Assembly: GCA_044222065.1 (NCBI GenBank)
Contig: JBGAOA010000023.1
Coordinates: 1-55,211 of the forward strand
Direction: 5' to 3'
DNA length: 55,211 nucleotides
From: Candidatus Eiseniibacteriota bacterium
GTDB taxonomy: Bacteria; Eisenbacteria; RBG-16-71-46
In this document: positions 1 to 55,211 of the stretch, in pieces
Position numbering within the stretch: position 1 is the stretch's first letter
Layout of the letters: each line of letters starts with the position of its first letter
The notes under the pieces: generated by a model
What the model saw: only the letters and a program-made list of their open reading frames with translations
What the model was told of the DNA's origin: nothing
Databases searched by the model: none
Made by a program: the position numbers and the translations under genes

Positions 1-488
1 AGCGGATCGAGTCCGCTGAACGGCTCGTCGAGGATCATGAGCCGCGGCGATCCGATGAGCGCGGTGCAGAGCTGCACCTTCTGCTGCATGCCCTTGCTGA
101 GCGCCTGCACCGGCTTCCCGATCCAGTCGCCGAGCCCGACGCGCACGAGCAGGTCGGCGGCCTCCTTCTTCGCCGCGCCGCCGCTCATGCCGCGCAGCTC
201 GCCGTAGTAGGAGAGCGCCTCGAGCACCTTCGCGCGACGGTAGAGCCCGCGCTCTTCGGGCAGGTACGAAACGCTCGCGCGGCTCGTCGTGCCGATCGCG
301 CGACCGTCGAGCGTGATGGCCCCCGAGTCGGGGCGGGTGATGTCGGTGATCATGCGGATCAGCGTGGTCTTGCCCGCGCCGTTCGGTCCGAGCAGCGCGA
401 ACAGCTCGCCGGGCTGGACCTGGAACGACACGTTGCGGACCACGGGGCGTCCGCCGTAGCTCTTCACGACGTCGGTGACTTCGAGCAT
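1..488 (-). CDS. ABC transporter ATP-binding protein (ABC-2/NatA-like), 3'-truncated by window edge
   Basis: Manual translation from ATG at 488: MLEVTDVVKSYGG...GPNGAGKTT (Walker A), LSKGMQQK (signature), MILDEPFSGLD (Walker B/D-loop). Confidence 0.93.
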   Translation of the reverse strand, partial: MLEVTDVVKSYGGRPVVRNVSFQVQPGELFALLGPNGAGKTTLIRMITDITRPDSGAITLDGRAIGTTSRASVSYLPEERGLYRRAKVLEALSYYGELRGMSGGAAKKEAADLLVRVGLGDWIGKPVQALSKGMQQKVQLCTALIGSPRLMILDEPFSGLDP

Positions 489-778
489 GGATCGAGTCGA
501 AACCGGATGCCGCGAGGGACAGCCCCCGTCCGGCCAGGCGGCTGCGGCGGAGGGGTCGAGGGCGAGGAGGCGAAAACCTATGCGACCCTGCGGGCGTCAA
601 CAAGGGCGGTTCGGGCGCGGCCTACTGGCGCGGCCCGTGGCCCCCCGAGCGCGGCAACACCGGGGCCCCGTCCGCCGCTCAACCGCAGGCCCCCGCCCGC
701 CGATAACGAGGGCGACTCTTCGCGTGCCCGCCTCGCCCGTGGCGGGCCGCGCCGCCATCCGCTCACCGTGGAGCGAAC

Positions 779-2068
779 ATGATTCGGAATCTCTCTGAAG
801 CGACCCGTCGCGCGCCCGCGTGGCTCGCGCTCGCCGGCGTGCTCGGCCTCGCGGCCGCGGGCTGCGACTCGAGCCCCGTCCCGACGCAGCCGGTCGTGCC
901 GTTCCCGCCGCTCTCGCGCGTCGTCATCGCGCTCGGCGCCGACACGACGTTCGCGGCGGACACGATCGATGCCGGCAGCCAGCTGCTGCTCTCGGCCGAG
1001 GTGCGCGACACCGGAAACGCGATCGTGACCGACCCCGCGCCGACGTGGAGTTCGACGAACGCCGCGGTCGCGCGCGTCAGCACGAGCGGCGCCGTCACGG
1101 CCGTCGCCGAGGGCGAGGCGTGGATCATCGTCACCGCGGACACGATGCGCGACAGCCTGCGGCTGCTCGTGCTCTCGGGCGACGCCGGATGGCTGACGCA
1201 GGTGAGCAACTCGTCGCGGCAGCTCAACGCGATCACGTTCCGCCCGGGCGGCCGGCTCGGCTGGGTCGTGGGCAACGTCGGCGAGATCCTCGCCACGTCG
1301 GACGCGGGCGCGACGTGGGCGCGGCAGGTGAGCAACACGTCGTTCGACCTCCACGGCGTGTGGTTCACGAGCGACGCCGAGGGCTGGGCGGTCGGCAACG
1401 CCGGCACGATCATGCACACGACGAACGGCGGCACGACGTGGACGCTGTCGGTGAGCGGCGCGGGCGAGAACCTGCGCGACGTGGCGTTCGCGACGCGCGA
1501 CACGGGCTGGGCGGTCGGGACCGCGGGCGCGATCCTGCGCACGTTCGACCGCGGCGCGACGTGGTCGAAGCAGAACCCCACGACGTACGCGCTCATGGGC
1601 GTCGCGTTCTCGGACACGCGCCACGGCTGGGCGGTCGGCGACAACGGCGTGATCCTCGGCACCACGGACCGCGGGCTCAACTGGACGATCCTGACGCCCT
1701 ACCTCACGAGTCAGCCTCTGCGCGCCGTGCGCAACCTCGGGCTCGTCGTCGTGCGCGCCGCCGGCGGCGGCGGCGTGACGCCGCGCGCGGTGGACGACAG
1801 CTTCGGCTCGCCGTTGTGGGAGCTGCAGAATTCGGGCGCTTCGAACGACCTCATGGGCGTGAGCTACACGACCGCCGCGCACGGCTTCGCGTGCGGAACG
1901 AACGGCGGCGGCATCGTGCTCGAGACCGTGAACGGTGGCGCGAACTGGTCGTCGCTCACCGTGCCCGCGGGCACGAGCCTGAACGACGTGTTCTTCGTGG
2001 ACGACCTGCGCGGCTGGGTCGTCGGCGACAACGGGCGCATCCTGCACACGAGTTCCGGCGGCCACTGA
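779..2068 (+). CDS. Lipoprotein with Ig-like (Big_2) domain and YCF48/BNR-like beta-propeller repeats
   Basis: Lipobox LAAAG-C; 'TWSSTNAAVARVSTSGAVTAVAEG' Big_2 motif; repeated 'GWxVGxxGxIL-x-TxDGGxTW' units. Confidence 0.85.
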   Translation: MIRNLSEATRRAPAWLALAGVLGLAAAGCDSSPVPTQPVVPFPPLSRVVIALGADTTFAADTIDAGSQLLLSAEVRDTGNAIVTDPAPTWSSTNAAVARVSTSGAVTAVAEGEAWIIVTADTMRDSLRLLVLSGDAGWLTQVSNSSRQLNAITFRPGGRLGWVVGNVGEILATSDAGATWARQVSNTSFDLHGVWFTSDAEGWAVGNAGTIMHTTNGGTTWTLSVSGAGENLRDVAFATRDTGWAVGTAGAILRTFDRGATWSKQNPTTYALMGVAFSDTRHGWAVGDNGVILGTTDRGLNWTILTPYLTSQPLRAVRNLGLVVVRAAGGGGVTPRAVDDSFGSPLWELQNSGASNDLMGVSYTTAAHGFACGTNGGGIVLETVNGGANWSSLTVPAGTSLNDVFFVDDLRGWVVGDNGRILHTSSGGH

Positions 2069-2433
2069 GGCCGTCGCGGCGGGCTGCCGCATTCGGCGCG
2101 GGGCGCGGCGTGAGGCCGCGCCCCGCGCGCATTTCGGCCGCATCGGGGCTCGCGGCCCGGAACTTCGCGCTTGACGAACCCTGCGCCGGCGGGGGATACC
2201 CAAGGCCGGTTCGGCTCTCCGGCCACCCGTCGTCCGCCTCCGCGTTCCGTCCCGCGGCGACACTCGGTCCCGATATGACCGCTCGAATCCATCGCGTGGG
2301 CGCTCCCCGCCCGCCGCTCACGGCGCCGCCCGCCGCTTCCCCGCCGGGCTCGCCGATCGCACCGCATCCGATCGCCCGCGCCCGTCCGGGGCCGTTGCCC
2401 GCGCGCGCCGGCGCTCCGGGGAGAGTCCGTCGC

Positions 2434-3255
2434 ATGAACGAACCGTTGCCCGTCGCTTCCGAAGCAGCCGACCTGTCGCCGCGCGTGTGGGACCGCATCG
2501 CGTGCAGTCCGTGGCGCGAACTGATGCTCGACTTCGACGGCACGCTCGCGCCGTTCCGCGCCGAGCGCATCGAGGCGCGCGTGCCCGCCGACACGCTCGG
2601 CGCGCTGCGTTCGATCGCGACGAGCGGCTGCGACCGAGTGACGATCGTTTCGGGGCGGCCGGTCGCCGAGCTGCGGCCGTTGCTGCCGGACCTCGAGGCG
2701 CGCCTCGTCGGCGAGCACGGCTGGGAGGACTGGCGGCCGGGCAGCGAGCCGCGCCAGCACGCGCTCGACGACGCGACGGCGCTCCAGCTCGCGCGCGCCG
2801 CGCGCGCGGCGCACGCGCGCGGCTGGGGGCCGTTCCTCGAGCGCAAGCGCTGCTCGCTCGTGCTCCACACGCGCGGACTCGATGCCGCGCACGCGAGCCA
2901 GCTCGAGCGGTTGGTGTCGGAGTTCTGGTGGAGTCAGTTCCTCGGTGACGGCCTGAGTCTCGAGAACATCCATGGCGGGCTCGAGCTGCGGGCGACGGCG
3001 CGCCACAAGGGCGTCGCGGTCGCCGAGACGCTGCGCGAGTCCCCCGCGGGGGCGCTCGTCGTGTACGTCGGCGACGACCGCACCGACGAGGACGCGTTCG
3101 AAGTCGTCGCGCCGCGCGGCCTCGCGATCCGGGTCGGCGCCCCGGGCGTGCCCTCGCACGCGCCGTACCGCCTCGACTCTCCCGGCGCGGTGGGGCGCTT
3201 CCTGCGACGCTGGGCGATGGGGCCGCCGGCGGCTGCCGACGGAAACCCGCTCTGA
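2434..3255 (+). CDS. otsB: Trehalose-6-phosphate phosphatase (HAD family)
   Basis: Motifs LDFDGTL, VSGR, GEHG, HKG, YVGDDRTDEDAF; directly upstream of otsA. Confidence 0.92.
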   Translation: MNEPLPVASEAADLSPRVWDRIACSPWRELMLDFDGTLAPFRAERIEARVPADTLGALRSIATSGCDRVTIVSGRPVAELRPLLPDLEARLVGEHGWEDWRPGSEPRQHALDDATALQLARAARAAHARGWGPFLERKRCSLVLHTRGLDAAHASQLERLVSEFWWSQFLGDGLSLENIHGGLELRATARHKGVAVAETLRESPAGALVVYVGDDRTDEDAFEVVAPRGLAIRVGAPGVPSHAPYRLDSPGAVGRFLRRWAMGPPAAADGNPL

Positions 3256-3256
3256 G

Positions 3257-4831
3257 ATGGCGCTCGGCGATCGCCTCAAGCGCGTGGCCTCGCGCGCGGC
3301 CGTGCGAAGCGAGCGCCGCGTGCGCGAGGCGCCGGCCACGACCGGACGCGATCTCGCCGAGTGGGCCCGGGCGCGGTTGCACGGGCTCCGGCTCGTGCTG
3401 GTCTCGAACCGCGAGCCCTACTCGGAGCTGCCCGACGGCGGCGAGGTGCGCTGGGTGCGAAACGCCGGCGGTCTCACGGTGGCCCTCGACGGCGTCGCGC
3501 GGGCGCTCGGCGCCGCCTGGGTGGCGCAGCGCAGCGCCACGTCCGAGGTCGCCTCGAGCGAGCCGGAACGCATCGGCTGCCCGCCGGATCGTCCGGCGTA
3601 TTCGCTTCGCCGCCTCACGCTCAGCCGCGAGGACCACGAGCGCTACTACGCCGGGTTCTCGAACGGCGGCCTCTGGCCGCTGTGTCACATCGTGTACGTG
3701 CGGCCGCGCTTCGAACTCGCCGACTGGGAGCGCTACCGCGACGTGAACCGGCGTTTCGCCGACGCGGTCGTGGAAGAGGCGGGCGACGGCCCGTGCCTCG
3801 TGTTCCTGCAGGACTACCACCTCGCGCTCGCCGCGCGCTTCATCAAGGAGCGACGGCCGGACGCGCGTGTGGCGCTGTTCTGGCACATCCCGTGGCCGAA
3901 CGCCGAGGTCATTCGACGGCTGCCGTGGCGCGCGGAGCTGCTCGACGGCATGCTCGCGAACGACTTGATCGGCTTTCACATTCGCTTCCACGCGCTGAAC
4001 TTCCTGCACACCGTTGCCGACACGCACGAGGCGCGCGTGGATCACGAGAAGCTCGCCGTGGACCGCGGGGGACGACGCACGTTCGTGCGCGACGTGCCGA
4101 TCTCGGTGGACCTCGAGGAGATCTCGGCGCTCGCGGAGATGCCGGCGGCACGCAATGCCGCGCGCGCGTTGCGGGAGCGCTTCGCGCCGGAAGGCGGGGC
4201 GATCGGACTCGGCGTCGACCGCATGGACTACACCAAGGGCATCCCCGAACGGCTCGAAGCGCTCGAGCGTCTGTTCGAGACGCGGCCGGAGTGGATCGGA
4301 CGCTTCCGCTTCGTGCAGGTCGGGGTGCCGTCGCGAATCGAACTCGAGGAGTACCGCGCCATCGCGGCGCGCACGCGCGCGCTCGTCGAGCGTTTGAACG
4401 GCCGCTTCGGCGGCCGCGACGAGGCCGTGACGCTGATCGAGGCGAACCTCGACTTCCGCGAGTTGCTCGCGTGGTACCTCGCGGCCGACGTCTGCGTCGT
4501 CAGTTCGCTCCACGACGGCATGAACCTGGTCGCGAAGGAATACGTCGCCGCGCGCGTGGACGGCGACGGCGCGCTGGTGCTTTCGCCGTTCACGGGCGCC
4601 GCGCGCGAGCTCGAACGCGCGTGGATGGCCTCCCCGTACGACAAGGAGGCGCTCGCGGACTCGTTGCACGCCGCGCTCGCCGAACCGGCCGAGGGACGCC
4701 GGGCGCGCATGCGCGCGCTGCGCGAGGCGGTCGCGCGGCGCACGATCTTCGACTGGGCGAAATCCATGCTCGAGGCGGCGGTCACGCTGCCGGGCGAACC
4801 GCGCGCGGAAGAGCGCGACGCGGCGATCTGA
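3257..4831 (+). CDS. otsA: Trehalose-6-phosphate synthase (GT20)
   Basis: VSNREPY, AGGL, YYAGFSN..LWPLCH, QDYHL, FWHIPWP, GVDRMDYTKGIPE, DGMNLVAKEY. Confidence 0.95.
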   Translation: MALGDRLKRVASRAAVRSERRVREAPATTGRDLAEWARARLHGLRLVLVSNREPYSELPDGGEVRWVRNAGGLTVALDGVARALGAAWVAQRSATSEVASSEPERIGCPPDRPAYSLRRLTLSREDHERYYAGFSNGGLWPLCHIVYVRPRFELADWERYRDVNRRFADAVVEEAGDGPCLVFLQDYHLALAARFIKERRPDARVALFWHIPWPNAEVIRRLPWRAELLDGMLANDLIGFHIRFHALNFLHTVADTHEARVDHEKLAVDRGGRRTFVRDVPISVDLEEISALAEMPAARNAARALRERFAPEGGAIGLGVDRMDYTKGIPERLEALERLFETRPEWIGRFRFVQVGVPSRIELEEYRAIAARTRALVERLNGRFGGRDEAVTLIEANLDFRELLAWYLAADVCVVSSLHDGMNLVAKEYVAARVDGDGALVLSPFTGAARELERAWMASPYDKEALADSLHAALAEPAEGRRARMRALREAVARRTIFDWAKSMLEAAVTLPGEPRAEERDAAI

Positions 4832-4855
4832 TCGGCGAAACGAGAGGAGGCGCAC

Positions 4856-5551
4856 GTGCGAATCGCGATCCTGATGGAGTCCATGGTGCCGGGGCTCGTC
4901 GAGCGGCTGAACGATGCGTGGCGCGCCGCGCAGGACGCGGGGCCCGCGATCGGCATCGCCGCGCTGGTCTTCGTGGCGGGGCTCGCCGTCGCGGGCGCAA
5001 CGGGCGCGGCCCTCGTCATGGTGCTGCGTCGCGCGCGCTTCAACGAGGGCGTCGAAGGACTGCTCGCGCGACCGCTCGCCGGAGCGCACGAGCCCGCCGC
5101 CATCGCGGGCGTGCTCGTGCGCTGGAGCCTGTTCGCCGTGGCCGCGGTGCTCGCGCTCGACGCGCTCGGCGTGCCGCTCGCGGAGTCGCTCGCGGCGCGG
5201 CTCGGCGACCTGCTTCCGCGCATCGTGGTCGCCGCGCTGCTGCTCGTCACAGGCACGCTGTTCGCGACCGGCCTCGGAGCACTCGTGCGGCGGTTCTTCG
5301 AGAGCGCGGGCTTCCGCGCCGCCCGGCTGCGCGGTCAGGTCGTCACGATCGCGCTCACGCTGATCGCATTCCTGCTCGCGCTCGAGCAGCTCGGCTTCGC
5401 GGCCCAGTTCGTCATGGGGCTCGGGCTCGTGGCGGCCGCGGCGATCGGGCTCGGCGTGGCGCTCGCGTTCGGGCTCGGCTGCCGCGACCTCGCCCGCGAC
5501 CTCGTGATCGAGTACCTGCGCTCGCTCGAGGAGGAATCGCCGCGGTCGTGA
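4856..5551 (+). CDS. Membrane protein, TM-helix-repeat / MscS (CmpX)-like N-terminal region
   Basis: GTG start after AGGAGG; several hydrophobic helices; 'LPRIVVAALLL' and 'ALAFGLGCRDLA' typical of CmpX-like TM repeats. Confidence 0.7.
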   Translation: MRIAILMESMVPGLVERLNDAWRAAQDAGPAIGIAALVFVAGLAVAGATGAALVMVLRRARFNEGVEGLLARPLAGAHEPAAIAGVLVRWSLFAVAAVLALDALGVPLAESLAARLGDLLPRIVVAALLLVTGTLFATGLGALVRRFFESAGFRAARLRGQVVTIALTLIAFLLALEQLGFAAQFVMGLGLVAAAAIGLGVALAFGLGCRDLARDLVIEYLRSLEEESPRS

Positions 5552-5604
5552 CAGACGCGCGGCGCGCGCTCTACACTCCGCCCCCCTTCACCCGGAGCGC
5601 TCCG

Positions 5605-6123
5605 ATGGCCGAACGGCTGATCATCGTGGACGGCTACAATCTCATTCATCGCTCGCCGGCGCTGAAGCCCGGCGCCGACCGCACGCTCGAGGAATCGCGC
5701 GCCAAGCTGCTCAACCTGCTGGCCTGGGCGTTCGGCGCTGGCGATGCGCGCTTCGTCGTCTTCTTCGACGGCGCAGATGTGCGCGGCGGAACGGGCGAGT
5801 CGTCGAGCCGGGTCGAAGTGCGCTACTCGAAGCCGCCCCGCACGGCCGACGACGACATCAAGGAACTCGTCGAGCGGCGCGTCGGCGGCGACGAGCACAT
5901 CACGGTCGTCACCGGCGATCTGGACATCGCGCGGCACGCGCGCGCGATGGGCGCCGACGTCTCGCTCGCCGACCTGTTCCTCGCGAGCGCGCTCGGCGCC
6001 GGCGCGCCCGAGCAAGCCGAGAAGCCCACGCAGCTCTCGAAGAAGGAACTCGAGGAGTGGGCCGAGATCTTCCGGCGCGGGGCGAAGAACGCCGACGCGC
6101 CCGACGCGCCCGACGCCGAGTAG
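5605..6123 (+). CDS. NYN domain protein (YacP/Rae1-like PIN nuclease)
   Basis: LIIVDGYNLIH, VVFFDG, TADDDI, VVTGD acidic PIN/NYN residues. Confidence 0.88.
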   Translation: MAERLIIVDGYNLIHRSPALKPGADRTLEESRAKLLNLLAWAFGAGDARFVVFFDGADVRGGTGESSSRVEVRYSKPPRTADDDIKELVERRVGGDEHITVVTGDLDIARHARAMGADVSLADLFLASALGAGAPEQAEKPTQLSKKELEEWAEIFRRGAKNADAPDAPDAE

Positions 6124-6137
6124 GCGCCCGGGAACGC

Positions 6138-6172
6138 GAACGAGGCCCGGCGTGCGCCGGGCCTCGTCGTTT
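6138..6172. terminator. Probable bidirectional intrinsic terminator
   Basis: ACGAGGCCCGGC-GTGC-GCCGGGCCTCGT hairpin followed by CGTTT, between convergent genes. Confidence 0.65.
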
Positions 6173-6216
6173 GCGCGCCGCGGGCCGTCCTCCGCGCGGA
6201 CGCGACACGGGGTGCG

Positions 6217-7173
6217 CTACGGCAGGAACTCGATCGCGGGATCGGCGGGACCGCGCACCGCGAACGGCAGGATCCACGCCTGCGCGTCGTACGGCAGCTG
6301 GTCGTCGAACAGCGTGCCGTGCGTGAGCGCGTCCACCCCGGCGTGCCGGATGCCGGGGACGAGCGGCGCACGCCACGTGCCGGTGTACGTGCCGTCGCCG
6401 TTGTTCACGAAGCGGAAGCGCCCCTCGCGAGCGAGCAGGAACAGCGCGTCGTCGTTCTGGTTCGTCGTCACCGTCAGCGTGACGAGTTCGCCCACGCCGG
6501 CGCGCAGCATGCCGCGGAGGCGGATGAACGCGAGCGGATCAGCGATCGTCGTGTCCTGCGTGGCGCTCTGCACGCGCAGGCTCTGGATCTCGACCGTGTG
6601 GTCGCTCGAGGTGACCTTCACGCCCGACGTGGCGACGACCTTCCACACGGGCTCGTCGTGGCCGTTGATGCGGATGCGGTGCAGCAGCAGGCGGCGGCGC
6701 CAGTGGTCTTCGAACGGCTTGCGCAGCACGTTCACCGTGTCGGCCGGATTCGGGCCGCCCTCGAGCGAGGCGATCGCGGGATCCCCGAGCACGATGTTCA
6801 GCGTGCCGAGGATGCGCTTGTTGACGACGACTTCGGCGCGCGTCGGGCGACCGGTCGAGTCGGTGTCCGCGAACGCGAACTCGAACGAACGCTGCACGTC
6901 GCGCACGTTGCGCCACCAGCGGCGCGGCTGGATCGCCGTGAACGATCCGGGAGGCGCCGACGACGCGTCGGCGACCTGCGCGCTCTCGTAGTCGTTGTCG
7001 TCCACGACGTCGGGCGACGACGCGACCGCGGCGGCGACTTCCGCCCGATCCACGCTGCTCGACGGGCCGGCGTTCGAGCCCGTGGGCGAATTGATGTCGC
7101 CCGCGTTCTTGCCGCAGCCGCTGAGCGCGACGGCGACGACGCAGGCGAGGCCGAGACCGAGTGACTTGTTCAA
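6217..7173 (-). CDS. Hypothetical lipoprotein
   Basis: TTG start after GGAGG; (M)NKSLGLGLACVVAVALSG-C lipobox; normal composition; no family recognised. Confidence 0.8.
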   Translation of the reverse strand: MNKSLGLGLACVVAVALSGCGKNAGDINSPTGSNAGPSSSVDRAEVAAAVASSPDVVDDNDYESAQVADASSAPPGSFTAIQPRRWWRNVRDVQRSFEFAFADTDSTGRPTRAEVVVNKRILGTLNIVLGDPAIASLEGGPNPADTVNVLRKPFEDHWRRRLLLHRIRINGHDEPVWKVVATSGVKVTSSDHTVEIQSLRVQSATQDTTIADPLAFIRLRGMLRAGVGELVTLTVTTNQNDDALFLLAREGRFRFVNNGDGTYTGTWRAPLVPGIRHAGVDALTHGTLFDDQLPYDAQAWILPFAVRGPADPAIEFLP

Positions 7174-7245
7174 GGCGGATCCTCCGGTGCTGCGGGCGCG
7201 GAGCCCGCGAGGTGAATGGCGCAGGGCAAAGCTGCGGAGTCTTCG

Positions 7246-7261
7246 AGCACCGCCGGTGCCA
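7246..7261 (-). promoter_or_regulatory. Putative sigma54 (-24/-12) promoter
   Basis: Minus strand TGGCAC-CGGCG-GTGCT (GG-N10-GC) about 70 nt upstream of the lipoprotein start. Confidence 0.55.
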
Positions 7262-7375
7262 GCCGGAATGGTGGCGTAACCCGTTGTGTCCCAACGAGAG
7301 GCGGGAGCGGTCGAGCGCGCGGTTGTACCGATCGGGGCAGTCGCACGCACCGCGTGTGCGCCTGGGGCCGGGGTG

Positions 7376-7410
7376 AACGAAACGAGGCGGGCCCCGAAGG
7401 GCCCGCCTCG
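7376..7410 (-). terminator. Intrinsic terminator
   Basis: 12-bp stem CGAGGCGGGCCC/GGGCCCGCCTCG with UUCG loop then UUUCGUU on the minus strand, 22 nt after the stop at 7433. Confidence 0.8.
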
Positions 7411-7432
7411 ACGCTCGCCGGATGCGGCGGCG

Positions 7433-8224
7433 CTATTCGTGGACGACTTCGGCCTCGCGCGTCGAGAACACCAGCTCGGTGCCTTCCTTCAGCACGACCT
7501 GGTAGCCCTTGCTGCCCGCGACGCCCGCACCGGCGGCCGCGCCGCCGATCAGTCCGCCGATCAGCGCGCCCTTGCCCGAGCCGCCGACGGCCTTGCCGAT
7601 GAGCGCGCCCGCCGCCGCGCCGCCCGCGATCGCGCCGAGATTCCGCGCGCGCGTCGAGCCCGCGATGATGCTGTCGGCGCTCGCGCCGATTTCGTGGCTC
7701 TGCCCGTTCACCTCGATCGAGGTCACGGCGAGATACAGGAACGCGCGCGAGCCCTTCTCGGCCGGCGCCGCGCCGCGAATCACGCCGCGCACCTTGCTGC
7801 CCGCCGGAATCGGGGCCGCGGTGCCGATCACGACCGGGCTCGTCACCGAGCCTTCCCACGCGTCGCCTTCGTGCACGAACTCGGAGCTGATCTGCGCGTT
7901 GACCGCGATCTTGATCGGCGTGCCGGCCGGAATGGTGACGCCCGGCTTCTGCGCGGGCGCGGGCGCGGGCGCAGGCTTCGTGGACGGCTTCGGCGCCTTG
8001 GGCTTCGACGACGACGTGCTCGGGGTCGGTGTCGGCGTCGCCTCGGGTTCGGGCTGCGCGGCCTCGGGCTGCGGCGTCAGCTCGCCCTGCGGCGACTCGA
8101 CCGGGTTCTGCGCGAGCAGGCTGTCGGCCGACGTGGTGGCGGCCTGTTCGGCCTTCTGGCCGCAACCGGCGAGCGCGACGGCGAGCGCGAGCGAAGCGAC
8201 GACGGGGACGAGGGTACGACGCAT
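7433..8224 (-). CDS. Lipoprotein with Pro-rich linker and glycine-zipper C-terminal domain
   Basis: MRRTLVPVVASLALAVALAG-C; 'IAGGAAAGALIGKAVGGSGKGALIGGLIGGAAAGAG' glycine zipper; VTIPAGT...LKEGTELVF frame. Confidence 0.82.
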   Translation of the reverse strand: MRRTLVPVVASLALAVALAGCGQKAEQAATTSADSLLAQNPVESPQGELTPQPEAAQPEPEATPTPTPSTSSSKPKAPKPSTKPAPAPAPAQKPGVTIPAGTPIKIAVNAQISSEFVHEGDAWEGSVTSPVVIGTAAPIPAGSKVRGVIRGAAPAEKGSRAFLYLAVTSIEVNGQSHEIGASADSIIAGSTRARNLGAIAGGAAAGALIGKAVGGSGKGALIGGLIGGAAAGAGVAGSKGYQVVLKEGTELVFSTREAEVVHE

Positions 8225-8556
8225 GAGGGTTCTCCTTCCGTGCCGGCGGCGCCGGTCACCTTTGTCCGGACTCGGGGAAGATCCGTCTTCCACGAGAAGT
8301 CGGCCGTTGCTGGGATCGGATTCACTCGGTCGGGGAGCGGCCGAACGCGGCAGGGTTACCATTGCGCCCCCGCTCGTTCAAGTGTTGCGGCGCTACGGAA
8401 GCGTGCGCCCCGGTTGTTTACGCGCGTCGCCTGCCGCGCATTCCCGGACGCGTCCGATCGCGTCCGATCGCTGCAATTCGCCAATCGCCGGGCTATTCTG
8501 CGCGGGCTCGACCGCCCTTGCGCCATCCCACCCCGCCGAGAGGCGCGGAGAACCCC

Positions 8557-10188
8557 ATGAAAGTGACGCTCGTGCGCGGCACCCTCGCCGCGCGCGCTTC
8601 CGGTATCACCGTGCTCGGGCTGTTCGAAGGCACTCGGACGCTGGACGCCGCGGGAACGGCGCTCGATCGCGCCTGCCGCGGCGTGATCCGCGCCGCGCTC
8701 GCGAGCGGCGACTTCCGCGGCCGCTTCCTCGAAACGCTGACGCTCTACCCGACCGGCGCGAAGGCGCGCCGCGTGCTGCTCGTCGGGCTCGGGAAGGTGT
8801 CGGACTACAGCTGCCACCGCGCGCGCCTTGCCGCCGCGAAGGCGGCGCGCGTCGCGCGCGAGTTCGCGATGCGCACGCTCGTGCTCTCGGCGCCCGGCGT
8901 CGGCTCGTGCGAGATCTCGCCGGCGCTCGCCGCGCAGGCGGCCGCGGAAGGCGTGCTGCTCGGGCACTACCGGTTCACCGCGTATCGCAGCGATCCCGGT
9001 CCGCCGCCGCTGCGCAACGTCGAGATCGTCGAGCCGGAACCGAAGCGCTACGCCGCGCAACGGCGCGCGGTGCGCGACGGCGTCGCGTGGGCCGAGGCCG
9101 TTTGCCTCGCGCGCGATCTCGCGAACACGCCGGGACAGGATCTCGTGCCCGAGCGGTTCGCCCAGCGCGCGCGCGAAGTCGCGCGCGACTCCGGTGCGCG
9201 CATCCGTGTGCACGACGTGCCGGCGCTCGAGCGCCTCGGCATGGGCGCGCTGCTCGCGGTCGGCCGCGGCAGCCCGAATCCGCCGCGCTTCATCGTGCTC
9301 GAGCGCGCCCCGTCCGCGCCCGCGCGCGGCGCGAAGGCTCCCGACACGATCGTGCTCATCGGCAAGGGCGTGACGTTCGACACGGGCGGCGTGTCGCTCA
9401 AGCCGCGCGAGGGCATGGCGAAGATGAAGTACGACATGTCGGGCGCCGCCGCGGTGCTCGGCGTGTTCGCCGCGCTCCCGACGCTCGACCTGCCGTTTCG
9501 CGTCGTCGGGCTCATTCCGTCGGCCGAGAACGCGCTCGGCGGACACGCGCTCAAACCGGGCGACGTCGTGCGCTCACTCGACGGCACGACGATCGAAGTG
9601 ACGAACACCGACGCCGAGGGCCGGCTGCTGCTCGCCGACGCGCTCGGCTACGCGCGCCGCTTCCGGCCGGACGCGGTCGTGGATCTCGCCACGCTCACGG
9701 GCGCGATCTCGGTCGCGCTCGGACATCTCGCCGCCGGGCTCTTCACCGAGGACGAGTCGCTCGGGGCGGAACTCGCGGGCGCGGGCTGCCGCACCGGCGA
9801 GCGGCTGTGGCGCATGCCGCTGTGGGACGAGTACTCGGCCGAGCTGCGCAGCGACACCGCCGACCTCGTGAACAGCGCGGCGCGCGAAGGCGGGGCGATC
9901 CTCGCCGCGGCGTTCCTCAAGCACTTCGCGCGCGACCTCAAGTGGGCGCACCTCGACATCGCGAGCACGGCGTGGAGCTACACGGAACGCCCGCACGAAG
10001 GACGCGGTCCCACGGGCTTCGGCGTCCGGCTGCTGCTCGAGTGGCTGCGGACGCGCGCGGCGAACGGAGCCGCGGCGGCGGCGCGCGGCGCTACTTCGAC
10101 GACGGCGCCGCGGGCGCGGCGCTCGAGCCGGGCCGCGGCTTCGGCGGCGCGGCGCGCTTCACCGGCGCGGCGACGCGCTCGACGGTGA
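8557..10188 (+). CDS. pepA: Leucyl aminopeptidase (M17)
   Basis: IGKGVTFDTGG, MKYDMSGAA, NTDAEGRL, DLATLTGA, WAHLDIA. Confidence 0.95.
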   Translation: MKVTLVRGTLAARASGITVLGLFEGTRTLDAAGTALDRACRGVIRAALASGDFRGRFLETLTLYPTGAKARRVLLVGLGKVSDYSCHRARLAAAKAARVAREFAMRTLVLSAPGVGSCEISPALAAQAAAEGVLLGHYRFTAYRSDPGPPPLRNVEIVEPEPKRYAAQRRAVRDGVAWAEAVCLARDLANTPGQDLVPERFAQRAREVARDSGARIRVHDVPALERLGMGALLAVGRGSPNPPRFIVLERAPSAPARGAKAPDTIVLIGKGVTFDTGGVSLKPREGMAKMKYDMSGAAAVLGVFAALPTLDLPFRVVGLIPSAENALGGHALKPGDVVRSLDGTTIEVTNTDAEGRLLLADALGYARRFRPDAVVDLATLTGAISVALGHLAAGLFTEDESLGAELAGAGCRTGERLWRMPLWDEYSAELRSDTADLVNSAAREGGAILAAAFLKHFARDLKWAHLDIASTAWSYTERPHEGRGPTGFGVRLLLEWLRTRAANGAAAAARGATSTTAPRARRSSRAAASAARRASPARRRARR

Positions 10189-10906
10189 TGCCGTCCGCCG
10201 GCATCTCGGCGCGCAGCATCCAGCCCTGAGGGGCGACCCAGAACAGGAACTGCGACGGGCCGACCGCGAGCGCGAACTTGCGCGCGGTCACGGGGCGCGC
10301 ACCCCAGCGCAGCGCTTCGGTGCCGACGAGACGCACGACGCCGGACTGGATCGTGTCGGGATTGCCGACGACGAACAGGTTGATCGGCGCCGAGTCGAGC
10401 CCGCGGCCGCCGTAGTAGCGGGCGATGACGTCGATCAGCGACAGGCTCATCGGCTCGAGCGCGAACGTGCGTCCGGGCGGCGAGAGGTACGTGACGCCCT
10501 CGCCCTGCTCGTTCGCCTCGCGGAACGCCGTGATGACCGTGTCGCCGCGCGTGAGCGCGCGCAGCCCGAGCTGGCGTCCGCTTCGGAAGAGAACCGACTG
10601 ATAGGTGTTGAGGTCGTAGTCGAACGCCCGCACGATGACGTTCGCATGCTTGAGGATCGAATCGCCGTCGGCGAGACGCTGGACGAACTCGCTCGTGACC
10701 AGCAGGCTGTCGCGGTGGTAGGACCAGGCGAAGTGCTCGGTGGCGACGGTCCGGCCGCCGACCATGACGCGGAAGTCGCCCTCGTCGAGCAGCACCGCCG
10801 GGGCGACGGGATCGTGAGGAATCGGGAACTTGTAGTTGTCGGCGCGCGCCGGAGCGGTGAGGGCCGCGACGGCCGCGAGGCACAGGGTCAGGGTGAGTGA
10901 TTTCAC
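10091..10906 (-). CDS. Hypothetical secreted protein
   Basis: GTG start, signal peptide ending APARA; beta-rich globular sequence; 3' end overlaps pepA. Confidence 0.7.
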   Translation of the reverse strand: MKSLTLTLCLAAVAALTAPARADNYKFPIPHDPVAPAVLLDEGDFRVMVGGRTVATEHFAWSYHRDSLLVTSEFVQRLADGDSILKHANVIVRAFDYDLNTYQSVLFRSGRQLGLRALTRGDTVITAFREANEQGEGVTYLSPPGRTFALEPMSLSLIDVIARYYGGRGLDSAPINLFVVGNPDTIQSGVVRLVGTEALRWGARPVTARKFALAVGPSQFLFWVAPQGWMLRAEMPADGITVERVAAPVKRAAPPKPRPGSSAAPAAPSSK

Positions 10907-10920
10907 GGCGACGAGGTCAG

Positions 10921-11043
10921 GCTCCGTTTGCAAAGCCGAATGCAAGGCGGCGAGGGAGTGAGGAACGAGGCGTATCCGAGGGATACTCCGCAGTGACGAA
11001 CGACCGAGCTAACGCAGCAGTCGGATTTTCAAACGGAGGCTAG
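10921..11043. repeat. Structured intergenic repeat, copy A (MITE/ncRNA-like)
   Basis: Outer stem 10922-10943/11017-11038 (19 of 22 paired); core TGCAAGGCGGCGAG...CTCCGCAGTGACGAACGACCGAGC shared with 20007-20146; ends in CTAG. Confidence 0.8.
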
Positions 11044-11060
11044 CACGGGAGGAACGGACG

Positions 11061-11495
11061 ATGTCAGGAGCATGGAAATCGGCGGTCGCACTCGCGGCCC
11101 TCGTCGCGGCGCTCGGACTCGCGGGGTGCGGCGCGGGAGGCGCGAAGCCGGCGGGTGGCGGGGACGCGACGCAGTCGACGAACCCCGGCGCGATGACGCC
11201 CGACGAACTGCACGCGTTCCTCGCCGAGCATCCCGAGGCTCACGTGCTCGACGTGCGCCAGCCCGAGGAGTGGAACGACCGTTACGGGCACATCGAGGGC
11301 TCGACGCAGATCCCGCTGCCCGAACTGCCCGCGCGGATCGGCGAGATCGAGGCGTGGAAGGGCGACCCCGTGATCGCGGTGTGCACGGTCGGCGCGCGCA
11401 GCGGGCAGGCCGCCTCGATCCTCGCCGACAACGGCTTCGCGCACGCCTACAACCTCACGGGCGGCCTCGTCGCCTGGCGGTCGAAGAGGTACTGA
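11061..11495 (+). CDS. Rhodanese-like domain lipoprotein
   Basis: Lipobox LGLAG-C; LDVRQPEEW..GHIEGS, active loop CTVGARS, NLTGGLVAW. Confidence 0.9.
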   Translation: MSGAWKSAVALAALVAALGLAGCGAGGAKPAGGGDATQSTNPGAMTPDELHAFLAEHPEAHVLDVRQPEEWNDRYGHIEGSTQIPLPELPARIGEIEAWKGDPVIAVCTVGARSGQAASILADNGFAHAYNLTGGLVAWRSKRY

Positions 11496-11501
11496 GGCGC
11501 T

Positions 11502-12878
11502 TCAGCTCGCCGCCGGCTCCAGTCGCGCGACGCACTCGATGTGCGGCGTGTGCGGGAACAAGTCGAACGGCGTGATCTCGGCGAGCGCGTACCCGTGCGC
11601 GGCGAAGTCCTTGAGGTCGCGCGCGAGCGTGCCGGGATTGCAGGACACGTAGACGATGCGCTTCGGGCGCAGCTCCGCGCAGCGGAACACGACGCGCGGG
11701 TGGAGCCCCGCGCGCGGCGGGTCCACGACGACGAGGTCCGCCTCGGGGCGTCCCTGCCGCGCGCCCTGCGCCCACTCGCGCAGCACGCGCCGCGCTTCGC
11801 CCTCGACGAAGCGCGCGTTCGAGAGCCCGTTGCGCGCGGCGTTCGCGTTCGCGGCGGCGATCGCCTCGGGCACGCTCTCGACGCCGACCGCCTCGCGGCA
11901 CGCGCGCGCAAACAGCAGCGTGAGCGTGCCGGTGCCGCAGTAGAGGTCGAGCACGCGCTCCGAGCCCTCGAGCCGCGCGGCCTCGATCGCGCCCGTGTAG
12001 AGCTTCTCGGCCTGCCGGCTGTTCGTCTGCAGGAACGCGTTCGCCGACGCCTCGAACTCGAGCCCGAGGAGCCGTTCGCGGATCGTGCCCTCGCCGACGA
12101 GCACGCGCTCGGCCTCGCCGAACGCGATGTTCGAGCGCGAGTCGTTCGTCAGCAGCGTCACGGTGCGCACCGCGGGCGAGAGCGCCGCGACCGCGCGCGC
12201 CCACGTCTCGAGCGCGGGCACCTCGCCGTTCGCCGCGACGAGGTGCACGCCGCCTTCGCCCGTGAGCGGCAGGTCGCGCACGGTGAGGAAGCGCACGACG
12301 CCGTCGTGATGCGCCGGGTGGTACGCGCGCCACCGATGCTCGCGCGCGAAGCGCTGCGTGAGCCGCACGATCTCGACCGTGAGTTCGCTCGGCAGCCAGC
12401 ACGTTTCGACTTCGAAGATGCGGTCGAAGAGTCCGCGGTGGTGGAGCCCGAGCACGGGCGCGCCGTCGTCGCCGGGCGCGAAGCTGAACTCCATCTTGTT
12501 GCGGTAGCGGAACGGCTCGGGGGCCGTGACGATCGGGCGCACGAGCGGATCGCGGAGGCCGCCGAGGTGTTCGAGCGTCTCGCGCACCTGCCGCTCCTTG
12601 AGCGCGGCCTGGCGCGCGTAGGGCAGCTCCTGCAGCCGGCAGCCGCCGCACACGTCCACGTGCGGGCAGCGGGCCGGCTCGCGCTCGGCCGACGGTTCGA
12701 GCAGCCGGGTCAGCTTTGCCTCGGCCCAGCCCCGCTTCACGCGCGTGATGCGCGCCTCGATCACGTCGCCCGGGAGCCCGCGGTCCACGAACACGACGCG
12801 CCCGTCCACGCGGCACAGGGCCTTCCCGCCGAGCGCCACGTCCTCGACGGTGAGTTTTGACAGCTCGTTGACTCGCAT
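11502..12878 (-). CDS. rlmD: 23S rRNA (uracil-C5)-methyltransferase RlmD/RumA
   Basis: TRAM N-domain, CPHVDVCGGC Fe-S motif, YRNKMEF, FLQTN, LDLYCGTG, DPPRAG, YVSCNPGTLARD, DLFPHTPHIE. Confidence 0.95.
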   Translation of the reverse strand: MRVNELSKLTVEDVALGGKALCRVDGRVVFVDRGLPGDVIEARITRVKRGWAEAKLTRLLEPSAEREPARCPHVDVCGGCRLQELPYARQAALKERQVRETLEHLGGLRDPLVRPIVTAPEPFRYRNKMEFSFAPGDDGAPVLGLHHRGLFDRIFEVETCWLPSELTVEIVRLTQRFAREHRWRAYHPAHHDGVVRFLTVRDLPLTGEGGVHLVAANGEVPALETWARAVAALSPAVRTVTLLTNDSRSNIAFGEAERVLVGEGTIRERLLGLEFEASANAFLQTNSRQAEKLYTGAIEAARLEGSERVLDLYCGTGTLTLLFARACREAVGVESVPEAIAAANANAARNGLSNARFVEGEARRVLREWAQGARQGRPEADLVVVDPPRAGLHPRVVFRCAELRPKRIVYVSCNPGTLARDLKDFAAHGYALAEITPFDLFPHTPHIECVARLEPAAS

Positions 12879-12999
12879 GGTCGGAGCGGGAGTGTCGGGG
12901 TCCCAACGCGCGGGATGCGGCGGCCGTCTAAGGGGGTCGTAACGAGTCGGCTGCCGGGCGAAATGCGTCCGGGCACAAGCTAGCACAGGGGGTACAGCG

Positions 13000-14109
13000 A
13001 TGTTTCGAACGGGCGTCACCAGGGTCGCAGTGGGGCTGTTGCTGATCGCGGGGCTCGCCGGAGCCGCGATCGTGTCGAAGGCGAACGCGGCCGAAGAGCG
13101 GCCGATGCTCGGCATCACGATGCAGGATCTCGGTCGCGACATGCGCGACGCGCTCGACTACCACGGCGCCGGCGTGCTCGTGACGCGCGTGCTCGACGGC
13201 ACGGCCGCCGACCGCGCGGGGCTCCGCAAGGGCGACCTGATCGTGAGCCTCAACTCGCGCGACGTGAATTCCAGCGAGGAGCTGTCGGACCGCATCTCGA
13301 ACATGCGCGTCGGCCAGTCGGTGACGCTGCGCGTCAAGCGCGACGGCGACTGGCGCACGATCACCGCGACGCTCGGCGCCCGCGACGACGAGGGCGAGGA
13401 CCGGTCGTTCTCGTGGCGCAGCGACGGGGACGAAGACGAGGAGGCGCCGACTCCGCCCGCGCCGCCCCGCGCGCCCCGGTCGCCCCGCGCCCCTTCGGCG
13501 CCGTCCGCGCCGCGCGCCCACGTCTTCCGGGTTCCCGACGGCGAGGGCCGCGAAGAGATCTTCAACTTCGACGACCTCGGTAACCGCATGATTCTTCCGG
13601 GGATCGGCCGCGGCCGGCTGGGCGTGAGAATTCAGGACATGAATCGGGACCTTTCGGAATACTTCGAGGGTACGAATGGGCGAGGAGCGCTCGTGATGGA
13701 CGTCGTCGAAGGTTCGGCGGCCGAGCGGGCGGGCCTCAAGGTGGGAGACGTCATCGTGAAGATCGATGACGAGTCGGTGGACGATTCGGAATCCCTGCTT
13801 CGTGCATTGCGGGACGAAGAGGGCCCCACGTCGGTCACCGTCGTCCGCAAGGGCGTGACGAAGACGCTCGAGGCGGATCTTCCGGAACGCGAAGTCAGGG
13901 ACCGTCGCGTTCTCCGCTACAAGAACGGCCCCGACGGGTTCGAGTGGCATGGGGACGGACTCGAAGGGCTCAAGGGACTGAAGGGACTGGGACCGCAGAT
14001 CCGCAAGCAGCTCCGCGAAGGCAACGACGATTCGGAACTGCGGCGCGAACTGCAGGAGTTGCGCGAGGAGCTTCGCGAACTGAGGCGCGAACTCGACGCG
14101 AGGAAGTAG
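13000..14109 (+). CDS. Secreted protein with two PDZ domains and C-terminal coiled coil (no protease domain)
   Basis: Signal peptide; two 'LG[IV]x[MI]QD...G[VA]LV..V..G.AA..AGL..GD.IV' PDZ units; ELRRELQELREELREL tail. Confidence 0.85.
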   Translation: MFRTGVTRVAVGLLLIAGLAGAAIVSKANAAEERPMLGITMQDLGRDMRDALDYHGAGVLVTRVLDGTAADRAGLRKGDLIVSLNSRDVNSSEELSDRISNMRVGQSVTLRVKRDGDWRTITATLGARDDEGEDRSFSWRSDGDEDEEAPTPPAPPRAPRSPRAPSAPSAPRAHVFRVPDGEGREEIFNFDDLGNRMILPGIGRGRLGVRIQDMNRDLSEYFEGTNGRGALVMDVVEGSAAERAGLKVGDVIVKIDDESVDDSESLLRALRDEEGPTSVTVVRKGVTKTLEADLPEREVRDRRVLRYKNGPDGFEWHGDGLEGLKGLKGLGPQIRKQLREGNDDSELRRELQELREELRELRRELDARK

Positions 14110-14381
14110 CAGCACCGAACGCCGCCCCAGGAGGAGCGTCGTCCGAACCACCCGAAGACATCAGATGCTTGCAAGGGGCGATCTGAAAGGGTGGAACGGA
14201 GCAGCGCGGCGCTCCTTCCGGCGGCGGTGAAAGACCGAGCCCGGCTCTCGCCAGCCGGGCTCGAGTCGTTTGGGGCGGGGGCGGCGGCGAACGACGCTTC
14301 GCTGGAGCGGCAGGCGCTGCGGCGCGAACGCGAGCGCGCTCGCTCGAAGTGCCGGCCGCTCAGCGCGGCCCGCCCGCCCGC

Positions 14382-14894
14382 TCAGCCCTCGATCGCGGCG
14401 CGCAGCTGCGCGAGCGCGCGCGAATGCGCTTCGAACGCGATGTTCTTCGGCAGGCGCGCGAGCGCGAAGAAGCGCGCTTCGATCGCGTCGTCGCCGGGCG
14501 TGAGGCGCCCGCCGGTGACGCGCGCGCGGTACAGCACCAGCACCGCGCGCACGCGCGGATCGTCGAAGCCCGCGTAGACGCCGAACAGCGAGTCGAGCTT
14601 CACGCGCAGGCCGGTCTCTTCGAACGCTTCGCGCCGAGCGCAGTGCTCGGGCGTCTCGCCGTACTCCATGAAACCCGCCGGGATGCACCACGCGCCCGCG
14701 CGCGGATCGTAGGCGCGCTTGACGAGCAGCACTTCGCGCCCGCGCGCGACGAGCACGCCCGCCGCGGGCGCCGGATTGCGGTAGTGGATGAAGCCGCAGT
14801 TCGGGCACGTCGCCCGCGGGGTGCCGTTGTCGTCGCGCCGCACGAGCTTCGTCGCGCAGCGCGGGCAGTAGAGGAAGTGCGGGCGGGTGGACAT
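14382..14894 (-). CDS. NUDIX hydrolase with N-terminal zinc ribbon
   Basis: CPRC...CPNC, YRNP, GFMEYGETPEHCARREAFEETG Nudix box. Confidence 0.92.
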   Translation of the reverse strand: MSTRPHFLYCPRCATKLVRRDDNGTPRATCPNCGFIHYRNPAPAAGVLVARGREVLLVKRAYDPRAGAWCIPAGFMEYGETPEHCARREAFEETGLRVKLDSLFGVYAGFDDPRVRAVLVLYRARVTGGRLTPGDDAIEARFFALARLPKNIAFEAHSRALAQLRAAIEG

Positions 14895-15006
14895 GGGCGC
14901 GCGAGGGTAGGGGCGGGCGCGCGACCGCGCAAGAACGCGAACGCGGCGCGGGGCTCGCACCCCGCGCCGCGTCACTTTCACCTCGCGCGCGTCGCCGCGC
15001 GCCGTG

Positions 15007-18000
15007 TCACCGCACGCGCACGATGCGCTTCGTCACCGACTCGCCGCGCGACAGCAGGCGCGCGAAGTACACGCCCGGCGACGCTTCGCGGCCGCCCGCC
15101 TCGCGGCCGTTCCAGCGCGCGGCGTGCACGCCGGCCCCGAAGCGCCCGTCCGCGAGCCGCGCGATCTCGCGGCCCGCGACGTCGTGGATCGTGAGCCGCG
15201 CGTCGGCCGCGAGCGGGAGTGCGAAGTCGAGCACGACGGCGCCGGACGACGGATTGGGGGAGGGATTCGCGAGCGCGAGGCTGCTCGCGACGAGTCCGTC
15301 GCCGACGCCGTTCACTTCGTGACGCATGCGGAAGTCCATCACCGCGCGCCCGCCGAGCACGGGCGTGAACCACGGCGTCGTCGGGAAGAACGGCGAGTTC
15401 GACTCGACGCGGCCGCGCACGGCGTAGCGCGCGCCCGGCGTGTAGCCGCCCGTCGGGCCGCCGAGCATCGGCGTCGAGCCCGGGCCCCACGCCGTGACGC
15501 TGCCGAGCATGCCGGCCGCGTTCACGCCGCCGCCGATCGCGTTCACCGCGACGTTCAGGAAGATCTTGTTCGGCCCGGCCGCGCTCCGCCCGACGTTTCC
15601 GAGCCAGAAGTAGTCCGCCTCGCCCGAGAGTCCGAGCGGCGCGATCGGCGTCGTGCCGTCGGTCAAGCGGATCAGGAAGCGGCGGTCGAGTCCGTTGAAG
15701 CCGTTCTCGACGTTGCCGAGGAACAGCTGCGCGAGCCCGCCGTCGAACGCGTTGTACGCCGGCGCGCCCACGATCACGTCGCCGAAGCCGTCGCCGTTCA
15801 CGTCGCCCGCGCCCGCCGTGCTGAAGCCGAACCAGTCGCCGCCGTTCGCGCCGTCGCGCGACCAGAACGGCGTCGTCGAGCCGAAGCCGGCGTACACGCG
15901 CGCGCCGCCCTGATCGGAGGCGCCCATCAGGTACGAGCCGACGACGATGTCGCTCGCGCCATCGCCGTTCACGTCGCCCGCGCTGCCGACGGACCAGCCG
16001 AGCTGGTCCTCGGCCGCGGCACCCACGATGCTCCACGCCGCGAGGCCGACGAGGCCGCCAGCGCCGCCGAGGTACACGTTCGCGACGCCCGCGTGGAGCG
16101 GCGCGCTGGACGAGTAGTAGGGGCCGCCGACGATCAGGTCGGAGTAGCCGTCGCCGTTCACGTCACCGGCGCCCGCGAGGCCGTAGCCGAGGTACTGCTG
16201 CGAGCGCGCCGCGATCACGAGCGACGGCGTGAGCGCCACACCCGTGTCGGTGCCGTAGTAGACGAGCACGCGCCCGGCGTCGGTGATCGTGATGAACGGA
16301 GTCGTCTGGTTGTCGAAGAGCGGCGCCGCGATCGCGATGTCCGAGAACCCGTCGCCGTTCACGTCGCCGATCCCGGCGACGCGGTCGCCGAGGTGCTCGT
16401 CCGCCTGGGAACCCGTGAAGATGCGGTCGGGCGAGAGGTGCGGTCCCGTCGGTCCGCCGAGATAGAGGAACGCGCGGCCCGCGCCCGAGCCGCCCGTGGG
16501 ATCGAGCGGCGAGCCGACGAGCACGTCCGAGTAGCCGTCGCCGTTCACGTCGCCCGCGCCCGCGACGTACGAGCCGAACAGCGCGCCCGGCGCGCCGATC
16601 GCCGTCCAGATCGGCGTGTTCGAGAGCACTCCGGGCCCGCCCGCGAACACGCGCGCGGCGCCGCCCGAGGCGCCGTACGGTGCGCCGACGATCCAGTCTT
16701 CGTAGCCGTCGCCGTTCACGTCGCCCGCGCCCGCGACCGAGAAGCCGAACGCTGCGCTCCAGTCGTCGCCGGGCCGCGACCACGCGGCCGCGCCGAGTCC
16801 GCTCGCCGAGCCCAGGTAGAGCGTGGCGCGTCCGTCGTCGCCGAACACTTCGTCGCGGAACGGCGCGCCGTAGATCACGTCGCCGAAGCCGTCGCCGTTC
16901 ACGTCGCCCGCGGCCGCGACCGACCAGCCGATGTTCTCGGCGAACTGCGAACCGCTCGGTCCCCACGCCGACGTCGTCTGCGGCTTGTTCGCCGAACCGA
17001 AGTAGAGCAGCGCGCGGCCTTCTTCGGTGTTCCCGTTCGACCAGCCGGGGCAGCCGACGACGAGGTCGCCGAAGCCGTCGCCGTTCACGTCGCCCGCCGC
17101 GCCGACGCCGGTGCCGAAGTGCTCGTTCGCGGCGTTTCCATAGAAGGTCAGCTGAGTCGGGAACGGCGCCGTGCCGGAGCGTCCGAGCACCACCGTCACC
17201 CCGCCCTGATCGGTCGTGCTGGGGCCGTCGTAGTCCGGGGCGCCGACCGCCACGTCGGCATAGCCGTCGCCGTTCACGTCGCCCGCGGGCCCGAGGATCG
17301 CGCCGTTGTGCGCGAACGTGCTTCCGCCGTCGCAGAGCCACACCAGATTTCCGGTCGAAGGCCCGCTCGGACCGCCCCAGTAGGCCCACGCGCTGCCGAA
17401 CTCGAAGAAGCCGCTGCCGCCCATGTTCGGCGCGCCGACCGCGATGTCGGCGTAGCCGTCGCCGTTGAAGTCGCCGGCCGTCGAGACGCACGCGCCGAAG
17501 CGCGCGCCGGTCTGGAAGCCGTTGATGATCACGGGCGGGATCTGGAACGTGCCGCCGAGTCCGCCCGCCGAACCGAAGTACACGCACAGTCGGCCGATCG
17601 CGCCCGAGCCGCCGTTGTAGTTCGGCGCGCCCACGACGACGTCGGCGTAGCCGTCGCCGTTCACGTCGCCCGCGCCGTGGACCGAGAAGCCGAACTGCGC
17701 GCCGACGCCGCAGAAGAACCCGCAGTAGAGCGCGCTGTTCCCCGCGGTGAGGCCGCCCGCGGCGCCGTAGTAGAGGCCGAACGTGCCGGACGAGGTGCCC
17801 GTGCAGGTCGCGGTCGGATCGCCCACGACGATGTCGTCGAAACCGTCGCCGTTCACGTCGCCCGCGGGCCCGAACGAGTAACCGAGCCCGCTCCCGGTGC
17901 CGGTGTTGAGCGTGAACGGCGTCGCGCCGGGTCCGCCCGGCCCGCCGTAGTAGACGCTCACCTGGCCGCCCGAGGCGAACAGGCTGCCCCAGCCGACGAT

Positions 18001-18375
18001 GAAGTCGTCGTAGCCGTCGTGGTTCACGTCGCCCGCGGGTGCCGCGTGCGGCTCCTGCGTCCAGCCGGTGCGCGTCCAGCCGGGCGTGAGCGCGGGGCCG
18101 GTCGCGGTGCCGTAGTAGAGGTCCGCGGTGCCGGTGCCCGAGGTCGAGCCCGAACGGGTGACGAGGAAGTCGGAGTAGCCGTCGCCGTTCACGTCGCCGG
18201 CCGTGACCGTCGAGGCGCCGTAGCGGCGGAAGTTCACGTTGCCCTCGACCGTCCAGCCCGAGAGCGTGAGGCCGTTCGTCTCGTTCGGAACGTTGGCGGC
18301 GCGGGCGGCGAGGGGGCTGGTCAGGGCGAACAGGGCGCACAGGAGCGCCGATCGGAACGACGGACGGGGATGCAT
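15007..18375 (-). CDS. Secreted FG-GAP (integrin-alpha-like) repeat protein with C-terminal FlgD-Ig/T9SS-A-like domain
   Basis: Signal peptide; 14 GD[VF]N[GH]DG repeats; C-terminus NPSPNP...LTIHDVAGREIARL...WNG...GVYFARL...RIVRVR. Confidence 0.9.
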   Translation of the reverse strand: MHPRPSFRSALLCALFALTSPLAARAANVPNETNGLTLSGWTVEGNVNFRRYGASTVTAGDVNGDGYSDFLVTRSGSTSGTGTADLYYGTATGPALTPGWTRTGWTQEPHAAPAGDVNHDGYDDFIVGWGSLFASGGQVSVYYGGPGGPGATPFTLNTGTGSGLGYSFGPAGDVNGDGFDDIVVGDPTATCTGTSSGTFGLYYGAAGGLTAGNSALYCGFFCGVGAQFGFSVHGAGDVNGDGYADVVVGAPNYNGGSGAIGRLCVYFGSAGGLGGTFQIPPVIINGFQTGARFGACVSTAGDFNGDGYADIAVGAPNMGGSGFFEFGSAWAYWGGPSGPSTGNLVWLCDGGSTFAHNGAILGPAGDVNGDGYADVAVGAPDYDGPSTTDQGGVTVVLGRSGTAPFPTQLTFYGNAANEHFGTGVGAAGDVNGDGFGDLVVGCPGWSNGNTEEGRALLYFGSANKPQTTSAWGPSGSQFAENIGWSVAAAGDVNGDGFGDVIYGAPFRDEVFGDDGRATLYLGSASGLGAAAWSRPGDDWSAAFGFSVAGAGDVNGDGYEDWIVGAPYGASGGAARVFAGGPGVLSNTPIWTAIGAPGALFGSYVAGAGDVNGDGYSDVLVGSPLDPTGGSGAGRAFLYLGGPTGPHLSPDRIFTGSQADEHLGDRVAGIGDVNGDGFSDIAIAAPLFDNQTTPFITITDAGRVLVYYGTDTGVALTPSLVIAARSQQYLGYGLAGAGDVNGDGYSDLIVGGPYYSSSAPLHAGVANVYLGGAGGLVGLAAWSIVGAAAEDQLGWSVGSAGDVNGDGASDIVVGSYLMGASDQGGARVYAGFGSTTPFWSRDGANGGDWFGFSTAGAGDVNGDGFGDVIVGAPAYNAFDGGLAQLFLGNVENGFNGLDRRFLIRLTDGTTPIAPLGLSGEADYFWLGNVGRSAAGPNKIFLNVAVNAIGGGVNAAGMLGSVTAWGPGSTPMLGGPTGGYTPGARYAVRGRVESNSPFFPTTPWFTPVLGGRAVMDFRMRHEVNGVGDGLVASSLALANPSPNPSSGAVVLDFALPLAADARLTIHDVAGREIARLADGRFGAGVHAARWNGREAGGREASPGVYFARLLSRGESVTKRIVRVR

Positions 18376-18516
18376 GGGAGGCTCCTCGGTGGGGTGGGTC
18401 GGTCTACGAGGAAGCCAACGGACGCCGGCGCGCGGGATCACACGCCGGGGCGCGAAAAACAGGGATTTCGCGCTGCCCGACGCGGGGCGCCCGGCGTGAG
18501 GCGGAGACCGGAGCGG

Positions 18517-19893
18517 CTACTTTCCGGCGAGGCCGGCGAGCCGCTTCTTGAAGCCGTCGATCCGCCCCTGCGAGCGCTGGCCCTCGGGCAGCGCCTCGGC
18601 GAAGGCGATCGCGTCCTCGACCGTCTTGCGGGCGTTTTCGAAGTCGCCCTTCGCTTCGAACACTTCGGAGCGCAGCTGGTAGAAGTTCAGCTTGCGGGGC
18701 CCGTAGGCCTTCGCCATCGCGCGGTCCGAGGCGGCGAGCGCGTCGTCCCAGCGCTTCATCGCCTTGTACGCCGCGGCGAGACGCGCGGGCGGGTTGTAGT
18801 CGTCGGGCATCGCCCGCTCCGACGCCTGCAGCATCGGCACCGCCTTCTCGGGCGTGCCGAGCTCGAGGTAGGCCGAGAGCCGGTGCGAATCGAACACCGC
18901 GCGCGCGTCGGGCGTCTTCGCCTTCGCGGCTTCGGCGTCGAGGAATCGCGACCAGCGCTCGAGCGCGGCGTGCGCGCCGGCCTCGTCGCCCGCGTCCTGC
19001 CGGGCGCTCGCGAGGTCGGCGAGCAGGCTCGAGCGGTCGTCGCCCTCGACCACGATCGCGGGGTCGTCGGCGATCTCGCGGCACGCCGCTTCGAACTCGG
19101 CGACCCACGCGGCCCGCTGCGGATGCGACTTGTCGAGCGCGAGCGCGCCGTCGAGTCCGCTCACGGCGACGGTGACCGCGCTCGCGCGCTTGCGCACGCG
19201 CGGCAGCGCTTCGCGCGCCAGCGTCACCACGCCTTCGTTGTCGTCCGCCATGGACATCGAGAACAGCGCGGCCTCGACGACGCGCGGGTATTCGCGCCAG
19301 TCCGCGGGCGCCGCCGCGAGCGCTTCGCGGTACGCGGCCGCGGCGCCGGCATGGTCACCCCGGCCGTAGAGCGCGTCGGCGCGCGCGAGCGCGGCGTCGA
19401 GCGGCGAACCCGAGGCGGGCGCGTGGCGCCGGTCCCACGCCGCGCGCTGCTCGTCGAAGAACGCGTCGAAGCGCGCGGCGCTCGCGCCGCCGACCCAGCG
19501 CACGATCACCGTCTCGCTGTCGGGGTCCACGAGGAAGTACGACGGCAGCGCCGGAATGGGGAACTTGCGGCGCACGGGCGCGTTCTTCGCGAGTTCCGAG
19601 TTGATGGCCAGCCAGACGAACCGTCCGGCGTGCCGCTCGAGGACCTTGTCGGTGAACACGTAGGCCCTCATCGAGCGGCACGTGTGTCACCAGGGCGCCC
19701 AGGCTTCGATGAAGAGCGGCACCTTGCGCGCCTTCGCCTCGGCCACGGCGCGCGTGTAGTCGTCCTCGATGAACGGCAGCACCATCGGCTTCGCGGGCGC
19801 GGCCTTTGACACGGCCGCCTTCGCGGGCGCCGCGGCGTGGGCCGCGGGCGCGGCGAGCGCGGCGAGGACGACGAGGAGGGCGATCGATCGCAT
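18517..19893 (-). CDS. Exported thioredoxin-fold (UxxC) + TPR protein, putative selenoprotein (in-frame UGA at 19687-19689)
   Basis: ORFs 19687..19902 and 18517..19671 share a frame, separated by one TGA: LFIEAWAPW-TGA-HTCRSMRAYVF; later 'FPIPALPSYFLVDP' cis-Pro region and TPR-like helices. Confidence 0.85.
19629..19682 (-). promoter_or_regulatory. Putative bacterial SECIS hairpin
   Basis: Starts 4 nt after the UGA: CGUGCCGCUCGA/UCGAGCGGCACG 12-bp perfect stem, then GGGCCU/AGGUCC and a small apical loop. Confidence 0.65.
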
Positions 19894-20006
19894 GGGCGGC
19901 ACTCTAGCAGTGGCCCCGCGGGCGGACCACCGCGGGGCCGCCGCGAAACGACGAACGCCCCGTCCGGGCGGACGAGGCGCCGTTCAGGAAGGCGTCGCCC
20001 CTCGGG

Positions 20007-20146
20007 TCCGGATGAAGACCCGAGTGCAAGGCGGCGAGCGAGTGAGGAACGAGGTGTGTCCCCCGGGACACTCCGCAGTGACGAACGACCGAGCCGGGCA
20101 CCCGCCGAAGGCGGGTCCCGCAATCGGGTCTTCAGCCGGAGCCTAG
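20007..20146. repeat. Structured intergenic repeat, copy B
   Basis: Outer stem 20007-20027/20120-20140 (19 of 21 paired); core nearly identical to copy A; extra CCCGCC-GAA-GGCGGG hairpin; terminal CTAG includes the TAG stop of the GAF gene. Confidence 0.8.
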
Positions 20147-21510
20147 ACCCACGCCGCGGCGCGGCGCGCGGCCTCGTGTTGTCCGAGCGTCATCGCCACG
20201 AGCGAGCCGGCGATGAGCGCGCGGTCGAGATCGTGCTCGTCGAACGACTCGCCGTCGCGCTTGTTGCTCAGGTTCATCACGCCGAAGAGCCGGTTGTTGT
20301 GCACGAGCGGGACGCAGATGAACGAGTCCGAGTTGTAGGCGTCCTGCCCGGTGTGCGGGTTCGGCTGCTCCTGCTCGCGCATGCGCACGAACAGCGGCTT
20401 GCGGTTGTGCGCCACCCAGCCCGCGATGCCCTGCCCGATGCGCACGCGCACCTGCCGCGCGATCTCGGGCGACACGCCGACACACGCCGCCATGTGCAGC
20501 GCCTCGCCGGTCGCATCGAGCGTCATCAGGCTGCAGCGCTCGACGCCGAAGTGCTGCGAGAACCACGCGACCATCGTGCGCGCGAACTCGTCGCGGTCGT
20601 GCTCCTGCGACAGCACCTGGCAGACCTCGCGCAGGAATCCCATCGTGTGGTTCAGCGCGCCGAGGCGGTTCTGCGCGTGGTCGAGCTGCGCGTACGCCTC
20701 GGTGAGGTGTTCGGTCGCGAGCGCCGACTGCGCCTCGAGCGCGCCGAGCTCGCCCTTCACGCGGTCGAGCTCGAGCCGGTACTGGCTCGAGTTCTTGTCG
20801 AGCGACTCGATCTCGAGCCCGAGCGCCTCGACGCGCCGCGCCTTGTCGGCGTTGTCGCGCTCGAGTTCGGCCGCGCGCTCGGTCATGACCTGCATCTGCT
20901 GCTGGAAGCGCCTCGCGGCTTCGAGCGCGTCACGCTCGCGGCCGGCCTCGGTCGTCTCGGGGCGCGGCGCGCGGTGCAGGTGCTGCGAGATCGCGAGCGT
21001 CGCCGTGGCCTTGAGCGGCAGCAGCGAGGCGATCTCCTTGCTGCCGAACGCGCCCTTCTTCGAACTCGCGATCATGAGCAGGCCGAGGATGTCGTCCTGG
21101 TCCGCGAGCGGCAGGCACACGGCCGACTGCCAGTCGCGCATCGGCGACACGGGCCCCATCGCGTGCGCTTCGGGCAGGCTCAATTCGTAGTAGGGCGACG
21201 ACTGGAAGAGCTGCGTGAGCCATTTGCCCCGGTCGCCGTGATTGAAGAATGCACTGGGGTGGAAGAACTTTCGCACGAGTCGCGCGGGGAGCCGCTCGAC
21301 CTGGATCGAGAGGTCGCGGCGCTGGAGCCGGTTCGCGTCCCGCTGGTAGACGTTCACGATCGCGTCGCGGCTCACTTCGTAGAACGCCACCGAAGCCCGC
21401 CAGTCCGAGCGAACCGATTGCAGGTAACCGAGAAACTCGAACAGCACCGCTTCGGTGTTCCGCGAAGTCGCGAGCCGCTCCGAGATGTCGCGCAAGTCGA
21501 ATTTGGACAC
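20143..21510 (-). CDS. GAF-domain protein (GAF - coiled coil - GAF), no output domain
   Basis: 'SAVCLPLADQDDILGLLMIAS' and 'GQGIAGWVAHNRKPL...SFICVPLVHNNRLFGVMNLSNK...FDEHD' GAF signatures around a heptad-rich linker; GTG start after GAGGGG. Confidence 0.85.
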   Translation of the reverse strand: MSKFDLRDISERLATSRNTEAVLFEFLGYLQSVRSDWRASVAFYEVSRDAIVNVYQRDANRLQRRDLSIQVERLPARLVRKFFHPSAFFNHGDRGKWLTQLFQSSPYYELSLPEAHAMGPVSPMRDWQSAVCLPLADQDDILGLLMIASSKKGAFGSKEIASLLPLKATATLAISQHLHRAPRPETTEAGRERDALEAARRFQQQMQVMTERAAELERDNADKARRVEALGLEIESLDKNSSQYRLELDRVKGELGALEAQSALATEHLTEAYAQLDHAQNRLGALNHTMGFLREVCQVLSQEHDRDEFARTMVAWFSQHFGVERCSLMTLDATGEALHMAACVGVSPEIARQVRVRIGQGIAGWVAHNRKPLFVRMREQEQPNPHTGQDAYNSDSFICVPLVHNNRLFGVMNLSNKRDGESFDEHDLDRALIAGSLVAMTLGQHEAARRAAAWV

Positions 21511-21558
21511 GAGCCGATCCCCCTCGAGAAGTCGTGCGCAGTGTGGGCACGAAGCGAA

Positions 21559-21575
21559 GGCAACGGCTGTGCCCA
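21559..21575 (-). promoter_or_regulatory. Putative sigma54 promoter
   Basis: Minus strand TGGGCAC-AGCCG-TTGCC (GG-N10-GC) about 50 nt upstream of the GAF gene. Confidence 0.6.
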
Positions 21576-21678
21576 TTGCCCCATTGCGACGTGCACGGCC
21601 CGACGAGCGCGCGGCGGACGCGCTTGCCGCTGCGGCGCCGAGCGGTGGAGACTGCGCCGCGCGAAGGGAGGTGACGCG

Positions 21679-23036
21679 ATGAAACCGGACGAGGTGCGGT
21701 TGCCCGAGGCGATGTCGGCGGCGCTCGCGGAGCGGCTCGAGCGGCTGATCCCGCTCGCATCACTCGGCGACGACGCGCCGGCCGTGGACGCGGCCGGGCG
21801 GCGCGCGCTCGCCGAACTCGCCGCGCGGCTCGCGAACACGTACCCGTACCCCGACGCGCACTACGCGGGCCAGATGCTCAAGCCGCCGCATCCGGTCGCG
21901 TGGGCCGCGTGGGCCGCGACGATGCTGCTCAATCCGAACAACCACGCGCTCGACGGCGGACCGGCGACGGCGGCGATGGAGCGCGAAGCGGTCGAGTGGA
22001 TCGCGCGCCGCTACGGCTTCGCGCGCCACCTCGGACACCTCACGGCCTCGGGCACGATCGCGAACCTCGAGGCGCTGTGGGTCGCGCGCGAGCTGCGCCC
22101 CGGCGCGACGATTCTCTCGGGCGAGAGCGCGCACTACACGCACGCGCGCGTGTGCGGATTGCTCGGCGTGCCGCACGAGACCGTGCCGCAGGACGACCGC
22201 GGCCGCATGGACCTCGGCGCGCTCGAGGCGCGGCTCGCCCGCGGCGGCGTCGGCACCGTGGTCGCGACAGTCGGCACGACCGGGCTCGGCGCGCTCGATC
22301 CGGCGCACGCGATCGCGGACCTCGCCGCGCGCCACGGCGCGCGGCTGCACGTGGACGCGGCGTACGGCGGCTTCTACGCGCTGCTCGCCGACGGCGGCTC
22401 GCCCGGCGTCGCGCGCGAACCGTTCGACGCGTTCGCGCGCGCGGACTCGATCGTCGTGGATCCGCACAAGCACGGGCTCCAGCCGTACGGCTGCGGCTGC
22501 GTGCTGTTCGCCGATCCCGCCGTCGGCCGCGTGTACGCGCACGACTCGCCCTACACGTACTTCACCTCGAAGGACCTGCACCTCGGCGAGATCAGCTTCG
22601 AGTGCTCGCGCGCCGGCGCGCGGCCGCCGCGCTGTGGGCGACGCTGCGCGCGCTGCCGCCGCCGCGCGACGGTCTCGGCGCGACGCTCGCCGCGTGCCGC
22701 GGCGCGGGCCTCGCGCTCGCCGCGGCGCTCGCCGGGCGGCCCGGCGTGGCGCTCGTGGTCGAGCCCGAGCTGGACATCGTCTGCCCGTTCGCGGACCTGG
22801 GATCGGCGAGCGCCGTGAGCGCGGCGAGCGAACGCGCGTTCGACACGCTCGCCGCCCGCGGCTGGCACGTCGCGAAGTTCGCGGCCGACACCGCGTGGCT
22901 CAAGCGCCGGCACCCCCGCGTCGCCGCCGACGCGCCGCGCGTCACGACGCTGCGTTGCTGCCTGCTCAAGCCCGCGCACGGGGCGGTCGTGCCGGAACTC
23001 GCCGAAGCGATCGCGGACGCGCTCGCCGGCCGCTGA
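21679..23036 (+). CDS. PLP-dependent group II decarboxylase (Asp/Tyr/Glu decarboxylase family); frameshift near 22620
   Basis: GHLTASGTIANLEAL, GTTGLGALD, LHVDAAYGG, VDPHKHG, ECSRAGA; the continuation AAAALWATLR...ELDIVCP...LRCCLLKP is in another frame (1-nt loss in a GC run). Confidence 0.85.
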
Positions 23037-23154
23037 CCCCTGAGCCGCGGCGTTCGCCGGGTGGCGCGCGTTCGCAGTGGCGGGGCCGCGCGGCGGCGGG
23101 CTAGATTCGGCGCGTTCCCGCACGTCCACGCCCGCCGCGAGAGGAGCCGTCCGC

Positions 23155-24360
23155 ATGCCGAAGCTCGTCGCCGACCGCCCGCTGCTCACGATGACGTCCG
23201 AACTCGGGGCCGTGATGGCCGCCGCGAAGGCGCGCGAGGCCGCCGGCGAGCGCGTGCTGCACCTCGAGCGCGGCGAGCCCGACTTCGACACGCCCGCGCA
23301 CGTCGTCGAAGCGCTCGCGGCCGCCGCGCGCGCCGGCGACACGCACTACCCCGACTCCCGCGGCGCGCTCGCGTTCCGCGAAGCGCTCGCGGCGAAGCTC
23401 GCGCGCGAGAACGGACTCGCAACACACGTGGACGACATCGTCGTGACGGACGGCGGCACGCACGGCCTGTTCCTCGCGTTCCAGTGCCTGATGTCGGCCG
23501 GCGACGAACTGCTCGTGCTGTCGCCGCACTGGATGGCGATCCCGAAGCTCGTCGGCTTCGTCGCGGGCGCGACCTACCGCACGCTGCCCGCGTACCTCGA
23601 CCTGCAGTCGGGCGCGCTCGACGCGGCGGGATTCGCCGACCGGCTGCGCTCGGCGCTGCGCCCCGAGACGAAGGGCGTCTACCTCAACTCGCCGAACAAT
23701 CCGACCGGCGTCGTGCTGTCGCGCGCGCACCTCGAGGCGCTCGCCGCGGTCGCGATCGAGCGCGACCTGTGGGTGATCAGCGACGAGGCGTACGAGCACC
23801 TGCTGTTCGACGGCGCGCAGCACGTGAGCCTCGGATCGCTGCCCGGCATGGCCGAGCGCACGGTGTCCGTGTACACGTTCTCGAAATCGTACGCGATGAC
23901 CGGCTGGCGCCTCGGCTACGTCGTCTCGCCGCCCGCGATGCGCGCGACGATGGGGCCGATCCTGAACTTCTACACGACGCACGGTGTGTTCAACTCGGTG
24001 CAGGCGGCGGGCCGCGCCGCGGTCACGGGCGACCAGTCGTGCGTCGAGACGATGCGCCGCGCGTACGAAGAACGCCGCAACCTGCTCGTCGAAGGCCTCG
24101 CGGGCCAGGGCGCGGTGCGCGTGCCCGTGCCGCAGGGCGCGTTCTACGCGTTCGCGAACGTCGCCGGCGCGCGCAACGGGCGCGACGTGTGGGAGCTCGT
24201 GCGCGAGTGGCTCGCGATCGGCGTCGCGGTGCTGCCGGGCACGGCGTTCGGCCCGGGCTACGACGACTGGGTGCGGCTCTCGCTCGCGACGCGCCGCGAC
24301 GACGTCGCCGAGGCCGCGCGGCGGCTGCGCGAGCACGCGCTCGCGGGCGCGCGCGGCTGA
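23155..24360 (+). CDS. PLP-dependent aminotransferase class I/II (AspAT-like)
   Basis: GEPDFDTP, NSPNNPTG, SDEAYE, FSKSYAMTGWRLGY, PQGAFY. Confidence 0.93.
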   Translation: MPKLVADRPLLTMTSELGAVMAAAKAREAAGERVLHLERGEPDFDTPAHVVEALAAAARAGDTHYPDSRGALAFREALAAKLARENGLATHVDDIVVTDGGTHGLFLAFQCLMSAGDELLVLSPHWMAIPKLVGFVAGATYRTLPAYLDLQSGALDAAGFADRLRSALRPETKGVYLNSPNNPTGVVLSRAHLEALAAVAIERDLWVISDEAYEHLLFDGAQHVSLGSLPGMAERTVSVYTFSKSYAMTGWRLGYVVSPPAMRATMGPILNFYTTHGVFNSVQAAGRAAVTGDQSCVETMRRAYEERRNLLVEGLAGQGAVRVPVPQGAFYAFANVAGARNGRDVWELVREWLAIGVAVLPGTAFGPGYDDWVRLSLATRRDDVAEAARRLREHALAGARG

Positions 24361-24371
24361 CGGAGGCGCGC

Positions 24372-24761
24372 GTGCGCTGGTGCCCGGAGTGCGGCGCGGA
24401 GTATCCGCACGAAGTCGTCGCCTGCCGGGACTGCCGCGCCGTGCTCGTGGACGAGCCGCCCGACCAGGCGGCGGAACCCGTCGTCGTCCACAAGGTGCCG
24501 GACGTCGTCGCGGGCGCGCTGCTCGTCGGCCTGCTCGAACACCAGGGCATCGAGGCGACGCTGCGCAGCACCGAGCTGCCGGGCTACCCGAGCGTGCCGC
24601 GCGACTGGGGCACGACGTCGTGGGGCGAGATCCTCGTGCCGCGCGCCGACGCGATCGAGGCGCGCGCGGTGATCGCGGACTACCTCGCGGAACTCGAGCG
24701 CGGCGGCGCCGTGCGCGACGAGGACGTCGAGGGCACGGGCGAGGGCGGCGCGACGCCCTGA
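24372..24761 (+). CDS. DUF2007-like protein with N-terminal CxxC/CxxC zinc ribbon
   Basis: GTG after GGAGG; WCPECGAEY...CRDC; GLLEHQGIEA; EILVP...EAR. Confidence 0.75.
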   Translation: MRWCPECGAEYPHEVVACRDCRAVLVDEPPDQAAEPVVVHKVPDVVAGALLVGLLEHQGIEATLRSTELPGYPSVPRDWGTTSWGEILVPRADAIEARAVIADYLAELERGGAVRDEDVEGTGEGGATP

Positions 24762-24817
24762 GCGGGCGTGAGTCCGCGGGCGGGACCCGCCGGACGGCTC
24801 CGGGGTACTGCGAGCGG

Positions 24818-24846
24818 TTCGCTACGCCCCGGGCGGCGGCTATGAT
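24818..24846 (+). promoter_or_regulatory. Possible sigma70 promoter for asnB
   Basis: TTCGCT-N17-TATGAT about 70 nt upstream of the ATG. Confidence 0.4.
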
Positions 24847-24916
24847 GCCCCGCTCGCGGAGGCGTCCCTGCCTCCGGCGCGCCCTGCGCGCCACCCGAGA
24901 CCGGAGGAACCCGAGC

Positions 24917-26839
24917 ATGTGCGGCATCAACGGCGTGTTCCACTACCGCGACGGCGCCCCCGCCGATCCGGGGCTCGTCGAGCGGCAGGCGCTCGCGATG
25001 CGCCACCGCGGTCCCGACGATGCGGGCGTGTGGCACGACGGCCCCTTCGCGCTCGGCCAGCGACGGCTCTCGATCGTGGACCTGTCCCCGGGCGGGCATC
25101 AGCCGATGCCGAACGAGGACGGCACGCTGTGGGTGACGTACAACGGCGAGCTGTACGGCTGGCCCGAGATCCGCGCCGAACTCGCCGCGCGCGGGCACCG
25201 CTTCCGCGGCTACAGCGACACCGAGGCGATGCTGCACCTCTACGAAGAGATGGGCGACGGCCTGCTCGAGCGGCTGCGCGGCATGTTCGTGTTCGCGCTC
25301 GTGGACCGTCCGAAGCGCCGGCTGCTCGTCGCGCGCGACCGGCTCGGCATCAAGCCGCTCTACTGGCACGACGACGGCTGCCGGCTCGCGTTCGCGAGCG
25401 AGCTGAAGGCGCTGATGCTCGATCCCGCCGTGCCGCGCGAGCTCGACGAGTCGGCGCTCGGCGACTACCTCGCGCACCAGTACGTGCCGTCGCCGGCGAC
25501 GATCTGGCGCGGCGTTCGGAAGCTGCCGCCGGGGCACAAGCTCGTGTGCGACGCGAACGGTCCGCGCGTCGAGCGCTGGTGGTCGCTGCCGGTCGCGACG
25601 GATCCGTCGCTCGACGCGCCGCGCGCGGTCTCGCGGCTGCGCGAACTGCTCGCCGAGGCGGTGCGGCTGCGGCTCGTCGCCGACGTGCCGCTCGGCGCGT
25701 TCCTCTCGGGCGGCATCGACTCGAGCGCCGTCGTCGCGCTGATGGGCCTCGCGATGGACGAACCCGTGAAGACCTACAGCATCGGCTTTGCGGAATCCGA
25801 GTTCGACGAACTCGTGCACGCGCGCCGCGTCGCGACGCACCTCGGGACCGATCACCACGAACAGGTCGTGCGGCCCGACGCGCTCGCGCTGCTGCCGCGC
25901 CTCGTGTGGCAGTTCGACGAGCCGTTCGCCGACGCGAGCATGATCCCGACCTACTACGTGTCCGAGATGGCGCGCCGCGAGGTGACGGTCGCGCTGTCGG
26001 GCGACGGCGGCGACGAGAGCTACGCCGGCTACGACACCTATCCGTTCGCGCTCGCCTACGCGCGCGCGGACCGCGTGCCGCGGCCGCTGCGCGCGCTCGC
26101 CGCGGCGGGCGCGCGGGCGCTGCCCGAGGACCATCCGCTCGGCCGCAAGCTGCGGCGGCTGCCGATGAGCGTGCTCGACCGGCACCTCGACGCGATGGCG
26201 TTCTTCCGCACGCACGAACTCGCGCGGCTCGCGAGCGCCGACCTGCGGGCGCACCTCGCCGGCCGCGATCCGTTCGCGCCGGAGCGCGCGACGTTCGCGC
26301 GCGCCGCGGCCGGGCTCGGCGAGGTCGCGGCGCTCCCGGTCGTGGACGCGATGCACTACATGGCCGACGACGTGCTCATGAAGGTGGACAAGACCTCGAT
26401 GCTCAACTCGCTCGAGGTGCGCGTGCCGCTGCTCGACCACAAGGTGCTCGAGTTCGTCGCCACGATCCCGTTCCACCTGAAGCTGCGCGACGGCGTGGGG
26501 AAGTGGGTGCTGCGCGAGGCGGTGCGCGACCTGCTGCCGCCCGAGATCCTCGCGCGCGGCAAGCAGGGCTTCGCGGTGCCGATCGAACGCTGGTTCGGCG
26601 ATCGCTTCGGCGCGCTCGCTCGCGACGTGCTGCTCGATCCGCGCGCCCGCGCGCGCGGCTGGTTCGACGCGCGCGCGATCGAGCGCGTGCTCGCGGGCGA
26701 GGGGCTGCGCGGCGACCGGCGCGCGCGCCAGGTGTTCGCGCTCGTCAACCTCGAGCTGTGGGCGCAGACGTACCTCGACCGGCCGCGCGAAGCGCTCGAC
26801 GCGCCGCTCGCTCCGGGACGGGACGCGGCGGCGGCGTGA
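24917..26839 (+). CDS. asnB: Asparagine synthase (glutamine-hydrolysing) family amidotransferase
   Basis: MCGING, HRGPD, RRLSIVDL, NGELY, RDRLGIKPLY, LSGGIDSS, LSGDGGDE, SLEVRVPLLD. Confidence 0.95.
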   Translation: MCGINGVFHYRDGAPADPGLVERQALAMRHRGPDDAGVWHDGPFALGQRRLSIVDLSPGGHQPMPNEDGTLWVTYNGELYGWPEIRAELAARGHRFRGYSDTEAMLHLYEEMGDGLLERLRGMFVFALVDRPKRRLLVARDRLGIKPLYWHDDGCRLAFASELKALMLDPAVPRELDESALGDYLAHQYVPSPATIWRGVRKLPPGHKLVCDANGPRVERWWSLPVATDPSLDAPRAVSRLRELLAEAVRLRLVADVPLGAFLSGGIDSSAVVALMGLAMDEPVKTYSIGFAESEFDELVHARRVATHLGTDHHEQVVRPDALALLPRLVWQFDEPFADASMIPTYYVSEMARREVTVALSGDGGDESYAGYDTYPFALAYARADRVPRPLRALAAAGARALPEDHPLGRKLRRLPMSVLDRHLDAMAFFRTHELARLASADLRAHLAGRDPFAPERATFARAAAGLGEVAALPVVDAMHYMADDVLMKVDKTSMLNSLEVRVPLLDHKVLEFVATIPFHLKLRDGVGKWVLREAVRDLLPPEILARGKQGFAVPIERWFGDRFGALARDVLLDPRARARGWFDARAIERVLAGEGLRGDRRARQVFALVNLELWAQTYLDRPREALDAPLAPGRDAAAA

Positions 26840-27930
26840 ACCTGGCGCTCCTGATCGGCGCCTTCCCTCCGGGAGCGATCGGCGGCGCCGAATTCCAGGC
26901 CGAGGCGTGGGCGGGGCGCCTCGCGCGCCGTCATCGCGTCACGGTGATCACGCGGCGCGTGCCCGCGAGCCGGCCCGCGCGCGAATCGCGCGACGGCTTC
27001 GACGTCGTCGCGCTGCCGCCCTCGCGCTGGGCGCCGCTCCGGCCGTTCGCCGACCGCGCGGCGATCGCGCGCACCGTCGGCGCGATGCGGCCGCGGCCGG
27101 ACGTCGCGCTGTGCTTCCAGACGTTCGTGAGCGGCTGGGCCGGCGTCCACGTGCAGCGGCGCTTCGGCGTGCCCGCGGTCGTGTGGGTGCGCGGCGAGGA
27201 CGAGATCCGCTTCGGCGCGCGCTGGCGCGCGCGGCTCGTGAGTCCCGGCGTGTGGGCGGCGGCGCGCGGCGTGCGCGTCCAGAGCGACGAGATGCGCGCC
27301 GCGCTCCTCGCCGAACTCGCGCCCGCGGCGCGCGCCGCGCTCGAGGCGAAGCTCGCGGTCGTGCCGAACGGCATCGAGCTGCCGCCCGCGCCATCGGCCG
27401 CGCCCGGCCACCGCGTGCTCGCGGTCGGCCGGCTGCGCCCGATCAAGGGCATGGACGTGGTGATCGACGCCGTCGCCGGCGCGCAGGGACTGCTCACGAT
27501 TGCGGGCGACGGCCCCGAGCGCGCACGGCTCGAAGCGCAGGCCCGCGCCCACGGGCTCGACGTGCGCTTCGCGGGCGCCGTGGCGCGTGACGCGCTCGCC
27601 GCGCTCTATCGCGAGGCGTCGTGCGTCGTGCTCGCGTCGCGGTTCGGCGAGGGCTTCCCGAACGTGCTGCTCGAGGCGATGGCGCACGGCCGAGCGGTCG
27701 TCGCGACGCGCGTCACGGGCGTCGCGGAGCTCGTGCGCGACGGCGAGAACGGCCTGCTCGTGCCGCCCGGCGATCCGCTCGCGCTCAAGGACGCGCTCGC
27801 GCGGCTCGCGCACGAGCGCGGCCTCGCCGAGCGCCTCGGCGCCGCCGCGCGCGCGACCGCGGAGCGCTACGCGTGGGACGCGATCGAGCCGCGGCTCGAG
27901 GCGCTGCTCGAACGCTGGCGCGCGAGCTGA
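26836..27930 (+). CDS. Glycosyltransferase family 4
   Basis: GTGA overlap with asnB; GGAE, VPNGI, VGRLRPIKG, EGFPNVLLEAMAHG. Confidence 0.92.
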   Translation: MNLALLIGAFPPGAIGGAEFQAEAWAGRLARRHRVTVITRRVPASRPARESRDGFDVVALPPSRWAPLRPFADRAAIARTVGAMRPRPDVALCFQTFVSGWAGVHVQRRFGVPAVVWVRGEDEIRFGARWRARLVSPGVWAAARGVRVQSDEMRAALLAELAPAARAALEAKLAVVPNGIELPPAPSAAPGHRVLAVGRLRPIKGMDVVIDAVAGAQGLLTIAGDGPERARLEAQARAHGLDVRFAGAVARDALAALYREASCVVLASRFGEGFPNVLLEAMAHGRAVVATRVTGVAELVRDGENGLLVPPGDPLALKDALARLAHERGLAERLGAAARATAERYAWDAIEPRLEALLERWRAS

Positions 27931-27942
27931 GCGTTCCGGGCG

Positions 27943-29730
27943 CTACTCGCGGCCCTTCGCCGCGCGCGCGTCGTCGTCGTCGCCGTCGTCGTCCGACGCG
28001 TCGTCGTCCTCGCCCGAACCGACCTCGATGATCAGGTTGCCGCCGCGCACCTGCGGCAGGATCACGCGGTGGAGCGCGACGTTGAACACGTCGTCCATCG
28101 TCTCGACCGGGATGAGCTCGAGCTTCTCGCGCACGTCCTCGGGGATGTCCGAGATGTCCTTCACGTTCGTCGCGGGGAACAGCATGGCGCGGAATCCCGC
28201 GCGGTAGCTCGCGAGTGCCTTCTCGCGCAGGCCGCCGACCGCGAGCACCTTGCCGCGCAGGCTGACCTCGCCCGTCATCGCGAAGTCGTGGCGGATCGGG
28301 CGGTCGCTCAGCACCGACGCGATCACGAGCCCCACGGTGATGCCGGCCGACGGGCCGTCCTTCGGCACGCCGCCCGCGGGGAAGTGGATGTGGATGTCGT
28401 AGTTCTGGAACGCCTCGTCCGGGATCTCGAGCACGTCGGCGCGCGAGCGTACGTAGGAGTGCGCCGCCTGCACGGACTCCTTCATGACCTCGCCGAGCTG
28501 GCCGGTCGTCATCACGCGGCCCTGCCCCGGCATCTTGAGCGCCTCGACGATCAGCACCTCGCCGCCGGCCGCGGTCCACGCGAGCCCGGCCGCGACGCCG
28601 ACCTCGTCGGTCTTGCCCGCCATCTCGGGCGTGTAGACGCGGTGGCCGAGGTAGTCCTCGAGGTTCTCGGGCGTGATCTTGTGGCGCTTGCGCACGCCGG
28701 TGACGCGGGCGCGCGCGATCTTGCGGCACACGGTCGAGATCTGGCGCGACAATCCGCGCACGCCGGCCTCGAGCGTGTAGTGCCGCACCATGTCGCGCAG
28801 CGTTTCCTCCGACAGCACGAGGTCGTGCGGCGAGAGGCCGTGGTCGGCGAGCAGCCGCGGCAGCAGGAACCGGCGCGCGATCGCGAGCTTCTCGTCCTCG
28901 CCGTAGCCCGGCACCTCGATCACCTCGAGGCGCTCGAGCAGCGGATCGGGCACCGCTTCGATGGTGTTCGCGCACAGCAGCATCACCGCGTGCGACAGGT
29001 CGAGCGGCAGGCCGACGTAATGGTCGGTGAAGTGCGAACTGGTCTCGGGGTCGAGCAGCTCGAGCAGCACTTCCATCACGCCGAGGCCGCCTTCGCCGAT
29101 CAGCCGGTCCACGCCGTCGATGATGAGCACCGGATTGCGCGTGCCGGCCTCGTGCAGCGCCTTCACGATCTTGCCGGGCTGGGCGCCCGGAAGCGTCCGC
29201 GGCACGCCGCGCAGCTCCGAAGCGTCGCTCGTTCCGGACACGCTCACGCGCACGAACGGCCGGTCGAGAGCGCGCGCGACCGCGCCGCCGAGCGAGGACT
29301 TGCCCGTGCCGGGCGGGCCGACGAGGCAGATCGCGGGGCCCGGCAGGTCGGGCTTGAGACGCCGGACCGCGAGGTACTCGAGGATGCGCTCCTTCGCCTT
29401 CTCGAGCGCCATGTGCTCGCGTTCGAGCGCACGCTCGACGTGCTTGAGGTTCGCGTCCTCGGGCGCGAGCTGCTCCCACGGGAGCGACCACAGCCACTGC
29501 AGGTACGCGCGCACCTGTCCCGCCTCGGGCGAACCCGGCGGCAGGCGGCGCAGTCGGTCCATCTCGCGCTGGGCCTGGCGCGACACCTCGAGCGGCAGGC
29601 GCGTCGCGTTGTAGGGCGAGCCGTGCGGCGTCGGCTCCGGGCGGCGCGTGGAAACACCGTCCACGGCGGTGGCGCGGAGCGAACGGGCGGTCTTCGGGCG
29701 ATCGGAGCGGGTGCGCAGCGGGCGCGGCAT
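27943..29730 (-). CDS. lon: Lon (S16) protease variant lacking the N-domain, with degenerate Walker B
   Basis: LPW, KERILEYLAV, GPPGTGKS, EAGVRGL, TGQLGEVMKES, PKDGPSAG, GGLREK; Walker B reads LIIDGVD. Confidence 0.9.
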   Translation of the reverse strand: MPRPLRTRSDRPKTARSLRATAVDGVSTRRPEPTPHGSPYNATRLPLEVSRQAQREMDRLRRLPPGSPEAGQVRAYLQWLWSLPWEQLAPEDANLKHVERALEREHMALEKAKERILEYLAVRRLKPDLPGPAICLVGPPGTGKSSLGGAVARALDRPFVRVSVSGTSDASELRGVPRTLPGAQPGKIVKALHEAGTRNPVLIIDGVDRLIGEGGLGVMEVLLELLDPETSSHFTDHYVGLPLDLSHAVMLLCANTIEAVPDPLLERLEVIEVPGYGEDEKLAIARRFLLPRLLADHGLSPHDLVLSEETLRDMVRHYTLEAGVRGLSRQISTVCRKIARARVTGVRKRHKITPENLEDYLGHRVYTPEMAGKTDEVGVAAGLAWTAAGGEVLIVEALKMPGQGRVMTTGQLGEVMKESVQAAHSYVRSRADVLEIPDEAFQNYDIHIHFPAGGVPKDGPSAGITVGLVIASVLSDRPIRHDFAMTGEVSLRGKVLAVGGLREKALASYRAGFRAMLFPATNVKDISDIPEDVREKLELIPVETMDDVFNVALHRVILPQVRGGNLIIEVGSGEDDDASDDDGDDDDARAAKGRE

Positions 29731-29833
29731 GTGGGCTCCTCGGATCGGCTGCGGACGATGGATCGCGAAAACGTTCGAGCCGGGGGCGGCGACGGCGGCG
29801 CTCCCGGGCACTCGGGTTCACCGCATTGCGATA

Positions 29834-29849
29834 AGCAAGAGGGCGGCCG
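29834..29849 (-). promoter_or_regulatory. Possible sigma54 promoter
   Basis: Minus strand CGGCCG-CCCTC-TTGCT (GG-N10-GC) about 100 nt upstream of the lon start. Confidence 0.4.
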
Positions 29850-30096
29850 GGGTTCGGGCGGACTCGCTCACGAGGCGCGATCGCCGGTCAGATGCTGGAC
29901 CTGCACGTCCTTAGCCCGCCGGACAAGGGTCGGCGCGGGAGCGGCGGAGCTGCCACGACCGGTGCCGGATCGCCAAAGGACTTTCCTGCGAGGGGCAAAG
30001 TTCTTGTGAGCGTCGCGGGCCCGGCGCCCGCGGCAAACGAGACGGCCGCCCGCTCGCGCGGGGGGCCGTCCGGATGCTGCAGGGGCGATCGCTGGA

Positions 30097-30873
30097 CTAG
30101 CGATAGAGCTGCTTCACGCGGCCCCACGTGGACGCCTTCGACGGCGTCAGCTGGAAGCACGCGTCGTCGAACGTCGTACCGACGCCCATGTTGTCGACCG
30201 AGAAGCCCCAGTCCGCCGTGCCGACGTACGCCGGGCTCGCCGGGAGCGTGGCGGCCGTGGCGCTCTGACGCAGCGCGATCGTCGAGATCGCGATCGAGGT
30301 CGCCGCGGCGTTGGTGTTCGTGACGCTCGGGCTCGCCTGGTTCGACGGGTTGACCCACAGCGTCGAGGTCTTCGCGACCGGGTCGTACGCGATGACGATG
30401 CGGTACGACTGGTCGTAGTTGAGCGTCGTCGCCGACCACGGCGTGACGCCGACCGTCGCGCTCGTGCTGCCGTGCGAGATGCCGAACGTCCAGCCACCGC
30501 TGATCGGCAGCACGTACACGCGAGCGACGAAGTTCGCCGTGCCGGCGTCCTTCAGCGCGACGCAGTAGATCGGCTTCGGCGCGGCGGCGACCGCCGGGAT
30601 CATCATCTCGAAGCACGCATACGTCGTGTTCGTGAGCGTCTGCGCCGTGAAGAAGCGGTGATCGTCGTTCGCGTTCGGGCCCGAGCCGACGGCGCGGCCC
30701 GCGATGACCTGGACGTCCGTCGCAGCGCCGCTGAAGTTGGCCCAGCCACCGTTCGGGACGAGATTCCCGTTGGCGTAGCTGAAGCCCTCGGAGAGCAGCA
30801 CCGTCGCGAACGACGGGGCCGCAGCCAGCACGAGCAGGGCGCCGGCGAGAACCGCAATAGCAGTCTTGCGCAT
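30097..30873 (-). CDS. Secreted beta-sandwich (LamG/ConA-like) protein with C-terminal TWGRVKQLYR tail
   Basis: Signal peptide ending APSFA; Ser/Thr/Asn-rich beta-strand sequence; C-terminus TPSKASTWGRVKQLYR*. Confidence 0.85.
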   Translation of the reverse strand: MRKTAIAVLAGALLVLAAAPSFATVLLSEGFSYANGNLVPNGGWANFSGAATDVQVIAGRAVGSGPNANDDHRFFTAQTLTNTTYACFEMMIPAVAAAPKPIYCVALKDAGTANFVARVYVLPISGGWTFGISHGSTSATVGVTPWSATTLNYDQSYRIVIAYDPVAKTSTLWVNPSNQASPSVTNTNAAATSIAISTIALRQSATAATLPASPAYVGTADWGFSVDNMGVGTTFDDACFQLTPSKASTWGRVKQLYR

Positions 30874-31275
30874 GAAAGGGGGCTCCTCTGTTGCGTGACC
30901 ATGGTTGTCGAGGTGTCTCGGAGCCAGCCGCGGGGGGCCGTGCCGGAATCCGTCACCCGCTGATGTCGAACCCGTGAAACGGGGTCGGGCAACCCCCACG
31001 ACGAGCTCACGGGCAGGTCATGGAATTTCGACGCAGAAATGGTAGTGGACCGCGGTGCGCCGGAGCAAGCCGAATGTGCCGTCAGGGCCGAGAGTTGCGC
31101 GGACGGTAACCCGGTTTCATCGAGTTGAAACACGTGCGCTTCGAGCGGGGGACAGCACCCATCTGCGCGGGCATTTGGGCCACCCGGCCAGGACCCCGAA
31201 GCGGAGCGGGGGACGGCCTCTTCGAGCGCTCGTCGGTCCCGGGGGCGGCGACGGTCGAGGCATTTGCCCCTCCCG

Positions 31276-32064
31276 TCAGCGCGCGGGCCGCGCTGCGGCC
31301 GGCTTCCCGGCCCTGAGCCAGGTGTGGAGCGCGTTGAAGATCTGGAACAGGGCGAAGCCGCGCGTGAGCAGGTCCCGGGGGACCCGCTGGGCCACGACCG
31401 AGGACGCGAGCGCGCCGACCGCGGCGCCCAGCGCGAGCCAGCCGACCAGCTTCCAGAGCACGTTCCCGAGCCGCGAGTGTTCCCACGCGCCCGAGGGCGC
31501 GGTGACGAGGATCACGGCGAGCGACGTGCCCTGCGCGAGCGGCTGCGGCATGCCGAGCAGCAGCGTGAACGCCGGCACCGCGAGCACGCCGCCGCCGACG
31601 CCCATGAAGCCCGCGAGCAGGCCGACCGTGGCGCCGAGCGCCACGTCGAAGGCGAACCGCGCCGCGGGCGCGAGGGCGGGCGCCGTCGCCGCGGGCGCGC
31701 CGGCCGACCACAGCATGCGCAGCGCGACGAGCACGAGGAACACGGCGAACGCGCGCTTGAGCTGCGCCGACGACAGCCGCGACGCGAGCCGCGCGCCGTA
31801 GCGCGCCGTGAGCGCGCTCGCGAGTCCGACGAACGCCGCGGTCGTCCAGTCGACGTTGCCGTTCGCGCCGTACACGACGAGCGACGCGATCGCGGTCGCG
31901 CCGATCACCGCGAGCGACGTGCCGTGCGCCTGGTGCTGCGTGGCGGCGAACCAGCCCGTGAGCAGCGGGATCAGGAAGATGCCGCCGCCGACGCCGAACA
32001 GTCCGCCGAACGCGCCCGCGATCACACCCGCCCCGATCGAGCGCGCGCGATCGCGGGCGTTCAT
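31276..32064 (-). CDS. Sulfite exporter TauE/SafE family protein (two repeats)
   Basis: GLFGVGGGIFLIP...AHGTSLA and GFMGVGGGVLAVP...AQGTSLA. Confidence 0.9.
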   Translation of the reverse strand: MNARDRARSIGAGVIAGAFGGLFGVGGGIFLIPLLTGWFAATQHQAHGTSLAVIGATAIASLVVYGANGNVDWTTAAFVGLASALTARYGARLASRLSSAQLKRAFAVFLVLVALRMLWSAGAPAATAPALAPAARFAFDVALGATVGLLAGFMGVGGGVLAVPAFTLLLGMPQPLAQGTSLAVILVTAPSGAWEHSRLGNVLWKLVGWLALGAAVGALASSVVAQRVPRDLLTRGFALFQIFNALHTWLRAGKPAAARPAR

Positions 32065-32068
32065 TCGC

Positions 32069-33034
32069 TCACTCGGCCGGGGCGAAGCTCGCGGGCGCCG
32101 TGCGCTGGATGAGCCGCACGACGTCGGCGAAGCGCGTGGCGTTCGTCGGAGCGCCGAGCACGACCGCGATGAGGTCGCGGCCCTGCGTGCGGATCCAAGT
32201 CGCGAAGCAGTAACCGGCCTCGTTGATGAAGCCGGTCTTCCCGCCGACGATCTCGTAGTCGCTGTAGAGCAGACGGTTCGTGTTCCCGATGAAGTGCGAG
32301 CGCTTCGCCGTCGCGAACTCGTACTTCTGCGTCGTCGTGATCTCGTGGATCAGCGGGTTCTTCGCCGCGACCTCGAGCACGCGCGCGATGTCGGCGGCCG
32401 TCGAGACGTTCCGCTCGTCGAGACCCGTCGTCTCGACGTAGCGCGTGTGCGTCATGCCGAGCGCGAGCGCCTTGCGGTTCATCGCGGCGTGGAAGTCCTC
32501 GCGCGACAGGCCCGACTCGCGCGCGATCACGCGCGTCGCGCAGTTGTCCGACACCATGAGGCTCATGCGCAGCAGGTCGCTCAGCACGACGTGTTCGTTC
32601 GGGCGCAGCTGCGTGTGGCCGGCGCCGGTCCAGTCCTCGCGCGTGACGACCACCTCGCGCGAGAGGTCCGGCTTCTGCTCGAGGAACACGAGCGCCGTCA
32701 TGAGCTTCGTGAGGCTCGCGATCGGCACCGTGCGGGTCGAGTTCTTCTCGAACAGCACCTGGTCCGTCGTCGGGTCGAGCACGATCGCGTTGCGCGCCCA
32801 GACGCCTCCGGGCGGCGGCGTGCGCCGGCGTGCGCGACGCTTGGACGACGCCGTGCGCTTCTTGCCGGCCTTGCTCCCGGCGCTCGCGACGGACGACTTC
32901 GAGGCGCGTGAGGGCGCGCTCGACTTCGAGGTGGATCGGGCTGGGGCGGTGGCGGCTTCGACCCTCGTGGTCGGCCAGGCCACCAGCGCGGCCAGGAGCA
33001 GGAACGTCCCGGCGCGCCAGGCGCGCTGCGTCAT
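32069..33034 (-). CDS. D-Ala-D-Ala endo/carboxypeptidase (S11, PbpG-like)
   Basis: Signal peptide; PIASLTKLMTA (SxxK), SDN, KTGFINEAGYC. Confidence 0.9.
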   Translation of the reverse strand: MTQRAWRAGTFLLLAALVAWPTTRVEAATAPARSTSKSSAPSRASKSSVASAGSKAGKKRTASSKRRARRRTPPPGGVWARNAIVLDPTTDQVLFEKNSTRTVPIASLTKLMTALVFLEQKPDLSREVVVTREDWTGAGHTQLRPNEHVVLSDLLRMSLMVSDNCATRVIARESGLSREDFHAAMNRKALALGMTHTRYVETTGLDERNVSTAADIARVLEVAAKNPLIHEITTTQKYEFATAKRSHFIGNTNRLLYSDYEIVGGKTGFINEAGYCFATWIRTQGRDLIAVVLGAPTNATRFADVVRLIQRTAPASFAPAE

Positions 33035-33267
33035 GAAATCTCCTCCGCGGACGTCCGCGTGAGCGCGGACGAACCGAAACCATCCGTGGTATCGGCAGAA
33101 CAGCGAGCGGCACTTTACGTTTCGATCGCGGCAGGGGTCAACGCGGATTCGCGAGATTCGTCCTCGGGTCGAGCGGGCCGCGCGAGGCGACGCATCCCGC
33201 CCGATCGGCCGCGCGAGCCGTGCGCGCCGCCCGCGCGAGCAGCGCGCGCGGGGCATTCGGCCCGGAC

Positions 33268-35001
33268 TCAGCGCGGCTTCGTCGCCGCGAGTTCGCGCAG
33301 GATCTCGTCGCGCACGAGCGGCAGCGCGACGCCGCTGCGCCGCAGCAGCGCGTCGTGGAACGCGCGCGGAGAGACGCCCGGCCCGAGCGTGCGGCGCACC
33401 TCGTCGCGCAGTTCGAGGATGCGCCACTTGCCGAGCGTGTAGACGAGGTACGTCGGGTCCGCGGCGCCGCGCCGCGCCTCGCGCGCCGCCGTGACGGGCG
33501 ACATGCGGCAGCGCGACTCGAACAGCGCCTGCGCTTCCTCGACGGACATGCCGCGCGTGTGGAGCGACAACCCGACGACGAACCGTCCGACGCGCCGCAG
33601 CGCCGCGAGCTGCTGCGCGAATTCGGCGCGCGGATCGCCGCCGCCGAAGCCGGCCTCGACGGTCATTTGCTCGCAGTAGTGCGCCCAGCCCTCGGTCGCG
33701 CTCGCGCACGGAAACGCCTGGCGGATGCGCGAGCGCAGCTCGCGGCGCGCGAGCGCGTCCCACGCGTGTCCCGGGATCGCCTCGTGGATCGTCACGTTCG
33801 CCGCCGCCCAGCGGTTGAAGAACCGCAGGTGGTCGTGCCGCTGCGCCGCGGTCCAGCCCGCCTCGGGCGGCGTGACGTTGTAGAACGCGCGCACCGAACC
33901 GCGCTCCCACGGCCCCGCCGACTCGAGCGAGGCGAACGACAGTCCGCGGCGGAAGAGCGGCGTCTCGCGCACGACGATCTTCTGGCGCGCGGGCGGCGTG
34001 ACGAGGTCGCGAGCCACGACGAAGTCGCGGATCGAGTCGAGCAGGCTCGCGACGAACGGAACGAGTTCCGCTTCCGTCGGGGCGTCGCGCTCGACCGAAT
34101 CGAGCGCGGCCGCGACGTCGCCTCCGGGCGCGATCCGCGCCGCGAGTTCCGCGAGCCGCGCCTCGAGCCGCTCGAATTCGCGGACGCCGAGCGCGAGCAG
34201 CGTGTCGGGGTCGGCGGTCTCGAACTCTTCGGCCGCGAGCTTTTTCGCGTACAGCTCGCGGCCGAGCGCGAACGAGCCGGTCGAACGCGCGAGGATCTCG
34301 CCGCGCAGCGCGCCGAGGAATTCCTCCGTCGCGCGCACCGCCTGCGTGTCGGCCTCCGCGAGCGCCGCCTGCAGGCCGGGGTCGCGGCAGTCGGCGGTCA
34401 GCTCGCCGATCGTCACGCGATAGAAGCGCAGCGCGCCGTCGAACTGCCCGATCGCGATCTCGGTGTAGATCCGCGGCGGGTCCTGCAGTTGGAGCCGCGC
34501 GGCGCGCAAGATCTCGGGCACGACGCGGAGCCGCCGCGTCGCGCGCACGACGCGCGCGCACGGGCTTCCGGCTTCGCTCTGCAGCACCGACTGGATCGCG
34601 CCCGCGACGAGGTCGAGGTAGCTGCTCGGGTCGCGCGCCCACGAGCGGATCTCGGCGAGCTGGAGCCGCTCGCGTTCGAGCCGCGCGCCGAGGATGCGCG
34701 CGTCCACGGCGCGGTCGGGTGAGAGCGCCTCCGCGGGAATCGCCGCGAGCTCGGCGCGCGCTCGCGCGATCCACTCGAGATCGGACGCGACGCTCGCGGG
34801 CGTGACCGGAAGCAGCACGGCGTCGAGGTCGTGGCGGCCGAGCCGCGTCGCGAGCTGCGGACGGCGGCGCAGGAACTCCTCGAGCACGCGCGCGGAAGTG
34901 CGGTCGAATCGGGCGTCGGCGTCTGCGGCGAACGCCGGCGCCGCGGCGGCGCACGCGAGCGCGATCGCCGCGGCCGCGAGCAGCGCGCGCCGGGGCGTCA
35001 T
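33268..35001 (-). CDS. DUF885 family secreted protein
   Basis: Signal peptide; HEAIPGH, EGWAHYCE, YLVYTLGK, FHDALL. Confidence 0.88.
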   Translation of the reverse strand: MTPRRALLAAAAIALACAAAAPAFAADADARFDRTSARVLEEFLRRRPQLATRLGRHDLDAVLLPVTPASVASDLEWIARARAELAAIPAEALSPDRAVDARILGARLERERLQLAEIRSWARDPSSYLDLVAGAIQSVLQSEAGSPCARVVRATRRLRVVPEILRAARLQLQDPPRIYTEIAIGQFDGALRFYRVTIGELTADCRDPGLQAALAEADTQAVRATEEFLGALRGEILARSTGSFALGRELYAKKLAAEEFETADPDTLLALGVREFERLEARLAELAARIAPGGDVAAALDSVERDAPTEAELVPFVASLLDSIRDFVVARDLVTPPARQKIVVRETPLFRRGLSFASLESAGPWERGSVRAFYNVTPPEAGWTAAQRHDHLRFFNRWAAANVTIHEAIPGHAWDALARRELRSRIRQAFPCASATEGWAHYCEQMTVEAGFGGGDPRAEFAQQLAALRRVGRFVVGLSLHTRGMSVEEAQALFESRCRMSPVTAAREARRGAADPTYLVYTLGKWRILELRDEVRRTLGPGVSPRAFHDALLRRSGVALPLVRDEILRELAATKPR

Positions 35002-35726
35002 GGGCGCGGGACGACGTCCTTCACGAGCGTCATGGGGTCGCCGACCTTGAGCGGCGACGTCGCGAGGAACGCCTGGCCGTGCTTCACGCCGATCTGCCAG
35101 CCCCAGTAGCGCGAGTAGGCTTCGAACGCTTCGCGCGGATGCGGCTGGTTCGCGGGCCGCGGCCGGTCCGGGTGGTAGAACTGCGTCTGGTGACGGTCGA
35201 TCGCGTCGAGCCAGGGCCCGACGAAGTCGGACACGTCCACGACAAACGTCGGCGGAGTTCCCGGCGGGAGGAAGTAGAAGTAGATCGCGCGCGCCTGGTG
35301 CGGCTCGCCCTCGATCGGCGCCTTCGAAAGGTGCGCGAGGTTGTATGCGTTCGCGACGATCTGCCCGCTCTTGTAGTGGTCGTTGTGCCCGAGCCCGCGG
35401 CCGATCGGCAGGTGGTAGTACGGCGCGAGCACGATGGACGGCCGGTGGCGGCGGATCATCGCCGCGGCCTTGCAGCGGTTCTCGAACGTGTCCTCGATGC
35501 GGCAGTCGCCGAGGTCGAGGTTCTCGCGCACGTCGATCTTCAGGATCGCGGCGGCCTCGTCGCTCTCGCCCTTTCGCAGTTCGGGCGTGCCCCAGCCCAT
35601 GTCGCCGGTCGTCATGTCCACGATGCCGGTGCGATGACCGAGGCTCTTCAGCTTGAGCAGCGTCGCGCCGCATCCGATTTCGGCGTCATCGGGATGCGGA
35701 CCGAAGGCGAGAACGTCCACCGGCAT
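34998..35726 (-). CDS. PIG-L/LmbE deacetylase, BshB1-like
   Basis: AFGPHPDDAEIGCGATL, DMTTGD, HNDH; ATGA overlap with the DUF885 gene. Confidence 0.85.
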   Translation of the reverse strand: MPVDVLAFGPHPDDAEIGCGATLLKLKSLGHRTGIVDMTTGDMGWGTPELRKGESDEAAAILKIDVRENLDLGDCRIEDTFENRCKAAAMIRRHRPSIVLAPYYHLPIGRGLGHNDHYKSGQIVANAYNLAHLSKAPIEGEPHQARAIYFYFLPPGTPPTFVVDVSDFVGPWLDAIDRHQTQFYHPDRPRPANQPHPREAFEAYSRYWGWQIGVKHGQAFLATSPLKVGDPMTLVKDVVPRP

Positions 35727-35870
35727 ACGGGGTCTCCGAGCGAGAAGAGGCGCGGCCGAGGGTGGGGGCGGCGAGTGCGGCGTGCGGTGCGCGCGGCGTG
35801 TATCATAGCCACCGCTTCTCGACCGAACAAACCTCTCGGGCGCTCGCCGCGCGCCCACGAATGGGATGCG

Positions 35871-36386
35871 ATGCTGTACTTCGCCTTCGCCTCGAACATG
35901 GATCCGGTGCAGATGCGCCACCGCTGTCCCGACGCGCAGGTCGTCGGGCTCGCGGCCCTGCACGACCACCGCCTCGGGTTCCCGCGCTGGTCGGACGACT
36001 GGGCCGGCGGCGTCGCGAGCCCGCAACTCGCGCACGGCGAGACGCTGTGGGGCGTGCTCTACGAGGTGAGCGAGGCGGATCTGCGCGGCGCCGACGCCTA
36101 CGAGGGCTTCCGCGGGCCCGGCGACCAGCACAACGCCTACGACCGCGAGAGCGTGTGGGTCGAACTCGTGCGGGCCGACGACGGCTCGGTGCCGCGGCGC
36201 GTGCGCGCGCAGATCTACCTCGCGCGCCCGGCGAATCCGGCGCCGCCCTCGCGCCGCTACCTCGACGCGATCGTGCGCGGGGCGCGCGCGCACCGCCTGC
36301 CGGACGAGTACCTCGAGAAGCTCGCGCGCATCCCGGCTGCCGAAGCGCCGGTCGAAGGCGCCGGAGACCCCGCGCTCGGCGCGTAG
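35871..36386 (+). CDS. Gamma-glutamylcyclotransferase (AIG2-like)
   Basis: LYFAFASNM, WGVLYEV, DAYEG, PSRRYL..I..GA..H.LP.EY. Confidence 0.88.
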   Translation: MLYFAFASNMDPVQMRHRCPDAQVVGLAALHDHRLGFPRWSDDWAGGVASPQLAHGETLWGVLYEVSEADLRGADAYEGFRGPGDQHNAYDRESVWVELVRADDGSVPRRVRAQIYLARPANPAPPSRRYLDAIVRGARAHRLPDEYLEKLARIPAAEAPVEGAGDPALGA

Positions 36387-36528
36387 GCTCAGTCTGCGAA
36401 GCTCGATTGCAGGGCGAGAGCGAGCGCGTCGCACGCTTCGCGTGGGTGCCCCGACGGCGTGTGCTCCTGGACGCTCCGCAGCGACGAGCGAGCAGGCCAC
36501 GCGGCCAACGAGCTTCTCGGACTGAACC
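36386..36528. repeat. Structured intergenic repeat, divergent copy C
   Basis: Outer stem 36386-36405/36509-36528 (18 of 20 paired); internal TGCAGGGCGAGAGCGAG and CTCCGCAGCGACGAGCGA resemble copies A and B. Confidence 0.6.
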
Positions 36529-36538
36529 GGACGCCACC

Positions 36539-37732
36539 TCAGCGCCCGCGCGCGAATTCCGCGAGCGCGCGACGCACCTCGGACTCCAGTTCGCGCCACG
36601 CCGCGCGCAGCTCGCGCGCGTTTGCGCGGCAGTAAGCGCTCGCGACGCGCGGATCGCTCGCGGCGAGCCGCGTCGCGCTCGCGAAGCCCGGCCCCGCGAG
36701 ACGCCGCCGCGCGTGCGGCGCGCCGATCCGCCGCAGCGCGGTCGCGAGCACGTACGGCAGGTGACTCGTGCGCGCGAGCGCGCGATCGTGACGCGCGGCG
36801 TCCACGACGAGCGGCCGCGCGCCGAGCGCCGCGACGAACCGGCGCGCGAGCCGCGGCACGCCGCCTCCGAGCGGCAGCAGCGCGAACGGCGCCCCTTCGA
36901 ACAGCTCCGTGCGCGCAGACGCGAAGCCGCGGCCCTCGTGTCCCGCGATCGGGTGTCCGCCGATCGCGCGCACGCCGCGCCGCCCCGCGGCGGCGAGCGC
37001 CGGCGTCACGGGGCCGCGCGCGCTGCCCGTGTCGAGCAGCACGACGCCGCGCGGCAGCGCCGCCGCGGCCTCGGCGATCGCCGCCGGCAGCGCGTCCACC
37101 GGCACCGCGATCACCGCGAGCTGCGCATCGCGGCACGCGTCGGCGATCGAGCGGGCCGCGCGTTCGATCGCGCCCGCGCGCCGCGCCGCGCGCCGCGCGC
37201 CGGCGTCGAGGTCGAAGCCCGTGACGCGCCAGTCCCGTGAGCGGGCGAGTGCGCGCGCGATCGAACCGCCGATCTGCCCGAGCCCGACGATCGCGACGCG
37301 CGTCGCGTCCGGCCGCGCACTCGCGGACCCGGCCGCGTGCAGGTCGGGGCGCAGCGCCTCGGCGCCGTCGAGGTACACGGGCGTGAGCCGCGCGCCGCGC
37401 CGCACGCCGCGCAGCGTCACGAGCACGCGCACGATGCGACGCGGCGCGCCGGGCACGCCGAGCTCCGTCGCGCCGAGCAGCGGCACGTCCTCCCATCCGA
37501 GCCGCCGCGCGGCGTGCGCGGGGAAGTCGGCGTCGAGATCGGGCGTGCTCGTGAAGAGCGCGCTCACGACGTTCGCGGGCGTGAGCCGGTTCTCGTCGAG
37601 CATCGCGCGCAACAGCCGTGCGGTCGCCGTGCGGATCGCTTCGGACGTGTTCGCGGGCGCCTGGATCGCGCCGCGCAGCGCGGCGATGCCGCCGTCGTGG
37701 ACGCGTGCGCGTGCGCGCGGGGTGCGGGTCAT
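36539..37732 (-). CDS. aroH-tyrA: Fusion of AroH-class chorismate mutase and prephenate dehydrogenase (TyrA)
   Basis: N-half LRGAI...SALFTSTPDL..FPA..AR..GWEDVPLL...VYLDGAEALRPDL; C-half IVGLGQIGGS, DTGS, GGHPIAGHE, HDRALARTSHLP, TRLAASDP. Confidence 0.9.
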   Translation of the reverse strand: MTRTPRARARVHDGGIAALRGAIQAPANTSEAIRTATARLLRAMLDENRLTPANVVSALFTSTPDLDADFPAHAARRLGWEDVPLLGATELGVPGAPRRIVRVLVTLRGVRRGARLTPVYLDGAEALRPDLHAAGSASARPDATRVAIVGLGQIGGSIARALARSRDWRVTGFDLDAGARRAARRAGAIERAARSIADACRDAQLAVIAVPVDALPAAIAEAAAALPRGVVLLDTGSARGPVTPALAAAGRRGVRAIGGHPIAGHEGRGFASARTELFEGAPFALLPLGGGVPRLARRFVAALGARPLVVDAARHDRALARTSHLPYVLATALRRIGAPHARRRLAGPGFASATRLAASDPRVASAYCRANARELRAAWRELESEVRRALAEFARGR

Positions 37733-37769
37733 CGGGTCCTCCTCGGGATGCGCTCGCGAGGCGGGCACG

Positions 37770-37801
37770 AAAAAACCCACCTCCGCGATGCGGAAGTGGG
37801 T
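37770..37801 (-). terminator. Attenuator terminator upstream of aroH-tyrA
   Basis: Minus strand ACCCACUUCCGC-AUC-GCGGAGGUGGGU followed by UUUUU, 38 nt before the structural gene start. Confidence 0.85.
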
Positions 37802-37817
37802 GCGTGCGCGACGCGCG

Positions 37818-37886
37818 TCAGGCCCGGACCCACCCCGCGAGGGGATAGGCGTAGGCGTACGGGCGGAGCGCGCGGTCGGCGTTCAT
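37818..37886 (-). CDS. Leader peptide (22 aa) MNADRALRPYAYAYPLAGWVRA
   Basis: Short ORF with three clustered Tyr codons plus one Trp, immediately upstream of the terminator and aroH-tyrA. Confidence 0.8.
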   Translation of the reverse strand: MNADRALRPYAYAYPLAGWVRA

Positions 37887-37896
37887 GACGGCGATC

Positions 37897-37926
37897 ACGC
37901 TACGCAGCGGCGGGCGGCGCGGTCAA
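37897..37926 (-). promoter_or_regulatory. Putative sigma70 promoter for the tyr leader
   Basis: Minus strand TTGACC-N18-TAGCGT, 10 nt upstream of the leader ATG. Confidence 0.5.
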
Positions 37927-37950
37927 CGGCGAAATGCCACGGCGCCCGGC

Positions 37951-38778
37951 TCACGCCGAGACTTCGATGCCCTCGCGCGCGACCTCGGGCGCGAGCGCGG
38001 CGTCGCCGCCGCGCTTCCGGAGCCACAGGCGCGTCGGTCCGTGCGGATCGCGGCCGCGCCGCCCCGGCACGATCAGCACGCGCACGCCGCCGACGGCGCA
38101 GAACGCGGCGCCCTTCTCGACGACCATGTTGCCGTACTCGGACAGCGTGCGGGCGACGCGCAGGCCGAGCAGCTGCTCGAAGCGTGAGGCCGCCGTCTCG
38201 ACGTCGCGCACGGACACCTCGAGCGCCGCGATCCCGGTGAAGCCGTTCGGGTGCTTCGCGCCCGCCGGCACGCGGCGCTCGCGCGGCGTCACGTCTTCGA
38301 TCAGGAACGGCAGCCACGGCGAGTCGGGGAACGCGACCTTCCATTCGAGCCGCTCGCCGTCCGGCCGCGTGCGGCCCATCGCTACCGGGTCGCCGATCGC
38401 GAGGCCGCGCTCGCGCGCGGCCGCGACGGCGGCGGCGACGTCGCTCGTTCCGACCGCCCAGTCTACGAAGCCGCGCCGCACGCCCGTGAGCGAGAGCACG
38501 CGCCGCAGGAAGCCCGGGCGCGAGCGGATCCACGCGAGTCCGGGCGTCGTCGAGCGCAGCACCGCGGCGCCCGCCGGCACGAGGAACGAGCGCGGCGCGA
38601 GCAGTTCGACGTAGCTCGAGTCGGAAAACGCGACGAGCGCGTTCTCGGTCGGGCTGCCCTCGTGCCGCCCGCCGGGCACGACGTCGAAGCCCGCCTCGCC
38701 CCACGCGCGGCGCGCGGCGCCGAGACCCGGGACGAGCACGACGGCGTGATCGAACTGGAATGCGAGCGCGTCATCCAT
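37951..38778 (-). CDS. VOC/glyoxalase-like (Glyoxalase_3) protein
   Basis: FDHAVVLV, PGGRH..TENALV.F...YVEL, RTRPDG.RLEW, PFLIED.TP, HPNG. Confidence 0.88.
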   Translation of the reverse strand: MDDALAFQFDHAVVLVPGLGAARRAWGEAGFDVVPGGRHEGSPTENALVAFSDSSYVELLAPRSFLVPAGAAVLRSTTPGLAWIRSRPGFLRRVLSLTGVRRGFVDWAVGTSDVAAAVAAARERGLAIGDPVAMGRTRPDGERLEWKVAFPDSPWLPFLIEDVTPRERRVPAGAKHPNGFTGIAALEVSVRDVETAASRFEQLLGLRVARTLSEYGNMVVEKGAAFCAVGGVRVLIVPGRRGRDPHGPTRLWLRKRGGDAALAPEVAREGIEVSA

Positions 38779-38800
38779 GAGCGGCGTCCTCCGGCGGAAC

Positions 38801-39451
38801 CTAGTGCGGGTCCCAGCGGGGCGTCGTGCCGAACAGCCCGTCCACGACGCCGATCTGCCACGCGAGCCACAGCCCGAACACGAGCGACACGAGCCCGGTC
38901 GCGACGCGCGCGATGCGCGGCGCCGCGGGCCAGCGCACCGAAGCGGCCGAGATCGGAGCCGCGAATCCGGTCGTGACGAGCACCATGCCGGCGAGCGTGC
39001 CGGCGCCGAACACGAGCAGGTAGAGCGCGGCGTCGAGCGGCCGGCGCACGGTCGCGAGCACGAGCAGCGCGATCGCGGCCGAGCCCGCGAGCCCGTGCAC
39101 GAGCCCGACGACGAACGCACGCCCCGCGGGCACGCGCGCAAGGTCGTCGTGCCGGTGCGGCGGCGTGCGTCCCAGGTTGAGCGCCCCGATCACGATGAGC
39201 GCGATCGCGACGACGAACTCGAGCGACAGTCCGACGCGCGGCGGAACCACGAGGTTGAACGCGACGATCGCGCCGCCCACGACGAACACCGTGAGCGTGT
39301 GACCGAGGCCCCACACGAGCCCGAGCCACGCGGCGGGCGCGAGCCGGCGCGTGCGCGACGTGATCGCGGCGACGGCCGCGACGTGGTCCGGGTCCATCGC
39401 GTGGCGGAGGCCGAGCGCGAGCGCCAGGCCGAGCAGCGCGAACAGGCTCAC
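38801..39451 (-). CDS. Nickel/cobalt transporter-like membrane protein (NiCoT/UreH-type)
   Basis: LGLRHAMDPDH, WGLGHT, GLVHGLAGS; GTG start overlaps the glgP stop. Confidence 0.85.
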   Translation of the reverse strand: MSLFALLGLALALGLRHAMDPDHVAAVAAITSRTRRLAPAAWLGLVWGLGHTLTVFVVGGAIVAFNLVVPPRVGLSLEFVVAIALIVIGALNLGRTPPHRHDDLARVPAGRAFVVGLVHGLAGSAAIALLVLATVRRPLDAALYLLVFGAGTLAGMVLVTTGFAAPISAASVRWPAAPRIARVATGLVSLVFGLWLAWQIGVVDGLFGTTPRWDPH

Positions 39452-41160
39452 GGCGTGTGCGATTCCGGATCGACTCGCGACGGCGCGAGCGACGGATCGA
39501 GCGCCGAGACGCTCGCGAGCGATCCGCCGCCCCCGGCGCCGCCGGCCGCGAGTTCCGCGGCGGCCGCGGCCGCCGCCTCGAGCGGGTAGAGCCGCGCGAA
39601 GTACTCGCTCACCATGCGGTCCGACGAGAAGCGCTCCACGCCCATCGTGCGCGAGGCCGCCATCATCGAAGTCCAGCGCGCGCGGTCCTTCCACGCCGGC
39701 AGCACGTCCTGCTCGAGCGCGCGGTGCAGGTATTCGAGGTCGCGCGCGTCCGAGCCCGCGCTCTCGTCGCCGATCGCCCAGCCGTTCACGCCGTGCTCGC
39801 AGCCCTCCGGCCACCAGCCGTCGAGGATGCTCAGGTTCAGCACGCCGTTCATCGCCGCCTTCATGCCCGACGTGCCGCTCGCCTCGAGCGGGCGAACCGG
39901 GTTGTTCAGCCACACGTCCGAGCCGCGCGTGAGCACGCGACCGAGCCGCATGTCGTAGTTCTCGAGGAACGCGATGCGCCCCGGGTGCGACTTCGCCGCC
40001 GCGACGAGCCGGCCGATGATGCCCTTGCCGATCTTGTCGTCGGGGTGGCTCTTGCCCGCGAACACGAAGTTCACCTTCTCGCGCGCGAGCAGCGCCTCGA
40101 AGCGCGCGGTGTCGCGCAGCACGAGGTCCGAGCGCTTGTAGGCGGCGGCGCGGCGGGCGAAGCCGACGAGCAGGCCGTCCGGGTCCATCGCGACGCCGCT
40201 CTGCTTCTCGATCTCGGCGAGCAGCTCGCGCTTGTGCGCGACGTGCGCGGCCCACAGCGCGTCGGGCGTCGCGGCGTCGCGCACGGCCTCGGACTGCCAC
40301 GTGCCGCGGTGGACGCCGTTCGTGATCGCGATGATCGGCGAGGCGTCCGAGACGCCCGCCCACATCGAGCGCGACGTCACGCCGTGCAGCTGCGCGACGG
40401 CGTTCGAGAGCCGCGAGAGCCGCAGCCCCGCGATCGTCATGTTGAACGGGTCGCCGCCGAGCGCGCGCATCTCGGCGCCGGAGAGCTGCAGGCACGCGCC
40501 GAGCCGGCGCAGTTCCGCGAGCCCGTGCTCTTCGTTGCCCGCCTTCACCGGCGTGTGCGTCGTGAACACGATGCGCTTGCGCACCGCGGCCCACGCGAGC
40601 GGGAACGGCTCGCCGGTCTCCATGCGCTCGGCGATCATCTCGACCCCGGCGAACACGGCGTGGCCCTCGTTGAAGTGGTAGGTCGCGATCGGGATGCCGA
40701 GCCAGTTCAGCGCGCGCACGCCGCCGATGCCGAGCAGCATCTCCTGCGCGATGCGCACGTCGGTGCCGGCTTCGTAGAGCCGGTGCGTGATCCAGCGGTC
40801 CTGCGGACGCGACGGCTCGATCAGGAACAGGGGCACGTGTCCGTGCCGCTGCGTCACCCACACGTGGCAGGGCACCTCGACGCCGCGCACGCGCACGCGC
40901 ACGTGCACGCCCGTGTTCTCGAGGAAGCTCGAGTCGTAGTCGGGGTACTCGTCGGTCGGCAGGCCGTCGGCGCCGATGCGCTGCACGGTGTAGCCGCGGT
41001 CCCACTTGAGCCCGACGGCGACGAGCGGCAGCCGCAGGTCGTGCGCGGACTTGATGAAGTCGCCCGCGAGGATCCCGAGTCCGCCGGAGTAGATCGGGAA
41101 CGACTCGTGGAGCCCGTATTCCATGCAGAAGTAGGCGGCGTGCGGCGTGCGTCTGTTCAT
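39448..41160 (-). CDS. glgP: Alpha-glucan phosphorylase (GT35, compact form)
   Basis: YFCMEYGL, YSGGLGILAGD, HFNEGH, FTTHTP, ARR..YKR, EASGTSGMKA (PLP lysine). Confidence 0.93.
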   Translation of the reverse strand: MNRRTPHAAYFCMEYGLHESFPIYSGGLGILAGDFIKSAHDLRLPLVAVGLKWDRGYTVQRIGADGLPTDEYPDYDSSFLENTGVHVRVRVRGVEVPCHVWVTQRHGHVPLFLIEPSRPQDRWITHRLYEAGTDVRIAQEMLLGIGGVRALNWLGIPIATYHFNEGHAVFAGVEMIAERMETGEPFPLAWAAVRKRIVFTTHTPVKAGNEEHGLAELRRLGACLQLSGAEMRALGGDPFNMTIAGLRLSRLSNAVAQLHGVTSRSMWAGVSDASPIIAITNGVHRGTWQSEAVRDAATPDALWAAHVAHKRELLAEIEKQSGVAMDPDGLLVGFARRAAAYKRSDLVLRDTARFEALLAREKVNFVFAGKSHPDDKIGKGIIGRLVAAAKSHPGRIAFLENYDMRLGRVLTRGSDVWLNNPVRPLEASGTSGMKAAMNGVLNLSILDGWWPEGCEHGVNGWAIGDESAGSDARDLEYLHRALEQDVLPAWKDRARWTSMMAASRTMGVERFSSDRMVSEYFARLYPLEAAAAAAAELAAGGAGGGGSLASVSALDPSLAPSRVDPESHTP

Positions 41161-41292
41161 GGGACTCGCGGTGGGGTTCGGGCGAACGTGGAGTGGCGCG
41201 GGATATTAGAGAGCCGTGCGCGGGCTGTCACCCGCGCCCCGGAGTATCGGCGCCGCATCCGCCGGTCCGCAGGGGTTCCGACGCCGGGCCCG

Positions 41293-41643
41293 TCAGTTCG
41301 CGATCCAGAGGCGCGCGGCGACCACGACGAGCAGCACGGCGAACGCACGCTGGAGCGCGCGCGGCGGCAGCGCGAGGCCGATCTGGGCGCCGAGCCAGGC
41401 GCCCAGGAAGAGCCCGGCCGCGAGCAGGACGGCGGCGCGCGGATCGATCTCGCCGCGCTTCCAGTACTGCCAGGCGCCGAGCAGCCCGACCGGCAGGAGC
41501 AGCGCGCCGAGCGACGTGCCGGTCGCCTCCTGCGGCCGCATGCGCGCGAGCAGGACGAGCGCCGGCACGATCACGATGCCGCCGCCGATGCCGAACACGC
41601 CCGACAGCACGCCGGCGGCGAGTCCGATGAGGGCATAGACCAC
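41293..41643 (-). CDS. Half-size (single-repeat) TauE/SafE family protein
   Basis: 116 aa; GVFGIGGGIVIVPAL...ATGTSL; GGAGG upstream. Confidence 0.85.
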   Translation of the reverse strand: MVYALIGLAAGVLSGVFGIGGGIVIVPALVLLARMRPQEATGTSLGALLLPVGLLGAWQYWKRGEIDPRAAVLLAAGLFLGAWLGAQIGLALPPRALQRAFAVLLVVVAARLWIAN

Positions 41644-41711
41644 GGGGAGTCCTCCGATCCGCGTGCGGCCCGCACGCGCGGGCAGCATAGCCGCGTCCGC
41701 CGCGCGCGCCG

Positions 41712-41751
41712 AAAAACGAACCGCCGCGCCCCACGGCGGGAGCGCGGCGGT
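41712..41751 (-). terminator. Intrinsic terminator after the boxB-like gene
   Basis: Minus strand ACCGCCGCGCUCC...GGGGCGCGGCGGU followed by UCGUUUUU. Confidence 0.75.
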
Positions 41752-41768
41752 CGCGGTGCCGGAGCGGC

Positions 41769-43109
41769 TCAGTTCGTCGGCGACGTGTTGGCCTTGTCGG
41801 CCTCGGAGCCTTCCATGACCCAGCGCACGCTGCGCGAACACGGGCACGTGCCGCCGACGCGCTTGAGCTTCGGCATCGCCTTGATGCCGTCCGCCTGCGC
41901 CATCTCGCCGGCCGCGACCTTGCGCAGCACGCTCGCGTAGTTCTGCACGTCGCGGCTCGCGCAGTAGCCCTCGTTCAGGTTCCGCGACAGGTAGCGCAGG
42001 TACTCGTCGGCGTCCGCGAACGCCTCGCCGTCCACGCCGATCATCTGGAACGCGCTCTCGCCCTTGCGGCGGAAGAAGCGTTTGTCCGGGATGCGCAGCA
42101 GGTCCGCCATCTTCATGCCGCGGTGCGTGCCGCGCGTCTCCTCGAGGTCCGCGATCACCTGCTCGGCGCGCTCGGTGTCGTACTCGGGGAAGCGCGCGCG
42201 GACGAAGCGCACGTTGATGTCGCGGATCATCTTCCGCACTTCCTCGTAGTACTGGTCCTGCGCCTCGCGGTTCTTCAGGTCCTTGAAGCCGAACTTCACG
42301 TTCGTGTCGCCGCCGCGTTCGTCGCCGAACATCTCGAGCCCGCGCGGCAGCCACTTGTTCAGCGCGTGCTGGATGATCGCCATCGTGACGAACGGGTCGC
42401 CGCTCGCCGCCTTCTGCGCCCAGCGCCGCAGCGGGATCACGCCCGCGGCGAGGTGGAACGCCTCCTCGCGCAGCATCGGCGGCATCGAGTCGGCCATGGG
42501 CTTGTAGGCGCACACCTTCTGCATCGTGAGCTGGTACTTGCCGACGCGGTCGATGAGCGCGGCGAACACGATGTTGTCCACGAACGAGTCGTACTCGACG
42601 TTGAACGCGTCGAGCACGTGATTGCCCGTCTGCATGGACAGGATCTCTTCGACCATCTGCGGGCCCGTCACGCCGCCCGAGACGTGCGACCAGTCCTCGC
42701 TGAGCAGCAGGTGCAGCATCTGGTAACCGTGCCGCAGCTCCTCGGCCATGACGCGCATGACCCAGTAGCGGTCCTGGTCGTCGAACGCGCGCTCGAGCGT
42801 TCCCGAGTGCTGCTGGATCGAGCCGAACTCGGTCGAGGCCTGCGCCTTGATGATCGCGAGCAGGTGGCGCGCCTGCTCCTCGGTCAGCTCGTTCGGCTTC
42901 AGGCGCTTCTTCTCGCCCTTGAAGTCGCCGACCTGCACCGTGTCGGACGTGCCGAGCTCCATCTTCGCGCACAGGCAGAACTCTTCGTCCTGCGGGAAGT
43001 ACTTCTGCCAGTGGTCGAGGAGCTGCTGGTACTCCTTGAAATTGTGCCGGTGCCAGTGCTCGACGGCGTCGTGGTACTTCTTCTCGAGCTGAACGTTCTC
43101 GACCTTCAT
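41769..43109 (-). CDS. Ferritin-like diiron aryl-CoA epoxidase subunit, BoxB/PaaA-like
   Basis: QASTEFGSIQQ, EELRHG, DRVGKYQL, LREEAFH match the BoxB-type E..ExxH..D..ExxH ligand pattern. Confidence 0.75.
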   Translation of the reverse strand: MKVENVQLEKKYHDAVEHWHRHNFKEYQQLLDHWQKYFPQDEEFCLCAKMELGTSDTVQVGDFKGEKKRLKPNELTEEQARHLLAIIKAQASTEFGSIQQHSGTLERAFDDQDRYWVMRVMAEELRHGYQMLHLLLSEDWSHVSGGVTGPQMVEEILSMQTGNHVLDAFNVEYDSFVDNIVFAALIDRVGKYQLTMQKVCAYKPMADSMPPMLREEAFHLAAGVIPLRRWAQKAASGDPFVTMAIIQHALNKWLPRGLEMFGDERGGDTNVKFGFKDLKNREAQDQYYEEVRKMIRDINVRFVRARFPEYDTERAEQVIADLEETRGTHRGMKMADLLRIPDKRFFRRKGESAFQMIGVDGEAFADADEYLRYLSRNLNEGYCASRDVQNYASVLRKVAAGEMAQADGIKAMPKLKRVGGTCPCSRSVRWVMEGSEADKANTSPTN

Positions 43110-43122
43110 CGGGTCCTCTCGC

Positions 43123-43578
43123 TCACGGGCGGAGCTGGATTTCGAGGGCCTCGAGCGGCGACGGGGCGAAGCCCAGCGCCTTCAAGAAACCCGCGACGTT
43201 CGGTTCGTTGCGGTCCACGAGCGTGCGGACGGTCGTCGCGCCCGCCTCGGCGAAGTGCCGGCGGATCGCGTCGAACATCAGCTTGCCGAGGTCGCGTCCG
43301 CGGTAGTCCGGGTCGATGCCGAAGCGTTCGATCCAGCCGCTCGCCTGTTCGATGCCGAACTCGCCCTCGCGGACGTCGCCGAGCATGAACCCCACGACCT
43401 TGCCGTCCACCTCGACGACCTTGGAGCCGTCCGGGTCGCGGCGCAGGTAGTACATGACGCGGCGCTCCCAGATCTCGGGCCGGTATTGCCCGCTGATCCG
43501 CTCGTCGATCTTCGTGATGGCACCGATGTCCAGCTCGTTCACGGGGCGGATTCTGGTGGCTGACTTCGTCTCGGGCAT
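43123..43578 (-). CDS. GNAT family N-acetyltransferase
   Basis: VVGFMLG, FGIDPDYRGRDLGKLM (motif A), GFLKALGF. Confidence 0.9.
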   Translation of the reverse strand: MPETKSATRIRPVNELDIGAITKIDERISGQYRPEIWERRVMYYLRRDPDGSKVVEVDGKVVGFMLGDVREGEFGIEQASGWIERFGIDPDYRGRDLGKLMFDAIRRHFAEAGATTVRTLVDRNEPNVAGFLKALGFAPSPLEALEIQLRP

Positions 43579-43894
43579 GTCGAACCTCGAGGTGTGGGGG
43601 GTGGAAAAAGGCGCGGGGAGAGTATCAGGTCGCCGCGCGAAGCGTCAGGCCGGCGGCCCCGCATTCGCGGGCCCCCCACGCCGCTCGGCCGGCCCCCGGT
43701 TCCCCCGCTCGAGGCGTTCCGGGAAGGGCGAATCGCCTTGAGTTGGCCCGGAAGCAACGGCAAAATGTTGGCGCCTGACCCTGGGGCCGTCGCCCCGAAT
43801 CAAAGTGCCGCGCGCGCTTCGAGCGTGCCCCGTGCCCTGCATCCGTGCCCGTCGTCGAACGAACTCATCCGGGCAATCTCGCTCTGGAGGCCGC

Positions 43895-44842
43895 ATGATC
43901 CGACGTTTCGTCACCACTCTCGCGCTCCTCGCGCTGTGCGCGCTCCCGGCCCGCACGGCGCTCGCCGTCGCGCTCGATTCGCCTGCCGTCGCCGTGGACG
44001 CGATCGGCCACGGCAAGGTCCGGCTCACGATCACCGCGGGGCCCTCCGGCGCGCCCAGCGGATTCGGCGTCTACTGGATGACCGCCGAGGACTACGCCAA
44101 CTACGGCAGCGTGTGGCCCTCGATCCTCTCGTACCCCGGCCTCGGCTGGTCCATGTTCACGGGCGCGCCGACGCTGAACACGTTCGGCGAGTACTCGACC
44201 TTCGCGCTCGGCCCGAACGAGACCATTCGCATCGAGCTCGGCGATCTCGGCGGCGAGAGCGGGCTGACCACGAACTCTCCCGAGGAACTCGCGTCGGGCA
44301 CCGAGTACGTGATCTGCACGTTCGCGCGCGGCGGCGGCGGTTTCACGACGAGCGGCTTCTCGACGAACGCCGTGAGCACGCTGACGCTCCAGGGCCAGAA
44401 CTGCACGTTCACGATCGGCTATTGGAAGACGCACGGCCCCGCGGGCTGCGTGACGGGCAACAACTCGAACGCCTGGCCGGTCTCGAGCCTCACGCTCGGC
44501 ACCGTGAACTACGGCGCGTCGCAGCTCTGCAGCATCCTGAACCAGAGCCCGGCCGGGAACGGCCTGGTGACGCTCGCGCACCAGCTGATCGGCGCGAAGC
44601 TCAACATCGCGAACGGCGCGAATCCCGGGGCCGCGGTGCTGGCCTGCATCAGCTCCGCGGACGCGCTGATCGGCGGACTCGTCGTGCCGCCGGTGGGCGG
44701 CGGATCGCTTTCGCCGGGGACGACCTCGTCGCTCACGCAGTGCCTCGACGACTTCAACAACGGCCTGTCGGGAGTGCCGCACTGCTCGTCCACGCCGTCG
44801 AAGCCGACGAGCTGGGGCCGCCTCAAGACGCTCTACCGCTGA
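43895..44842 (+). CDS. Secreted protein (Fn3-like N-part, CTxTxGYWKxH domain) with C-terminal SWGRLKTLYR tail
   Basis: GGAGG RBS, signal peptide, CTFTIGYWKTH...LAHQLIGAKLNI, C-terminus TPSKPTSWGRLKTLYR*. Confidence 0.85.
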   Translation: MIRRFVTTLALLALCALPARTALAVALDSPAVAVDAIGHGKVRLTITAGPSGAPSGFGVYWMTAEDYANYGSVWPSILSYPGLGWSMFTGAPTLNTFGEYSTFALGPNETIRIELGDLGGESGLTTNSPEELASGTEYVICTFARGGGGFTTSGFSTNAVSTLTLQGQNCTFTIGYWKTHGPAGCVTGNNSNAWPVSSLTLGTVNYGASQLCSILNQSPAGNGLVTLAHQLIGAKLNIANGANPGAAVLACISSADALIGGLVVPPVGGGSLSPGTTSSLTQCLDDFNNGLSGVPHCSSTPSKPTSWGRLKTLYR

Positions 44843-44857
44843 GCCCGGCTGGAACCG

Positions 44858-44895
44858 AAGCGGCCCCCTTCTCGCGAAGGGGGCCGCGTTCGTTT
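44858..44895. terminator. Intrinsic terminator between convergent genes
   Basis: GCGGCCCCCTTC-TCGC-GAAGGGGGCCGC then GTTCGTTT. Confidence 0.75.
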
Positions 44896-44942
44896 CGGCC
44901 CTCGAGCCACGGCGCCTCGCGGCGCCGTACGATCGGCGCCGC

Positions 44943-46358
44943 CTAGAGCACGGTGACGCGCGCGGGCATCTCGGCCTCGGCGTTCCAGTGCGCGGGTTCG
45001 CGCCGGTGGACGACGTCGATGCGCATGCGCTCGACCGGGTCCCAGTGCCAGCCGAGACGCGCGGGGATGCCGCCGTCGCTGTGGTTCCAGCGCAGTCGCG
45101 GCACGTCGCCGCACAGCGCGTCGGCGAAGTCGGGATCCACCGCCTCGGCCGGCGCCCACGCGCCGTCGAACGCGTCCGAAAGCTGGCGCAGCGTCCGCCG
45201 CCCCGCCTGGTGATGGCGCTCGAGCTGGTGCGCGAGCCAGTTCACGACGCGCGGCCGCAGGTCCGAGAGCACGTTGAAGCAGTCGTGCGCGCCGCGCGGG
45301 TAGAAAACGATCTCGCGCTCGCAACGCGCGTCCTCGAAGATGTGCCACGCCTCGCTCGCGGGCGTGATCATGTCGCGGCCGCCGCCGGAGACGAACAGCG
45401 GGCAGCGCACGTCGTCGAGCACGTCGGCGAGCGTGATGCGTTCGATCGTCGCGCCCATGTCGCGCTCCGCGATGCCGTACAGGTTCGCGAGTTCGCGGCG
45501 CATGCTCGACAGCGTGACGTTCCAGTAGATGTCGGCCGAATACGGCGGGCTCACGGTCGCGACGGCGCGGATGCGCGGGTCGTGCGACGCCATGCGGATG
45601 GCCATGTAGCCGCCGAGGCTCATGCCCATGAACGCGACCGCGTCGGGATTCAGGTCGGGCCGCGCCTCGATGTGGTTCAAGATCGCGACGCCGACGGGCC
45701 GCGGCTCGGCGACCATCGAGAGCCGGTGGAACGTCGAGCCGAGGCCCGGACCGTCGAACATCGCGACCGCGAGGCCGCGCGCGAGCAGCGCCTCGCTCCA
45801 CCAGTGCAGCTCTTCCTTCACGGCGTTCGTGCCGTTGAACACGACGACGACGGGCGACGGCGAGCCGGTCGGGGGCACGCGCAGGTAGCCTTTCATCGGG
45901 CGGCGCCGGTACATCACCTCGAACGGCTGCGCCGGCACTTCGAACAGCGGCGCGGCCTTCGCGTACGAACGCACGCACGCCTCGTGCAGCGATCGCTTGC
46001 GGTCCACGTCGAGGAAGATGACGTACTGCGCGAAGTTGTAGGCCGCGCTCGCGGCCAGGTAGCGCCGCGCCGCGTCGGCGGGACGTTCGAGCCGCAGTGC
46101 GTCGTCGCCGCCTTGCTCGTGCGCGCGCCCGAGCGACTCCCACTCGTCGGCCCACGAAGTGAGGCCGTCGATCCGCCGCAGCACGCTCTCGAGATCGTCG
46201 GGCGACACGCCGGCGTTCGTGAACTGGAGCTTCGCCCACGCGGGCATCTGCTGGGCGAATCCGAGGCGCAGCGAAAGACGGACGAATCCGGGGCGGAGGA
46301 GCTGGCTGCGCAGGTAGTGCGGCACCAGGAACTCGAGCCTTCCGCCACGGACGTTCAT
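44943..46358 (-). CDS. Alpha/beta hydrolase (2,6-dihydroxypseudooxynicotine hydrolase/FrsA-like)
   Basis: KEEL, FDGPGLG, GMSLGGY nucleophile elbow, D in GRDMI, GAHDC; extra C-terminal segment. Confidence 0.85.
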   Translation of the reverse strand: MNVRGGRLEFLVPHYLRSQLLRPGFVRLSLRLGFAQQMPAWAKLQFTNAGVSPDDLESVLRRIDGLTSWADEWESLGRAHEQGGDDALRLERPADAARRYLAASAAYNFAQYVIFLDVDRKRSLHEACVRSYAKAAPLFEVPAQPFEVMYRRRPMKGYLRVPPTGSPSPVVVVFNGTNAVKEELHWWSEALLARGLAVAMFDGPGLGSTFHRLSMVAEPRPVGVAILNHIEARPDLNPDAVAFMGMSLGGYMAIRMASHDPRIRAVATVSPPYSADIYWNVTLSSMRRELANLYGIAERDMGATIERITLADVLDDVRCPLFVSGGGRDMITPASEAWHIFEDARCEREIVFYPRGAHDCFNVLSDLRPRVVNWLAHQLERHHQAGRRTLRQLSDAFDGAWAPAEAVDPDFADALCGDVPRLRWNHSDGGIPARLGWHWDPVERMRIDVVHRREPAHWNAEAEMPARVTVL

Positions 46359-46466
46359 GTCTGCCTCGCGCGCGCGTGCGCGGTCGAAGGGGGTGGGGCG
46401 GCGCCGGGGGGCGCCGCCCCGTGGGGGATCGAAGTCGCCGGGATGCGGGCGACGACTCCGAGGAAT

Positions 46467-46482
46467 TGCACCGGACATGCCA
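46467..46482 (-). promoter_or_regulatory. Putative sigma54 promoter
   Basis: Minus strand TGGCAT-GTCCG-GTGCA (GG-N10-GC) about 110 nt upstream of the hydrolase start. Confidence 0.55.
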
Positions 46483-46656
46483 CGAGCGGCGCGCGGCCGA
46501 GCGCGACAACATGCGGAGTATCGGCCGTCTTCGCGCGATTCCGAGGCGGATTCCGCGGGCGATTCGCACGAACGGCCGCCGCGAGAGCGCTCCGGGCTGG
46601 GGAAGTTTGCGCTCGGCGCGGGCGAGGCGCCCCGGCGCCGGTGCGGCGGGCCCGCC

Positions 46657-47553
46657 TCAGCCGCGCGCGACGCGCGCGCGGTAGGCGGCGAGCAGGCGCT
46701 CGCCGATCGCGCGGCCCGGCATCACCCGGCTCCCGAGCCGCGCGATCGGCACGACCTCCTGCACCGAGTTCGTCAGGAACACCTCGTCGGCGCCGAGCGC
46801 GTCCTCGGGAGTGAGCACCGCCTCGCGCACCGGCAGCTCGAGTTCGGCGCACAGCGCGATCACGGTCGCGCGCGTCACGCCGGGCAGGATGCCGCTCGCG
46901 AGCGGCGGCGTGCTCACCTCGCCGCTCCGGACGACGAACACGTTCGAGACCGCGCCTTCGAGCAGCTCGCCGCGCGGCGAGACGAGCAGCGCCTCGTCGG
47001 CGCGTGCGGCGCGCGCTTCCTCGCGCGCGAGGTGGTAGGCGAGGCGGCTCGTCGTCTTGTGCGCGCCGAGCGAGCCCGGCTCGAACGGCACCTTCGAGAA
47101 CACGGCGGTCGCCTCGTTCCGTCGCGCCCCGGCCCAGAGCCGCGCGGTGACCGGCTCGACCTCCATCCAGGCGCCCGTGCGCGTCGGGCGTCCGCCGGGA
47201 ATGCCGCGCGTCACCGTGAGCCGCGCGACGGCGTCGAGCAGGCCCTCGGCGGCGAGCAGCTGCGCGAGCGCGTGCCGCAGCCGCGCGGGCGCGGGCGGCA
47301 CCGGGAAGCCGAGCACCGCGGCCGAGAGCACGAGGCGCTCGAGGTGCTTCTCCCACAGAAACGGCTCGCCGCCGTAAAGCCGCACCGTCTCGAACAGCCC
47401 TTCGCCGTCGCGCGCGCCGCGGTCGAAGAGCGACAGGAACGCCTCGTCGCTCTTCACGAACTCGCCGTTCACCCACAGCGTGCGTTCCGGGAGCCGCGCG
47501 ACGCGTTCGCGACCCTGCGGCGTGCGCGTGTGCGGCGAGCGGGCGGTCGGCAT
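46657..47553 (-). CDS. pabC: Aminotransferase class IV, probable 4-amino-4-deoxychorismate lyase
   Basis: DRG..DGEGLFET, HLERL, RLTVTRG, HKT, EGAVSN, GILPGVTR, ADEVFLTNS; adjacent to pabB. Confidence 0.8.
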   Translation of the reverse strand: MPTARSPHTRTPQGRERVARLPERTLWVNGEFVKSDEAFLSLFDRGARDGEGLFETVRLYGGEPFLWEKHLERLVLSAAVLGFPVPPAPARLRHALAQLLAAEGLLDAVARLTVTRGIPGGRPTRTGAWMEVEPVTARLWAGARRNEATAVFSKVPFEPGSLGAHKTTSRLAYHLAREEARAARADEALLVSPRGELLEGAVSNVFVVRSGEVSTPPLASGILPGVTRATVIALCAELELPVREAVLTPEDALGADEVFLTNSVQEVVPIARLGSRVMPGRAIGERLLAAYRARVARG

Positions 47554-47595
47554 GCGCGGCACGCTAGAAGGCGCGGCCGAGCGGCGTCAACGGTT

Positions 47596-49035
47596 TCACG
47601 CGCGCGCGGCGACCGCGCGCTCGCCCAGGCTCACGTCCGCGCCGAGCGCGTCCGCGATCGCGACGCGCATGCCCTCGGCCTTGGCGAGCGTCTCTTCGTA
47701 CTCGGCGTCCGCGTCCGAGTCGGCCGTGATGCCGCCGCCGGCGGCGAAGTGCAGCGCCTCGCGCGTCGCGGTCGCGGTGCGGATCGCGACGTTCCAGTCG
47801 GCGTCGCCGTTCCAGTCGAGCCAGCCGATCGCGCCCGTGTAGACGTGGCGGCGCACGGGCTCGAGCGACTCGAGGATCTCCATCGCGCGGATCTTCGGCG
47901 CGCCCGTGATCGAGCCGCCGGGAAAGCAGGCGGCGAGCAGATCGAACGCGTCCACGCCCGGCGCGAGCCGTCCCGCCACCGCCGAGGTGAGGTGATGCAC
48001 CTGCGCGAACGTCTCCAGCTCGAACAGCGCCGTCGTCTCGACCGATCCCGGCACGCACACGCGCCCGAGGTCGTTCCGCAGCACGTCCACGATCATGACG
48101 TTCTCGGCGCGGTCCTTCTCGCTCGCGAGCAGTTCCGCCGCGAGCCGCGCGTCCTCGGCGCGCGTCGCCCCGCGCGGCCGCGTGCCCTTGATCGGGCGCG
48201 TCTCGACGCGCCCGCCCCGGAGTTCGAGGAAGCGCTCGGGGCTCGAGGAGGCGACCGCGTGGTCGCCGAACCCGAGGAACGCCGCGAACGGCGCGGGCGA
48301 TCGCGCGGCGAGCGACTCGAGCAACGCGAGTCCGCGCGCGTCGGGCGGCGCGGGCGGCAGCGCGAGCGACCAGCGCTGCGACAGGTTCGCCTGGAAGAGA
48401 TCGCCGCGCGCGATGTGGTCCCGCACCCGCTCGACCGCGGCGCGATAGCCGGCGCGCGAAAACGTCGAGTGCGCGACGAGCGGCGCCGCTCCGGACTCGT
48501 GCGGCCGCGCCGCGCCGCGCTCGCCGCCGTCGACCGCGGCCGCGATCCGGCGCGCGAACGCCTCGAGTCGCGCCTCGGCGCGCGCCCACCGCGCGTCGCC
48601 GCGCTCCGGAAGGCCGCTCGACACGAGCGTGCACGCGCCGCTCGCGCGCTCGATCGCGAGCACGACGTCGTAGAAGCCGAGCGCGAAGTCGGGCAGCCCG
48701 AGATCGTCGGCGGCGAACGACGGCAGCCGCTCGAGGCGCCGACCGAAGTCGTAGCTCCAGTAGCCGACGGCGCCGCCCGCGAACGGCGGGCGGCCGAGCA
48801 CGAGCGCGTCGTCCGCGGTCTCGCGCGCGAGCGCGCGGAAGCGCGCGACGACCTCGCTCCAGTCGCCGCCGCGCGCGGCGAAGAACGGATCGGCGCCGGC
48901 GAACGACCAGCGCGAGCGCGGATCGTCCGCCGCCGCGTGGAGCAGGAACGGCTGCGGCAGCGCCGCGAGCGTGCGCAGCGCCGCGAGCGGCGCGACGGGC
49001 GGGAGCGGGCGGACGAGCGGGAGCGGGGCGTTCAT
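47596..49035 (-). CDS. pabB: Aminodeoxychorismate synthase component I
   Basis: SSSPERF, TRPIKGTRPRG (PIKGT is diagnostic of PabB), KDRAENVMIVDVLRNDLGR, FPGGSITGAPK. Confidence 0.93.
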   Translation of the reverse strand: MNAPLPLVRPLPPVAPLAALRTLAALPQPFLLHAAADDPRSRWSFAGADPFFAARGGDWSEVVARFRALARETADDALVLGRPPFAGGAVGYWSYDFGRRLERLPSFAADDLGLPDFALGFYDVVLAIERASGACTLVSSGLPERGDARWARAEARLEAFARRIAAAVDGGERGAARPHESGAAPLVAHSTFSRAGYRAAVERVRDHIARGDLFQANLSQRWSLALPPAPPDARGLALLESLAARSPAPFAAFLGFGDHAVASSSPERFLELRGGRVETRPIKGTRPRGATRAEDARLAAELLASEKDRAENVMIVDVLRNDLGRVCVPGSVETTALFELETFAQVHHLTSAVAGRLAPGVDAFDLLAACFPGGSITGAPKIRAMEILESLEPVRRHVYTGAIGWLDWNGDADWNVAIRTATATREALHFAAGGGITADSDADAEYEETLAKAEGMRVAIADALGADVSLGERAVAARA

Positions 49036-49203
49036 CGGAGGCGCGAGCCTAGGCTCGCGGCCGCGGTGGGGGCCAGCGGCGAGCGGCGGCGACGGGGCGG
49101 GCCGCGCCGCGCGCGGTCCGGCTGGCCACTTTTTCCTTGAGGCAGCCCCGCGGCCTTTCTAGAATTTCCGGCCACTCCCACTCCCTACGACACGGAGGCT
49201 CTC

Positions 49204-49806
49204 TTGCGGCTCGTCACCCCGCTTCGCATCGCACTCGCCTTCCTCGCCGCGCTCGCGGCGCCCGCCAGCGCCCAGATCGTCAACGGTTCGTTCGAGCCCT
49301 CGTCCGCGATGGGCAACTACGCGGCCCTGCCGGGCGGCTCGACCGCGATCCCGGGCTGGGTCACGACCGACACCGGCGTCGAGTGGTACAAGCCCGCCGC
49401 CTTCGGTGACGTTGCGGCGCCGAACGGGCTCTACGTCGTGGACCTCGCGAACTACATCTTCTCGGCGGGCGGGATCCAGCAGACGATCCCGACGGTCGTC
49501 GGGCAGGCGTACGTGTTCCAGTTCTTCCTCGGTACGAACCAGCAGTCGGGCCGCGACGGAACGTGCGAGATCGTGGTGAGCGCGGCGGCGCAGTCGCAGA
49601 CGTTCACGCACGTGAACCACGCGACGCTCACGACCTGGGCGCTGCAGTCGTTCCCGTTCACCGCCACGTCGACCACGACGACGCTGTCGCTGCGCTGCCT
49701 GCAGAACGCGAACCTCCACTTCGCGCTCGTGGACGGCGGCGAGCTGCTGACGCCGCTGTCGGCGACGCCGGGCACCTGGGGCGCGATCAAGCGGCTCTAC
49801 CGCTAG
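49204..49806 (+). CDS. Secreted DUF642/choice-of-anchor-C-like jelly-roll protein with C-terminal TWGAIKRLYR tail
   Basis: TTG start after GGAGG; signal peptide; IVNGSFE..GSTAIPGW..VDL..GGIQQT..FTAT; C-terminus TPLSATPGTWGAIKRLYR*. Confidence 0.85.
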   Translation: MRLVTPLRIALAFLAALAAPASAQIVNGSFEPSSAMGNYAALPGGSTAIPGWVTTDTGVEWYKPAAFGDVAAPNGLYVVDLANYIFSAGGIQQTIPTVVGQAYVFQFFLGTNQQSGRDGTCEIVVSAAAQSQTFTHVNHATLTTWALQSFPFTATSTTTTLSLRCLQNANLHFALVDGGELLTPLSATPGTWGAIKRLYR

Positions 49807-49951
49807 GCGCGCGCGCCGCGACGCGCACTCCGGACTCGAAGCGCCGGCTCTCGGGCCGGCGCTTCGCGCTTGGAGCGCCCGAGCGCTGCGCTATACTGCC
49901 GCGCGTTCTCGGGCACGGATGCCCGGGCGCTCGATTGCACGGAGGCCTCTC

Positions 49952-51304
49952 CTGAGCAGCCTGCTCCTCCATTCCGGCACGCTCGTCACGATGGACCGTG
50001 CCTGGACCGTCCGGCGTGGCGACCTGCTGGCCGTGGACGGACGCATCGCCGCACTCGGCGACGTCGGGGCGGCGCTCGCGGGGCTTCCCGGCGGGCGCGC
50101 GGACGAGACGTTCGACGCGACCGGCTGCTTCGTCCTCCCGGGATTCGTGCACGGCCACCTGCACCTGTGCCAGACGCTGTTCCGCGGGCTCGCCGAACAG
50201 GCCGACCTGCTGCGCTGGCTGCGCGAGGCGATCTGGCCGCTCGAGGCGGCGCACACCGAAGCCTCGCTCGCGGCCTCCGCGCGGCTCGGGCTCGTCGAGC
50301 TGATCGCGGGCGGCGTCACGTGCGTGAACGACATGGCGACGGTGCGCCACACCGACGCGCTGGGCGAAGCGCTCGAAGCGAGCGGCGTGCGCGCGGTGTT
50401 CGGCAAGGCGCTCATGGACACGGGCGACGGTGTCCCCGATGCGCTGCGCGACCACGCGCGCACCGCGCTCGCCGAGGTCGAGTCGCTCGTGAAGCGCTGG
50501 CACGGCGCGGCGGCGGGACGCCTGCTCGTGTCGCTCGCGCCGCGCTTCATCCTGTCGTGCAGCGAGGGGCTGTGGCGCGACGTCGCGGCGCTGTCGAAGG
50601 CGCGCGGCCTGCTCGTCCACACGCACGTTTCGGAGAGCCCGACCGAGGGGCGCGAGGTCGAGGCCGCCGTGCAGCACACCGCGGCGCGCTACTTCGCGAC
50701 CCACGGCGTGCTGAGCGAGCGCTTCGTCGGCGCGCACGGCGTGTGGCTCGAGCCCGACGAACTCGCGCAGCTCAAGAACGCCGACGCGGCGCTCGTCCAT
50801 TGCCCGGGCTCGAACCTCAAGCTCGGCTCGGGCGTCGCGCACGTGCGCGCGTGGCGCGACCTCGGCCTGCGCTGCGGCCTCGGCTCGGACGGCGCGCCGT
50901 GCGGCAACCGCCTCGACACGTTCCACGAGATGAGCCTCGCCGCGGGGCTGAGCCGCGTCGTGAAGCCGACCGCGCACCTGTCCGCGCGCGACGTCGTCGC
51001 GCTCGCGACCTGCGACGGCGCGGCGGCGCTCGGCCTCGGCGCCGAGATCGGCTCGCTCGAGCCGGGCAAGCAAGCGGACGTGATCGCGATCGACCACGCG
51101 ACGCCGCACGCGGGGCCGAACGCCGGCGCCGATCCGTACGTCACGATCGTGCACGCGGCGCGCGCGGACGACGTGCGGCTCACCGCCGTGCAGGGCCGCG
51201 TGCTCTACCGCGACCGGCGCTGGTCCACGCTCGACCCCGAGCGCGTCGCGGCCGACGCGCGCGCCGAGGTGCAGGGCGTGCGGCGGAGGGCGAACCTCGC
51301 GTGA
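49952..51304 (+). CDS. Amidohydrolase, 5'-deoxyadenosine/MTA-SAH deaminase-like (probable CTG start; alternative ATG at 49919)
   Basis: PGFVHGHLH, HTHVSES, AHGVW, HCPGSNLKLGSG, GLGSDG, GSLEPGKQAD. Confidence 0.88.
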   Translation: MSSLLLHSGTLVTMDRAWTVRRGDLLAVDGRIAALGDVGAALAGLPGGRADETFDATGCFVLPGFVHGHLHLCQTLFRGLAEQADLLRWLREAIWPLEAAHTEASLAASARLGLVELIAGGVTCVNDMATVRHTDALGEALEASGVRAVFGKALMDTGDGVPDALRDHARTALAEVESLVKRWHGAAAGRLLVSLAPRFILSCSEGLWRDVAALSKARGLLVHTHVSESPTEGREVEAAVQHTAARYFATHGVLSERFVGAHGVWLEPDELAQLKNADAALVHCPGSNLKLGSGVAHVRAWRDLGLRCGLGSDGAPCGNRLDTFHEMSLAAGLSRVVKPTAHLSARDVVALATCDGAAALGLGAEIGSLEPGKQADVIAIDHATPHAGPNAGADPYVTIVHAARADDVRLTAVQGRVLYRDRRWSTLDPERVAADARAEVQGVRRRANLA

Positions 51305-52506
51305 TCATCGGACCGTGCACGATCGTGACCGGCGGCCCCGAGCCTCACGTGCTCGAGGACGGCGCGGTGCGCATCGTCGGCGCGCACGTCGCGCACGTCG
51401 GGCTCGCGGGCAACCTCGCGGCGACGTATCCGAACGAGACGCTGTGGGCCGCGCACGGGCGCGTTCTCGTGCCCGGCGTCGTGAACACGCACGCGCACCT
51501 CGCGCGCAGCCTCGCGCGCGGCCTCGGGCTGCGCACGCCCGCCGACTGGCGGCGCTACGACCACGCGCTCGCGCCCGAGGACGTGCAGTGGGCCGTGCGC
51601 GCCGCGCTCGCCGAAGGCCTGCGCCACGGCGTCACGACCGTGTGCGACTTCCACCGCTCCGACGCGTGCACCGAGCTGTCGCTCACCGAGGTGGTCGCCG
51701 CCGCGCGCGAAGTCGGCGTGCGCCTCGCGACCTGCTACGGCGTCTCGGAGCACGACACGCCGGCCGAACGCAAGGCCGCGCTGCACGAGAGCGCGACGTT
51801 CGCGCGCGAGATCGGCCGCCAGCGCGACGGTCGCTTCCAGGCGCTCATGGGCGTGCACGCGACGTCGCTCGCGGGGCTCGAGGCGCTGTCGGGCGCGGCG
51901 CTCGAGGCGGGGGGCGGGCGCGTCGGGCTGCACGTGGACCTCGCGCTCGACCTGACGCCCGCCGAGCGCTGGGGCGGACGGCTCGCGAAGGCAGGCCCCG
52001 CGACGCTGTGGGCGCACGCGGACACCGCGCCGCGCGATCTCGTGGACGCGGCGCGCGAGCGCGGCGACACGCTCGCCGCCGTGACGAGCGGCGCCGCCCC
52101 ACACGTGCGCGATGCCGAACTCGCGTGGGGCAGCGACAGCGCCGTCAACGCGCCGCCGCTCGGCGACGTGCCCGCCGCCTCGGGGCCGCGCGCCGAACTC
52201 CACTACCGCCGCCTGTTCGCGAACGGACCGCGCTGGGCGAGCGCGCTGTTCGGCGAGGGACTCGGCACGATCGCCCCCGGCGCCCCCGCGGATCTCGTGC
52301 TGCTCGACTACCGCCCCGCGACCGAACTCTCGTCGCGCACGATCGTCGAGCACCTGTTCACGGGGCTGCTGCGCGCGCCCGTCACGGGCGTGATGGTGTC
52401 GGGCGAGATCGTGATGAACGAGGGCCGGCTCACGAACGTGGACGAGGCCGAAGTCGCGAAGCGGGCGCGCGAGTGCGCGAAGCGGGTGTGGAAGAAGATG
52501 GGGTAG
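51301..52506 (+). CDS. Amidohydrolase, SsnA-like (divergent)
   Basis: GTGA overlap with the previous gene; PGVVNTHAHL, GVTTVCDFH, LHVD, WAHA, WGSD, GTIAPGAPADLV. Confidence 0.75.
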   Translation: MIIGPCTIVTGGPEPHVLEDGAVRIVGAHVAHVGLAGNLAATYPNETLWAAHGRVLVPGVVNTHAHLARSLARGLGLRTPADWRRYDHALAPEDVQWAVRAALAEGLRHGVTTVCDFHRSDACTELSLTEVVAAAREVGVRLATCYGVSEHDTPAERKAALHESATFAREIGRQRDGRFQALMGVHATSLAGLEALSGAALEAGGGRVGLHVDLALDLTPAERWGGRLAKAGPATLWAHADTAPRDLVDAARERGDTLAAVTSGAAPHVRDAELAWGSDSAVNAPPLGDVPAASGPRAELHYRRLFANGPRWASALFGEGLGTIAPGAPADLVLLDYRPATELSSRTIVEHLFTGLLRAPVTGVMVSGEIVMNEGRLTNVDEAEVAKRARECAKRVWKKMG

Positions 52507-52517
52507 GGGCGCCGCAC

Positions 52518-53352
52518 GTTCGCGCCGCGATCGCCGCGGCCGTCACAGTCGCGATCGCGACGCTCGCGGCCGTCGCCCTCGCGCTCCTCGCCGCGGGCTG
52601 TTCCCCGCGCGACTCCCGCGCGCCCGCCGCGGACTCGACGCGCGCCGTCGCTCGCGACACGCTGCCCGCGTTCGTGAATCCGGCCGATCAGCCGGAGCCG
52701 CGCGCCCGACGACCCGCCCGGCCCACGGATCGGGCGCGGCGATTCGCTGATCAACGCGCATCGCGCCGTGCTCGAGGAGTGGGCGGCGATGTGGCGCGCG
52801 GCGATCCCGGGATTCCGGCTCGATTCGTTGTGGAGGACCGGACGCGAGTCGTGGCGGCCGATCCTGGTCAACGGCGCTCCCGGCGCCGCGCCCGACGAGG
52901 ATCTCGCGAGCCCGCCGTGGGAAGACGCCGCGACGGCGGCGGCCTTCACCGTCACGTCGCCGAACGGGCGATTCGATCTCGAGATCGACACCTATCAGGC
53001 GATCGTGGAGTACGGCGACGAACTCGAGATCGGCGGGGAGCCCGACACGCGCGCGGCGATCTTCGACCGCCAAACGCGGACCGAATCGGTGCTCTCGTGT
53101 GGGGAACGATGGCCGGCAGCCACTGGGGCCGCTGGTTCGACGACGATCTTCGCGCTCGGCGGATGGGAGCGCTTCGGACTTCGGGCAATGGAAGCACGGC
53201 TGGCTCCACCTGTATTCCCTGCGCGATTCGTGCTCACGACCTACGTCGCGCCGACCGTCGCGGACACGGTCTACGTGCGCTACGAGGCCCGCTGGCACAC
53301 GTGGATCGAGCGGCGCTATTGGGCGGCGAAACGGCGGGCGAAGCCGGCGTGA
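52518..53352 (+). CDS. Hypothetical lipoprotein, apparently frameshifted (start codon not resolved)
   Basis: LALLAAG-C lipobox in one frame, globular part (VLEEWAAMW...) in another; further compensating shifts near 53100-53150. Confidence 0.5.
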
Positions 53353-53365
53353 GTGCCGCGCGTCG

Positions 53366-53701
53366 CTACCCCGCTCGAAGCCGTACTCGCGTTCGACCTT
53401 CGCGACGCGCACGCGGTAGCCGGCGTACCAGCGCTCGCGGCCCGCGCGCTGCGCTTCGAGGTGCCGCGCGACCTGCTTCCACGCGCGCGCCGAGGCTTCG
53501 TCCTTCCAGTACGTCGCCGAGATCCCGAAGCCCTCGGGCGTCCGCGCGCTCTCGATGCCGAGGAAGCCCGGCTGTTCGCGCGCGAGCGCTTCCATCTCGG
53601 CCGCCATCGCGCCGTAGCCGTCGTCGCCCGCGGTGCGCAGCGACGTGAAGATCACGGCGACGTACGGCGGCTCGGGCGTGCGCGATGCGGGCGTCGGACA
53701 T
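53366..53701 (-). CDS. Antibiotic biosynthesis monooxygenase (ABM) family protein, frameshifted near both ends
   Basis: TPEPPYVAVIFTS...QPGFLGIESAR...YW...WK...H..AQ..GRERWY..YRVRVAKVER; ATG 53701 and TAG 53366 lie in an adjacent frame. Confidence 0.8.
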   Translation of the reverse strand: MSDARIAHARAAVRRRDLHVAAHRGRRRLRRDGGRDGSARARTAGLPRHRERADARGLRDLGDVLEGRSLGARVEAGRAAPRSAARGPRALVRRLPRARREGRTRVRLRAG

Positions 53702-54046
53702 GCGCGGCACTCTAACGGGCCGTCCACGGATCGCCACCACGAACGCGTCGCGCCGCCACCCCGTCGCGCGCGCGTTTTTTCGCCGCCGTTACGCGCCCGA
53801 GCGATCCGCCGTCACACGCGGCGCGTATCGTGAGCCGCGTTGGGGAAGCGGCCGTGGCGTCCGGGTCCCAACCTCAGAGACCGTCCGACAGGTCCGGTCT
53901 CAACGCGCCCCGATGCAACGCATCCGCGCATCGCAGCGCCGCTTCCCGACCTTCGACGCCGCGCCCGTTGCCCCTTGCGGGCGCGCTGCGCCGGGTGCGC
54001 GCGCCCGCGCCTTGCCCTGCGGCGCGCCGCCCGGCCCCGAGCATCG

Positions 54047-54719
54047 TCAGTCGCGGACGCTGTGGATCTTGAACCGGCCCTTGCGCTCGGCGACCGAGCG
54101 GCGCTCGTGCTCCACTTCTCGATCTCGCCGCGGTCGTTCTTCACGACGAGCACGAGTCCGTCGTGCAGCGCGAAGTTGCGGAACGCGGCGGTCGTGTCGG
54201 TGCGCTCGAAGCGTACGAACTGCCACACGCGCCCGCCGAATTCGCCCACGGCGTCCGACGTTCCGCTGCGGAGCCGCAGCTCGAGGTGCGTCCACGCGTC
54301 GGTCCATTCGAGTCCGGTCGCGGGGCGGCTCTCCGGGAACTCGGGCCACAGGACGTCTCGGAACTCGTGGTCGCGAAGGCAGCACGCGAACAGCGAGTCG
54401 CGGTCCGAGTGGTGGAGCAGCCGGCACACGATGCGTCCGAGTTCGTCGAGGCTCTTCGCTCCGCCGTGGAATTCGCCTGCAGCACTTTACCGGCGCGGCG
54501 ATGCCGTCGCCCGTACACGACGGACAGCGACTCGGGATCCGCCGGCGCCGGTGTCCAGCCGGGCGAGGACTGCGTCGAGGTCGGGAGGCGGACCGGCTTC
54601 GACGCGGGCGGTGCGGCGGCGGCGCCGACGATGCCGGCCGGCGCCGCGGCGAGCGCCATGAAGAGGAGCGGCGCGGCGAAGCGCGCCCGAAGCGGGGTGA
54701 GCCGGATGCGCGCGCTCAC
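54047..54719 (-). CDS. Hypothetical secreted protein, multiply frameshifted
   Basis: Coherent pieces in three frames: signal-like N-terminus; EFRDVLWPEFPESRP...; RSVAERKGRFKIHSVRD*. Confidence 0.55.
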
Positions 54720-55211
54720 GAGCCGAACGACACGCCGACCGAGTACGAGGCGACGGCCGGTGCGGTAGCCGGACACTTCCTTCGCGCCCTGGAGCAGCTG
54801 CTGTTTCGGGTCCGTGAGGTTCTTCGCCGCGAGCCGCACGCGCCACGAGTGGAACACCGTCACGCCCGCGCTCGCATCGAGCGTCGTCGCGGGCTGCGCG
54901 TACACGTCGGGGAACGGGAACACGGCGAGCGTGCGCAGCCGTTTCCCGACCGCGTTCACCATCACCGCGACGTCCAGGCCCCGCCAGCCGCCGTATGCAG
55001 TCCGCGTTCACGAGGTAGTCCGCCTGGCCCTGCAGCGGGTGCTCTTCGCTGCCGAGCTTCGAGATCGCGGGCGGCAGCGTGACCTTCGACGAGATGAACG
55101 ATGCATTCGAGTTCAGGGAGAAGCCTCGCAGCGCCGGCGCAAAGCGCTCGAGCCCGACTCGAGCTTCCAGCTCGAGGCCCTGGTTGCGCCCGCCAGCGGA
55201 ATTGCGCGGCT
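54716..55211 (-). CDS. TonB-dependent receptor, C-terminal part (partial, frameshifted)
   Basis: NQGLELEAR, LNSNASFISS, PLQGQA, TTLDASAG, LAAKNLTDP, YRTGR: typical TBDR barrel-end motifs. Confidence 0.8.

Follow-up and report, generated by a model that had tools for sequence, protein, structure and literature searches.

The gene described here occupies positions 18517..19893 on the minus strand of the window, by which we mean the whole stretch of 55,211 nucleotides that was analyzed; the original prediction had described the same gene and left its strand unstated. Read through one in-frame TGA it encodes 458 amino acids, an extent supported by full-length homologues. Translation of 19893..18517 contains a single internal TGA, codon 69 (19687..19689, minus strand), which falls, as had been claimed, on the first Cys position of a thioredoxin (Trx) motif, in the context EAWAPW-U-HTC-RSM. 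With this codon read as the predicted selenocysteine (Sec), a UxxC redox motif results (U69-H-T-C72; 19678..19689, minus strand), whose C72 is invariant in 108 of 108 aligned homologues. The gene had been expected to be annotated as two fragments; instead, the protein set holds one 384-aa product (P0003) that starts at Met75 (ATG, 19669..19671, minus strand), a residue conserved among homologues, those with Cys included.

We then followed the codon through the sequencing data. Contigs of three DNA runs (X1, X2, and X14, with X1 possibly the source) bridge the TGA with at least 31 nt on each side and carry no other letter there, so that the TGA was confirmed and neither TGC nor TGT was seen. 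The X14 contig has 7 other letters over 1238 nt with the TGA unchanged, X7 contigs cover the TGA near contig ends only, and the same codon is found in another assembly (L052), whose protein is 99% identical. Sequencing error does not account for the TGA. Contigs from RNA runs also match parts of the gene, one of them (from X17) spanning the TGA without difference; because contigs cannot show transcription, these were not counted as support.

The suggestion that homologues would carry TGA or Cys at this site was borne out. Across 92 distinct genome loci (74 search loci and 20 further stretches, minus 2 duplicates), close homologues do carry TGA and Cys is the only alternative: codon 69 is TGA in 42, TGC in 40, and TGT in 10, the Cys share among L052-L095 being inflated by a search pattern that included the Cys motif. 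When 61 related genomes were searched, most members of the family and order gave full-length matches, usually containing one TGA, and among these relatives the codon was TGA in 41 of 49 loci, the gene itself and three paralogues counted. The family is also present in a class of Acidobacteriota, where 44 of 101 genomes matched at E <= 1e-60; the codon is TGA in 25 of the 27 loci analyzed (30 returned, minus two duplicates and one unpublished genome) and TGA or TGY in all 27. An exact TGA-containing pattern is estimated to match ~810 metagenome stretches. Record titles place the homologues in Candidatus Eisenbacteria and Acidobacteriota (Thermoanaerobaculia), together with more distant Myxococcota homologues that carry Cys. 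Among the best 120 protein-set matches, 31 start at the Met that follows the Sec site, 89 are Cys forms of full length, and none has U at the site; the ESM Atlas holds two clusters of the truncated form. Three relatives additionally encode members of a paralogous Trx-tetratricopeptide repeat (TPR) clade (L118, L119, and L120; ~35% identity) with the motif W-U-Y-S-C.

The genome has selB, a selD with its own in-frame TGA (Sec), and, directly behind selD, a tRNA-Sec(UCA) that is its only UCA-anticodon tRNA. Searches with TIGR00474 and PF03841 gave no selA match in this genome, whose assembly is 94% complete. Each of 36 family relatives has selA, which lies directly upstream of smc in all 8 relatives whose neighborhoods were checked; here, the smc sequence on contig C72 begins at base 3, already inside the gene. 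The simplest reading of this synteny, short of proof, is that the missing selA marks an assembly gap. Of the machinery that the original prediction had named, selB, selC, and selD were thus found and selA was not, its syntenic position lying in that gap. The Sec genes are scattered in this lineage, with selA before smc-ftsY, selD-selC (contig C79) before lepA, and selB on another contig.

Alternation of TGA with Cys, the presence of selB, selD, and tRNA-Sec, and a codon unchanged across runs together uphold the proposed hidden selenoprotein: judged from sequence, the gene is intact and its in-frame UGA is very likely decoded as Sec. That the TGA is instead a real stop, a sequencing error (leaving a pseudogene or a TPR-only protein from Met75), or a UGA read as Trp or Cys is scarcely credible, for although selA is absent from the assembly and a 384-aa ORF is available from Met75, well over 150 distinct loci in two or more phyla carry TGA at this codon, with Cys as the sole alternative, independent runs agree on it, Met75 is conserved in Cys homologues too, TGA terminates 800 of 1081 long ORFs and is thus the main stop of a standard code, and the only UCA tRNA is of the Sec type and exists beside tRNA-Trp(CCA) and tRNA-Cys(GCA). 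On the strength of runs, TGA/Cys conservation, tRNAs, and stop usage, we rejected sequencing error, pseudogene, and UGA as Trp or Cys.

The RNA downstream of the TGA folds into two consecutive hairpins. The first, H1, extends from +5 to +58 after the UGA (19629..19682, minus strand) and contains the feature reported earlier, a perfect 12-bp stem with an upper stem that begins 4 nt past the TGA (arms 19682..19671 and 19640..19629). The 60-nt fold after the TGA is more stable than dinucleotide shuffles (z = -5.1, with 0 of 200 as stable); perfect 12-bp stems are uncommon in the 55-kb window without being unique (16 overlapping 12-mers with a partner within 60 nt). Directly behind H1, the 80-nt fold contains a second hairpin, H2, from +58 to +76 (19611..19629, minus strand). 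In this gene it has an 8-bp stem, an R-G-U-H-Y apex reading GUU, and an energy of -11.8 kcal/mol. Its apex (19618..19622, minus strand) lies 65 nt from the UGA.

The published bSECIS model describes a loop of 3-9 nt, a stem of 4-16 bp, an MFE <= -7.5, a G within the first two loop positions (N1-G-[G|U]-N-N2), and 16-37 nt from the UGA to the apical loop, and some bSECIS elements fail these constraints (PMC13188914). In our own implementation of the model, the H2 apex fits N1-G-[G|U]-N-N2 and its loop, stem, G, and energy all lie within the published limits; its spacing of 65 nt lies outside them. The loops predicted for H1 lack the G that the model requires. The original prediction was therefore right that a hairpin follows the UGA; the one it singled out, H1, is Sec-linked but has no SelB-type G loop, and H2 is the likelier SelB element.

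Conservation of H2 tracks Sec closely. Its strict motif occurs in 42 of 42 TGA loci vs. 2 of 50 Cys loci, in 25 of 25 Acidobacteriota TGA loci, and in 110 of 113 metagenome TGA loci (113 usable of 120 fetched with a search pattern that did not include H2). A G-loop hairpin of <= -7.5 kcal/mol at 60-70 nt is present in 168 of 168 distinct TGA loci and in 6 of 52 Cys loci. Synonymous sites are fixed as well: metagenome TGA loci use GCC for the H2 Ala codon (113/113, vs. 27/46 Cys loci) and GTC for the Val codon (113/113, vs. 25/46), and the Gly codon in TGA loci is GGR (GGA or GGG), never GGC. This constraint consequently acts on RNA and not on protein. On a tree of 108 proteins, built by a quick method after 10 short, frameshifted, or duplicate rows were dropped and the Sec site and hairpin-coded residues were removed, Sec and Cys interchange at least 13 times; the presence of H2 accompanies Sec in 10.5 independent pairs, with 0 pairs showing the reverse (p ~0.001). 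A few Cys loci keep H2 (L058, L063, and L254), and we read these as putative recent reversions. The paralogous clade has an identical H2, three nucleotides closer to the UGA. The consensus recovered by RNAalifold contains H2 alone, and 5 of the 8 H2 pairs never vary; with so little true covariation, the case for H2 rests on its Sec-linked conservation and on the synonymous constraint. These patterns make H2 very probably the SelB-binding site, a bacterial SECIS candidate predicted from its form and conservation.

Other selenoprotein genes of the same genome served as controls. SECIS-like apices lie at +17 in SelD, +18 in SelW/Rdx, +19 in an AhpC/redoxin-FlgD gene, and +17 in a YHS-like gene, on stems that begin at +11/+12. 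The apex type of these four candidate genes is the same as that of H2, differing by one base in AhpC/redoxin-FlgD. With 65 nt against 17-19 nt, the H2 loop is more than three times farther from its UGA. Across genomes, selD has an apex at +17/+20 in 12 of 13 Sec forms vs. 0 of 4 Cys forms, a count of 17 readable loci reached with a pattern of our own that missed 13 of 30. Of 13 other pairings of a TGA with an H2-like hairpin that were examined in this genome, none resembled coding readthrough. Our genome-wide TGA screens are heuristic and may miss selenoproteins. They yielded a candidate exported selenoprotein (L321, G000:C29:11859-12896, plus strand) with a signal-like N-terminus, an AhpC/redoxin UxxC motif, a FlgD-Ig/T9SS-like tail at its C-terminus, and a SECIS-like apex at +19; a second candidate (L322, G000:C26:56908-57450, minus strand) with an F-T-U-E motif, a signal-like N-terminus, a weak YHS match, no NCBIfam family, and a SECIS-like apex at +17; and a SelT/SelW/SelH (Rdx) selenoprotein (L323, G000:C119:16643-16876, plus strand) with CxxU, above the TIGR02174 cut-off.

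Sec might be inserted with SelB bound to H1, or to a short hairpin within H1 at canonical distance, leaving H2 an accessory part in stability, pausing, or regulation. H1 is strong and Sec-linked and begins 4 nt past the UGA, and published exceptions to the bSECIS constraints exist (PMC13188914). Moreover, at a loose cut-off of -3 kcal/mol, weak G-loop hairpins at 16-37 nt are enriched with Sec (79 of 168 TGA loci vs. 12 of 52 Cys loci), although this gene has none. These weak alternatives in the canonical window count against a clean picture. However, a stable G-loop hairpin (<= -7.5 kcal/mol) is found at 16-37 nt in only 3 of 168 TGA loci, H1 varies freely in sequence where H2 is nearly invariant, and the H2 apex matches elements that stand at canonical distance in the same genome. 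We regard a SelB site in H1 as improbable.

Against synonymous recoding, H1 is unusually stable in three TGA sets (z = -2.5, -2.65, and -2.63; n = 38, 25, and 113) and not in 48 Cys loci (z = -0.07), and a downstream control region gave z of -0.3 to -0.5 in TGA and Cys sets alike. When the first 10 nt were blocked to mimic the ribosome, H1 still closed in 168 of 168 TGA loci vs. 20 of 52 Cys loci; blocking 12 nt leaves this gene with just the inner part of H1. The folded path from the UGA to the base of H2 then measures 13-16 steps in 141 of 168 TGA loci. The paralogous clade (L118-L120) differs in H1 sequence and in the encoded peptide and yet has a long H1. The energy threshold applied to H1 in the independent-pairs test was picked after seeing the data.

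Formal covariation gave a weaker result. Over 96 sequences, 87% of the cells of the two-hairpin structure are paired, and two-sided changes number 49 vs. 18.6 in shuffles, but the same structure slid by 2 columns performs equally (8 pairs and 55 two-sided cells, vs. 8 pairs and 49). H1 was not recovered as an RNAalifold consensus, its register drifting between sequences, and nothing in the window reached an Rfam gathering score, the upstream region giving just a chance match. The covariation that had been proposed as a check on this hairpin is therefore modest and equaled by the slid control; what holds is the Sec-linked fold. A hairpin conserved as a fold without fixed register fits the role of a spacer, and we consider H1 a probable one.

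These observations suggest how a SECIS could work from 65 nt. A ribosome with this codon in its A site would cover roughly 10 nt past it, and the rest of H1 (+11..+52) would stay paired, looping out ~40 nt. H2 would thus lie ~13-16 steps past the UGA, close to the position at which the other SECIS stems of this genome begin, and SelB-GTP-Sec-tRNA could bind the G-U apex of H2 and deliver Sec. It is likely, on this geometry, that H1 acts as a bridge that brings H2 near the ribosome. An engineered, more distant SECIS can reportedly function in E. coli (a 2005 report). Alternatively, H2 might recruit SelB from a distance with no bridge, while H1 slows the ribosome at the UGA or hinders release factor 2. 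The drifting register and weak formal covariation of H1 would suit this alternative, as would the expected melting of its base under the ribosome; yet the H1 structure is kept in all Sec loci, the clade of different sequence included, and the folded path stays within 13-16 steps in most of them. An arrangement without a bridge seems unlikely to us, if less so than a SelB site in H1. Our preferred reading overall, held with good confidence, is of an intact Sec gene for a predicted exported thioredoxin-TPR enzyme, with H2 as the likely SelB hairpin bridged by H1. Somewhat more guardedly, we propose a two-hairpin cassette in which a natural bacterial SECIS works from 65 nt, behind a spacer hairpin of flexible sequence, and serves an uncatalogued but widespread family of predicted exported Trx-TPR proteins in Eisenbacteria and Acidobacteriota.

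The protein itself comprises three parts. A predicted signal peptide (about residues 1-20; 19834..19893, minus strand) ends in A-H-A and is followed by an Ala/Pro/Lys linker. This N-terminus was signal-like in our own hydrophobicity check, and its counterpart is hydrophobic in 111 of 118 reconstructed homologues. Residues 36-157 (19423..19788, minus strand) form a thioredoxin-fold domain of Thioredoxin_7 or DsbD-gamma-like type, and residues 164-456 (18526..19404, minus strand) form a TPR-like superhelix of 16 predicted helices. Thioredoxin_7 (E 4e-10) and TPR_12 (E 7e-9) score above Pfam cut-offs, and PF00085 (22.0 vs. 23.5 bits) and PF13098 (22.9 vs. 27 bits) fall below; many homologues do carry PF00085 or PF13098 labels, and a database could file them there. 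An AlphaFold model from a 118-sequence alignment (pLDDT 93.8, pTM 0.89) shows the Trx domain and TPR superhelix behind a disordered N-terminus with low pLDDT at residues 1-17. W68, H70, C72, R73, S74, and M75 are at least 95% conserved, as are several charged TPR motifs; conserved motifs in the TPR part are D285-D286-x-S288, R331/D335/R338, P363-x-D-Y-N-P-x-x-R371, and G398-P-R400. The closest solved TPR pieces are the LGN/Pins TPR domains (Z ~18), and the matches listed by the fold searches included no solved structure with the whole Trx-plus-TPR arrangement. The length, domains, and signal-like N-terminus of the proposed 458-aa Sec oxidoreductase with a TPR scaffold thus hold, and its function is a prediction. 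A Cys pair that this protein lacks is present at residues equivalent to 222 and 249 in about 67 of 108 homologues and is probably a structural disulfide.

A working cycle can be drawn from these parts. The signal peptide would export the protein, and U69-x-x-C72 would cycle through a selenenylsulfide, with Sec as a fast nucleophile on disulfides. Envelope-protein clients held in the TPR groove could have their disulfides reduced or reshuffled, and the enzyme might be recharged by a DsbD-type membrane protein, since the genome encodes such a domain (DsbD_TM). With modest confidence, we therefore propose a DsbD-fed thiol-disulfide reductase or isomerase of the envelope. The same recoding may instead serve another task, that of an envelope chaperedoxin (a CnoX-like holdase that forms a protective mixed selenylsulfide) or of a reductase with one partner. 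The order of Trx and TPR is that of CnoX (PMC8129009), the JGI name of several homologues is "thioredoxin-like negative regulator of GroEL," and the strong conservation of charged TPR motifs hints at a specific ligand. Against these tasks speak an invariant resolving Cys (C72), a Trx domain whose best matches are DsbD-gamma-like, a weak structural resemblance to YbbN/CnoX (TM 0.19), and a predicted signal peptide that would keep the protein away from GroEL. Either of these other tasks is possible but doubtful. Gene neighborhoods give no pointer to the substrate, because they are not conserved, the largest neighbor cluster having 13 loci. Here, the flanking genes are a large FG-GAP repeat protein with a FlgD-Ig tail downstream (15007-18375, minus strand) and a GAF-domain protein upstream (20143-21576, minus strand), neither of which is a conserved neighbor.

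We compared the protein with known selenoproteins and related folds. Table 1 of a 2026 review lists 119 families, among them a Trx7/PDZ protein and several Trx-fold UxxC families, namely Trx (PF00085), the thiol:disulfide interchange protein (PF13098), a thiol-disulfide isomerase-like family (cd02966), SaoT, and a HUIPC-motif protein; none of its 119 rows is a TPR-fused family (PMC13188914). Like bacterial Trx-fold UxxC selenoproteins, the present protein has a Trx fold with Sec first in UxxC, Cys homologues, and a recoding that would depend on SelB. Unlike the listed UxxC families, it matches Thioredoxin_7 best and has a ~290-aa TPR superhelix and a predicted signal peptide. The Trx7/PDZ family NF041199 and TsoB (NF045694) likewise place a Thioredoxin_7 or DsbD-like domain in a multidomain selenoprotein, but our protein scores only 12.2 of 300 and 18.5 of 805 bits against them, and they have CxxU and UxxxxU motifs with a PDZ or rhodanese partner where this one has UxxC and TPR. 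NCBIfam has no family above cut-off for this protein or for 7 homologues.

Outside the selenoproteins, CnoX/YbbN also fuses an N-terminal Trx domain to a C-terminal TPR; the TPR of CnoX consists of two five-helix subdomains, and CnoX acts together with GroEL/ES (PMC8129009). The present protein differs in its 16 helices, predicted signal peptide, and Sec, and in a TM score of 0.19/0.30 to 3QOU. Its closest solved Trx domains are the DsbD gamma domain and a putative disulfide isomerase from Bacteroides, 2KUC (E 2e-17 and 6e-12; structure Z 14-15.6); unlike these, it is predicted to be a stand-alone exported protein, with TPR and with no membrane domain. As for the RNA, H2 resembles the canonical fdhF-type SECIS in loop size, stem, apex, energy, and location in the coding region 3' of the UGA, and departs from it in the distance of its apex (65 nt vs. 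16-37) and in the long conserved hairpin that intervenes. The words "TPR" and "tetratricopeptide" are absent from the main text of the BSepDB (PMC13326102) and deep-Sep (PMC12013277) papers. Among journals readable without subscription, our searches listed no paper that treats this family, a naturally distant SECIS in bacteria, selenocysteine in Eisenbacteria, or thioredoxin-TPR selenoproteins in Acidobacteria. The predicted exported Trx-TPR family is apparently uncatalogued, and BSepDB entries may file some members under a generic thioredoxin name.

Most selenoproteins have a Trx fold. The protein alone is for that reason a modest addition, and the RNA signal matters more. What the protein adds to bacterial selenoproteins is a predicted exported Trx-TPR architecture, in a family found commonly in two lineages with few cultured members and stored in databases as a truncated "TPR repeat protein." In BSepDB, 87.4% of bacterial selenoprotein entries have a canonical SECIS, and the remainder is an open question (PMC13326102). 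The two-hairpin signal offers a concrete, conserved, and easily tested way past the 16-37 nt rule, with controls in the same genome. If it works as proposed, the residues right after Sec would be freed from SECIS constraints, and the cassette would be invisible to distance-limited SECIS searches, which should then allow folded-out spacers. Recombinant selenoprotein design could likewise shift the SECIS off active-site codons.

A dispersed intergenic repeat was also observed in the window (20000-20148 and 10920-11009). One copy lies just upstream of the gene and not upstream of its homologues. The repeat has no Rfam match; it measures ~90-150 bp, with inverted ends and a long rod fold, and is MITE- or REP-like. 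This genome has ~25-30 copies of it, and 10 of 24 family relatives gave weak matches.

Follow-up and report, generated by a model that had tools for sequence, protein, structure and literature searches.

A conserved C-terminal tail on small exported proteins of Candidatus Eiseniibacteriota as a putative docking peptide for an NTF2-fold lipoprotein

The window, by which we mean the whole 55,211-nucleotide stretch analyzed here, encodes three proteins that end in a shared tail, [ST]WGx[VLI]KxLYR-stop, together with a fourth, non-member protein listed for contrast:

30097..30873, minus strand: tail-bearing protein 1, 258 aa, signal-like N-terminus, no family match
30100..30150, minus strand: TWG tail of protein 1, 17 residues, predicted docking segment for the LipB pocket
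30805..30873, minus strand: predicted Sec signal peptide of protein 1, ~23 aa (sequence and heuristic)
43895..44842, plus strand: tail-bearing protein 2, 315 aa, signal-like N-terminus, no family match
43895..43966, plus strand: predicted Sec signal peptide of protein 2, ~24 aa (sequence and heuristic)
44789..44839, plus strand: TWG tail of protein 2, 17 residues
49204..49806, plus strand: tail-bearing protein 3, 200 aa, DUF642/choice-of-anchor C passenger at residues 24 to 177
49204..49272, plus strand: predicted Sec signal peptide of protein 3, ~23 aa, TTG start (sequence and heuristic)
49753..49803, plus strand: TWG tail of protein 3, 17 residues
15007..18375, minus strand: contrast, non-member, exported protein of 1122 aa that ends in a FlgD_ig/type IX-like C-terminal domain (CTD)

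The translations yielded all three C-termini as quoted in the sequence-only reading, with the correction that the gene at 30097 to 30873 lies on the minus strand, the plus strand there carrying an unrelated Arg-rich frame; the other two genes are on the plus strand. Each protein begins with a basic–hydrophobic–Ala stretch that reads as signal-like, and the passengers are unrelated (best pairwise BLASTP among the three, E 0.40), both as had been claimed, so that the description of a modular C-terminal tag on exported proteins holds. Among the three passengers only that of protein 3 matches a family, DUF642 (PF04862); its match to TIGR04362 (choice-of-anchor C) falls below the cut-off of that model. 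The hydrophobic run of the tail is too short for a membrane span, in agreement with the proposed lack of a transmembrane segment. The TP linker reported for the three proteins belongs to the predicted binding element described below. The FlgD_ig match of the contrast protein, at 15067 to 15237, represents the other tag of the same genome.

A six-frame search of the 4.2-Mb genome with the pattern [ST]WG.[VLIMF]K..Y, which addressed whether the motif is restricted to C-termini, returned 41 matches, of which 39 lie one residue and 2 lie two residues from the following stop; thus 41 of 41 strict matches are terminal, against a chance expectation of 2.8% of positions within two residues of a stop. 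With a PSSM, 46 of the 50 matches at ≥12 bits were terminal, as were all 46 at ≥30 bits. The tail therefore ends 46 reading frames, which bears out the expectation of many copies genome-wide. Gly, Lys, and Arg are invariant in 46/46 tails and Trp in 45/46, the spacing to the stop is fixed, and the last core position is always Arg, so that invariance reaches the final position. The tail is basic, amphipathic, and rich in Trp and Tyr, with a mean hydrophobic moment of 0.53 at 100° versus 0.55 at 170°. No Pfam or NCBIfam model covered the tail in the 40 tail-matching proteins scanned, and PF18962, TIGR04183, and PF13860 did not match these proteins, in keeping with the claimed difference from known sorting signals. 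A description of the tail or of the operon introduced below was not found in the main texts of the largely open-access literature searched.

Signal-like starts were present on 37 of the 46 tail proteins compared to 38% of 3153 other genes (similar hydrophobicity heuristic), and the proposed co-occurrence of tail and signal peptide was thus observed; three of the nine proteins without such a start touch contig ends. The 46 passengers fall into 30 clusters, match soluble domains, and include choice-of-anchor C, V, and X, ScyF-like, and DUF4114 kinds. They are small (median 233 aa, maximum 319 aa, n = 38), while passengers of CTD proteins have a median of 532 aa, with 73% above 350 aa (n = 205). 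Tags are exchanged between passengers. Among 90 relatives of protein 3, 51 end in a TWG-type tail (strict pattern) and 10 in a PEP-CTERM-like end, the latter being what the suggested check for other tags on the same passengers had sought, and one tail protein shares its passenger with a FlgD_ig-domain protein of the same genome (44% identity). None of 212 CTD proteins of the genome carries the tail. A C25 protein encoded on contig C38 lies 4 kb from three tail genes.

A candidate reader operon was found on another contig, C95; none of the tail genes of the window is near it:

contig C95 28699-30840, minus strand: barrel, candidate reader operon, outside the window
contig C95 28037-28696, minus strand: LipA, predicted NTF2-fold lipoprotein, candidate reader operon
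contig C95 27276-28040, minus strand: LipB, predicted NTF2-fold lipoprotein, candidate reader operon

The gene order barrel–LipA–LipB is conserved between families of the phylum. When 3305 other predicted proteins were ranked for tail-like ends, that of LipB itself was the best (20.8 bits; next, 4.7), and 40 of 58 LipB relatives (sockets) have a tail-like end after the domain. In the AlphaFold model of LipB (pLDDT 86), its own tail has a pLDDT of 93 to 95 and is preceded by a low-confidence linker, an arrangement that fits docking in cis. The modeled fold is NTF2-like (all Foldseek and VIA matches NTF2-like; Z 14.3, rmsd 1.8, 121 aligned); with its predicted cone-shaped α+β fold and pocket, and a weak SnoaL_2 match, LipB would belong to the NTF2-like/SnoaL superfamily. 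ESM Atlas placed it near unnamed lipoprotein clusters (0.92 to 0.94; Gemmatimonadota, Bacteroidota). The barrel is predicted to be a very wide, plug-less outer-membrane pore of ~28 strands. Its best Foldseek match, MtrB (PDB 6r2q_B; TM 0.40, rmsd 14.4, 9% identity), is generic, as are its other fold matches (VIA, Z 15.2, rmsd 10.9) and the weak porin leads from ESM Atlas. Neither LipA nor the barrel is covered by a Pfam or NCBIfam model, Pfam gave four stray single matches on 35 barrel relatives, and no sequence relative of LipB or the barrel was found among solved structures. Other barrel candidates were dropped as TonB-dependent receptors, PorV-family, PopA-like, or glycoside-related by family matches; the candidate at C99:15709-17238 has no family match. 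Socket paralogues are often stand-alone or in tandem, with their own tail, and one socket domain of the genome is fused to a type IX-like CTD (C45:42824-43723).

For complex prediction, LipB's own tail was removed. LipB residues 14 to 183 with a window tail scored 0.86, compared to 0.02 for the best of three controls, and the runs agreed in ≥96% of contacts, with a partner pLDDT of ≥67; the docking mark, which 116 of 157 solved complexes attain, as do 2 of 215 mismatched pairs, is roughly applicable here, own alignments having been used. The bound tail is predicted to form a short strand and one helix, with residues 14 to 30 of 30, including the TP linker, in contact with the partner. In the model, Lys26 lies near Asp76/Glu77, Trp22/Gly23 near Asp179, and Tyr29 near residues 80 to 84. 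The pocket is conserved (Asp179 in 57/58, an acid at 77 in 58/58, and Phe55 in 52/58 sockets). The model may reveal just the site for LipB's own tail, rather than access of cargo to it.

LipA suggests where the tag came from. In genomes of Ignavibacteria, Calditrichia, and KSB1 without cargo tails, LipA has a C-terminal helix of the same kind (consensus TWSxLKG, Trp invariant), matched once per genome in 20 of 26, and the LipB pocket residues are kept in 17 of 17 outgroup LipB. Against the strict cargo matrix these LipA ends score weakly (16.5 bits for 3 of 16, ≤4.6 for the others). The tag has the look of a docking helix copied from a lipoprotein: it would have arisen by copying of the C-terminal helix of LipA, the sole such end found in phyla without cargo tails. 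This link between tail and LipA helix is new here.

Within the phylum, 146 of 151 genomes have the tail and 140 of 151 the socket (profile), and profiling there is uninformative because both are near universal. An apparent absence of the socket from family f7 (0/32 in a single-protein search) was overturned by the profile (24/32), and this family keeps the operon and has 0 to 6 tails. In a cross-phylum set of 50 genomes, all picked for a PorV-family motif and hence not a test of type IX dependence, 43 have ≤2 tail matches. Sockets and a strong barrel match are both present in six of the seven tail-rich genomes; three of the six barrels concerned were already part of the query alignment. Among the 43 tail-poor genomes, 22 have socket-like genes and 20 barrel matches, 18 of them weak; the two strong ones are from G154 and from G168, whose barrel was in the query alignment. 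The distribution of the lipoproteins and barrel is thus wider than that of the cargo tails, which counts against a dedicated reader, and barrel relatives occur unlinked in phyla without cargo tails; the dedicated machinery postulated from sequence has a candidate operon, but not a strictly dedicated one. One genome (G151) has 46 tails and no socket or barrel match; all 15 of its relatives have both, and an assembly gap is a plausible explanation. Another (G121; 87% complete) has 23 tails and no socket match. Direct searches of two Gemmatimonadota genomes (G155 and G164) gave no socket match.

We favor, as rather probable, an explanation in which the tail is a docking peptide for the LipB pocket beside a wide barrel. 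The terminal position, the signal-like N-termini, the tag exchange, the operon, and the tail-like ends of the lipoproteins can be read from sequence, while the NTF2 fold, own-tail docking, cargo complex, and strand number of the barrel are predictions. The passenger would first undergo predicted Sec export. The 17-residue tail, probably not cleaved, would plug into the conserved pocket of LipB or a relative. The lipoprotein, beside the predicted plug-less barrel of ~28 strands, would keep the cargo at the outer membrane and probably hand it on to the surface. In the family of the host, cargo would need to displace LipB's own tail, and the cargo size ceiling would reflect passage through the barrel. 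Docking is the firmer part and likely; the putative export via the barrel is the weaker step and somewhat doubtful. More tentatively still, the components may make up a hitherto undescribed export and display pathway of several uncultured phyla, in which small folded proteins bearing a 17-residue LipA-type helix would be caught by an NTF2-fold lipoprotein through tail exchange, pass a plug-less, ~28-strand barrel, and be held uncleaved at the surface, with tail-bearing sockets chained into a scaffold; its ancestral LipA–LipB–barrel core would be an unrecognized machine in the outer membrane of Ignavibacteria, Calditrichia, KSB1, and Rhodothermaceae. Nothing points to a protease or transpeptidase, two of the partner types suggested for phylogenetic profiling; the evidence favors non-covalent docking.

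The docking evidence itself (LipB's own tail, the complex prediction, and the conserved pocket) would serve equally well if the tail were only a non-covalent tether, cohesin–dockerin-like, on socket lipoproteins at either face of the outer membrane, with the barrel doing another job or exporting only lipoproteins. The many stand-alone or tandem paralogues agree with this, and such sockets might link up head to tail as a scaffold; the socket fused to a type IX-like domain indicates that type IX secretion could bring sockets to the surface, and the unlinked barrel relatives fit as well. We nevertheless consider docking alone unlikely, as barrel, LipA, and LipB are adjacent throughout the phylum and the sharp size ceiling is expected of a pore, less so of a tether.

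Still less likely is that the type IX-like machinery reads the tail as a minimal address, cutting and anchoring it in the manner of a type IX CTD. The genome does encode SprA, PorV, and PorU components, which also serve ~211 proteins with terminal FlgD_ig-like domains, as well as at least eight PorV/PorQ-family loci over the cut-off and three C25 peptidases; tail and domain swap on one passenger, and a CTD gene lies no more than two genes away from 20 of 40 called tail genes, compared to 18% of other genes. However, most of the PorV-motif genomes are tail-poor, the tail has neither an Ig-like fold nor a PF13860 or PF18962 match, its invariance up to the last residue fits binding of the whole tail, and its predicted pocket is on a non-type-IX protein. 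A basic, amphipathic, Trp/Tyr-rich tail might also adhere to LPS or a membrane surface as a receptor-free helix, but its fixed-spacing invariance exceeds the needs of lipid binding and a specific pocket is predicted, making this reading very improbable.

The C-terminal sorting signals known in bacteria fall into two classes, tails that span the membrane and are cleaved by a protease, and folded domains recognized by type IX secretion. A soluble tag of 17 residues recognized by a lipoprotein pocket fits neither class and, if the favored docking explanation is true, would be a new mode of envelope addressing, account for the location of ~1% of proteins throughout the phylum, show a sorting signal arising from a copied docking helix, and provide a directly testable peptide–protein pair. 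Ignavibacterium, Caldithrix, and Rhodothermaceae are groups that include cultured bacteria; because the ancestral genes occur in such groups, the core machine can be studied even though the tail-rich phylum is uncultured.

The tail resembles the type IX type A CTD (TIGR04183, PF18962; here PF13860-like) in combining a Sec signal with a C-terminal tag that is borne by many unrelated passengers in each genome, and in a wide outer-membrane barrel, and either tag is possible on the same passenger in the genome. It differs in being 17 residues rather than a folded domain of 70 to 80, in its predicted reader, an NTF2-fold lipoprotein rather than the PorV barrel, and in a predicted barrel of ~28 strands, compared to the 36 of SprA, with cargo of ≤319 aa. 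With PEP-CTERM/exosortase (TIGR02595, PF07589, PF09721) it shares a short C-terminal tag, 20 or more copies per genome, and the same kinds of small passengers, a likeness of role, not membership. Tripartite sorting signals consist of a signature motif, a transmembrane helix, and a basic cluster (Haft, bioRxiv 10.1101/2023.06.07.544157). Unlike PEP-CTERM and the other tripartite signals (LPXTG, GlyGly-CTERM, MYXO-CTERM), the tail has no transmembrane helix or following Arg cluster, and no intramembrane protease is implicated. The genome has one PEP-CTERM match and one exosortase, in a polysaccharide locus, and nothing links this exosortase to the tail.

Type V pili are built by donor-element complementation, in which a C-terminal element fills the groove of the next lipoprotein subunit, and cohesin–dockerin scaffolds by non-covalent many-to-one docking. 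The predicted insertion of a C-terminal element into a lipoprotein groove, by sockets that carry their own copy, resembles both; 40 of 58 sockets have own tails and docking in trans is predicted, although the monomer model fits docking in cis. Unlike in type V pili, the fold is NTF2-like, the donor is a strand plus helix, and the cargo comprises unrelated proteins rather than subunits. MtrB, whose barrel houses a folded partner protein, is likewise a wide barrel without its own plug domain. The BamA β-signal, which has an aromatic last residue and lies on integral β-barrel proteins, was rejected as an identity for the tail, which ends in Arg at 46 of 46 core positions and follows passengers that match soluble domains.

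The C-terminal tail of the three window proteins, a 17-residue peptide with the core [ST]WG.[VLIMF]K..Y, emerges as a real, widespread and uncatalogued tag for which a specific receptor is predicted and a plausible origin can be proposed. Translation reproduced all three C-termini quoted in the sequence-only reading, which had proposed a shared sorting signal; for protein 1 the C-terminus stood as quoted and the strand proved to be minus. The genes are:

30097-30873, minus strand: protein 1
43895-44842, plus strand: protein 2
49204-49806, plus strand: protein 3, with a DUF642/choice-of-anchor C passenger

The passengers are indeed unrelated, the best pairwise E between passenger regions being 0.40. 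A six-frame search of the host genome (4.2 Mb, 72% GC, 94% complete) found the strict tail pattern at 41 sites, each at most two residues from a stop, against a chance background of 2.8% of positions. For two proteins of this genome, the close homologues that carry a name come from Candidatus Eisenbacteria. A tail PSSM gave 50 matches of at least 12 bits, 46 of them terminal, and every one of the 46 matches of at least 30 bits was terminal; one non-terminal match (29 bits, contig C52) lies in a reading frame that leaves the contig end. The extrapolation from three tails in 55 kb to many per genome was thus sound. All 46 tails share an invariant Gly, Lys and Arg, and their passengers fall into 30 clusters. 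The largest cluster, a 12-member family, contains Cys and forms tandem arrays at C25:5351-10390, C15:43-1115 and C38:62809-65474; a Cys lies 9-17 residues upstream of the tail Trp in 28 of the 46 tail proteins.

The expected association with signal peptides was also recovered: a signal-like start was found in 37/46 tail proteins and, by a similar heuristic, in 1,211/3,153 other genes of the same genome, counts that derive from heuristic signal calls and home-made gene calls. No Pfam or NCBIfam model spanned the tail in a scan of 40 proteins that covered the C52 contig-end case, in agreement with the proposal that it belongs to no known sorting family. The passenger domains include choice-of-anchor C, V and X, ScyF-like NHL propellers, DUF4114, lamin-tail, GEVED and cupredoxin, and some also occur with other sorting tags. 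Among 90 relatives of protein 3, 51 carry a TWG-type tail by the strict pattern, 10 have a PEP-CTERM-like end and 29 are unclassified, mostly visible tail variants. Within the host genome, one tail-bearing passenger has a 44%-identical copy with an FlgD_ig domain instead, although this domain match is weak. None of the 212 proteins with the other tag of this genome, a type IX-like (FlgD_ig-like) C-terminal domain (CTD), also carries a tail. Tail passengers have a median length of 233 aa and a maximum of 319 aa (the 38 of 46 with an assignable start); the median for CTD passengers is 532 aa (n=205). By these sequence comparisons, the tail behaves as a sorting tag. Haft's preprint (10.1101/2023.06.07.544157) defines short sorting signals as a motif, a transmembrane helix and a basic cluster, and the portions of PMC3909097 and PMC5596340 considered mention only the TIGR04183-type domain. 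Among the papers that literature searches listed, supplements with possible motif tables aside, none dealt with the tail or with the operon described below.

A profile built from 42 tails matched 146 of the 151 genomes of the phylum, with the highest counts at least 54 per genome and only 0-6 in one family (f7). Among 1.84 billion representatives it gave 1,331 matches; of the 150 best, 148 have the motif beginning 10-11 residues before the C-terminus, and length never exceeds 381 aa. In a cross-phylum sample, 50 of 120 genomes chosen by a PorV-family motif, seven contained at least 15 tails, three contained one or two matches and 40 contained none. The tail-rich genomes include one titled Coatesbacteria (G197, locus L210), with 17 tails and five socket-like genes, that is, genes for NTF2-fold lipoproteins resembling LipB (below). 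A genome titled Polyangiaceae (G176, L152) has two tail matches and no sockets, reflecting either contamination or transfer.

A barrel-and-lipobox screen of the host genome located a candidate reader of the tail, three adjoining genes on contig C95:

C95, minus strand: barrel, 713 aa
C95, minus strand: LipA, 219 aa
C95, minus strand: LipB, 254 aa

Besides a weak SnoaL_2 hit, none of the three has a family match; LipA is homologous to LipB (hhalign 98.7%). This gene order is repeated in different families of the phylum, and several of them have an rsmA-like gene, named from its sequence rather than by family scan, ahead of the operon. Of 3,305 other predicted proteins, LipB has the most tail-like C-terminus (20.8 bits against 4.7 for the runner-up), which provides an independent link between tail and operon. 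This end is present on 40/58 LipB relatives; in several other families, operon copies of LipB end directly after the domain. The modeled barrel (pLDDT 86) comprises about 28 strands, as we counted them in the element list, with short helices at the N-terminus and without a plug domain. Fold searches and a sequence search of solved structures found no close solved relative. A second barrel gene copy, of which only the start precedes a contig end, lies at C48:7483-7722 (plus strand, L297) beside mreB/mreC/mreD-like genes, and a second socket lipoprotein, whose own tail is degenerate, is encoded at C20:70401-71126 (minus strand, L091) between trmD-like and rplS-like genes.

In its AlphaFold model, LipB is an NTF2-like domain with its own tail placed at pLDDT 93-95 beyond a loose linker. 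We predicted the complex of the protein 1 tail with LipB lacking its own tail, alongside three controls. The complex scored 0.86 versus 0.02 for the best control, with contact agreement between runs of at least 96% and partner pLDDT of at least 67; the score mark is met by 116/157 solved complexes and 2/215 mismatched pairs, counts that are only rough here because our own alignments were used. In the model, all 17 tail residues contact LipB, with the invariant Lys near Asp76/Glu77 and the Trp-Gly near Asp179. The acid at 77 is conserved in 58/58 LipB relatives and Asp179 in 57/58, and mean conservation is 0.61 at the 13 closest-contact positions, 0.48 over the whole interface and 0.46 overall. 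The prediction supports binding of the tail in the LipB pocket, and we regard docking of tails in sockets as probable.

Phylogenetic profiling for co-distributed machinery, a check proposed in the sequence-only reading, gave partial co-occurrence. Of seven tail-rich genomes, six contain sockets together with a strong barrel match; the seventh, G151, has neither, and 15/15 of its relatives, several overlapping the phylum sample, have both. Tail-poor genomes also contain socket-like lipoproteins (22/43) and mostly weak barrel matches (20/43). The machinery therefore extends beyond genomes with the cargo tag, and on that side co-occurrence is not strict.

Cargo would likely leave by Sec and fold in the periplasm, and its tail would then likely dock in a socket lipoprotein, in exchange for LipB's own tail if there is one. 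Docked cargo might pass through the barrel for non-covalent display. Simple tethering, in which the tail docks without barrel passage, is less favored because of the gene linkage and the cargo size ceiling; even so, export through the barrel is a tentative proposal, and the full case for a novel system is slightly more doubtful still. Reading of the tail by type IX machinery alone would fit the clustering of tail genes near CTD genes (20/40 versus 18%), but it is the weaker explanation because 43 of the 50 PorV-motif genomes hold at most two tail matches. A protein at C45:42824-43723 (minus strand, L294), which has no Pfam match, fuses a socket (NTF2-like) domain to a CTD (E 1.8e-12 with a CTD profile built from the genome), which suggests type IX secretion as the route by which some sockets get to the surface. 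Three tail genes lie about 4 kb from C38:54333-58454 (minus strand), which encodes a second PorU-like C25 protein that lacks a CTD-like end at its C-terminus.

In tail-poor Ignavibacteria, Calditrichia, KSB1, Kapabacteria and others (taxa by record title), LipA and LipB often form a tandem pair. There, LipA bears a C-terminal helix (consensus TWSxLKG) 5-12 residues past the last strand, and LipB ends directly after its last strand. A profile of 20 LipA ends found one match in 20 of 26 genomes, two in one and none in five; divergent cargo tails could escape it because it spans the preceding strand. Among LipA ends, the strict cargo matrix gives high scores to the three from Calditrichia only. 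Phe55, the acid at 77, Leu130 and Asp179 are kept in 17/17 LipB proteins of tail-poor genomes, and the pocket residues are kept in LipA too, making cis and trans docking indistinguishable. Most simply read, this unrooted comparison would make the cargo tag a copied LipA helix that was taken up by dozens of small exported proteins within one group of phyla. In two genomes, G154 and G168 (L227, L258), the barrel-LipA-LipB operon is complete and its barrel match strong, while cargo tails were not detected, a candidate ancestral state.

Elsewhere in the window, at 18517-19893 (minus strand), an in-frame TGA connects two ORFs within a thioredoxin-type WAPW-(TGA)-HTC motif, with a signal peptide upstream; from its sequence, this is likely an exported selenoprotein.
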